From the NCBI RefSeq assembly GCF_009914755.1, contig NC_060939.1: 64,000 nt of DNA; one strand, given 5' to 3'. The notes under the pieces were generated by a model, which saw only the letters and a list, made by a program, of their open reading frames with translations, was not told the origin of the DNA and searched no databases. This document shows positions 1 to 64,000 of this stretch, piece after piece; the stretch's first letter is position 1, and every line of letters begins with the position of its first letter. A program made the translations under genes and the position numbers. The stretch comes from the human T2T-CHM13v2.0 reference genome, Homo sapiens.

Positions 1-968
1 CTTTTGCTGAGGAGTGTTTTACTTCCAATTGTGTGGTCAATTTTAGAATAAGTGTGATGTGGTGCTGAGAGTTATGTATATTATGTTGATTTGGGGTGGA
101 GAGTTCTGTAGATGTCTCTTAGGTCCACCGGGTCCAGAGCTGAATTCAAGTCCTGAATATCCTTGTTAACCTTCTGTCTCATTGGTCTTTCTAATATTGA
201 CAGTGGGATGTTAAAGTCTCCCACTATTATTGTGTGGGAGTGTAAGTCTCTTTATAGGTCTCTAAGAACTTGCTTTATGAATCTGGGTGCTACTGTATTA
301 GGTACATATATATTTAGGATAGTTAGCTCTTCTTGTTGCGTTGATCCCTTTACCGTTATGTAATGTACTTCTTTGTCTTTTTTGATCTTTGTTGGTTTAA
401 CGTCTGTTTTATCGGAGACTATGATTGCAACCCATGCTTTTGTTTGCTTTCCATTTGCTTGGTAGATCTTCCTACATCCCTCTATTTTGAGCCTATGTGT
501 GTCTTTTCATGTGAGATAGGTCTCCTGAATACAGCACAGCGATGGGTCTTGACTTTTTATCCAATTTGCCAGTCTGTGTCTTTTAATTGGGACATTTAGC
601 CCATTTACATTTAAGGTTAATATTGTTATGTGTGAATTTGATCCTGTCATTATGATGTTAGCTGGTTATTTTTTCCAGTTAGTTGATGCAGTTTCTTCAT
701 AGCATCGATGGTCTTTACAATTTGGCGTGTTTTTGCATTGGCTGCTACCGGTGTTTCCTTTCCATGTTTAGTGCTTCCTTCAGGAGCTTTTGTAAGGCAG
801 GCCTGGTGAAGACAAAATCTCTCAGCATTTGCCTGTCTGTAAAGGATGTTACTTCTCCTTCACTTATGAATCTTAGTTTGGCTGGATATGAAATCCTGGG
901 TTGAAAATTCTTTTCTTCAAGAATATTGAATATTGGCCCCCACTCTCTTCTGGCTTGTAGGGTTGCTG
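1..968 (-). mobile_element. L1PA (L1PA7/8-like) fragment: end of ORF1, inter-ORF and ORF2 endonuclease region; continues beyond left edge
   Basis: Antisense L1 text such as 'aatattgacagtgggatgttaaagtctcccactattattgtg' and 'tattggcccccactctcttctggcttgtag'. Confidence 0.9.
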
Positions 969-2262
969 CAGGGGGAAGGGGCAGCTATGGGCACAGCTTC
1001 AGCAGACTTAAACGTTCCCACCTGCTGGCTCTGAAGAGAGCAGTGGATCTCCCAACACAGTGCTCAAGCTCTGCTAAGGGACAGACTACCTCCTCAAGTG
1101 GGTCCCTGATCCCTGTGCCTCCTGACTAGGAGACACCTCCCAGCAGGGATCGACAGAAACCTCATACAGGGGAGCTCTGGCTGGCGTCTGGCAGGTGCCC
1201 CTCTAGGACAAAGTTTCCAGAGGAAAGAACAGGCAGCAATCTTTGCTGTTCTGCAGCCTCCACTGGTGATGCCCAGGCAAACAGTGTCTGGAGTGGACCT
1301 CCAGCAAACTACAGCAGTCTGCAGCAGAGGGGCCTGACTGTTAGAGGAAAACTAACAAACAGAAAGGAATAGCATCAACATCAACAAATGTTAGAAGGAA
1401 AACTAACAAGCAGAAAAGAATAGCATCAACATCAACAAAAAGGATGTCCACACAAAAACCCCATCTGAAGGTCACCAACATCAAAGACCAAAGGTAGATA
1501 AATCCACGAAGATGAGGAAAACCAGTGCAAAAAGGCTGAAAATTTCAAAAACCAGAACACCTCTTCTCCTCCAAAGGATCACAACTCCTCACCAGCAAGG
1601 GAACAAAACTGGATGGAGAATGAGTTTGACAAATTGACAGAAGTAGGCTTCATAAGGTGGGTAATAATGAACTCCTCTGAGCTAAAGGAGCATGTTCTAA
1701 CCCAATGTGAGGAAGCTAAGAACCTTGAAAAAAGGTTAGAGGAATTGCTAACTGGAATAACCAGTTCAAAGAAGAAGATAAATGACCTGATGGAACTGAA
1801 AACCACAGCACGAGAACTTCATGAAGCATACAGAAGTATTAATAGCCGAATCGATCAAGTGGAAGAAAGGATATCAGAGATTGAAGATCAACTTAATGAA
1901 ATAAAGTGTGAAGATGAGATTAGAGAAAAAAGAATGAAAAGGAAAGAACAAAGCCTCCAAGAAATACGGGACTATGTGTAAAGACCAAACCTACATTTGG
2001 TGTGCCTGAAAGTGATGGGGAGAATGAAACCAAGATGGAAAACACTCTTCAGAATATTATTCAGAAGAACTTCCCCTATCTAGCAAGACAGGACAACATT
2101 CAAATTCAGGAAATACAGAGAAAACCAGAAAGATACTCCTCGAAAAGAGCAACCCCAAGACACATAATCGTCACATTCACCAAGGTTGAAATGAAGGAAG
2201 AAAGTTTAGGGCAGCCAGAGAGAAAGGTTGGGTTACCCACAAAGGGAAGCCCATCAGACTAA
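969..2262 (+). mobile_element. Inverted 5' part (5'UTR + ORF1) of the same L1
   Basis: ORF1p peptides MENEFDKLTEVGF...LQEIRDYV and RATPRHIIV; ends at 'aagggaagcccatcagactaa', just upstream in L1 coordinates of where the antisense piece begins; ~50-bp tandem duplication at ~1339-1439. Confidence 0.9.
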
Positions 2263-3520
2263 TTTTCTTATATTTTGATGATTGCCATTCTGACTGAAGG
2301 GAAGAGATATCTTATTGTAGTTTTAATTTGTATTTCCCTGATAATTAGGGATGTTGAGAATTTTTTATATATCTGTTGACCTTTTGTATGTCTTCTTCTG
2401 AGAAATGTCTATTATTTTGCCCGTTTTAAAATCAGCTTATTTTTTGTTGTTGCTGAGCTATTTGAGTTCCTTATATATTTTTTACATTAGCCCCCTATCA
2501 GATGTATAGTTAGCAAAAATATTCACTTATTCTATAGATTGTCTCTTTGCACTGTTGATTGTTTCCTTTGCTGATCAGAGGCTTTTTAGTGTGATATAAT
2601 CCCGTTTGTCTATATTCACTTTTGTTGCCCATGCATTTGAGGTTTTATTTGAAAAACCCTTGCCTAGGGTTTTTATAACTTATTTATGACCTATGACATT
2701 AGCTTACTAATGTCATTAAGTTTTCCACTCATGTTTTCTGCCAGTATTTCTATAGTTTTGAGTCTTACCGTTATGTCTTCAATCTGTTTTATGGCTTTTT
2801 TATTGCTTTTGGATATGGTGAGTGATAAGGGTCTAATTTCATTCTTCTGCATGTAGATATCCAACATGATTTATATGCAAAGGAAGAAAAGTCAATATGT
2901 CAAAGCAATGTTACACTCCTCTGTTTATTCATAATAGCGAAGAGATGGATCAGCCTAAATGTCTACAAACAGATGAATGGATAAAGAAAATGTGTTATAT
3001 ATACACAATTGAATACTATTGAGTCATAAAAAGGAATGAAATCTTGTCATTTACAACAACATGAATGAAGTTGGAGGACATTATGGAAAGTGAAATAAGC
3101 TAGACATGGAAAGAAAAATATCGCATGATCTCATTCATATGTGGTAATTCTAAAACACATTCTCATAGAAGTAGAGAGTAGAATAGTGGCTACTAGAAGA
3201 TGGAAAGGGTAGAGGAAATTGGGGATGGTGAGACATTGGTCAATGGGTACAAAGCTTTGGTTAGATAGGAGGAATAATTTCCAGTGGTCTGTTGCATAGT
3301 AGGATGACTAGAATTAAATGTAAATGTATTATATATTTTAAAATAGCTAGAAGAGAAGTTTTTGAATGTTCTCATCACAAAGAAACATACATGTTTAAGA
3401 TGATGGATATACTTACTCTAGATTGATCATTACACAATTTATACAAATATTTATACATCACATTTTACCCCATAAATATTTACAATTACTGTATATCAAA
3501 CATGAATTAATAAAAATAAG
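2263..3520 (+). mobile_element. Older L1MA 3' end with inverted 5' segment (2263-~2865 antisense, ~2866-3520 sense)
   Basis: Antisense ORF2 C-terminal text followed by sense L1MA 3'UTR ending in A-rich tail 'aattaataaaaataa'. Confidence 0.75.
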
Positions 3521-4322
3521 GCAGCTCACAATGCAGAAAAAAAGGGATTTAGAATTGTGAAGCTACAAGTGGATTTTCTATGATGCCATGCCAAGCATGT
3601 TTCTGTGGTAGTACTTTAGGAACAAAGGATCCCAAGTTTGTAACTTTGCTGGCACTTAAGATGGAGTGCCTGGTTGTAGAATGTGTTGGGTATCAGCATC
3701 CATATGGTCCTGACCATCTAGATGGGAGCTCATTACATATCTTGTCACCACTTAATATAAAAAGACCAGTGTTGTTAAGGGATGATGTCAGAGTGGAACT
3801 TGTACCTCACCTGGTTAAGGTTTACTGTATCTTCTCATCTGTCATGTTGGCATCTGCTCATTACTATTTTTCATGTATCCAGGTCAGTTTGTAGGAGCAA
3901 AACACTTTACCACTTTACAAAATAACTAATAGATGAGGCCTTCAGTTTGGCTTTGGCAGCAGTAAAGCTTAGTATTGTCTGCCAACCAATGAGCCCAGAA
4001 TTTTGGTGTGTGTGTATATATATATAACATACATATATATAAATAAGTTATATTTATGACCTGTTACATATATATGTATGTAACATATATATATGTATGT
4101 AACATATATATATATGTGTAACATATATATATGTGTGTAACATATATATATGTATGTAACATATATATATGTATGTAACATATATATATGTGTGTAACAT
4201 ATATATGTGTGTAACATATATGTATGTGTAACATATATATGTAACATATATATGTATGTAACATATATATGTAACATATATATGTATGTAACATATATAT
4301 GTAACATATATATGTATGTAAC

Positions 4323-4353
<31 letters not shown>

Positions 4354-5100
4354 ACATTTGGTGTTTGGCAGCTCAATTAGAAGGAAAGCTGAGCTACTCC
4401 AGTTTTCCCAGGGCTGGTTTTTTTGCCAGCTGTAACATCTGTTGATTTGTCAAGTACATGTATCATAAGAGTAAGTAACAGGAACATATAAAACCTTCAT
4501 GAGAGGTTTAAGGATAACACCTGTGGATCAAACCACAGGGATTGTTTGCAGCATTGCCTTTGTATGGCATCTAGAAGGAGTTCAGCATTATGTCTGTTTT
4601 CCGTGTAAAGCGAAAACTTCTCTTCTAATGACTTTACCTGAGCAAAGGACAGTGCTTAAGCTTCCATAGAGGTCTATCTGCAGCTAATTAACTCACCACA
4701 TGAAGAAGTAGAGCACACTGTTTCATTGGTTGTAGATGCCATACCCTGCTAAACATCCATTTTATGGAGTTGCTACTGATATTGTCAGGAATTAAAATTA
4801 CTTCAGGTTCTTTTTTATTATCTAGATGTTAACCAGTAATCAAACTAGTTAACATGGCCAGGATTTGGAAAACTGGTGCAAAAGATCCCACATCAGTGCT
4901 TGACCTGTTGAGAAATTGGAGAAGATTAATAATAAGAGTAAGACACTGAAAGAAAACACATGTTTGAGAATCAGAGAGAGAATAAGATAAATTGAGACAA
5001 GAAATATTTAGTGAGCCACAGAATAAATGACCAAGAAATGGGAAAAAAATTGGTGAGAGACCATTGTTAAACGGCAGAGTTTTGCTGTATTGTTATTGTT
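3521..5100. other. Unassigned non-repeat-looking segment, possibly a decayed retrocopy or unrecognised old repeat
   Basis: Balanced composition, stop-interrupted protein-like frames (104-aa ORF 3580-3894); no family recognised. Confidence 0.25.
4010..4356. repeat. (ATATATATGTATGTAAC)-type AT-rich micro/minisatellite
   Basis: Direct tandem units; flanked by duplicated 'tttggtgt' at 4002-4009 and 4357-4364. Confidence 0.95.
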
Positions 5101-5194
5101 GTTTTGAAAGTAGCAAGGCTAAGAAAGGGGGAGAAGTAAAAAATATACAAAGTTTCTTGATCTTTGATCTTGGGAAAATCTGCTTACTTTTTGT

Positions 5195-5667
5195 TGCTGC
5201 CTGGGCCAATTCTCTTAAACACTATGCTGTTCTATAATGAAGAATGTGGAAAAACTTGCATGCCTTTCACCTAACCAATATTCCCAGCTGTACCTTGAAT
5301 AAAGAGGGGGGTTTAGAACCTTAGAACATTACTGTTAATGCTTATTTCTCTAAAGTCCTTGTGAATCATAGGCAATCCCCAACATGTCTCCCACTTTATT
5401 TTTTAAATACATTCTCAGTGAAATTTATTCGATGCCACACTTCCTCTTTTTTTTCCCTGTTTTCTGGAGACTTAGGGACCTTCCTCTCCATCTGTAACAT
5501 TCAGTGGTGCCAGAACTCTGTACAGACACATCTGGGTTTCTCTTGGGCAAACACAAATGACCCAGTGGCCATCGTCCTTCCCCTGTAGACCACAACCTCA
5601 AAGAGCAGGGCTACAGCTGGTCCTGCTGAGCTCAGAGCCTCTCTGAGGGTTCTGCAGGGGCAAGGAC
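5195..5667 (+). repeat. Paralogous unit A core (MIR 5' end, conserved block, GC-richer block); lacks TATA and mini-exon
   Basis: 'attcccagctgtaccttgaataaagag...agaacattactgttaatgcttat' and 'gctgagctcagagcc...ctgcaggggcaagg' align with ~16.6-17.1, ~36.8-37.2 and ~43.8-44.3 kb. Confidence 0.9.
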
Positions 5668-6034
5668 AAGAATACATGTACATAGATATATAACATGGAC
5701 CATTTGAGCAAGGAAATGTAATGCAGACATTTACAAAACTATGTTGAAGGAATCATAGATTCCAGCCAATGTCTATAACCTTTGGGTAAGGGAAAATCAG
5801 ACAATATGCTGAAATTCATTATTGCATATTAATGAAATTGTTGGTCTCAGCATTCAGAGTGAGAGTGTTAGTGTTCGGTCTATACAAATTAATGCCTTTT
5901 TAAACCTTTCACAATTAGGACAAACTAATCTACAATAGAAACATTCATAGCTCGTTTTAAGCATGAGACTCTGAGCAATTTTGTCTTGTTGGTTTTCAGA
6001 AAAGTCTCTGTCCTTCTACTTTTGAACCAGAGGT
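5668..6034 (-). repeat. Inverted fragment of unit A downstream sequence
   Basis: Reverse complement of unit D ~44679-45033, e.g. 'atgcagacatttacaaaa', 'acaaattaatgcc', 'acctttcacaattag'. Confidence 0.85.
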
Positions 6035-9000
6035 TTGTCAACGATCAGATGGTTGTAGATATGCAGTTTTATTTGTGAGTTCTCGGTTCTGTTCCATTAG
6101 TCTCTGTGCCTGTTTTTGTACCAGTGCTATGCTGCTTTGGTTACTGTAGACTTGTATAGTTTGAAGCCAGGTAGTGTGATGCCTCCAGCTTTGTTTTCTT
6201 TGCTTTAGATTGCCCTGGCTATATTGGTTCCATATGAATTTTAAAAGAGTTTCTTTCTAATTCTATGAAGAATGTCAGTGGTAGTTTAATGGGAATAGAA
6301 TTGAATCTATAAATTACTTTGAGCAGTATGGCCATTTTATGATATTGATTCTTCCTATCCATGAGCATGGAATATTTGCCCATATGTTTGTATCCTCTCT
6401 GATTTCCTTGAGCAGTAGTTTGTAGTTCTCCTTGAAGAGGTCCTTCACCTCCATTGTTAGCTGTATTCACAGGTATTTTATTCTCTCTGTGGCAATTGTG
6501 AATGGGAGTTCATTCATTATTTAGCTCTCTGCTTGTCTGTTGTTGGTGTATAGGAATGCTTGTGATTTCTGCACATTGATTTTGTAGACTGAGACTGCTG
6601 AACTTGCTTATCAGCTTGAGAAGCTTTTGGGCTGAGTTGATGGGATTTTCTAGATAGACAATCATGTCATCTGCAAACAAAGACAATTTGACTTCCTCTC
6701 TTCCTATTTGAATACCCTTTATTTCTTTCTATTGCCTGATTGCCTTGGCCAGAACATCCGATACTATGTTGAATAAGAGTGGTGAGAGAAGGCCTCCTTG
6801 TCTTATGCCAGTTTCCAAGGGGAATGCTTCCAGCTTTTGCCCATTTAGTATGATATCGGCTGTGGGTTTGTCATAACTGGCTCTTATTATTTTAAGATAT
6901 GTTCCTTCAATACCTAGCTCACTGAGAGTTTTTAACATGAAGGAATGTTGAATTTTTTGCACTGATGTTCATCAGGAATATTGGCCTAAAGTTTTCTTTT
7001 TTTGTTGTGCCTCTGCCAGGTTTGGTATCAGGATGATGCTGGCCTCATATACTGAGTCAATTTTTTGGAATAGTATTAGAAGGAATTGTACCAGTTCTCC
7101 TTTGTACCTCTGGTAGTCTTCAGTTGTTAAACCATCTGGTCCTGGGCTTTTTTTGGTTTTAATTTTATTTATTTATTTTATTTTATTACAGCCTCAACTT
7201 CAGAACTTGTTATTGGTCTCTTCAGGGACTCAACTTCTTCCTGGTTCAGTCTTGGGAGGGTGTATGCATCCAGGAATGTATCCATTTCTTCTAGATTTTG
7301 CAGTTTATTTCCACAGAGGTGTTTATGGTGTTCTCTGATGGGGGTTTGTATTTCTGTGGGGTCAGTGGTGGTATCCCCCTTATCATTTCTAATTGTATTT
7401 ATTTGAATTTTCTCTCTTTTCTTCTTTATTTGTCTAGCTAGTGGTCTGTTTTGCTGATTTTTTCCCAACAAACAGCTCCTGGATTCATTGATTTTTTGAA
7501 GGGTTTTTCATGACTCTAACTACTTCAGTTCCTCTCTGAGCTTAGTTATTTCTTGTCTTCTGCTAGCTCTGGGGTGTGTTTGCTCTTGGTTCTCTTATTA
7601 TTTTAGTTGTTACGTCAGGGTGTCAATTTGAGGTCTTTCTCGCTTTTTGATGTGGGCATTTTGTGCTATAAATTTCCTTCTTAAAACTGCTTTAGCTGCA
7701 TCCCAGAGATTCTGGTATGTTGTCTCTTTGTTCTCATTCATTTTAAAGAACTTTTTGATTTCTGCCTTAATTTTGTTATTTACCCAGAAGTCATTTAGAA
7801 GCAGGTCGTTTGATTTCCATGTAGCTGTGTGGTTTTGAGGAGGTTTCTTAACCTTGAGTTCTAATTGGATTGTGCTGCAGTCTGAGAGACTGCCCTCAGT
7901 TATGTTGCATTTGCTGAAGTGTGTTTTACTTCCAATTGTGTGATCAATTTTAGAGTAAGTGTCATGTGGCACAGAGAAAAATGTATATTATGCTCTTTTG
8001 GGGTGGGGAGTTCTGTAGACATCTTTCAGATTCTCTTAGTCTAGAGCTGAGTTCAAGTCCTAGATATTTTTGTTAATTTTCTGACTCAATGATCTGTCTA
8101 ATACTGACAGCAGGGCATTACAATCTCCCATTACTATTGTGTGGAAGTCTAAGTCTTTTTGTAGGTCTCTAAGAACTTGTTTTATGAATCTGGATGCTCC
8201 TGTATTTGGTGCATATATATTTAGGATAGTTAGCTCTTCTTGTTGAATTGAACACTTTACCATGATGTAATGCACTTCTTTGTCTCTTTTGACCTTTGTT
8301 GATTTGAAGTCTGTTTTGTCAGAAACTCGGATTGTAACCCCTGCTTTTTTTTTCTCCTTTCCATTTGCTTGGTAAATTTTCCTCCATCCTTTTATTCTGA
8401 GCCTCTATTTTTCTTTGCAGGTGAGATGTGTCTGTCTCTTGAATACAGCACACTGATGGGTCTTGTCATTTTATCTAGCTTGCCATTCTGTGTTTTTTTG
8501 ATTGTGGCATTTAGCCCGTTTACATTTAAAGTTATTATTGTTATGTGTGAATTTCACCTTGTCATCCTGATGCTGGCTGGTTATTTTGCAGATTTGTTAA
8601 TGTAGTTGCTGCATAGTGTCATTGGTCTGTGTACTTCAGTGTTTTCATAGTGGCTCATAATGGCTTTTTCATTCCATGTTTAGTGTTTCCTTCAGGAACT
8701 CTTGCAAGGCAGGCCTGGTGTTAATGAAATCCCTCAGCATTTGCTTGCCTGAAAATGATTTTATTTCTCCTTCAATTATGAAGCATATTTTGACCAGATG
8801 TGAAATTCTAGTTTGGAAATTCTTTTCTTTAAGAATGTTGAATATTGGCCCCAATCTATTCTGGCTTGTAAGGTTTCTGCTGAGAAGTCTACTGTTAGTC
8901 TGATGGGCTTCCCTTTGGAGGTGACCTGGCCTTTCTCTCTGGTTGCCCTTAACATTTTTTCCTTCATTTTGTCCGTAAAAAATCAGATGATTATGTGTCT

Positions 9001-11007
9001 TGAGGATTGTCTCTCATGGAGTATCTTCTTGAGGTTCTCTGGATTTCCTGAATTTGAATGTTGCCCTGTCTTGCTAGGTTGGGGAAGTTCTCCTTGATGA
9101 TATTCTGAATTGTGTTTTCCAGCTTCATTTTATTCTCCTCATCTCTTTCAGGTACTCCAATCAGTTGTAAATTCAATCTCTTTATATAGTCCCATAGTTC
9201 TTGGAGGCTTTGTTCATTCCTTTCAATTCTTTATTCTCTAATCTTGTCTGCCTGCCTTGTTTCAGCAAAATAGGCTTCAAGCTCTGATATACTTTCTTCC
9301 ACTTGATCGATTCAGCTATTGATACTTGTGTTTGCTTGATGAAGTTCTCATGCTGTGTTTTTCAGCTTCATTAGGTCATTGATATTCGTCTCTAAATTGA
9401 GTATTCTAGTTAACATCTCCTGTAAACTTCTATCATGATTTCTACCTTCTTTGCATTGGGTTAGAACATAATCCTTTAGCTCAGCGAACTTTGTTATCAC
9501 TAACTTTCTGAAGCCTACTTCTGTCAGTCATCCATCTCAGCTTCAGCCCAGTTCTGTGCCCTTGCTGAAGAGGTGTTGCAATCATTTGGAGGAGAAGAGG
9601 TACTCTGGATTTTGGAAACTTTAGTGTCTTTGCATTGATTTTTCTTCATCTTAGTGGATTTATCTATCTTTGATATTTGAGGCTGTTGAGCTTTGGATGG
9701 GGTTTTTGTGGGATCTTTTTTGTTGGTGTTGTTATTGCTTTTTGTTTGTTTTTCTTTCTAACAGTCAGAGCCCTCTTCTGCGGGTCTGCTGCAGTTTGCT
9801 GGGGGTCTATTTCAGACCCCGTTCACCTGGGTTTCACCAGTGGAGGCTACAGAACAACAAAGATTAATGCCTGCTCCCTCCTCCAAAAGCTTTGTACCAG
9901 AAGGGCACTGATCTGATGCCAACCAGAACTCTCCTGTATGAGGTGTCTGGCTAGACCTGTTGGGAGGGCTACTCAGTCAGGAGGCACGGGATCAGGGAGC
10001 AGTTTGGCTGCCCCTCAGCAGAGCTGGTGCTCTGTGCTGGGGGCTTCCCCCTCTTCCAGATAACCCAGACTCTTCAGAGACAGCAGGCAGGAAAGATTAA
10101 GTCCGCTGAACCTGAGACCAAGGCCACCCCTCCCCCTAGGTGCTCTGTCCAAGGGAGGTGAGAGTTCTGTCTGTAAACCCCTAGCTAGAGTTGCTGGAAT
10201 TCCTGCATGGAGGCCCTGCCCAGTGAGGAGGGATGAATCCATGTCCCACCAGAAGAAGCAGTCTGGCCACGATTGGCCACAGCTGCTGTACTGTTCCTTG
10301 GGAAATACTGCCCAGTCCAAACCACCCAGCCTCTCTAGCACTGGTGGGGGAAAACTGCAGACTAGAGCCACAGTAATGGTGCCCCCCACTTCCCATAACT
10401 CAGTCATCTTAGGCAGACCCCAGGCTGTTGTGCTGGCCAGCAGGGATTCCAAGCCAGTGGGTCTTATCTTGCAGGATTTCATAGGAGTGGAACCCACTGA
10501 GTGAGGTCACTTGGCTCCCTGGCTTCAGCCCCCTTTCCACGAGAATGGACGGCACTCTGGCCACCTGGAGTTCCAGGAGCCAACAGAGTATATAAAAACT
10601 CCTGCAGCTCAGTGCCTGCCCCAATGGCTGCAGAATGGTGCAGCTGCCATGGGTCTGCCCAGTTTTGTGCTTGGGACCCAAGGCCCTGGTGAGGTAGGCA
10701 CACAAGGGAATCTTCTGATCCACAGATTGCAAAAATTCATGGGAAAAGTGTAGAACCCCAGGCAGGCAGCACTGTCCCTCACTGCCTCCCTTAGCTGGGA
10801 GAGAAGGTCCCAGGTGAACCAGCTCCCGAGTGAATCATCGCCTCACCCTGCTTTTCCTTGTTTTTCATGGTCATGCCAACTGCCTAGTCAGTTGCAATGA
10901 GAAAATCTGGGTACCTCAGTTGGAAATGCAGAAATCACTTGCCTTTTACATTTGTCTCAGTGGAAGCTGCAGACCAGAGCTGTTGCTACTCGGCCATCTT
11001 GGCCCAG
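6035..11007 (-). mobile_element. L1PA (about L1PA10-13) with 5'UTR, ORF1 and most of ORF2; internally deleted, 3' end missing
   Basis: 5' end 'ggccaagatggccgagtag' on minus; ORF2 peptides [42 protein letters not shown]. Confidence 0.92.
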
Positions 11008-11014
11008 CATCTTC

Positions 11015-11570
11015 TCTCTTTCTAGCACTACAAGATGCTCTGTGTTAATTGTGTTGATTCTCTGCCCACACCTCATAGTCACAATTTCTTCAAGGAATCC
11101 TAATTCTTTTATTTAGTTAATAGTATAGGGAACAAAGTTCTGGGCAATAGGTGCACTCATTGCTATTGGGAATCTGTTGTTTCTAGGCTATGTCAGCTGA
11201 CAGAGCAAAGGAATATGTGTGTATACTAACTCACACATATACACGTATGTATACATGTTACTGCATTTGCCCATATGTGTCTATATAGAGTTAAACTGAA
11301 TCCCTACTAATGTCTCGTCACCACATTATCTAATCCAGCAAAACATGAATCAGTTTCTTGTTCTTGGAAAACAACTTTACCAAGTAAAGTGCAGTAGTTA
11401 TGGACAACTCCTTTGACAATTAGTATAGTCACTTGTTTTCTAAGTAATGTACATCACTCTCCCTTTCCGTCATTCCTCTCAGTGAGGATATTCCATCCAT
11501 TTATTTTACAGTTACAGAATTTTTTGTATTCCTCTCTAGGATCCCCATCTTCTGAATAGATAGATAGATG

Positions 11571-11612
<42 letters not shown>

Positions 11613-12830
11613 TTAGTTTCCATGCATTTATATTTACTCTTTGTAATGTAAAGTTCAGTATGATTTGAAAAAAAGTATCAACATATCATTACAGTATCAT
11701 AGAGAATAATTTCATTGCCCAAAATAAATGTTTTCTATTTCATCTATTCCAACCTTGCTCTCTCCCAAGCCCCTACTTACCACTAATCTTTTTTATTTTT
11801 TTCTGTAATTTCACCTTTTCCAGAGTGTCATATAAATGAAATTATACAGTATGCCTTCTTTCATGTAAGAATGTGCCTTTAATATTTGTGAAGTGTAGCT
11901 CTTGGTGGCTGAGATTTGCATTTATATTTCACTAACAGCTAAAGGTGTTGAGTATCTTTTCATATGCTTATTAGGCATAACTATAGCTTTTTTGGAGAAA
12001 TGTCTGTTCACACAATTTACCCACTTTTAATTAGAACATTTCCCTTTATATTTTCGAGTTGCAAGAATATTTTACATATTCTGGGCAATAGGCCTCTATC
12101 AACTATATGATTTGCAAACATTGTCTCCCATTCTTTCATTTATGTTGATGCTGTTCTTTGAGCCACAAAAGATTATAATTTTGATGAAGTTCATTTATAA
12201 TTTATATTTTTCTTCTTTCATTTATATTTTGGTATCATATCATAGAAACCATTCTTTTACCAAAGGCCATGAAGATTTATTCCTATATACTCTTCCATGA
12301 GATTTGTAAATTTAGCTGTTATATTTAGTTCTATGATCAATTTTGAGTCAGTCATGTGTATAGTGTGGGAGGAGTCCAACTTGGGTGTGAATATCCACTT
12401 GTCCCAGCAATATTTATTGGAAAAAATATTTTCCATATAGAGTTGACTTGGCAACCTTGTAAAATCAATTGACCATATATGCCAGGGTTAATTTTTAGAC
12501 ACTAAACTCTATTTCACTGACCTATATATTTATCCTTATACCAGTACCGCAATGTCTTGATTAATATCAGGTTGTAGGAAGTTTTAAAATTATTAAATAT
12601 GAGTTGAGTAATCCAACTTGTCCTTTAAAGACTGTTTTGTAGCACTTGCACCTCCATATGAATTTTAGAATTGCGTTGCCAATTGCTTGAAATCATGAAA
12701 AGAAAAAGCTAGGATTTTTACAGGAAATATATTGAATCTGTAGCTTTCTTTGGAAAGTAGTGTCACCTTAACAATATTAAGTCTTCTGGTCAATTATCTT
12801 GGGAATTTGTTTTTACTTTTTTGGGAATTT
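11015..12830 (-). mobile_element. Old L1MC/L1M fragments, paralogous in part to 53670-54690 and 32330-32930
   Basis: 'gcactacaagatg', 'gtgtatactaac..acacatat' shared with 53.7-53.8 kb; antisense ORF2 3' text. Confidence 0.65.
11556..11611. repeat. (GATA)n tetranucleotide microsatellite
   Basis: Run of tagatagata. Confidence 0.95.
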
Positions 12831-12844
12831 ATTTAGGACTTTTT

Positions 12845-13218
12845 TGATTACTTTTTATTGATTCATAATACGCATTTATTTGGTACATGTCATATTTTGT
12901 TACTGCATAAGATGTATAATGATTAAGTCAGGGTATTTAGGGTATCCATCAACTCAAGTATTTATCATTCCTATGTCCTGGGAACATTTCAAGTCCTCTG
13001 TTCTAGCTATTTTGAAATATACAATATATTGTAGTTAACTATAGTCACCCTAGTCTGCTATCAAACATTAGAACTTCAAGAAGACAAATATCACATGTTC
13101 TCATCCATATTTGGGAGCTAAAAAAGTTTATCTCATGGAAGTAGAGAATAAAATAATAGATACAAGAGGCCAGGAAGTGTGTGGGTGTGGGATAAAGACA
13201 TTGGTTAATGTACACAAA
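12845..13218 (-). mobile_element. Short L1MA 3' insertion with inverted 5' segment
   Basis: Antisense 3'UTR 12845-~13076, then sense 3'UTR piece ending where the antisense piece starts. Confidence 0.7.
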
Positions 13219-15425
13219 GTTCTTTAATTTCTTTCAGTATGCTTTCTGCTTTCCAGTGCACATATCTTGCTCATATTTTGTTAAATGTATTCCTAAATCT
13301 ATTCTTCTTTGATGCTACTCTAAATGAAATTCTATTCTGAGTTTCATTACTAAACTGTTAATTTGCAGTATATAGAAATACCATTTACTGGTACCAAAAG
13401 AGATATATAAACGAATGGAACAAAACTGAGGCCTCAGAAAGAATGCCACACATCTACAACCATCTGATCTTTGACAAACCTGACAAAAACAAGCAATAGG
13501 GAAAGGATTCCCTATTTAATAAATGGTGTTGGGAAAACTGGCTAGCCATATGCAGAAAACTGAAATTGGACCCCTTCCTTACACCTTATACAAAACTTAA
13601 CTCAAGATTGAATAAAGACTTAATCGTAAGACCTAAAACCATAAAACCCTAGAGGAAAACCTAGGCAATACCATTCAGGACACGGGAATGGGCAAAGACT
13701 TCATGACTAAAACACCAGAAGCAACGACAACAAAAGCAAAAATTGACAAATGGGATCTGATTAAACTAAAGAGCTTCTGCACAGCGAAAGAAACTATCAA
13801 TCAGAGTGAACAGGCAACATACAGAATGGGAGAAAATTTTTGCAATCTATCCATCTGACAAAGGGCTAATATCCAAAATCTACAAGGAACTTAAACAAAT
13901 TTACAAGAAAAAAAAACCATCAAAAAGTGGGCGAGGGGTATGAACAAACGCTTCTCAAAAGAAGACATTTATGTGGCCAATAAACATATGAAAAAAAGCT
14001 CATGATCACTGGTCATTAGAGAAATACAAATCAAAACCACAGTGAGATACCATCTCATGCCAGTTAGAACAGTGATTATTAAAAAGTCAGGAAACAACCA
14101 ATGCTGGAGAAGATGTGGAGAAACAGAAATGATTTTACACTATTGGTGGGAGTGTAAATTAGTTCAACCATTGTGGAAAACAGTGTGGCGATTCCTCAAG
14201 GATCTAGAACTAGAAATACCATTTGACCCAGCAATCCCATTACTGGGTATATACTCAAAGATTATAAATCATTCCACTATAAAGACACATGCACACATAT
14301 GTTTATTGCAGCACTGTAATAGCAAAGACTTGGAACCAACCCAAATGCCCATCAGTGATAGACTGGATGAAGAAAATGTGGCACATATACACCATGGAAT
14401 ACTATACAGCCATATAAAAGGATGAGTTCATGTCCTTTTCAGGGACATGGATGAAGCTGGAAACCATCATTCGCAGCGAACTAACACAGGAACAGAAAAC
14501 CAAACACCACATGTCCTCACTCATAAGTGAGAGTTGAACAATGAGAACACATGGACGCAGGGAAGGGAACATCACACACTGGGGCTTGTCAGGGGGTTGG
14601 GGGGTAGGGGATGGATAGCATTAGGAGAAATACCTAATGTAGATGACAGGTTGATGGGTGCAGCAAACCACCATGGCACGTGTATACCTATGTAACAAAC
14701 CTGCACATTCTGCACATGTATCCCAGAAAATAAAGTATAATGAAAAAAAAAAGTACCATTGATTTCTTTATTGACCTTGTATACTGCAAAACATTACTGA
14801 ACTTGTTTTCTGGTTCTAGTCTTATTTGAGTAGTTTCCTTAGGATTTTCTCCTACACAAGATCATAACATTTGCAAAAAAAAAGATTGTTTGAATTTCTT
14901 TCCAATATGGATAATTTCCATTTCTTTTTCTAGACTAATTTCCCTGAATATATCCTCCAGTACAATATTGGATAGGAGTGACAAGAGTAGAAATCTTCAT
15001 CTTTGTTCTAATCTTGTGGAAAATATTGAGGGTTTCATGATAGCATATGTTGTTATATGAGTATTTTGTGGATGTCCATTTGAATTAAGAAATTTTATGT
15101 CTATCTCAAATTTGTTGAGGTTTTTTTTTTCCATGAATGGGTTTAAATTGTCAATTGTTACTTCCACATCCTTTCAGTTGATCACCTGGTTTTTGTTCTT
15201 TAGTCTATAATATAGCACATTACCTTAACTGTTTTTATGCTTGGAACCAAACTGTATTCTTGGGATAAATACACTTGGTTATAGTGAATGATCCTGTTTT
15301 TATGTTGCTGTGTTTGGTTTTCTAGTATTTTTGTTTAGGTTAATGCCACAATATTCATAAAGTTATTTGCCTGTGATTTTCTATTCTTGTAACATATGTG
15401 TCTAGTGGTAGTAAACTGGCCTCAT
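13219..15425 (-). mobile_element. Old L1M ORF2 fragment interrupted by a younger L1PA
   Basis: Antisense ORF2 text 'ctccagtacaatattggataggagtgacaagag'. Confidence 0.7.
13386..14752 (+). mobile_element. 5'-truncated L1PA (about L1PA7/8) with poly(A)
   Basis: ORF2 C-terminal MRYHLMPVR...WWECKLVQPLWK; 3'UTR; TSD-like 'aaataccatt'/'aagtaccatt'. Confidence 0.92.
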
Positions 15426-15469
15426 AGAATGCATTTGTTCTCCTCTCTGTTTGTTTGTTACAAGAACAA

Positions 15470-15995
15470 GCTTAGCACAACTGATGTTAATGTTGGAGAC
15501 AGCATGGCCAAGATGATTTCAAAGTTGATTCAGAAGACATTTATCTGAATGGGAAAAATTTTAGGAATACTTTTGTCAGTGTACTTTGCTTATATTTTCC
15601 ATCTCCTATAACTGCAGAACTGACATAAGGCAAATATCCATTTATTGATTTCAATTCCTTTGGATACATACCTAGAAGTGTGACTGCTAGGTCCTATAGT
15701 AGTTCCATTTTTAGTTTTTGGAGGAAACTTCATACTGTTTTTCATAATAGCTGTACTAATTTGCATGCTGTTATAAGAATTTGCTTTCTTATAACAGTAT
15801 AAGAAAGTTGCCTTTTGCACATTTGCAAAGTTGAAATAAATTTTTTCAGTAATAATAAGACAAAATTCTAAGTGATAAATATTTGTGTTATACTTTGTCA
15901 ATGGTTTTATTCTTTCATTGTGACATATAAAGTAATGGTGCATCTTACAACTAATGCAAATGATATATCTTGCAATTTACTTAGACAACACTGTC
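15470..15995 (+). mobile_element. Tc2/Kanga-like DNA transposon 3' remnant (unit B) containing a short antisense L1 fragment (~15640-15765)
   Basis: Terminal-like 'ggtgcatcttacaa'; aligns with 35230-35735 and 42880-43220. Confidence 0.55.
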
Positions 15996-16029
15996 AGTAT
16001 TAACAAATATTGGCTTAATGGTTGGTATA

Positions 16030-16650
16030 TAACTGCTATTAGTCTACATGCTTTATGTATTATTAGTTCATTCAAGCTTCACAGAGTCTCAAGTGGTAGG
16101 CATTATTACCACTCCTATGGTCCAGTTCCAATCTGAGGTAAAGTTCCGTAAGAAAGAAATAGAAGCTTGAGATTAACTCAGTCTATCTCCAGAGTCAGTG
16201 CTCACATCAACTATGTTAGCATATCTTTTCTCCTGTATGGTAATTACTCTCTAGGTCTAGTTTCAGAAATCTTACTCTACCTCATGGTCATTAAGTTACT
16301 TTTCTAAGTTAAACTCTAAAAACTGTAACAAATTACTTTTACATTTAGGTCAATGATCTACCTGGAATTGAATTTTTGTGAAATGTGAGATCAAAAGTCA
16401 GATTTTAATTTCACTCTATGGATATTTAATTTCCTAGAATATTTGTTCAAAATGTTATTTTCCCCCATTGGTCTTATGTATAATTCACTTGTTTGTATAT
16501 GCACATGCCTTTATTCAGTTCTCTTTTCTCTTTTTCATTTACTTATTTCCCTTTGTGCAAATGCCACTGTCTTAGTTAATGAAAGACTTCACTTAACACA
16601 AGTATTTTCCATCCAGAGCCCTGTCTCTTCATCACTGTGCTGTTCTGTAA
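16030..16650 (-). mobile_element. MIR split by an old antisense L1 fragment (unit B; same arrangement in C and D)
   Basis: MIR core-like 'ttcattcaagcttcacagagtctcaagtggtaggcattattacc'; MIR 5' end 'cagcacagtgatgaagagacagggctctgga' on minus. Confidence 0.6.
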
Positions 16651-17140
16651 TGAAGACAGAGAAGAGTGAAAACTGCATGTCTTGTACCTACACAAATATT
16701 CCCAGCTGTGCCTCCAATAAAGAGTAGGGTTTAGGATTTTAGAACATTGCTGTTGACACTTATGTCTCTAATGCCCTTGTAAATCTTAGGCAATCCTTCC
16801 AACTCCACTCACCCTATATTTTAGAACATTCTCAGTTAATTTTATTTGATGTCACCCTCACCCATCTTCATTTTCCTTTTCTGCTTTTCTGGAGCCCTAG
16901 GGAATTTCCTAAAGGCTCCCCAGTGACAGCCAGGCATGGCAAGAACCAAGAAAGGTACCCCTGAATCCTCCTGGACAAGTAGAGACAACACAGTGGCCAA
17001 GATCTTCCTTCTCCAGACAATGTCCGCCAAGGACAGGGCCACAGCCTGTGCAGCTAAGCCCAGATCCTCTAGGTAGGGTCTGCATGTCCAGCTGCTTCCT
17101 TCCCTCCCTTTGGGTTCAGTTGGGGAAGTCAGCCCTTTGG

Positions 17141-17220
17141 TATAAAGCAAAAGTTTGTTCCAAAACCATTCTGCTTACTGACCAAGGAAACATTACTGCT
17201 TCACACCTTGCCTTGTAATA
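17141..17220 (+). promoter_or_regulatory. Unit B candidate TATA box, ~49-nt non-coding first exon (17166-17214) and GT donor
   Basis: TATAAAG at 17141; 'ccattctgcttactgaccaagg...cttcacaccttgcctt|gtaata'; conserved with C and D. Confidence 0.5.
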
Positions 17221-17231
17221 TTATATTAGTT

Positions 17232-18332
<1,101 letters not shown>

Positions 18333-18397
18333 TTAACATTTGTTTATTAATTTTTTTTGGCCATACAAACTTTATCTACAGTGTTTTATTTTTGTAT

Positions 18398-18533
18398 TGT
18401 ATATTAATGCCTTCTGTATTTAATAATGCTACCATAAATGTATTTAATAATGCTACCATACCAAAAGGCATATATTAATGCCTTTTGTATTTAATAATGC
18501 TACCATAAAATGTATTTAATAATGCTACCGTAA
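18398..18533. repeat. Local tandem duplication (4 x 'tgtatttaataatgctacc') with a small palindrome
   Basis: Direct repeats plus 'aaaaggcat-atatta-atgcctttt'. Confidence 0.85.
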
Positions 18534-18848
18534 TAACTTTTCAAAATCGCTTTTTAATCATTTTCATCTTTTCAAGCATCAGTCTTTCCTAAATTGAATG
18601 GAAATATCACTTGTTTTAGGGAAGACAGATGGTACATATTCTCTGTATTTGCCATAAATATCCTCTGAAATACCTCTGGTTGTGAAGAAGAGACTTGTCT
18701 AGCAGTCACAAGGCAAAATGTATCCACAGCCTGTTGCTTTAAAAGAGCTCTGAATGTTTTCATTGTATGGCCTAGCTTATTCTAATTTTGAGAGATTCAC
18801 AAAGGCATTAACTTATATAGACAGAACACTGAGATGTAGACATCATCT

Positions 18849-18973
18849 AAATGCAGACACCAGTCACTTCTTTACTGTACAAATATGAACTTCATTGTAC
18901 TGCTTGCAAGAAATGCAGACACCAGCCACTTCTTCACTGTGCAGATATGAACTTCATCATACTGCTTGCAGGA
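18849..18973. repeat. 62-bp tandem duplication
   Basis: 'aaatgcagacaccag...actgcttgca' at ~18849 and 18911. Confidence 0.9.
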
Positions 18974-21901
18974 AAATGCAAGATGGCAGTGTCATATAAA
19001 GTTGCCTTTTTGTGGTCAAGAATAAGACAAAATTGTTGAAGGCTAAGTTCACCCAAATGGCTTCTTCTTGTGTCTGGATTTTTTCCATAGTTCTTTGATC
19101 CATGTGCCACATCAGTGATGATGGTACATAGCAAAGCTATCTCATGGCAGCTGGCATGAATACTCTTTCCCCTTCCTAGCACTGGACATGGAGAATGGCT
19201 TGATGAAACTCAGCCACCTTGTTCTCCAGACTCTCAGTTCCACCTTCTCAACTTGAGTGTCTTCCAAGGTCCTTGCCACACCCACAGCCTGGAAACTCAA
19301 CCATAACCCAAGGCTACAGTAGGACTCACATCACTATTTCTCATCTCTCAGGGATAACTGTCCTTTTTTAAAAAAAAAAAATGTTCAGGCATTTGCAAAC
19401 CATGGATTCCTATACCTGTGAATTTTTTGTTTTCACATGGCATAAGGAATATCTAGTCCCTATTAGTTTCTTGATGACATTTTGGTTCATTTGTGCAATG
19501 AATCCACCATAAGTGTACTCCGAACTGTATGTTTCTACTAGGCAATATTAAGACGTGTAAAAAGAGATGTGAGTCAAACCCATAGAGACAGACAAGTTAA
19601 CTGACCCACGTAACATTAAAAGGGAGGTGTAATAGCAACAACACAACAAAGGTTGCTGCCTGGGCATTAGAAGTAGAACACCACACCCAAATGGCTAAAA
19701 CTAGTGGCCAGAGATAAGAACTTAGAGGCATCTCTGTCACCTAGCAGGCTGAGTTTCCACCTTCCTGCTGCTTTCTTTAAACATGCCATTCAGGCATTTG
19801 CCCGTGAACTTGAAGTAACATACCCATTATTTCCTAATATATACCCCAGCTGCCGCTCTCCTCGCTTTCTTTCTCTCTTTGTCTCTCTCTGACCGTAGGA
19901 TGGAGGACTGCCCTCCTGACTCATTGTGCCCTTCCTGGCAGGATCTGTAAGTAAAAATCTTTGAACTTATTTGTTTTGGGGGCTACCCTAGACCAGATTT
20001 TCCCCAGGACACTAAGGAGAACACAGGTTGAGCTCCCAACATCAAAGCCATGGTCAGGCAGGAATAAACTGGACACAGGTCAGACAAGAGCCACAAGGGT
20101 GTCTGCCAGTATCAATGTTTTCCATGTAAGGGACACCTGGTCACAGGTCTTACAGCTAGGCGTTAGAACGTCTACCAGGTAAGAGAAGTAGCCTGTGAAA
20201 GACACAGTATAAACACCCACATCCAGTTCCCCATTATGTACTGTCAGGGCAGGGTGGCTAGCCTCTCTGATACTGGAACCCCAGCTTAGCTGGGGCATAT
20301 CAAAACAATAGTCAGTGAGGATGGGACGGTTGGCTCAGTTGTACACCTCCATGATGCCTATGAGCTGCAAATGGCTCAGTAACTGCCTCTCCCCCGTGGC
20401 CCTGTCACTTTGGGAAGCCAGCACTGCTTGCCAGTGGTATGTAAATGCTATTGCCAGTGTTGCTGTGTTCTCACACAAAACTGTCAACACTGTGAAACAG
20501 ATTCCCCTGTGGTGTCTGACCACTGGTGTCCAGTGCAAGGCAGGTGTGTTTCCTGATAGTCTCTCATAGAGACGACCTGGGGGAAAGTCTGAACGTTATT
20601 AATTGGCTGGTGCACAGCACACAGACAAAGTCGCGCCAAGGAGCGCTCAAGAGGATGGTAGTGCTCACCTCCACTCTTTGGACAAAGCCAGGCATGGACT
20701 CTACCTCCTGGGAGCCTAGGAGAGTCCCCTAGATAGTGCTGGTTAGAGAAGCCAACTGCTGGGCCCACTGTGTCAATGTCAGGACTGAAGCTGTGACAGC
20801 AAAAAGGGTAAGTAAAGCAAGCCCTGACTCCTGAAGGAGGCAGAATCACCAGGGAGATACGCTGCCAGGCAAGCCCAATTATGTTGCTGCACACCTTGCT
20901 TCTGTTGCCACGCGTACCCCGACCCCATAGGGTATCATGAGTCGAATTCCTGGAACAATGTGCCTACGGCTCTGATGGGCAAATACAAATGCCCTGCTCA
21001 GCCAGTCCTTGCCCCACCATAGACAGTAGATGATGTCAAACAGGGCTTAGATAAATACAAATTTCCCAAGGAAGCTGCCTGGGCTGTACACAATGCCACT
21101 GCCAGTCATTGTGCAAAGCTCTAGAGCTGCAGCCTGGAGCTCAGGAGCCAACTCTAATAATGATTTTTTTTTAATTGATCACACTGCTGCATGTTGACCC
21201 TGGTCCCTCAGAGGTCAGTGGGGACACCCTGGAATGGGAGGTAGCATTTATGAGTCTGGGAGGAGGCAGCCTCGTCCCCAGGTGTCCTGGTCACTACCCA
21301 CCAAATCAAAATGACCAAAGATAATCAGCAGGACCAAGAAATGGGCACCAAAAAGGGAGACCCGTGCTTACAATAGAAGCTACTTGACACTCCCAGGTGC
21401 TCAGGAGCTTGTCAGGTAAACATCTGAAGACAGAGAGGAACAAAAAGTCATTTTTAGCCACATAGAAATACAAGCCATTCTAAAGATTTTACTCAAAAGG
21501 AAAAAAAAGATCAACAAAGGACTGCTTTTTTTGCAGTGGGGGTTGTCCAGGAGAGTTGCTGCTGCTTAGAGACACTGGACCTCTTTCCTCCTCCCTCTTC
21601 CTCTTATCAGCCAGAGGCAGAAACTGAGAACCTCAGCTTCAGGTGGCCTAGCACAGAAAGAGAGAGACAGAGGGAGAGAGACTGCCCCTTTAGGTGGCTA
21701 CAAGTCCAAGAAAAAAAGAGCGGAACTTGAAACTTTATGTGAGCAAACTCCAACTTTAGCAAACATAATGCTAGTCTTAGATTACTTTTATGGACTTATG
21801 AAAAACTCCTAGATACGGGTGGGTAGGGGAAAAGAAAAATAATAAAATGTATTATTATCTTTAGTAACCTCAACATTTCTTAAAAATTACTTACTGTAGA
21901 G

Positions 21902-22117
21902 CGGGGTGTCCAATCTTTTGGCTACCCTGGGCCACATTGGAAGAACAGTCTTGGGCCACACATAAAATACACTAACACTAACAATAGCTGATGAGCTGAA
22001 AAGAAATAGCAAAAAAAGGTTATAATGTTTTAAGAAAGTTTACAAATTTATGTTGGGCCACAGTCAAAGCCGTCCTGGGCCACATGTGGCCCACATGCCA
22101 CAGGTCAAACAAGCTTG
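21902..22117 (+). mobile_element. MER30 (hAT-Charlie non-autonomous) inserted in the ERV
   Basis: 'ggggtgtccaatcttttggc...caagcttg' with perfect 8-bp TSD ctgtagag. Confidence 0.92.
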
Positions 22118-22199
22118 CTGTAGAGGTTTTGACAATCTTTTATAAATGCCTTCTGGAGTCTCTTGACCACTCATAATGAAGATTAGTTGCTACAGGGCT

Positions 22200-23300
22200 T
22201 CTGATGCAAGAAATTGCCCCACTGGGCTTTGTGCTACAGCCCATTAAAACAAAACATGACCCATCACCTGCTGGGCTCTCCTGAAATAGAGGGTCTCACA
22301 GATCCCGGGCCTGGGACTCCACACCCAGCTGCCCACTATGCTTTGGGTGATAGAAACAGACCCGCTCAAGCTCAGCACAGCTACTGAGGCCTCTTTAAGG
22401 CAGGAGGAAGCCAAATCCGGGCCCTCCCATAAGTGCCACCTGCAGGAGGGTGTGGCTTCCCCTGTCTTCAGTCCCTTGCCAGATTCCAGGGCTCTAGAGG
22501 TGTTCACCTCTCCCTCAGACCCCTTGACTACCAGATGAGTGCCCTGGGATTCCCTAAGTGAACATTAATGGGAGTTGGTAAAGTATGTGAATGGCACTGC
22601 TGACCATCCTATGGAGCTCGGTGGAGAATTAGTGCTTCAAATTAAAGAAAGTGAACAGGCAAACATCTACCATTACTACCACCAACAATTAAAATTTACC
22701 CAAATTTTGCTGTTAGAATACTTCCAATCTCTTATCCAGGATGTCTCTGATAAAGAACTGGACCCAAGAAATGATGTACATGACCGAGCTTACGCAGCCA
22801 TCTTAGCACCGGATGCCCTTGTCAAAAAATGATGCCATCTTCACATTTTTATAAACTATTTAGCCATAACCTGAAAGTTGTCCCTGTGAAGGCAAAATAC
22901 AAACAAACCTCTAGGACTCTGTGGCCTCAGAGACACCCAAAATATAAATCAAAATTACACCTCCACCTATATACTGAGGCCACAATGCAAGACCACTCTA
23001 GAACACTCCTTATTCCCCTCAAAGTCACATTACTGAGAGTAACCAAAACACACATTTCAATTCTTAGAACAGCATGCTGGGCTCTTCAGAAAGGCTGTTA
23101 ATAGAACTTTCGTTCCCTTATAGTTACCAAATAACTTATTTAATTGAGAAATACAATGGTGTCATCAAAGAAGCCCTTTTCAAATTTCAATGCCACAAAG
23201 AAACGCCTAGAATTCTCTAGTTTGCCACAGGCATTAATCTACTTTATAATAACTTTTATCTAATTCCCATTCCATAAAGGCTGGAAGCCAGATCGAGGAT
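22200..23300 (+). pseudogene. ERV pol remnants (RNase H/integrase)
   Basis: Degenerate integrase motifs 'ITESNQNTHF' (~23028) and 'PYSYQITYLIEKYNGVIKEAL' (~23116). Confidence 0.7.
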
Positions 23301-26000
23301 ACATAACCTTCTGGGACTCACTAAATATAGATTATCCCATAGGCCAGGCAGCTGTTCATGTGATTTGGGACCCGTGTGAACCTAAATTTCCACCCAAAGC
23401 ACAACCCTGTAAGGTGCAGCTGCGCACTATTCTGTTTGTTGCTGGCTTTATTACTACTGGCTTGGGTGCTTTTATTGATTTACAATCCAGAGGCCCAAAA
23501 CCTCCAGTAAACCATGGTTTCAACCAAACATGACAAATGTTGAGGCCCACATCAGCTTGAGTGGGTACCTATTTGAAAAGAACACTCCAGTCAGGCCCCT
23601 GTGGAGAGCTGTTGGAACCAAACAGTCTTGGGAAGCAATTTTACACCAAGATGGGAAAAGAGTCTTTGTTGGAAGGCAGTCCTAGAGGTACTGCATCTCC
23701 ACTGCCACCAGGACTGGATACAGACAGGGCAATTACAACCAATTAAATGGAACCAAAAGCACCAGTGTTTAACACTGACCCAACCTCTGCAAACAGTCCT
23801 AGAGACTCATCTCAGCATGACGCCCAGCTAATAACCTCACTTCAACCCCAACTGGATGGTTGCACCATGCAGCCCTGAACCATCCATCCTCACCTGAGGT
23901 CAGACACTCAACTGCCCAAAACAAGTCACTATGCTCTCTTTTGCCCAAGGTCATGCATGCACTTCCAATTTATACTAACCATGGATGGAAACAGCCTACA
24001 CTTCAGAAAAAAAGTGCCACTCAAGTCTTTCACGATGTACCCTAAGGATCCACAGCAATTACTTATAATCTGTGATTCTAGTCATTGACCCCAACAAGGT
24101 GAGCAAAGCCTGCTCAGGGCTTTCCAAATATATTGGGTCACACCAGACCCCCAAGTCCCCACCTTCCCATATAGGGCTGCTACCTGGGAGGGCTATAGGT
24201 CACCCCACCAGAGATAACAATGTCCCAGATGACATCACTCCAGCCCGAGATGACACTGTACAGCATAACACTTAGCTACAAAGGTTTCCAGAAAGACAAA
24301 ACAACTGGCAATTGACAGATCCCCCCACTACTTGGCTACAGAACTCAAAAGTTACCTTCCTAAATTTCCTGGTGAGGACCCTTGGAGTGGCATTTTGCTG
24401 AGCTAATGCTTTGCCTACCCCAGGGCCCCTGGTTTACATCACTGACTGTGATTCTACCAATCGGCTCCCTGACACCTGCTGGGTTGCTCTTTACTGCTAT
24501 TAACCAGCTTTGGCCGACTAAGGTAGCTGTGCCTGCCGACAGCCTCGTGGATCCCCTACTAACCTAACCAGCCCCGTGCAACCACACTCCCCCACTAAGC
24601 GGAGTTCTGTGTGTTCTTGTGGTGGAACCATTTTGCCTTTCTTGGAACAGTTATTTATTCCCCCCACTGCCCCACCAACCTCTCCATCTCCCACTTCACC
24701 AGCTTCCCTATTAATCTTAAGTACATCCCAAGGGGTCTCCCCAAATGTTGGTGATCCACACCATCAGAGTTGAAGACTACCCAGGCCCCTCTACCTCCGC
24801 TTCTCCTTGGGAGCCTGATTGTCCCTGTATCTTAACATGGTGGCTAAGTGGGGGCCACGCATCTCAGGAGATGGAATTGCTGGGCCTGCCATTAGACCAC
24901 ACCAAAGCGCCTCCCTGAGTTACAGGCTTACTTTAGCATGTAGTCTTATTCTTCCCAACTTGGCTTAACTATAGGCACCATGGACATCTCTCCTGCTCAC
25001 ACATGACCCTAAGTTGCAGCCCAATTGCTCTATGTCCAAAGCACACATGTTGCTATTTGCCCCTCCACATCGCCAAGCATAGTTCACATATTTACATATC
25101 AGCCCCAGATTTAATGCAACTTGGGGACACTTGGGGGTTCAGAAGCCACCACCTCTTGAGGCCTAGGGGTAATAAAACACATCTTAGGGTTCCCTCATGC
25201 ATCCACAGAAATATACTTTCATCCTGTGGAACTTGGAATTCATTACACCCACTTATTCCCACAGCCCTGCTTTTGTTTTCCTCAATGAAAGGGTGACAAC
25301 GGAGCTCAGACTCAAGTCTGTAATTTCAAATGTGTCTTAGTATCCTGGGCCTTCCCTTGCACTTAACTAGCCAATACTTCCAACCTTGGTTCATGCCACA
25401 CCCATTATGACAAAGGCGGGCTGTTTTTACCCCCACACTCTTGGGGAGGGGATTGTTACTTTAACGGGCAGGGACTGTGGTGAGCACCACTGCTCTGTCC
25501 ATGCAACAGTAAATCATCCAGACCAATACAAATGTGTCAGCTGCACTAGCAGAACACACACATCTGTTACTGCACAGCCTCACTTTGATGTAAGAATCAA
25601 TGGAGTCTGTCCCAGATGGGATCAAATAATCACCTCATCATAGATCACCTCCTGCCCATAGGTTAAGGGGAGGAGTCTGTACCATCTTGGGAATAACCTA
25701 CTACATGTACATAAATAACCCTGGCCAAATACCAGCTAATCTAAAAGCCATGACTAAACAGATGTAGGTATTTCATGACTTTACCCGGGTTTACAACAAC
25801 ATTCCCACCAAGACTCTGGGTAAAGGGTTTGATCTGTTCACATGGCTCCACCCTACACAGTGGAGTGGATGGCTATGCATGGGATTTGGGGCCATGCTTT
25901 CATATCACTTATCATTTCATTGTGCTCATCAAATACCTTACTCAGTGCCTGACTCAGATTTCCCTGTTGGCCTTTGATGTTTCCACTGTTCAAAAATACC
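23300..26000 (+). pseudogene. ERV env remnant with gamma-type TM domain
   Basis: 'NNHLIIDHLL...GGVCTILGITYYMYINNPG' at ~25625-25725 (one frameshift) matches the ISD + CX6CC region; furin-like 'KG*QR' at ~25288; left boundary uncertain. Confidence 0.7.
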
Positions 26001-27199
26001 TCCGCATACACAAGCTCTAATACCTAGACATCGTGTGGTCAATGGTAACAAGAATGACATAGAAAAGGTCATAAAGTTGGGCATTAGCAGTAGAATAGCA
26101 CACCTAAGTGGCTTAAGCCATGGCCAGAGATAGGGACTTAGAGGCATCTCTCAGACATTTACCTGTGAACTTAAAGTGACTCACACCCTATTCTCTTATA
26201 TAGACTGCTAGTCACCATGCTTTCTCTTTACCCCTCCCTTCCTCATTCTCTTATTCTCTCTCTCTCTCTCTCTCATCCTGGAACGGATGACTGCCCTTCT
26301 GACTCATGGTGCCCTCCCTGCCCAAGGTCTCTTAAGTAAAAATCTTTGGACTTGTTTCCTATTTTGTCAGTGGATTGAATTTGCACATTCCTTTGGAGGA
26401 ACCAGGGGCTACTTCAGGGAGATTTTTCTCTGGGATGCTGAGGAGAACACAAGGTTGGGCTGCCAGCACCAGAACTTTGTTTAGGCAGCAACAAACTGGA
26501 CACAAGTCAGAAGGAGCCACAAGGGTGTCTGCAGGAATAAGCAAGTTTCCCATGGGAGGGACACCTGGTCACAGGTCGAACAAGGCATTAGGCACAGGCA
26601 TTAGGACATCTGCCATGTAAAGGAGTATCCTGTGAAAGGCTTATTGTAAATGCCCATGTCCAAATCCCCTTTATTTCCTATAAGGGCAGGGTTGTTAGCT
26701 GCTGTGGTATGGGAACCCCAGTTTAGTTGGGGGCTCTCAGAATAGAAGGTCAGAATTGGTGTATGCATAGCACCTGTAGGAGTCCAGGTGAAGGTCATCC
26801 ACTGGAAGTCAGTGAATCAAAGATTTAAGATGGATCTAAAAGGAAATATATCTTTCAATTAAACTATAAACATAATAGTCTTATTTTACACTTGCTGGAA
26901 AAGGCATTCTAGAATTATAAAGGCATAAGTTTTATACACATGAAAATGAAAGTAAGAATTTGTGAAATTCAACATAAAGGAAAACTCATTAATTTGTGAA
27001 ATTCAGCATAAAGAAAACTTTTCTGTGTTGCTCTTTGTCCACTACATGCGTGCATTTCTCAAGGGAACAACATATACAACGTTTCCATTTTCTCCTACAT
27101 TTTGGTCCAGTAGTGATTCAGAAAATGTAGCCAAAACTAAACCGTAGATGGAAGAGCTGCCCCTGGGAACTCAGGGGACAGGCACCAGGCCTGGGATGG

Positions 27200-27340
27200 G
27201 ATGGACAAGGGACGCCTCCAGGAGGAGGAGCATGGAGGAGATGCTGGAGAGTGAGGAGCAGTGAGTCTAGCAAACAGGGGAGAAAAGAAGAGGAGAAAGT
27301 GTGTCCGTGGCACAGGCCATGCCATGAGAAGGCAGTGGAT
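27200..27340. mobile_element. L2 fragment
   Basis: 'agggacgcctccaggaggagg...gagtgaggagcagtgag...ggcacaggccatgccatgagaaggc' resembles L2 3' region. Confidence 0.5.
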
Positions 27341-28139
27341 TGGAAGGACCACTGGGATCACTGATATATGAGGAGGTGGGAGCAGGAAAGGCAGACCACA
27401 GTAGTACAGGGCAGGAGAGAGAAGGCCTCTCAGGGAGTGATGCAGGGGCAGCTCCCTGAGGAATGCATTCTGCATGGAGGGATTTGAATGTCTGGGTCCT
27501 ATTTGTTTAAATGTTACCCCTGCCCATGAGATCTACATGCCAGGAGGACAGTCAGGAGTGAGAGTGGTCCCTGCCCACTGAGAAGGCCTCTGTGGGATTA
27601 GGTTTTGGGAGGAGCGAGGGTGGAGAGGGACAGAGAGGACCCCCATGCTCATGGAGTAGCAGGCTCAGGGACCTTGGATGATCCTGTTTATGTCCTTTTG
27701 TCCATTGCTCAAACCTTCCACTACACCCCTAGTACAGTTACTGTCCCTGCAGTCATTTTGCAGATATAGGTGGGATCCATGGATCAGAAAACTCAAAGCA
27801 GTCGGCTTATGGCCATGTGGTGTCTAAACATCTGAAACTGATTGCTGCCTACGAGGAAGTGCAAATAAGCGGGATCTGCAGCTGCCCAAGAGAGGGGACC
27901 CAAAGGGAGAGAGCAGTGTGGCAAGCAAAAGGCATGCTGAAGAGGCAGTGAGCCAAGGTGGGCCTTGGTGGGGGCACTTTTACAGGATGTTTTCCTAGGC
28001 CCTACACATGTTCCCCCATCTGGGTCTGCCTGTTACTCCTCCATGTGTTTAACTATTCTCCTACAGACCTTATGATGCTTTCCTGTCTCAGACTGTAACT
28101 TTTTTTAACTTCATTCTTTCTATGGCACATCTACTGTCT

Positions 28140-30580
<2,441 letters not shown>

Positions 30581-31097
30581 GCTCAGGTCTTCTCCAGTAT
30601 GAAATCTTTTCTGTCTTCATTTATTTTTCATGACCTTGATGCCTTTAGAAAAATACCAGTCAGACATTTTGAAGCTGCCTCAAACATGGATTTGTCTGGT
30701 GATTTCTCATGATTAGACTGCAAATAAGGGTTACATTAAACATTTGCATTGATCTAAGTTTGAAGACAAAAAAATTGAGCAAGATATTAATTTGAAATGC
30801 AAACTTAGAGAAATAATAAATAAAAACTAAAGAGAAAGACAAATATAGAATTCAAAATAATAGTTACCTTCAGCAAGGAAGAAAGAGGATAAAATTTTGG
30901 GAATGCTCTCAGCAAACATCAACAATATTGCTAATAACCCTTCTATGCAGCTTCGCAGTGACCATAGGAATAAACTTTTACTTTGGAATAGTTTTAGATC
31001 TATAGAACAGTTGTGAATATCATACAGAGAGTGTATATATGTCCCGCAAACAGTTTCCCTTATTATTAACCTCTTATATTAGTGGGACATATTTGTC

Positions 31098-31430
31098 TTT
31101 TGTTTTGTTTTGTTTTGTTTTTTGTTTTTTGTTTTGAGATGGAGTCTCGCTCTGTTGCCCAGACTGGAGTGCAGTAGTGCAATCTCGGCTCACTGCAAGC
31201 TCAGCCTCCCCGGGTTCACCCCATTCTCCCACCTCAGCCTCCCGAGTAGCTGGGACTACAGGCGCCCGCCACCACGCCCGGCTAATTTTTATTTTTTTAT
31301 TTTTTTATTTTTAGTAGAGACAGGGTTTCACCATGTTAGCCAGGATGGTCTCAGTCTCCTGACCTTGTGATCTGCCCACCTCGGCCTCCCAAAGTGCTGG
31401 GATTACAGGCGTGAGCCACCACGCCCGGCC
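31098..31430 (-). mobile_element. AluY
   Basis: CpG-rich Alu with 'cactgcaagctc'; TSD 'atatttgtc'. Confidence 0.93.
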
Positions 31431-32070
31431 ATATTTGTCACAATTAACAAACAAATATTATATGTTATCACTCACTAACATCTGCACTTTATTCAGATGT
31501 CCTTGGGTTTCATTTAACGTCTATTATCCATTCTAGGATGCCTCCCAGGACACCTTTTCACATTAGATGTCATGTCTCCTTGGGCTCCTATGCCTGTGAC
31601 AATTTCTCAGACTTTCCTTACTTTTAATAATATTGACACAGCTAATTTGGAATTTCTCTAATGTTTTTCTCCTGATTAGACAGAAGTTAGGAGTTTGGGG
31701 GAAGAAGAACAAGAACACAGAGGGAAAGTGTCACTTTCATCCCATCACCTGAAGGGATGGACTATCAATAGGCTTTATCACTGCTGATGTTACCTTGATC
31801 ACTTGGATGATGTAGTTCTTATTTTCTCTGCTGTAAAGTTTCTCATTTCACCGTTTCCATGCTGTATATTTAAAAAGAAGTTGCTATTCACAGCACATAC
31901 CTAAGAAGTAGAAAATCATGCTCCACCTCTTTGGGCAGATTACCTACAAAATTACTTGAAATCCTTATGTCAAAAGGCACTGAACAACCTTTCATATGCT
32001 CATCCAACAAGAAATGGTTATTCAAATAATTTGCCCATTTTTAATTTGTATGTTTGCCTCCTTGAGTTGA

Positions 32071-32326
32071 TTTTATTTTTTTGAGACAAGGTCTTACTAT
32101 GTTGCCCAGGCTGGAATGCAGTGGTGTGATCACAGCTCACTGCAGCCTCGACCTCCCCTGGCTCAGGTGATCCTCCCGCCTCAGCCTCCTGAATAGGTGG
32201 GACAGGTGCACACCACCACACAAGCTAATTTTTCTATTTTTTTGTAGAGACTGGGTTTTGCCATGTGGCCTAGTCTGGTCTTGAACTCCTGGGCTCAAAA
32301 GATCTGCCTGCCTCGGCCTCCTAAAG
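32071..32326 (-). mobile_element. AluJ (slightly truncated)
   Basis: 'gatcacagctcactgcagcctcgacc'. Confidence 0.88.
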
Positions 32327-33337
32327 TATTCTGGAGATTATTAATGTATTCTGGAGAACAGAACCTTATCAGCTAAATGAATTACAAAATTTCTTCCATT
32401 TTTGGGGTTTTTGTTTTACTTTTGATAGTGTAATTTTAATCACAAATAATTAAGATGAATATATCTATTTTTTTCTTCTCTCCCTTGTGCTTCTGGTGTC
32501 AAATCTTAAAAACATTGTTTAGCACTTACATTTAGGTATATGATCCAGATTGAATCAATCAGACATATGGCTTCAGGGAGGAGTCCAACTTTCATTTAAG
32601 TATCCACTAATCCCAGCAACATTGGTTGAAAAAGACTTTTTTCATATTGAAATGACCTGGGAACCTTATAAAATCAGTTTACCATATTTTATAGTCCATT
32701 ATGATGTATAATCTGTATTTCATCTCTCTCTACCATGTCTTGGTTACTATCAGGTTTTAGTAAGCCTTGAAATCAATGAGTGAGGAGTTGAGTACACCAA
32801 CTTCGTTCTTCATTTTGAAGATTGCTTTGTCTTTTATATATCTCTTGCATTTCCATGTCAATTTTACCATCAGCTTGCCAATTACAGCAACTGAAAAGCC
32901 AGCTTGGCTTTTTGATAGGGGTATAGCTGACCTGGACCACATTTCTCACTTCTGAGACCTGGATAACAGCTATTTAGATGCTGTTATTTGAGTATTTGCA
33001 ATTCAAGATATTTTCCCACTCTTCCAACCTCATAGTTAACTCCTTGAGAAAAGACGTAATTATTTAAGTTACTCATATCATTTTAATTCCTCACCTTAAA
33101 ATTCCTCATGGACAGTTATTCTGCTCATTATAACAGAAGCTCCTATAAGAGCACAGTGACTTGTTAAATCCCATTTTACTCTTTATTTCAGTGCATATTT
33201 TATAGTCCATTACGGTTTATACCCTGTATGCTATCCCTCTCCAAACTCTCCAGGAAAATAAAAAGGCAGAGATGCAGGCCATGAAGGAGACACAGGAGAC
33301 ATAGACAAGGAGGGACCCATCTTAAACTGACAAATAA

Positions 33338-34026
33338 TGTAACCAAGCACCTTCACAGCTGAGCCTCAAACTGCTTTTAAACTTTTTTTCTTCTTTTCCT
33401 CTTCCTCTTTCCCTTCCGAGTCTTAATATATAACTTTGAGACAAACTACATATATGTTATCTTTTGTCTTGAAAACAGCCTCAGAATGTGCTGTGAACCT
33501 CCACTCTCTATTTTTCCCCACACTATACTCCCATGCCTTTGCACCTTTATTTACCTAAATGCTTGTTAAGCACGTGCCTTGCTCTCTTATCTGGTCATAT
33601 ATTTCCTTAGAAGTTTCAGGGGTCACATCCTGATAGGGACCCGGCACCTTCAGAATTCTCTTTCCAACAAAAGATTACTTCAAAGACAGAACCCACACCC
33701 TGCTGAAGAGTGCCAACAAAATTAACTACAACTAATTTATAAGCTGGCAGGATCCACGATCGTGCCAGCCCCTTCGCCAAATGGGACAATAATTCAGGAG
33801 GACCACCAGAGCAAGCCACACCCCATGGCACCTCCTAGCCCCTCTTGCTTCTACATTCCAAACCCTTTCTTTAAAACCCCTCCATTCCCTCCACAAATTG
33901 AAGAGTGCAATGGCTCTCGGCTCTTCCCCTTGCTGGCACCAATAGTAAAGGAATATGACTCTTTCTTGTCATAACTCATTATTATTTTGACTTATTTCAA
34001 GCAAGTGGACCGTTTTGCCAATTACA
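33338..34026. mobile_element. Solo LTR, ERV1-type (family not assigned)
   Basis: TG...CA ends with 4-bp TSD 'ataa'. Confidence 0.75.
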
Positions 34027-34061
34027 ATAAGAGTCAAAGAGCTCTAAGTGCTCAGACTTAA

Positions 34062-35735
<1,674 letters not shown>

Positions 35736-35864
35736 GTATTAGTGAATACTGACTTAGTTGTTAATGCAGACCTGCTATTATTCTACACACTGTATGTATT
35801 ATTAGTTCATTCAACGCTCACAACTTCTCAAGAAGCAGGCATTTTTTTTTTTTGGTGAAGTGCA

Positions 35865-36228
35865 TTTTATTTTATTTTATTTTTATTATACTTTAAGTCT
35901 TAGGGTACATGTGCACAATGTGCAGGTTTGTTACATATGTATACATGTGCCATGTTGATGTGCTGCACCCATTAACTCGTCATTTAACATTAGGTATATC
36001 TCCTAATGCTATCCCTCCCCCCTCCCCCCAACCTCACAACAGGCCCCAGTGTGTAATATTCACCTTCCTGTGTCCATGTGTTCCCATTGTTCAATTCCCA
36101 AACATGCGGTGTTTGGTTTTTTGTCCTTGCAATAGTTTGCTGAAAATGATGGTTTCCAGCTTCATCCATGTCCCTACAAACGACATGAACCCATCATTTT
36201 TATGGCTGCATAGTATTCCATGGTGTAT
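35865..36228 (-). mobile_element. Short L1PA 3' end inserted in the unit C MIR
   Basis: L1 3'UTR 'tactttaagt..tagggtacatgtgcacaa'. Confidence 0.9.
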
Positions 36229-36764
36229 ATTAACACTTCCACAGTCAAGTTCTGAGCTTGCGCTAATGTCCTCCATGAAAGGAACAGAAGAACTGTGAGA
36301 TTGACTCAGTCTGGTCCAGTGTCCTCGCTCACATCAACTGTGTTAGAATATCTTTCCTCTTAAATGGTAAATACTTTCTACAACTATTTTAAGAACTTAC
36401 CCTACCCCACGGTCATGACATTATTTTCCTAAGTTAGGTTCTAAATCTTGTATTAAATTTTTATTGTATTTATATCAATAATCAAGCTGAAATTGATTTT
36501 CTGTGAAATATGAGAACAAACATCTTACTTTATTTCTCCATCTCATTTTATTTAACATAAATAGATGTTAAATTTCCCAGAACATTTATTGAAAAGGTGT
36601 ACTTTCCCTGTTGGTCTTTCTCATAAATTACTTGCTCATATATGCTTTAGTCTGTTTCTGTGCTCTCTTCTCTTCTTCCATTGGATTATTTTTCTTTCTC
36701 TGTACAAATAACGACACTTAATTACTAAGAGACTTAAGATAACACAAGAATTTTTCCTCCAGGG

Positions 36765-37235
36765 TCCATTCTCTTAACCATTGTAATATTCTGTAATGAA
36801 GAAAGAGAAGAGTAAAACCCACATGGCTTGCACCTACCAGTACTGCCAGCCGTATTTTGAATAAAGAAGAGGGTGTTGAACTTTAGAGCACTGTTTTTGA
36901 TGCTTATGTCTCTAACATCTTTGTGAATCTACACCACTCCTGCTTTATTAGTACATTTTGAGTGAATTTTATTAGATGCTATGCCTCCTCTTTGTTTTTC
37001 CCTACTTTCTGAAGCTTCAGGGACTTTCTATTGCCCCAGAAAAAGCCATCCTTGGCAGGTTTTTGAAGAGGCATCCCTGGTTGCATCCTACTCACACAGA
37101 TAAGCCTCAGTGGACTTGGTCCTACTCCATTGAACAATGGCTTGGCTGCAGCAGGCACAGCTGAGCTGACAGCTCTTTGTGGAGTCTGCATGGGGAATGC
37201 CTCCTGCCCCCAGCCTTCTGTGGTCAGTTTGCAAA
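36765..37235 (+). repeat. Paralogous unit C conserved block and GC-richer block
   Basis: 'ttctgtaatgaagaaagagaagagtaaaac', 'aataaagaagagggt', 'cagctgagctgacagctctttgtggagtctgcatgggg'. Confidence 0.88.
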
Positions 37236-37243
37236 TTACATTC

Positions 37244-37357
37244 ATTTTTATTTGTTTAATAGACAAGGGTCTTGTTAGGTTGCCTAGGGTGGTCTCAAAC
37301 ACTTGGGCACAAGCAGCCCTCCTGCCACAGGCTTCCAATTAGCTGGGACTAGAGACA
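37244..37357 (-). mobile_element. FLAM/Alu monomer
   Basis: 'agacaagggtcttg..ggtctcaaacacttgggcacaagcagccctcctgcc'. Confidence 0.8.
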
Positions 37358-37365
37358 TTCTTTCT

Positions 37366-37445
37366 TATAAAGAATGTGTTGGTTCAGTGATCACTTTAGC
37401 TTGCTAACCAAGCATTGCTATCATTTCACACTTTGCCTGGTAATA
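37366..37445 (+). promoter_or_regulatory. Unit C candidate TATA box, ~50-nt first exon (~37390-37439) and GT donor
   Basis: TATAAAG at 37366; 'gcttgctaaccaag...tttcacactttgcctg|gtaata'. Confidence 0.5.
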
Positions 37446-39122
37446 TGTGTTCTTGCTTTTTCTTTTGCAGGCAAATATTTTTAGCACTCGGTATAAAATT
37501 TCTTTATTTTTTGGTCATATAAAAATCATCTAAAACAAAATTTGTATTTTCATATTATATTTTAATGCCTCTCATTCCCTAACATTCCCTACTTTAAAGT
37601 ATTCATAGTCATTTTTCATAATATCTTACTAATTATTTTTTCAAGCATCACAATTTCCTAATAAAATGAAAAATATCACTTTTATTAGGAAAGACAGGTG
37701 TTACATACTCTCTGTTATAGTGTTTTCCAGAAATTTTCTATAAAATACCTATGGTTGAAAAGGAGAATTACTTGGACTTTTCTGAGAGCCAAAAGGTAAA
37801 ATTTGCTAAGAGCCTCAGGCTTATAAAAACAGTGAATGTTTGTATGACTTAGTCTGTTGTGATTGTGAAAGGTTAAAAAGGCATTGGTTTGTGTAGATAA
37901 AACACTGAGACTCATTTTTAAAGCAAAGGCCAGCCACAATGTTACTCACAATGTTACTGTGCATGTATGAACATCACATTGTTTGCTTTTTCCTTGACCC
38001 AAAAGCTATAAACTTTGGCAGGAGACTTTAATTCCTTCCACCTTACTTTCACAAAGGTAAACATGGCATTTTTGTACAAGTGAACCATAAGATAGATATG
38101 TATACTTTTCTTGTAATTTGATAAGTGATTACTAAAATTACTTTCAATGAAATGAAAAATGCCACTAAGGAAAACTGTACATACATCTCCAGGTGGAATA
38201 TATTTTTGTAATAGGTTCTCTTGGAAAGAAAATTGAAACCTTTATTTATCACCTAACAAAGTATTTTTGAAAGTTCTCATGCTTGTGTTTTTAGAATTTT
38301 ATTTTTGTTGATTCAGTCAATAATTTTCTCCATTTTCTATTGCTTAAATGTACATTCATGTCCATTGTTTTTTAGGCTCAGACTTTGACAGTCCTCTGAT
38401 ATACTTTATATGTAAATAGATGGCTGAGTGTTCTGGCTGATGAACATGGGTTACTTAACCAGAGTTAAGCGAGGACTTTCTCACCTGAAACCACCAAGAG
38501 ACACAAAAGCCAGAAAAGGACAGAAATTAATTCAAGGGTCAACAAATAGAGTCGGCTTTCTTTAAGACCTGAAGTGTAGAAGTCTAGGTTGAACCCTAGG
38601 TTGATTACGTTGAAGACTACATTCTCCTGTGAAGCAAGCATTCCTAAAGGGTAAGGCTATGAGACACAATAGTGCATGCTGGCTATGCAAGTGATGAGAT
38701 GGCCAAGCTAACAGTCCAAAAACTATCCTGGGGAAGGGGCAGTCATTTGTTCAAGATTCCTGAAATGTGAGGAAGCAACAAAGAGCAGACACACTTTATG
38801 GGTAATTTTACTCCAAATTAATAGATGGGCACTTGTTTTGTATGCTGTTTTACAAACTGCCTTCGTTTTCTTATGAATATGCCATTAGGATTTGTGAAAT
38901 GGGTATCATGACGGTTTAGATTTGCATTTCATCGAGGACTAATATTGTTGAGCATCTTTGCATTGTACATTTGTATAGCTTCTATGGAAAAATGTCTATT
39001 CATAGAATTTGTCCACTTTTAACTAGAATGTTTTTCTTTATATCTTTGACTTATAAGAATATTTTACAGATTATGTACAATAGACCCTATCAGCTACATG
39101 ATTTGTAAATATTTTCTCCTAT

Positions 39123-40097
39123 TGTTACAGGATTCCTTCAGTGCTGCTTTGCCAGCCGGGAATCTCTGCAGCCATCGCCACCTCTGCCCGGGTCTCATTC
39201 AGACCCACTGGGTTCGCTCTGCCCACTCAGCCCGGCACGCTGTGCTCTGCTCTCGCCCCAGCCCAGATCCCACGGCCCCTGTGGCTCCCCACTCAGCCTG
39301 CAGCTGGACTGGGAGTGCCATAAGTGAATTCCGGTTGGGGGCCAGCATCCAGACAAGGGGAATGTGGTGGCACCTGAAAACGGAGGTGACAGCAGTTGCA
39401 AAGCCCCAAGGGGTGTTACAGCTCTTGCTTGGGGAGCCCTGAGGTCTGAGCCCCACAGGAATGTTGCAGCTCTTCACTCCTGTAGCTCATAGCTCAGTGA
39501 GCTGCGGCATATTACAGCTCTCTTTCTCCTATAGTCCAACCAGCAGGAGCATGTTACCAGCCCTTTGATTCCCGTTATTTCCAGCTTGGTGAGCAGAAGG
39601 GAGTGGCACTCAGTGGCTGTTTCTCTCGGTGAGCAGAAGGAAGTGTTACAGCTCATTTTAATCCCACCATTCAGTGAGTTCCAGGTTCTTGTCCCACGAC
39701 CAGGAGGAATGAGTAACGTGGACACTGGAGAGTGAACAAGGCAGAGAATAATTTTATTGAACAACAGAAAAGCTCTCAACAACGAGACAGGACCCAAAGT
39801 GGGTAGCCGACTGTGAGGCTGAGTCCGGGAGTTTTTATGGGTTTGGAATGAGGAGGTGCAGGCTGTAGGTAGTCTTGGGAAAGGCAACATTTGATTGGTT
39901 AAAAAGCATTATTCCAAAAAACCAATCAGTAAAGAGTGGGCAAGCATGAATAGAAGTTCTCACTCTGGTCCATGGACTCTCTCCAGAACTGGTAGTTTGG
40001 TTTTCAGGCTTCAGACTGTCCTTGGCTTGAAGGTCAATTTTCACCAGAGAACCCATCCCCGTCTGCCTAGGAATTTGTCTGCCTCCTGTGGCTATCA
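39123..40097 (-). mobile_element. Solo LTR, LTR27/MER52-group (ERV1)
   Basis: Minus-strand start 'tgatagccacaggaggcagacaaattcctaggcagac'; 4-bp TSD 'ctat'. Confidence 0.85.
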
Positions 40098-40280
40098 CTA
40101 TTATTTGGGTGGTCTTGATAGTGTAGTTTGAATAACGAAAGTTTTAAATTCTGTTGAAGTTCAATTTATTCTTCCTGCTTCTATCACTTCTATTTTGTGT
40201 GATAACTTAGACTGTATTATTTGACCTAAGGCCACAAAAGCAGATACATATATTGTCAATCACAGGTTTCATAGTATTAG

Positions 40281-41805
40281 TGATGGCAGCAGTGGGCCAT
40301 CCGGAGCAGCTGCTGTTGTCATGCTGGCCACTGTGGGGAGGGCACAGGAGGAGGCAGAGCTGGGTCTGGGGTGGTGCTGCGCTCCACAGAGCTGGCAGGA
40401 GCCAGGGACAAGTAGGAGTCCCCAGAGAAGCCCTGGGGGCCATCATGATTGGGATGGACCAAGTTGCCCACTGGTCGGGGAGCAGCGCGGTCAGGCATGA
40501 AAGGGTATGCAAAGAGGGTCCCAGTGAGAACCTGGGGCCCCTGCCCCAGGCTCTGAGGAGGCGCAGCCAGGGCTTCCTGCATGCTCCACAGAACAGGCAG
40601 GAGCCCTGCCCTCCCAGGCACAGGACTGGGCATCTCTGCAGTCTACACCCTTGGGGGCCCAGGCAGGCTCCCCTTACCCCTGCAGGCTCAGGGGTGTTGG
40701 CTCTTGCTGCCTGGCCCCTCCCCACTCTGGGTGCCCACTCTAATCTTTGAGAAGGGTTGGGGCCAAGCCCAGGCACTGCCACAGCCCAGCCAGTGTGGGG
40801 CACTGGGGCAGCACTGACACATCAGCCCCTTTCCACCTCAGCCCCCTCCAGACTTTGGTCACCAAAGAGCATGGGGTAAGCTGAGGGGGAACTGAAGGTG
40901 ACTCAGCACTGGCCTGCAGGTGCCCCTTGGTGCAAATAGCCTGGGCACCATGGACAGAGGCATCTGGCAGACAGGCTCTTGGGTGAAAGGGGTCGGTCCC
41001 CAGTGAGGCCCCACTTTCAGGCCAGGGAGGGCCTGAAGGCTGGGGGCCAGGCTGATGCCAGACCCATGGGCCAGAGTTAGAACTTGTATTGCCTTTTCCA
41101 GGCCCAACTATGGCCACCCATGGACCAATCCACATGCACTTTCTCCCCTCTGAGGCCCATAAAAGCCCCTGGCTCAGACAGAGCAGAGCAGAGCAGAGGA
41201 TGGGATGACCAGTTGCAGAGAGCTACCCTCTCTCCTGAGAACTGAACATTTACTGGAATGACCTGCTTGCAGAGAGGAGTTACCCTTTCTGTTAGAAGCT
41301 GAACACTCGTCAGGACACCCTGGCTACAGAGAGGAGCTGCCCACTGTAGGGCTTCTCTGAGCTGTTCTATTGCTCAATAATGCTCCTCTTCACCTTGCTC
41401 ACACTCACCCTGTGTATTTCATTCTTCCTTGTTGCAGGACAAGAACTCAGGACCTGCCAAATGGCAAAACTAAAAGAGCTGTAAGGCAAATAGGGCTGAA
41501 ACATGACCCTTACCCACCACATTGCTGGTGAAGAGAAAGAGAAAAAAGCTGCAGCCCTTCAGGGAGCTCAGACCTGGGAGCCCCCTGAACCAGAGCTGTG
41601 ACTCCCTCTTTGGGGCCCTGTGAGTCCTGACATCTCCAAGTTTCCAGGTGCCACCACATTCCCCAGTGTCAGCCGGAAGCTGCTTGGGGTGCACTTGGTC
41701 CAGCCACAGCCTCACAGAGAGCCAGCATTCATGCCAGCCACAGGTTTTTGGCCACTAGCCACAGGTTCCTGGCCAGAAAAGCAACACCCCAAAGATCTTG
41801 TAACA
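40281..41805 (+). mobile_element. Solo LTR, MER52/LTR28-group (ERV1)
   Basis: 'tgatggcagcagtgggccatccggagcagc...cttgtaaca'; 4-bp TSD 'ttag'. Confidence 0.9.
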
Positions 41806-41819
41806 TTAGCTCTTACGTT

Positions 41820-43220
41820 TAGGTCAAAAGATTTTATGAAAACCATAAAGCAGCTACATCTGCAGTAACTGATCAAAAACAATTTGTATGACCGCCATAC
41901 ATGGGATCATAAAGGAGGAATGGGGAAAATGGATATTCAGTTTTTCTGGATGAATAATTTAGATTTAGAATATCATTTACACATAAATTGAATTTTTGTT
42001 ATTTCTAGTTTACTCTTCAGGTATTCCTTTGGACAATGTCTATAAAGTCCAGCCCTGAAATTTGAATTAAATAACTGTAAAAATTAACATGTAAAATAGA
42101 AATTACAGTATTACTGAAATAATCTAATATACATAATAACTAGGTAGAAGGTAAATAAAGTTTGCCAATTTGTATGAATCTATATTTCAACAGGTTTTCT
42201 CACTAACAAAGCAGAATACAGCCAATGAGACACCACAATATAACACTGAGAAATAGGCAGCCACAGAGAAAAATAATATATTCCACTAATGCTAGAGGAT
42301 GTATTTTCACAACTTTCAAATAGAGTTCCATCTAACAATTGATAGTGTCAAAGCACTGTTGCCCAGAATATGGTCATATGTGGTTCTCCTCATATGCACA
42401 CACATGAACTGGGTCTAAAAAACCTTTCATTGGCCAGGCGCAGTGGCTCATGCCTGTAATCCCAGCACTTTGGGAGGCCGAGGTGGGCAGATCACGAGGT
42501 CAGGAGATCAAGACCATCCTGGCTAACACGGTGAAACCCCGTCTCTACTAAAAAATACAAAAAATTAGCTGGGCATGGTGGCAGGTGCCTGTAGTCCCAG
42601 CTACTCAGGAGGCTGAGGCAGGAGAATGGCGCGAACTTGGGAGGAGGATCTTGCAGTGAGCCGAGATGGTGCCACTGTTCACTGCACTCCAGCCTGGGCA
42701 ACAGAGGAAGACTCTGTCTCAAAAAAAAAAAAAAAAAAAAAACAAACCTTTCATTGACATCTTCTACTAAAATCATCAACACGGAAACTGGCAGACGGCT
42801 GTCAGTAGGTTAGAAGGATAATCCCACAGAGTGTAGCAAAGGAATCTCACAAGAAATGCAGCATCACCAGTGCTTCTGATTAGCAGAGATGATGATAATG
42901 AAGGAAAAATCATGGATGAGATGAGTTTAAAAGGGATTCAGAAGAGTTTGTTCTGAGTGGGAAAAATTTATCAGTACCTTTATTAACATATTTTGCTTAT
43001 AATTTCATCTCATTAAATAAATGGAATGAAAAAAGACAAGCATCCACACACATATACATTAATAAGAATTATTTTCAATATTTGCTAAATACTTGAAGTC
43101 ATAAGAAGCATTTTGTCATACTTTGTCAAGGTTTTATTCCTTCACTGTAACATAAAATCATGTTGCATTTTACAATTATGGAAATGATCCATATTCCATT
43201 TTGTAGAAAACAGTATCAGT
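41820..43220 (+). mobile_element. Tc2/Kanga-like transposase remnant (unit D), interrupted by AluY
   Basis: 'KLAD...IIPQSVAKESHKKCSITSASD'; colinear with 34430-35735. Confidence 0.55.
42432..42743 (+). mobile_element. AluY
   Basis: Full Alu, long A tail, TSD 'aaacctttcatt'. Confidence 0.95.
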
Positions 43221-43824
43221 ATTAACAAATACTCACTTCATGGTTGATATAAGTCTATAGGTGTTATGTATCATTTGATCATTCAGTTCTCACAAAGTCT
43301 CACGTGGTAGGCACTACTCTCACTCCCATGTTCAATTTCTGAATCTGAGCTAAGTCCTACAAGAAAGGAAAATGAGGACCTTGAGTTTGACTTGGTCCAT
43401 ATCCAGTCCTTGCTCCCGTCAGCTATGTTAGAATATCTTTTCTCTTGTGTGGTAAATATTTTCTATGACTAATTTAAGGAATCTTACCCTATCCCATAGT
43501 CACAAAGTTATTTTCCTAAAGCAGGTATAAATACTGTATTAAATTATTTTTATATTTGAGTTTATTATCTACCTGCAACTGATTTTGTGTGTAGTACAAA
43601 ATTAAAGATGGATTTGATGTTCCCCAATGAATATTTGATTTCCTGGATCATTGATTGTAAAAGTCATCTTTACCCCATTAATTTCGCTTATAAATTATTT
43701 TCTTTTGTATGATTTTGTCTGTTATTGAGCTCTACTTATTTCATTGCTTTATCTCTATGCAAATATCACATTTTCTTAATTACTAAGAGAATGCATTTAA
43801 CATAAAAATTACCCATAGCCTGTT

Positions 43825-44300
43825 ATCTTACTCACTGGTCTATTCTGTAAGGAAGAAAGGGAAGAGTAAAAACCTGCATACCTTGCACAAATACCTGTAT
43901 TCCCAGCTGTACTCTGAATAAAGAGGAGGGTTTAGAACATTGGAATATTACTGATGATACTTATGCCTCCAATGTCCTTGTGAATCTTAGGTAATCCTCC
44001 TAATATTAGTCTCCACGTTAGTTGCTTACTACTTTTTTGGTGAATTTTATTAGAGCTCAATGTGCTTTGTTACAGGTCTCTACTTTTTGTAGCCTGGGGA
44101 TTTTCTACTCCCCCAACAGCCAGATGAGGCAGAAACCCCTACAGACATCCCTATGTGCCTCCTGTGCAAGTGCAGTTGCCCCTTGAAGGCAGTTCTCCTG
44201 CTGCAGACCACGCCCACCAAGGGCAGAGTCACAGCCACTGCAGCTGAGCTCAGAGCCTTCTGTGGGGTCTGCAGGGGCAAGGCCAGCTGTCCCCTGGGAT
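43825..44300 (+). repeat. Paralogous unit D conserved block and GC-richer block
   Basis: 'attcccagctgtactctgaataaagaggagggtttagaac', 'gcagctgagctcagagccttctgtggggtctgcaggggcaagg'. Confidence 0.9.
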
Positions 44301-44324
44301 AGTTTGAAGAATGCAGTTTGTTTG

Positions 44325-44401
44325 TATAATAAAGATGTTTCTCTACGTCATTCATCTTGCTAATCAAGGACGTTTAACAGCTTCAGACTTTCCTGGTAAT
44401 A
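44325..44401 (+). promoter_or_regulatory. Unit D candidate TATA box, 49-nt first exon (44347-44395) and GT donor; SNRPN upstream U1-exon-like from memory
   Basis: TATAATAAAG at 44325; 'gtcattcatcttgctaatcaagg...cttcagactttcctg|gtaata'. Confidence 0.55.
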
Positions 44402-45442
44402 TTTGTTCTTGCCTTTTTTTGGCAAATATAGTTAACACTTCTATGCATTTTTTACCTCACATAAACATCATCTAAAACCATTCATATTTCTGTATTGCGT
44501 ATTAATGCTTTTCATTCCTGTATATAAAAATGCATTCATAATCGCTTTTCAAAATACATTTTCAGTTACCTTTTCAAGCATCATTCTTTACTAATTGAAT
44601 GGAAATATCACTTTTATTGAGAAAGACAGATGTTACACAATTTTCATTTTAGTATTTTCTAGAAATTTGCTGTGAAATACCTCAGGTTGAAAAGGAGAGG
44701 GACACAGGCTTTTGTGAGGACCATAAGACAAAATTTACTGAGAGTCACATGCTTAAAATAATCTTTCATTGTTTGCACTATATGGCTTAGTTTGTTCTAA
44801 TTGTGAAAGGTCACAGGCATTAATTTGTGTGGAGGCAACACCAAAAATCCCATTGTGAATGCAGAGAATCACTTTGTTACTGTGCAAGTAAGAATGTCCT
44901 CATATTGTTTGTTTTTATTCTTACCAAAAAGCTGTAGACATTGTCTGGAATCTTTGATTCCTTCCAACTTGTTTTTGTAAATGTCTGCATGATGTGTTTT
45001 TGTCCAGACAACCAATATATAGACATGTATTTTTTTTTTACTCTTTGATGAGTGATTATTAAATTGTTTTTAGTTTTCATTGAAATAAAAATGCCATTCA
45101 GGAAATGTCATACATCTCCAGGCAGCATATATTTTTATAACATGGCCTTGGAGAAAAAGAATTAAAAACTTTATTTTCTGTTATCAGTGAACTAGCAAAA
45201 TATTTTTAAAAGTTATCACAGGTGTGAGTTTTTTTTAGATTTTATGTTTTTTTGACTCAGTTAATAATATACCTACCTCAGTTATCTAGCTGCTGTGTCA
45301 ATATCCACTGTTTTAGGCTAAACCTTTTATACTCCTCTGGCATAGTTTGCATGTGAACAGATGGTTCAGTGTCCTAACTAGTGAAGGTGAGATTCCTAAA
45401 GCACATTTGAACAGGAATTTAGGACTCAAGAAGCAATTCTGA

Positions 45443-45585
45443 GTTCTGAGTATATTAAAGGTAGGCTAGATTAAGTTATTATGTTTGGTAAGTTATGTGT
45501 ATTACATGTATTTTCCAATTAAATTATTTTCAACTTACGATGGGTTTATCAGGAAGTACACCCATCATAAATTGAGGATCATCTG
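45443..45585 (-). mobile_element. MER47A (Tigger) first part, inverted
   Basis: 'ttttcaacttacgatgggtttatcagga...aattgaggatcatctg'. Confidence 0.75.
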
Positions 45586-45685
45586 TAATTTAAATGGAGG
45601 TTTCTATTTAAAAGAGCATAATGCATTTCTCATCAAAAGAAGGAAAACCAGTAATTTTTAGGTCCTTTATTTGTGTCCCTGAAAA

Positions 45686-46003
45686 TCTTCATAAATTCTA
45701 TAAAAAGAGTGAAAACAGGTGAATCAAAACACAGATTCCATTCTGTCGTATAAAACAGAACATCACAAATCATTTTCATAGATAGCTTTTTTCTAGTTTT
45801 TAGAGCTGGATATACGTTTTTGTTTTTTGTTTTACATGATTCAACGGCCTCAGTAATGTCACTTCATAGATTCTACGAAAGAGTGTTTGGAACCTGCTGA
45901 ATCAAAACACAGGTTCCATTCTGTGATAATAAAAATGTACATCACAAAGCGTTTTCACAGACAGGATGTTTCTAGTTTTTTATAGTTGGATATTCGTTTC
46001 TTT
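45686..46003. repeat. Isolated diverged alpha-satellite, about two monomers
   Basis: Two units ~178 bp apart ('gaatcaaaacacag.ttccattctgt' at 45721 and 45899) with alphoid motifs 'gattctac.aaagagtgttt', 'catcacaaa', 'tctagttttt'. Confidence 0.8.
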
Positions 46004-46414
46004 TAAATTTGGGGATGACCTTGCCCTGCTGTCTTTCACTACATACATACCACAGCTATATAGTTTGCATGGAGTACTGGGTGGCTCTCAATATTTAGGA
46101 AAATTAAGATTAGTGGTATCAAATCACAATACAATAAAATAACGAAGATGATGGAGACCAGGGGAACTGTCTTGTTTTGTTTTGTTTTTAAGAAGATCTG
46201 CCCTTGAAATTCTCTGTATAGAGTATAGAAGACCACAGCCCCTGACCACAGCATCACCTGGCAAACAAATATCCATCTATCATTTGGAATAAAAATATCC
46301 ATAAAGTATCAATGCTCTTGGAAACTTGGATTCTCACAGCTCATAAATGTTTTGGAAATCCTGCCAAAAATATTTTTTAGATCACTAGACTGAAGATTTC
46401 ATTGCTTGTGTAGC

Positions 46415-46622
46415 AGCCAGTTGGGCAAAGTTATCTAACACAAAGCCTATTTTATAATAAAATGTGGAATAGCTTATGCAATTTATTGACTACTGTACTG
46501 AAGGTGAAAAACACAATGGTTTCATGGGTCCTTGAAGTACACTTTCTGCTGAATTCATGTCAGTTTCCCACTATCATAAAGTTGAAAAATCTTAAGTGAA
46601 ACATCCCAAGTCACAGAGCATC
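46415..46622 (+). mobile_element. MER47A (Tigger) second part
   Basis: 'cagttgggcaaagttatctaacacaaagcctattttataataaa...tactgtactgaa'. Confidence 0.8.
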
Positions 46623-47634
46623 AAAATGTAATCAGTATATCAGTCACACATAACAACACATTGTAGAAAATGCAGGTTTGGTTTAGGTGTGGTGGTTCAT
46701 CCTACTCATAAGCAGTTCTTTCATCTCTAACGAGTCGCCTCTCATCGTGGGCTAATGCTGCAACATGGGCTGTGTCATGTAAAAGCCTGTCTTTTTACAG
46801 TTAGGAATAAGATGAAAGCGTTGAAGGCTAAGTTCATTAAAATGACTTCTTCGAGTGGCTTTGCCTTTTCTCCTGGACTGCTCCCATAGTTCTGTGACCC
46901 ATGTCAATATAGAAAATGGTAGCACAAGCCAACCCTCTCTGCATAGGTGCTGGCATGATTCCTCTCTTCCACTCTTAACACTGGGCTTGGATAATGGCTT
47001 GATGACACTGAGCAAAACTCTTCTTAAGACCCTCAGTTTCATCTTCTCGACACAAAAAGTCTCAAAAGTCCTTGCCACACTACAGAAGGAAACTTAAAGC
47101 TGTAACTTGACACAATCTTAGGGCTCCTATAATTGTTTTAAGTCTTTCAGGGATTACTGTCCGTCCTTGATTGATGTACAGTGTCTTGCAAACCATTGGT
47201 CCATATAATTTTTATTGTTCCGTATAATTTCCATTGTTCCATATAAGCTGTCCAGTTTTTTACATTTGTTGAGGCATGTCCAAACCATATTTGTTTTTCC
47301 ACAGCGTTTTGATTCATACCTTCCACAATTACACAATGATTACTGCATTCCCAGCTGTTTGCTTCTAGCTCGCAATACAAAGGAAAAATGTGTGTGAAAC
47401 TCACAGAGAAAAATCGATAATTAAACTCCGTTTGTAACACTAAAGGGAAGATCATAATTGACCTATACACAGTATCAGTAGGAGTCTCCATGGAAGTCAG
47501 CCACTGTGTGTCAATGAATCAAATATTTCACATGGAACTATAAGAAAGGATATCTCTGTCAATTAACTACAGTCAAGCATTAGAACGGGGATGTGTTCTA
47601 AGAAATGTGTCATTTGTCGAGTTGGTCATTTTAT

Positions 47635-48513
47635 TGTCAATGAAAAGAGTCAAACTCTGTAAAATATTTGAAGAGATTTATTCTGGGCCAAATATGGCCC
47701 GGGACACAATCTTCAGGAGGTCCTGAGAACACGCACCCAAGGTGGTTAGGGTGCAGCTTGGTTTTATACATTTTAGGGAGGCATGAGATAGCAAATACAT
47801 ATAAGAAATATATTGGTTTGGTCCAGAAAGGCAGGTATTCTAAGAGGGGTGGGGGGTGAAGGTAAACTTAAACATTTTCTGATTGACAATTGGTTGAGTT
47901 GGTCTAAAGACCTGGAATCAAAGAAAGGAATGTCTCAGTTAAGATAAAAGGTTGTGGAGACCAAAGTTTTATCATGCAGATGAAGCCTCCAGGTAGCAGG
48001 CTTCAGAGAGAATAGGTTTTTGTGTTTATTTTTGTTTTAGAGACAGAGTCTCACTCTATCGCCCAGGCTGGGATGCAGTAGTGCGATCTTGGGTCACTGC
48101 AACCTCCACCTCCAGGGTTCAAGCAATTCTTCTGCCTCAGCCTCTCGAGTAGCTGAGATTACGGGATGCGCCAGGGTGCCTAATTTTTGTATTTTTAGTA
48201 GAGACAGGGTTTTGCCCTGTAGGCCAGGCTGGTCTTGAACTCCTGACCTCAGGTGATCTGCCCGTCTGGGCCTCCCAAATTGCTGGGATTACAGGCATGA
48301 GCCACTGCACCTGCCTAGGTTTTAAAATGTTTCTACTCAGACTTAAAGTTGGTATTAATATTAATGCTGGAGAGGTATACTGAGGCATGACCAACCCCCA
48401 CTTCCTGTTAGGGCCTGAACCAGTCTTTCAGGTTAAATTTTAAAAGAGCTCTGGCTGAGGGGAAAGTCCATCCAGATGACTGGGCACTCTTAGAATTTTA
48501 TTTTTTGCTTACA
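47635..48513 (-). mobile_element. MER4-family solo LTR containing an Alu
   Basis: 'tgtcaatgaaaagagtcaaactctgtaaaatatttgaagag' ... 'tagaattttattttttgcttaca'; TSD ttat/ttgt. Confidence 0.85.
48016..48316 (-). mobile_element. AluS
   Basis: Alu consensus inside the LTR. Confidence 0.9.
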
Positions 48514-48918
48514 TTGTGAACATCATAGAGTGCACTTACACAGACCTAGCTGGTATATCCTCCTATACACCTAGGCTGTATGCCTATTGCTTCTAGGCTA
48601 CAAACCTTTGCAGTGTGTTACTGTACTGAATATTCTAGCCAATTGTAACACAATGGCAAATATGTGTGCCTGTAAACATATCTAAACATGGAAAAGGTAA
48701 GAATACAGTATTAGACATAAAAAATGGCACACCTGTATAGGGCACTTACCATAAACGGAGCTTGCAGGACTGGAAGTTGCTCTGGGTAAATTAGTGAGTG
48801 GTGAGTGAAGGTGAAGGCCTAGGACATTACTCTCTGCTTCTGTAGACTTTGTAAACATGGTTTTTGTCCCTTCCATCATTTTCCAGGTGCAGATACGATC
48901 TATGGATAAGAAAATTCA

Positions 48919-49299
<381 letters not shown>

Positions 49300-49899
49300 T
49301 CAACACCACCTGGTATCAATACATTGTGGGTGAAAACATTCTAACAGGAAGCTGTAGAATAGGGAGATCTGCAGCTGAACAGACAAGGGACCCAATGAGA
49401 ACTCCAAAGACAGTGAAAACTGGGAACATGCAGAGATGGTGGAGGGTGGCAGTGGGTGGGCCTTTCGGGACTTTTCCCCAAGGATAAACACATGTTCACC
49501 AATGTCTGTCTGCATGACCTCTTCCATGTTCTTTGATATTCTCCTAGAAGCCTCATGATTTTCTCGTGTTTCTCAGAGAATAATATGTATTTTGTCTTTA
49601 TCCTTGTACCCAATACCTTGTATACCTAACTATACATACCTAAATTTCTTATGGGTGAATTATTCACAGTTAAAAAATGTGCCAACTTTGTAACCAAATG
49701 AAATTACCCTGGTTTATACACCCTTCATGTCTTCAGAGTCCTGCCTGCATGCCTATAAGCAAGGGTTAAGTTTGGGGTGTTGTATTTTCCTAGTTAACAT
49801 TGGATACTTACATGTTCTGGGAACTTTTAGGCTATCAATACCCAATTAAAAATTCCAGTTGCTTTATCTTTTACTTCTTTTCCTGCGGTCTTTAAAATA

Positions 49900-51045
49900 T
49901 ATCTTTTCTTCTATTTGCTTTGGATTTAACTGTCTCTACTTTTTTCTTTTAAGCTTCCTAAGGTGGAAATTTAGATGAGTGATCTTTAGATTCCTCTTTT
50001 CTCATATTACACTAAGGCTATCCGTTTCTCTCTAACCTTCCACATTGCATTCCATGTTGCATTTGATAGGTTGTAATTTCCTTTAAATTTAGTTCAAAAT
50101 GTTTTTAAAATTTGTCCTGAAATTTCTTCCTTGACCCATGTGTTATTTAGAAGTATGTTATTTTGCTATGTATTTTGCAATTTACCATTTATTTTTCTTT
50201 TACTGATTTGTAGCTTAATTCTGTTGTGGTTTGAGTGCATGTGTTGAAGGATTCCCATTCTTTTAAATTTGCTAAGGTGTGTTTTATGGGGGAGAATTTG
50301 ATCTATCTTAGTGAGTGATTCACGTGGGCTTCAGAAGACTCTGCATTCTGGCCATTGTTGGATAGTCTGTGGGTGTCAATTGTATCAAGTTCATTGATTG
50401 TGCTGCTGTGTTCAACTGAATTCTGCTTTTTTTCTGCCTACTGGATCTGTCTATTTCTGAAAGAGGAGTGTTGAAGTCTACAACTACAAGGTGAATTCAA
50501 CTATTCCTCCTTGTGGTTTTAAGTTTCTGCCTCACATAGATTGATGCCTTGTTGTTAGATGCACACTTGTTCAGGATTGTTACATCTTCTCGGACAATTG
50601 ACACCTTATTATTATGTACTGCATTCTTTATCTCTGACAGTGGAGAATATTTGTCACAATTAATAATTTAATAATAGACATTATCATTCATTAACAACCA
50701 CATTTTACTTAGATTTTCTCTTTTACTTAACAAATATTTGTGTTCCAGGATCCCATCCAGGATAACCCATCATTTTTAGATATCATGTCTCATTAGGCTC
50801 ATTTTCCCTATGTTGATGATAATTACATCCCTGATTTGGAATTTCTCTGATGTTTTTCTCATGATTTTACTGGATTATGGATTTGGGGGAGGAGGAAGTT
50901 GTCATTTTTATCACATCTTATCAAAGGTAGATATTATCAACACACCTTTTCTGTGTTGATAATTTTATCACCTGGATAAGAGAGATTTATCAGATTACTC
51001 CACTGTGAAATTACTCTCTTTTCCCATTTCACCAGTTTCCTTTTT
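49900..51045 (-). mobile_element. Old L1M/L1MC fragments of unit D
   Basis: Colinear with 28140-28900 and 31430-31880. Confidence 0.65.
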
Positions 51046-51084
51046 GAAAACATGTCACTGTACTTCTTTGAGGAGTGCTTTGTA

Positions 51085-52656
<1,572 letters not shown>

Positions 52657-53324
52657 TAATTCTCATTGTAGAGATCTTCCACTTCCTTGGTTAGCTGTAT
52701 TTCTGGGAATACAGCTTATTCTTTTTGTGGCTATTGTGAGGAAGATTGCATTCTTGATTTGGCTCTCAGTTTGAATGATGTTGGTGTATAAAAATGCTAC
52801 TGATTTTGTACATTGATTTTGTATCCTGAAACTTTGCTGAAGTTGTTTATCAGATCAAGGAGATTTGGGGCAGAGACTATGGGGTTTGCTATGTATAGAA
52901 TCATATCATCTGCAACTGAGGATACTTTGATTTCTTCTCTTCCTATTTTGATGCCTTTTATTTCTTTTGCCTGATTGCTGTGGCTGGGACTTTCAATACT
53001 ATGTTGAATACGAGTGGTGAGAGAGGGCAAATATAGTATATTCTCACTTATAATCAGCATCTAAACTTTGAGTACACATGGACACAAGGAAGGGGACAAC
53101 AGACACTGGAGTCTACCTGAGGGTAGAGGGTGGGAGGCGGATGAGGATCAAAAAACCACCTATCAGGATATGTGTTTATTACCTGAGTGACAAAATAATC
53201 TGTACACCAAACCCCAGTGACATGCAATTTACCTATCAGTAAATTTTATCTACAGGTAAAGCACATCTGCACATGTATCCCTGAACCTAAAATCAAAGTA
53301 AAAAAAGAAAATATGTCACTATAC

Positions 53325-54690
53325 ATAGCACTATACATAGAGGGTATTCATGCTTCAACTTCTTATGAAAAGAGTATCTGAAAATGTCGTTGAAGCTTCT
53401 TCAACAAGGGCAATTTGGCTGTTTTCCATAATTTATTTCATATTTATCCAATTATTTATTTGTATCCTGGAAAATATTGTATGAAATTATGGCTATTTAA
53501 TTTACACTGTTTTATAATTCTTTCTTTATTCTATTGCTCAAATTGTTTCAATGCTGGCCACTAGAGGTCTCTCAGTTGGCTCCTGTATCATTTTGAAATA
53601 ACCCACATCATTGTGGTTTGCTTTAGTTTATTTCATTGGCTGTGTGTGTTATTTCACACTTTCTTACTTTCAGGCACTACAAGATGATCCAGGCAAATTG
53701 TGTTTATTTCATGCCCAAGCCAAGTATCCACCATTTCTTCAAAGAGTCGCTACAGGGTCATCTGTTGACTGGGGGCCTTGTTAGCTGACACAGCAAAGAA
53801 ATATACCTGTGTATACTAACACACACATATAAATGTATCTATAAATATTTCCTCATGTGTTCATGTGTATCTTTATTAAGTTAAATATGAATTCCCCTAA
53901 TGTCTCTAACACCAACGGCATCTAATCCAGCACCACGTGAGTCAATCTCCCCATTCCCTCTACTTCTTCGTAATCTCTCACTCTAACAGTGAGAAATTTG
54001 GCCTCCTTTACTTAATAATTGAGTTCCAAATTACATGTGCAGTGGCTTCAGAATAGTTAATCTATACCCCTAGTGAAACAGCATTACCAACTAAAGTACA
54101 GTGCTCATGGACACTCCTTTGGCTTTTAGGCTCAGAATTTCCACTTATTTCCTTAGTTACTTAGGTCAGCATCTTTCCCCACCTTTATAATCTCCCTTCA
54201 GTGAGATTATTTTATACATTTGTTATTCATTTATCTTATTTTGTCTGCATTTCTCCTCCAACATATTAACTAGGTATTTAATTTTCAAACATTTATGTTC
54301 ACTCTTTGAGTTATAAAGTTCTATAGGGCTTCAAAAACAGTACAATATACCCATCATTACAGTGTCCTTCAGATGAGTCTCACTGCCCTATAGAAGTTCC
54401 ATGTACTTTACATATTCAGCCTTCCTCCTTCAAAAGCACCTAGTAACCATTAACCGGTTTAACATCTCCATTGTTTTACCTTTTCCAAAGTGTCATATCA
54501 ATGGAATTATACAGTCTGTAGTCTTTCTAAACTGGCCTTTATCATTTCAAAATATGCCTTTAATTTTTTTTGAAGCATATGGTGATTTATATGTTCACTT
54601 CCTTAAGAACAAATGGTGTTGAAAATCATTTTATATGCTTAAAGGAGTTTGTATTGCTTCTTTGGAGAAATGTCACACAATTTACCAATT
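53325..54690 (-). mobile_element. Old L1MC-type fragment (paralogous to 11015-12030)
   Basis: Shared 'gcactacaagatg', 'tctaatccagca', 'ttaccaa.taaagt.cagt'. Confidence 0.65.
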
Positions 54691-54691
54691 T

Positions 54692-55330
54692 AATTTTTTT
54701 ATTTTTAAATTTTGTGGGTATATAGTAGGTTTATATATTTATGGTGTACATGAGATGTTTTGGTACAGGCATGCAATGTGTAATAATCACATCATGGAGA
54801 ATGGGGTTTCCATCCCCTCAAGCATTTATCCTTTGCATTACAAATAATTCAATTACATTCTTTTAGTTATTTTTACATGCACAATTAAGTTGTTATTGAC
54901 TATAGTCACCTATTGTGCTATCAAATGCTAGACCTTATTCATTCTTTTGTGCTATCAAATGCTAGACCTTATTCATTCTTTTGTGCTATCAAATACTAGA
55001 TCTTATTCATTCTTTCTATTTCTTGGGCCTATTAATTACCCCACCTCCTTTCTAGCCTCCCACTGCCCTTCCCAGCCTCTGGTAACTAACCAGTCATCTA
55101 CTCTCTATGTCCATGAGTTCAGTTGTTTTGTTTTTAGCTTCTACAAATAAGAACATAGGAAGTTTGCCTTTCTGTGCCTGGCTTATTCCACTTAACATAA
55201 CTATCTTTAGCTCCATCCATGCTGTTGCAAATAATGGGATCTCATTATTTTTTATAGCTGAATAGTAGTCCATTGTGTATATGTACCACATTTTCTTTTT
55301 CCATTCATCTATTGATGGACACTTAGGTTC
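54692..55330 (-). mobile_element. L1MA 3' end with internal 3 x 34-bp tandem repeat (~54912-55017)
   Basis: Antisense L1MA 3'UTR; 'tgtgctatcaaatgctagaccttattcattct' three times. Confidence 0.85.
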
Positions 55331-55337
55331 TGTGGTA

Positions 55338-56783
55338 TTGTTAAAGAAAACAAAACCAGACACTAAAGTGATAAGGACAGATTTTAATTCGTAATGACTA
55401 TTGTAATAGCGGGGAGGATCCAGAGTAAACTGAACTCAACTTTGAATTGCACAATGGAAAGTGGGCTTTTTAAAGGAAGAATGAGGGAGTGGGGTAGGGG
55501 AGAGGGATGAGCAGGGCCTTACTAGAGTTGAAACTGCCTTTGCAAATATTATGTCAGTGAGAAAAAATGTAACAGTAAACTAAACTAACCCACCCCCTTT
55601 CTTGCCTTTCCCTTAATTATTTCTGGGCTGTTGGGCTGAGCTAACTTTGTAAGAAATTTAGGCTACAGTGTAAAAGATAATAGGCCTTCCCTAAAACTCA
55701 ACTGCTTTTGTAAAGCTAATGGGAGGCTTATCAGGATGTGGGGAGGAGAGGCGCCTGGGTCCTGCTAAGGTGCAGACATTATCCGTAGGTTATAAGACAT
55801 GCAACTTCCCCAATTACTCCTGCAAATAACACCACTATTGTAGATTGGCCTTTTGAGATATCTTTCCAGGTTTTTTACAAGTCTGACACCTATGGCTCCA
55901 CCTAAACCTGACGGTTCCACCTGGACTGCCAGTCCCACCCACGCCTAAGGCCCCACCAGAAGCGATTTGGCCCTCAGGAGAACAGCCTCGACCCCCACTA
56001 TGATTTCATCTCCACCCCAACTAATCAGCAGCAAGCACATGTTACCTGACCACCCCCACCTCTTCCCCCAAATTGCTTTTAAAAAACCCTAATCTATGCA
56101 ATTCAGGTGAGATGATTTGGGTATAAACCCTATCTCCCATGTGGTGTGGCCAGCCCTGTGTCTATTAAACTCTTTCTCTACTATAATGCCTTGGTCCGTC
56201 TTTATTCACCGGGCAACAAGAACCCTTCAGGTGGTTACAGAGTCAGGAAAGTGAAAAACCACAAAGGCTGGTTAAGCGTAACTGTGCTTAGGCCAGCTGT
56301 GTCTGCTAGCTGGCAGTTATTGAGGTTAGGATTCTATCTTTCCACAGAGAATAGGAGACAGAAGCCCTATCCTTCCCAGTGATAACATTTCAAAGCAATG
56401 ACTTTCAGGTCTTTGAGAAAGGCTCTCTTGAGTTGAAAGGGAAACATATGTATCTCAAAGGGACAGAGGAAGGATTCAAAATGGTAAGCTTTTTAATAAT
56501 TGTTCTAAGAAAGTGTGGCCAGGGGCCTATTCTCAGGTGTTGGCTGGAACAAAAAGTAAATTTTTTTGGCAGCCTTGACTCATACTGCGGTTAACGACCT
56601 TGCGCTAGTAGAAACTGTTTTAGTGTTTGGCTAAGTCTTTTAATGTGGTAGGAGAGGGGTTGAATGAAATAATTTATACGGGGAGTCTGCAGTTCTTATT
56701 TGTAGGTCACAGTTAAAGTCTAGTCCAGAAGAGGGCTCAGAAGAGCCTAGCTAGAGTTTGACCAAGAAGTGAAACTCTGTCAC
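55338..56783 (-). mobile_element. MER31/MER67-like LTR interrupted by an LTR8-family LTR
   Basis: Right end 'gagcctagctagagtttgaccaagaag..ctctgtca' is the reverse of a MER31/67-type start. Confidence 0.6.
55529..56239 (+). mobile_element. LTR8-family solo LTR
   Basis: 'tgaaactgcctttgcaaa...ggttaca'; 4-bp TSD 'gagt'. Confidence 0.85.
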
Positions 56784-57939
56784 TATCAAAGATTATATTG
56801 GATCCCAAAATTCATACAGAATCTCAATGGACTCTGAATACTCAAAGTAATCTTTAAAAAGAACAATATTGAAGGTCTCATACTTCTTGATTTCAAAACT
56901 TATTACAAAGCTACAGAAATCAAAACGGTGAGGTGCTGGCATAAAGACAGATATATAGACTAATAGAACAGAGAGCCCAGAAATAAGCCTTCACATATGT
57001 AGTCAAAGGATTTTTTGTAAAGATGTCAAGGCCATTCAACTGAGGAAAGATCGTTTTTTCAACAAATGATGTAGGGAAAATTGGGTATCCCCACACAAAA
57101 GAATGAATTTGGAGCCTTACCTTATACTGTATATTTTAAAAATTCAAAATGGATCGAAACCTAAATATAAGAGCTAAAAGTCTAAAACTCTTTGAAGAAA
57201 ACATAGGTGAAAAGTTTATTACTATCAGACTTAGCAGTGATTTACTGGATATGCCACCAAAAGCATAGGAAACAAAAGTAAAAATTTATAAATTGAAATG
57301 TATCAAAATTAAAACCTTCTGTGTATCAGAGAACACAATCCATACACTAAAAAGGCAGTATACAGAATGGGAGAAAATATTTGCAAATCCTATATCTGAT
57401 AAGGAGTTCATATTCAGAACATGTAAACGACTACAACTCAACATTAAAAAAACTGATTTTAAAAAATGGGTAAAGGACTTGAATAGACATTTCTCCAAAG
57501 AAGATACATACATGGCCAATAAGCACATGGAAGGATGCTGAATATCATGGTTATCAGGGAAATGCAAATCAAATGCACAATGAGATATCACCTCAAACCA
57601 ATTTGGATGATTACTATACAAAAAAAAACTGTGAAATCCAGAAAACAAAAAATGTTGGTGAGGATGTGGAGAAATTGGAATCCCTGTACACTGTTGGTGG
57701 GGAGACAAAATGGTATACCCTCTAGAGAAAGCCATTTGGTAGTTCCTCAACAAGTTAAAAATTGTATTACCATATAATCCAGAAATTTAATTTCTGGGCA
57801 TGTACCTGAAAGAATTGAAAGCAGAGTCTTGAAGAGATATTTGTGCACTCATGTTTATAGCAGCATTATTCACATTAGCCAAAACATGGAAGCAATTCAT
57901 GTATCCACTGACAGATGAATAGATGAACAAAATGTGGTA

Positions 57940-58166
57940 CAGGTTAAGTATCCTGTATCCAAAATGCCTGGGACTAGGAATATTTTAGATTTTGGATTTT
58001 GGAATATTTGCATCACATGTAGAGGATGAACATCCCTAATCCCTAAATATCCAAAATTCAAAATGCTCCAATGGGCATTTTCTTAGAGCATCATGCTGGC
58101 ACTCAAAAAGTATCAAATTTTTGAGCATTTCAAATTTTGCTTTTTTGGATTAGGGATACTTAACCT
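57940..58166 (+). mobile_element. Tigger4a/MER46 inserted in L1MB
   Basis: 'caggttaagtatcc...ggatacttaacctg' terminal inverted repeats. Confidence 0.85.
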
Positions 58167-58510
58167 GTCTACATACAATGGACTACTATTCAGGCATACA
58201 AGGAAGGACATTCTGATAGATAATGCTCAATGAATAAACCTCGAGGATATTATGGTAAGTGAATTAAACCAGTCACAAAAAGACAAATTCTGTATGATTC
58301 CACTTATACAAACTACCTAGGGTAGTCAAATTCATAGAGACAGAAAGTAATATGGTGGTTGCCAAGAGCACAGGAGGGAGGAATGGGGAGTTACTCTTTA
58401 GTGAGTATAGAGTGTCAATTTTGCAAGATGAAAGTAATTTGGGAATTAATCACACAACAGTCTGAATGTACTTAATACTACTGAACTGTACACTTAAACA
58501 TTTGTAAAAT

Positions 58511-58648
58511 AGCCAGGCACAATCACTTGCACCTATAATCCCAGGTACTCTGGAAGCTGAGGCCAGAGGACACATTTGAGCCTAGGGGTTCAGGGCTACA
58601 TTGAGCTATGATCCTACCACTGCACTCCAACCTGGGCAACAGAGTGAG
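58511..58648 (+). mobile_element. FLAM/Alu monomer
   Basis: Single Alu arm with A tail. Confidence 0.85.
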
Positions 58649-58803
58649 ACTCCATCTTAAAAAAGAAAATGATAGATGTTATGTTGTATGTATTTTACAA
58701 GTGATGTTTTTAATTTTAAAATGTTTAAAAATGCAAAATTGCTATCTAAGACATATACTGCATTTTTAAAACATTTTTAAATTTTAAAAATTACACATAT
58801 GGC

Positions 58804-60247
58804 AAATATATATATTTATATATGTTTATATATTTATATATATTTACATATATTTATATATTTACATATATTTATATATTTATATATATTTACATATATA
58901 TTTATATATATTTATATATATTTATATATATTTACATATATATTTATATATATTTATATATTTATATATATTTACATATATATATTTATATATATTTACA
59001 TATATATATTTATATATATTTACATATATATATTTATATATATTTACATATATATATTTATATATATTTACATATATATATTTATATATATTTACATATA
59101 TTTACATATATATATTTACATATATATATTTATATATATTTACATATATATTTATGTATATTTATATATATTTATGTATATTTATATATTTATATATATT
59201 TACATATATTTATATATATTTACATATATTTATATATATTTACATATATTTATATATATATTTACATATATTTATATATATTTATATATATTTATATATA
59301 TTTATATATATATTTATATATATATATTTATATATATATATTTATATATTTATATATTTATATATATTTATATATATTTATATATATATTTATATATTTA
59401 CATATATTTACATATATTTACATATATTTATATATTTATATATATTACATATATTTATATATATATCATATATATTATATATATTTATATATTTATATAT
59501 ATTATATATATTTATATATATTTATATATATTATATATATTTATATATTATATATATTTATATATATTTATATATATTATATATATTTATATATTATATA
59601 TATATTATATATATTTATATATTATATATATTTATATATATTATATATATTCATATGTATTTATATATAATATATATTTATATATTTATATATGTATTTA
59701 TATATTATATATTTATATGTTTATATATATTATATATATTTATATATTTATATATTTATATATTATATATATTTATATATATTTATATATTTATATATAT
59801 TTATATATATTTATATATTATATATATTTATATATATTTATATATATTTATATATATTTATATATATTTATATATTATATATATTTATATATATTTATAT
59901 ATATTTATATGTATTTATATATTTATATATATTTATATATTTTCATATATATTTATATATAATATATATTTATATATTATATATACTTATATATAATATA
60001 TATTATATTTATATAATATATATTTATATATTTATATATAATATATATTTATATATTATATATAATATATATTTATATATTATACATAATATATATTTAT
60101 ATCTATTTATATATGTTTATATTTTTATATATTTATATATATTTATATATTTATATTTATATATATTTATATATTTATATATATTTATATATTTATATAT
60201 ATTTATATATTTATATATATTTATATATAATTCATTTTATATATATA
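58804..60247. repeat. ~1.45-kb TA-rich tandem array (TATATATTTA / TATTTACA variants)
   Basis: Almost pure A/T periodic sequence. Confidence 0.98.
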
Positions 60248-60305
60248 TTCATTTGCTACTAAGACGTGTGTGTATGTGTATATATTATTTATATATGTAA
60301 AAGTT

Positions 60306-60606
60306 GACCAGACACAGTGGCTCACGCCTCTAATCCCAGCATTTTGGGAGGCCAAGGCAGGTGGATCACTTGAGGTCAGGAGTTTCAGATCAGCCTGGCA
60401 AACATGGTGAAACCCTATCTCTACTAAAAATACAAAAATTAGCTGGGCGTGGCGGTGTGCACCTCTAATCACAGCTACTCGGGAAGCTTAGGTAGGAGAA
60501 TTGCATGAACCTGGGAGGCAGAGGTTACAGTGAGCCAAGATGGTGCCACTGTACTCCAGCCTGGGTGACAGAGCAAGACTCTGTCTTAATAATAATAATA
60601 ATAAAA
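60306..60606 (+). mobile_element. AluS
   Basis: Full Alu with (AAT)n tail. Confidence 0.92.
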
Positions 60607-60734
60607 TTAACAAAACTATGAGTCTAGGTTCAGGAACAACTGAAAAGATGACTTAAGAACAGAGTGCAGAAATTATTGTGGCAGGGCCTGGAGCTCATTT
60701 CTTGACTTTGCAGCTTGTTTCTTGACAGAGCAGC

Positions 60735-61407
60735 TATAGGAGAGAAGATAAAATTTTCCCTTTGCTCTCTGAACGTTCACTGAAAAATCAGCTGGCAAAA
60801 GGCAGATTAATAGGAGAAAGGGCATACAAAATTCTATTTTAACATGAGTAGCACAGTGAACCTCAGACTGATTACCCAGTAACCCAGTGTGTTAGGCAGT
60901 GTACTACATAAACTTACATACCCTTTTCATAAGGGAGGGGAGATGGGGAATGTAGGCAAGACTTTGGAGGGGCATTCAGTCATTAGAGAAGATAAATGGA
61001 CCCAGGAGGTGGGAGGTAGACATTAGGGGAAGGTGAGGGGCAGAGCTGCACAGGAACAAAGGTTGTTTTATTATGCAGATAATGTCTTCCTGGTAATCTC
61101 TTGGAGCTGCCCTCAAAAGAAGATGGTAAGTCTGTCTAGGCATGGTTAGGACTCCCTGTCTTTTCTATGCTGAATGATCTTTCCTAGTTCTTGGATGAGA
61201 TCCCCAGGGAGGGGTTTTAATACAATTACATTTCTTTCCAAAAGAAACTTTCTTGGTCAGATAAGGAAATTTCAGACACAGCCCCTCTCTACCACTGGAG
61301 ATAGGAAGAAGGCAGGATTACAGGGACCTTGATTCTGAGGCAGCTTCTAAGGCCTCTCAGCATGTCAAAGCACAAGTCTTTGGGGTATCACTCTCTAAGC
61401 CCTAGCA
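60735..61407 (-). mobile_element. MER39/MER34-family LTR
   Basis: 'caaaaggcagattaataggagaaa' and end 'catgtcaaagca...tttggggtatca..ct.agccc'. Confidence 0.75.
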
Positions 61408-61529
61408 AAATACACTGATTTGTGTATGAAAAATGGAGCTTACAGCTCAGACAGAAAATCTATCCTTAATAACGGAATTTTCAACTTGATGTGGCTTACC
61501 ACATGTACAGTATGAAAATATGTCATTTA

Positions 61530-61870
<341 letters not shown>

Positions 61871-62319
61871 TTATATGTGGACATATGAATTTAGGCTTGC
61901 CAGAATATAATTATTAATTCTAGCAAATGTGCATTGTCATATTTTGCCCAAATGTTTAATCAAATAAATGAGTTTAAAATTATCTCATTTCCAAAGAAGC
62001 AAAATTCAGCTTATTATTCTAGATGTTTTACTTATGAGTTTACTATTTACCCCGTTACTGTTATTTCTGGCCTTCCTGTGGCAGTATTGCCATCCACTGA
62101 AACTGTCCCCATAAGAGGAGCATTCGTAGGTTTTTAGGAATACTAAAAATACAAGTCACTCCCCATCTGTTATCTGTTGTTTCTTCCCCCAAAATTTGTG
62201 TGATCCCTGCAATGGATGCTTACATTCATTCTTTTTATTTGCAAATCACTGACTCTTAAAATGAAAACTATTAAATTGTAGAACCACTCAGCAAGATGTA
62301 CAAATTAAAATTATATTAT

Positions 62320-62625
62320 AATAGGGAACCTAAGCTCAGTGTACGTTATTAATGCAGAGGAAAAGTATTTAAGAACAACTTGAGTGGTAGGGGGTCAGTT
62401 TCTAAAGTGAGATGATGAACAAACTGTGTTGACCTGGAGGTTCCTTCTCAACTCGAGATGTCACATTCACTAGAAGGGGCAGGAACAAACCCCAGGTTGG
62501 TCAGAACTGTCTCTCCCTATCTCAGGAGATTGCATTCTGGGCTGATTCTACAGTTATTCTTGAGAATTGCAAGTGAGAAAGGGGGAGAATCCATCTGATT
62601 TACCCTCTGATAACCAGAGAACTGC
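62320..62625. mobile_element. Probable LTR fragment (unassigned)
   Basis: 'cagttattcttgagaattgcaag..gaaagggggagaa' is LTR-like. Confidence 0.4.
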
Positions 62626-62639
62626 ATTACATTTTAACC

Positions 62640-63318
62640 TCAAAAAGTTACATTGTTCCCCATTGTAGTAATCCTCCTCCCACTCATAGCCTTGGCAATT
62701 ATTGATCATCTTGATCTCAATAGATTTGCCTTTTCTAGAATGTCATATAAATGAAATCATTCTGTATGTAATAATTTAGGTATGTTTTTTCTCAGTTAGA
62801 ATAACACTTTTGAGATTTATCATATTGTTTCATGTATCTGTAGTTTTTCTTTTATGTTGACTTGTACTCTTTCGTATTCTTTCTTGAATGAAAATACCAC
62901 AATTTGCTCATTATTTTTATGGATATAAAATGTTATCAATATGGATAACTTCATGGATATAAACAGTCTAAATGGTCATTGTGATTTCAATTCACATCAA
63001 TGAGCATAGTTTGTACTTATTTGCCATTCATATCTATTGATTAATGGTTACCATTTTATTTTATAATGTTTATTAATTTATTCTTAAATTTAATCTTATA
63101 TGTATAATTCTCTATACAAGATTGATCACAGTTATACACTGAAAATAATATTTCATGCTGAGCCTCTGGCATCTCTTGCCATTTTCTTAAGTGACATTCA
63201 AAAACAACAATTATAATAATTTTTAATTGAATACATTACTTTTTCTGCTTTATAATATTTATTTCCTGTATACAAATTATTTCTTAACCTAAAATCACAA
63301 AGATTAACCTCTATGTTT

Positions 63319-63352
<34 letters not shown>

Positions 63353-64000
63353 TTGAGACAAGGTCTCACTCTGTCATCCAGGCTGTAGTCTAGTGGCACT
63401 ATCTTGGCTTACTGCAACTTCCACCTTCCAGGCTCAAGTGATCCTCCTACCTCAGACTCTCAAGTAGCTGAGACTACAGCCACCACCATGCCTGGCTAAT
63501 TTTTTTGTGTTTTCATACAGCCAAGATTTCATCATGTTGTCCAGGCTGCTCCCAAACTCCTGGGCTCAAGTTATCCACCCCATTGGGCCTCCCAAGTGCT
63601 AGGATTACAGGCATGACCCATTGCGCCTGGCTGTTTTTTAGAAATTGTCTACCTTAAGGTTTTACATTTTAATCTATGATAAATTTTGAATAATTTTTAA
63701 TATATACTACAAAATAAGGGTGAACATTTTGGTTTTTATTTTTGGTATATGAATATTCAGTTGTTCAAGAATCATTTGTTGCAAACTCTGTCCTTTCGCC
63801 ATTAAATTTCTTTGGAACATGAGTCAAAAATCTACCAACCACATAAGTGTAGGTCTATTTCTGGGTGCTAAGCTGTTTCATTTATCTAAATATATATCCC
63901 TACACCAAAGCACACTATCTGTACTAATACTGCATTATATTAAATTTTGAAATAGGTAAAGTGAGTACCCTAACATTGTTCCTCCTTTTCTTAATGTGTT
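62640..64000 (-). mobile_element. Old L1M(E) fragment interrupted by an AluJ
   Basis: 'ttttctagaatgtcatataaatgaaatcat' and antisense ORF2 3' text. Confidence 0.7.
63321..63632 (-). mobile_element. AluJ with (TG)n tail
   Basis: Diverged Alu preceded by (gt)n. Confidence 0.9.

What the first reader, a model, noticed from the sequence alone, without database searches (positions are those of the whole stretch)
5195..54690. Hidden ancient four-copy tandem array forming the scaffold of the window
Seen: the order Kanga-like remnant, MIR split by L1, unique block, GC-richer block, mini-exon, downstream unique blocks, L1MC pieces recurs in B (from 15.5 kb), C (34.4 kb) and D (41.8 kb), and partly in A (5.2 kb). 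Further B/D colinearity: 18980-19330~46760-47140, 26750-26870~47450-47570, 27860-28050~49350-49530, 28140-28900~49900-50640. Inference: the duplications post-date MIR/Kanga/L1M and pre-date the copy-specific Alus, LTRs and the ERV. By eye the copies look too diverged for standard segmental-duplication tracks.
Basis: seen in the sequence. Interest (0 to 1): 0.72.

Follow-up and report, generated by a model that had tools for sequence, protein, structure and literature searches.

The report
Ancient array of SNRPN upstream promoters
The window holds four decayed copies of a DNA unit found about 40 times, only in the megabase before the Prader-Willi gene SNRPN; the unit carries relatives of SNRPN's upstream start exons U1A and U1B and was likely spread by ancient tandem duplication.

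Summary
Copies A, B, C and D are colinear at 66-75% identity, and the reversed controls gave 0 hits. They are four of about 40 units, mostly head-to-tail, confined to chr15:21.55-22.62 Mb upstream of SNRPN. D is their close sister: 88% over the exon core, tree support 98/99, and two DNA-transposon insertions at the same sites. B and C share one L1 insertion. D lost 3 of the 4 CpGs shared by U1A and U1B, and A, B and C are further decayed, so these are likely silent promoter relics. Duplication of the U1 start sites is known (Färber 1999, title seen, content recalled). Ten paper searches showed no account of the ~40-unit array, its nested history, or a 330-bp block conserved at 81% across eight units. 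A weak, register-specific likeness of the U1 exon to SNURF-SNRPN exon 1 is suggestive only.

The parts
5195..5668 (+). Unit A: truncated core with a decayed U1-exon paralog (about 5520-5668); 1 CpG in the 282-bp core
   Evidence: 69-73% to D and U1B
5671..6040 (-). Unit A: downstream block inverted relative to B, C, D and U1B, starting at the exon's 3' end
   Evidence: 76% to D 44673-44990, reversed
11012..12032 (+). Unit A: distal end, colinear with D 53661-54695 and so with the E and U1A units
15472..19628 (+). Unit B, proximal part: core, decayed U1-exon paralog (about 16960-17095) and downstream blocks; interrupted by a B-only L1PA-type 3' end (17233-18314, label recalled)
15642..15850 (-). 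L1 fragment at the same junction in B and C, absent from six other aligned units
19630..26739 (.). B-only ERV-like element with two LTRs (about 19630-20310 and 26040-26739); the site is empty in D and U1B; LTR-LTR K2P 0.28-0.29
26741..28867 (+). Unit B, distal part, with the empty site of the second DNA transposon (26864) and the L1M piece shared with D (28149-28867)
27097..27414 (+). Purine-rich ~330-bp block, mean 81% identity over 28 pairs of 8 units; lies 5.6-5.9 kb downstream of the start in the U1B unit; deleted in D
31469..31966 (+). Unit B: last colinear piece (matches D 50685-50897)
34429..38840 (+). Unit C: core, decayed exon paralog (0 CpG) and downstream block; C-only L1PA-type piece in the MIR-like stretch (35846-36232) and C-only Alu-monomer-like insert (37245-37355); labels recalled
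41826..54690 (+). Unit D, the most complete unit in the window; sister of E (22.52 Mb), U1B (22.56 Mb) and U1A (22.59 Mb)
44150..44292 (+). D paralog of the U1B/U1A promoter core and first exon, 72 kb upstream of the U1B start; 88% to U1B (91% outside CpGs); both CpGs of the NRF1-like motif changed to TpG, KLF-like motif kept (motif names recalled); candidate for Färber's nearer extra site
45443..46420 (-). D-only inversion that breaks the shared MITE
46418..46610 (+). Part of a ~390-bp dispersed MITE (MER44/Tigger7-like by recall) at the same TA site in D, E, U1B and U1A; empty site in the units at 21.648 and 22.313 Mb
47570..48857 (+). Second DNA-transposon insertion (Tigger3-like by recall) at the same TA site in D, E, U1B and U1A; empty in B and in the units at 21.649 and 22.314 Mb
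42433..42745 (+). D-only Alu with target-site duplication inside the shared 5' block

Best explanation
The four units are paralogs of the SNRPN upstream start-exon cassette (U1B/U1A), members of about 40 units confined to chr15:21.55-22.62 Mb, likely made by repeated tandem duplication and, in this window, likely silent relics. Shown: homology, restriction to the locus, mostly common orientation (34 of 37 clusters), nested clades marked by shared insertions (D/E/U1B/U1A by two DNA transposons; B/C by one L1), a younger 87-97% layer at 21.8-22.3 Mb, and CpG loss in A-D. Inferred: unequal crossing-over spread a 13-17-kb cassette roughly 70-90 million years ago, with a second round about 50-75 million years ago (rate recalled). 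Most copies were then methylated in the germ line and decayed, while U1A and U1B stayed in use as start sites that send transcription towards the imprinting centre. D likely stayed constrained for a time, then lost its CpG-dependent motif.
For: Genome-wide matches lie only in the interval: 39 of 39, 15 of 15 (27), 26 of 26 (28), 28 of 28 (29), 23 of 24 (39), 54 of 56 (75). The best D matches span the RefSeq starts at window 116260/116289 and a site 33 kb further on. The tree gives D/E/U1A/U1B SH-aLRT 97.8 and UFB 99. Filled and empty sites agree with it. K2P is 0.32-0.39 among A-D, 0.22-0.34 among D/U1A/U1B, and 0.28-0.29 for the LTR pair of the B-only ERV. CpGs in the core: U1B 10, U1A 7, D 1, C 0, B 1, A 1. 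RefSeq has no transcript in the window (task annotation); Rfam gave 0 matches.
Against: No expression, methylation or other-species data could be examined, so silence and dates are inferred. D's exon is more conserved than its flanks (83/90 vs 79%, Fisher p 0.0008; D-specific changes 5/128 vs 157/1525, p 0.009). That could mean D still works or was converted, and the best-window permutation gives only p 0.11. B+C is not resolved by the tree and rests on one insertion. Spacing is irregular (7-79 kb) and most units are partial. The count comes from heuristic clustering, and the search tool warns that its counts are lower bounds.
Confidence: 0.8

Rival explanations
1. D is still a working, tissue-restricted start site (oocyte, testis or brain) for SNURF-SNRPN/SNHG14 upstream transcripts.
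For: Excess non-CpG conservation of D's exon, and its KLF-like motif is kept. u1A and u1B are described as oocyte-specific starts (PMC12229668 passages). Many spliced ESTs lie between NDN and SNRPN (PMC2268926 passage).
Against: 3 of the 4 CpGs shared by U1A and U1B are TpG/CpA in D; CpG o/e is 0.05 against 0.31-0.37; the AG of a downstream acceptor-like site is lost; no RefSeq model.
Confidence: 0.2
2. D's exon resembles U1A/U1B because of a later gene-conversion tract, not because of past selection; the array itself is neutral.
For: The high-identity tract is short (about 150 bp) among 75-78% flanks, and the best-window test is not significant.
Against: U1A and U1B show the same local peak against each other (81/88), as selection on both predicts. 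The flanks and two insertions already make D their sister.
Confidence: 0.3
3. The unit is an unannotated composite mobile element that hopped locally, or the matches are chance neighbours of dispersed repeats.
For: The unit is largely built from repeat remnants (MIR-like, L1M, DNA transposons).
Against: Non-repeat parts match nowhere outside 1.08 Mb; 34 of 37 clusters share orientation; insertions sit at the same junctions; no transposase or other Pfam match above cut-off in the unit frames tested.
Confidence: 0.03

Closest known systems
Human SNRPN upstream start exons u1A/u1B and their extra paralogous sites (Färber et al. 1999, PMID 9931342; title seen in reference lists; content recalled: two further sites, 63 and >700 kb upstream)
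   Same: Same exon and promoter sequence, same strand, same locus. D is the only third copy found with a near-intact exon. The unit at 21.646 Mb (914 kb upstream) is the only distant one of the 19 cores compared with a CpG-rich core (9 CpG) and fits the recalled far site.
   Different: About 40 units with several kb of shared flank rather than four sites. D lies 72 kb, not 63 kb, from U1B. A, B and C are not described in anything I could read.
[quoted passage not shown]
   Same: Multiple duplicated upstream promoter/first-exon copies in front of Snrpn. In mouse their oocyte transcription sets the maternal imprint, with redundancy among copies.
   Different: Sequence homology to the human unit was not testable here. 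The window's human copies look decayed.
PWRN1/PWRN2 partial duplications centromeric to NPAP1 (Buiting et al. 2007; title and review passages seen; the copies themselves recalled)
   Same: The 87-97% layer at 21.8-22.3 Mb likely corresponds to them.
   Different: Those are young duplications of blocks that already contained several old units. The window's copies belong to the old layer. I had no annotation to place PWRN exons on the units.
Standard segmental duplications (>=1 kb, >=90%; definition recalled)
   Same: Multi-kb paralogous blocks with embedded repeats.
   Different: Identity is only 66-78%.

Membership tests
SNRPN u1A/u1B start-exon duplicon family | Sequence homology to the U1B/U1A promoter and first exon, same strand | tested here: met
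   D 88%/84% to U1B/U1A in the core; A, B, C 57-75% in the core, with 67-73% flanks
SNRPN u1A/u1B start-exon duplicon family | Shared flanking unit and shared insertions with U1A/U1B | tested here: met
SNRPN u1A/u1B start-exon duplicon family | Identity of D with the published extra site 63 kb upstream (distance recalled) | tested here: inconclusive
   D is 72 kb from U1B; no exon-bearing copy near 63 kb among 15 matches; the paper is not held
SNRPN u1A/u1B start-exon duplicon family | CpG-bearing promoter core | tested here: not met
   0-1 CpG in A-D against 7-10 in U1A/U1B; so these are relics of the family, not shown to be functional start exons
SNRPN u1A/u1B start-exon duplicon family | Initiates transcripts spliced to SNRPN exons; parent-specific methylation | not testable with these tools
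   No RNA or methylation data
Tandem array | Local, head-to-tail copies | tested here: met
   34 of 37 clusters on +, all within 21.547-22.612 Mb; further places to 22.624 Mb; spacing irregular
Segmental duplication (standard definition) | >=90% identity | tested here: not met
   66-78% for window copies
Dispersed transposable-element family | Copies of the unit on other chromosomes | tested here: not met
   only embedded pieces are dispersed
Kanga (Tc1/mariner) remnant | Match to a Kanga consensus or transposase | tested here: inconclusive
   No repeat library; no transposase in Pfam; one 126-bp chr2 match at 73%
Paralog of SNURF-SNRPN exon 1 / PWS-IC promoter | Significant sequence homology | tested here: inconclusive
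   Identical 15-mer at the donor-like site; top of 842 overlapping GC-rich control windows (z 3.8; 3.1 without the anchor, 1 of 842 higher); but nhmmer E 2.4, no BLAST hit seen in the uncut part, and upstream-only shuffles not significant

The most novel reading that the evidence does not exclude
The megabase upstream of SNRPN is a fossil array of about 40 copies of a promoter cassette that descends from the SNURF-SNRPN exon 1/PWS imprinting-centre promoter itself. It is the human counterpart of the rodent U-exon arrays that set the maternal imprint by oocyte transcription. The array still carries a second, unrecognised constrained element, the 330-bp purine-rich block, which may explain the many imprinted non-coding transcripts and methylation marks of the interval.
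Probability: 0.3. Interest if true: 0.82.

Novelty: new variant of a known kind. Interest (0 to 1): 0.55.

Why it matters
[quoted passage not shown] It yields a short list of testable sites: D, the CpG-rich unit at 21.646 Mb, the CpG-rich second elements at 21.612 and 21.632 Mb, and the conserved block. These bear on the open question of which upstream starts drive imprint-setting transcription in human oocytes. It also matters for therapy: CRISPR activation near the upstream exons switches on maternal SNRPN (PMC11872474 passages), so near-identical exon paralogs such as D are candidate extra targets or off-targets.

Tried and rejected
Coding function: 11 open frames and 24 frames read with X at stops gave no Pfam match above cut-off inside the unit. 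The 131-aa frame over the conserved block has no PDB match below E 0.29, and 47 of 48 frames in 8 copies carry stops. RNA gene: Rfam gave 0 matches in the window, L031 and L032. Short-period tandem repeat: TRF does not see the unit. AluJ-like insertions at 29.2 and 32.1 kb as age bounds: rejected, because D lacks the matching sites. A as sister of the inverted unit at 21.547 Mb: only 116 bp overlap, unresolved. Extension of the unit to the SNRPN exon 1 region: only Alu/L1 matches by BLAST in the part that was shown, and none by profile. The AS-IC region was not fetched. The first tree was anchored on D and so biased; it was redone unanchored. Six papers were not held: Wawrzik 2009 (two ids), Landers 2004, Pace and Feschotte 2007, Rodriguez-Jato 2005, Sharp 2010. 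No supplements were read; a published map of these repeats could sit there.
Full report
1. Observation. Self-comparison of the window with Alus and AT arrays masked shows same-strand, colinear matches among four stretches. B-D has 12 of 12 plus-strand HSPs in one chain (3,886 bp), C-D 7 of 7 (2,802 bp), B-C 5 of 8. A matches all three over 5200-5668 and matches D again at 11012-12004. Reversed D against A, B and C gave 0 hits. At least 14.7 kb of the window matches fetched parts of other units; much of the rest that I read is inserted repeat.

2. Dispersed repeat or local family. Searches of the whole T2T genome with parts of D gave matches only on chr15:21.55-22.61 Mb: 39 of 39, 15 of 15, 26 of 26, 28 of 28 and 23 of 24. 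With 46750-47580, 16 of 33 matches were in the interval and the other 17 were confined to an embedded 130-bp repeat. A distant copy as query gave 54 of 56 in the interval. A further block gave 21 of 41, the other 20 matching only an Alu tail. In contrast, 49900-50640 is a dispersed L1M-type piece (1,732 candidates, 40 scored), though the U1B unit shares it together with its flank. Clustering the hits gave 42 groups. Dropping four 66-bp-only hits and A's inverted piece leaves 37, of which 34 lie on the SNRPN strand. add places at 21.611, 21.651, 22.512, 22.587 and 22.624 Mb. So there are about 40 mostly partial units in 1.08 Mb. The tool warns that counts are lower bounds and that no match does not prove rarity.

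3. What the unit is. The two best matches to D span the RefSeq starts of SNHG14/SNRPN (window 116260/116289) and a site 33 kb further on. I take these as U1B and U1A: reviews name exon 1, U1A and U1B as the three major starts (PMC12898306 passage), and the order and spacing are recalled. D is 88% identical to U1B over the core; B, C and A are 57-69%. The unit runs at least 13 kb in D and 17 kb in U1A.

4. History. An unanchored tree of 17 copies is star-like at 62-75%, with one well-supported clade that includes a window copy, D/E/U1A/U1B (97.8/99). It also has a supported group of six units at 21.83-22.16 Mb containing young pairs at 95-97% (87-96% among further copies). Insertions agree with the tree. 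A 390-bp dispersed MITE (2,333 candidates) sits at one TA site in U1B, E, U1A and D and is cleanly absent at 21.648 and 22.313 Mb. A second DNA transposon is at one TA site in the same four and absent in B and two distant units. B and C share an L1 fragment at one junction, absent from six other aligned units and unmatched in the other 34 of 36 loci (loci overlap and not all span the site). Copy-specific events: D's Alu with target-site duplication and D's inversion; C's L1PA-type and Alu-monomer-like inserts; B's L1PA-type insert and ERV-like element; A's inversion. Repeat names are recalled; no repeat library was available. K2P distances are 0.32-0.39 among A-D, 0.22-0.34 among D/U1A/U1B, 0.28-0.29 between the ERV's LTRs, and 0.07 between the two L1PA pieces. 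At a recalled 2.2e-9 per site per year this is about 70-90 and 50-75 million years. That is inside the 105-180 million-year window for assembly of the domain (PMC1626109 passages). Monomeric Alus are older than AluJ (PMC5753468 passage), so C's insert is consistent with an old B/C split.

5. State of the promoters. In the ~280-bp core of 19 copies, U1B has 10 CpGs, U1A 7 and the unit at 21.646 Mb 9; D, B and A have 1, C has 0, and the rest 0-3. U1A and U1B share an NRF1-like palindrome (name recalled); D has both of its CpGs as TpG, and 3 of the 4 shared CpGs are deaminated. Outside CpGs, D's exon is better conserved than its flanks (83/90 vs 1296/1639, Fisher p 0.0008; D-specific changes 5/128 vs 157/1525, p 0.009). 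A best-window permutation gives only p 0.11, and B, C and two distant copies show no such peak. E has deleted the promoter and exon. No RNA family or protein was found. The likely reading: U1A and U1B are the live copies, D a late casualty, A-C old relics. Past gene conversion, or present activity of D, is not excluded.

6. Two further leads. (a) A purine-rich 330-bp block 5.6-5.9 kb downstream of the U1B start, present in B at 27097-27414 and deleted in D, averages 81% over 28 pairs of 8 units. For five deep pairs it is 80-85% against a 68-69% background (composition-adjusted p 1e-8 to 1e-15) and above the best background window; for the U1B-U1A pair it does not exceed the best window. It is non-coding by stop content. 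Constraint or early homogenisation would both fit; it is unexplained. (b) SNURF-SNRPN exon 1, located as the CpG island in L044, shares an identical 15-mer with U1B at the donor-like site and aligns with few gaps over about 300 bp, with an NRF1-like motif in register. It outscored all 842 overlapping GC-rich control windows (z 3.8), and all but one without the anchor (z 3.1). Against this: profile E 2.4; upstream-only shuffles reached the observed score in 13 and 77 of 300; the short downstream part in 1 and 4 of 300; the long downstream part was not significant by dinucleotide shuffle, 114 of 300. This is suggestive only.

7. What is known. Färber et al. [quoted passage not shown] I recall that it reports two sites similar to u1A/u1B at 63 and >700 kb; D (72 kb) and the 21.646-Mb unit are the natural candidates, unconfirmed. 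Mouse has nine U exons whose oocyte transcription supplies AS-IC activity redundantly (PMC3248558 passages); rodents have multiple duplicate U1 copies (PMC10138222 legend). [quoted passage not shown] Ten full-text searches showed no description of a ~40-unit array. All 14 papers opened were read as term passages only, the primary papers were not held, and no supplements were read, so prior description cannot be excluded.

8. Verdict. Real, larger than reported, and tied to a known family: a new architecture for a known kind of element. Interest 0.55; the novel case is put at probability 0.3, interest 0.82.

Noticed in passing
window ~51085-52658: Mariner-type element with inverted-repeat-like ends, split by an Alu at 51196-51506; minus-strand frames match Transposase_1 (E 6.7e-12) and HTH_48 (E 3.4e-6), broken by stops and frameshifts; HSMAR2-like by recall.
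   Followed up: partly
window 58806-60248: A 1.44-kb degenerate (AT)n array (735 copies; GC 2.5% in 59001-60000), unusually long; a smaller AT-rich array lies at 4015-4357.
   Followed up: no
L004 ~2234-2513 (chr15:21,646,700-21,646,950): The only distant one of 19 U1-type cores compared that keeps CpGs (9) and the KLF-like motif; candidate live promoter and candidate for the published far site.
   Followed up: partly
L040 ~1000-1400 and L043 ~1000-1400 (chr15:21.612 and 21.632 Mb): CpG-rich stretch (10-15 CpG per 200 bp) at the place where the U1B unit has an acceptor-like site about 6.2 kb downstream of its start; much CpG-poorer (0-4) in five other units. It may be a second promoter-like element of the cassette.
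   Followed up: partly
window 39130-41800: GC-rich LTR-like insertions between C and D, with inverted internal matches (39357-39479~41664-41539).
   Followed up: no
window 19630-26739: ERV-like element of an old LTR family (best matches elsewhere 70-72% over the full LTR, 406 candidates); four open frames tested had no Pfam match above cut-off.
   Followed up: partly
just beyond the window, about 50 kb upstream of U1B: PMC12229668 (passages) describes CGI-40/TSS4 with a maternally biased non-coding RNA there; one search finds a partial unit nearby at 22,511,785-22,512,353. The relation between the two was not examined.
   Followed up: no
L035 ~1908-2057 (unit E, chr15:22.524 Mb): E, a sister of D, has deleted about 1 kb holding the promoter and exon.
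   Followed up: partly
window 3-2262 and 7910-10136: L1 pieces 73-80% alike, partly direct and partly inverted; not part of the unit.
   Followed up: no
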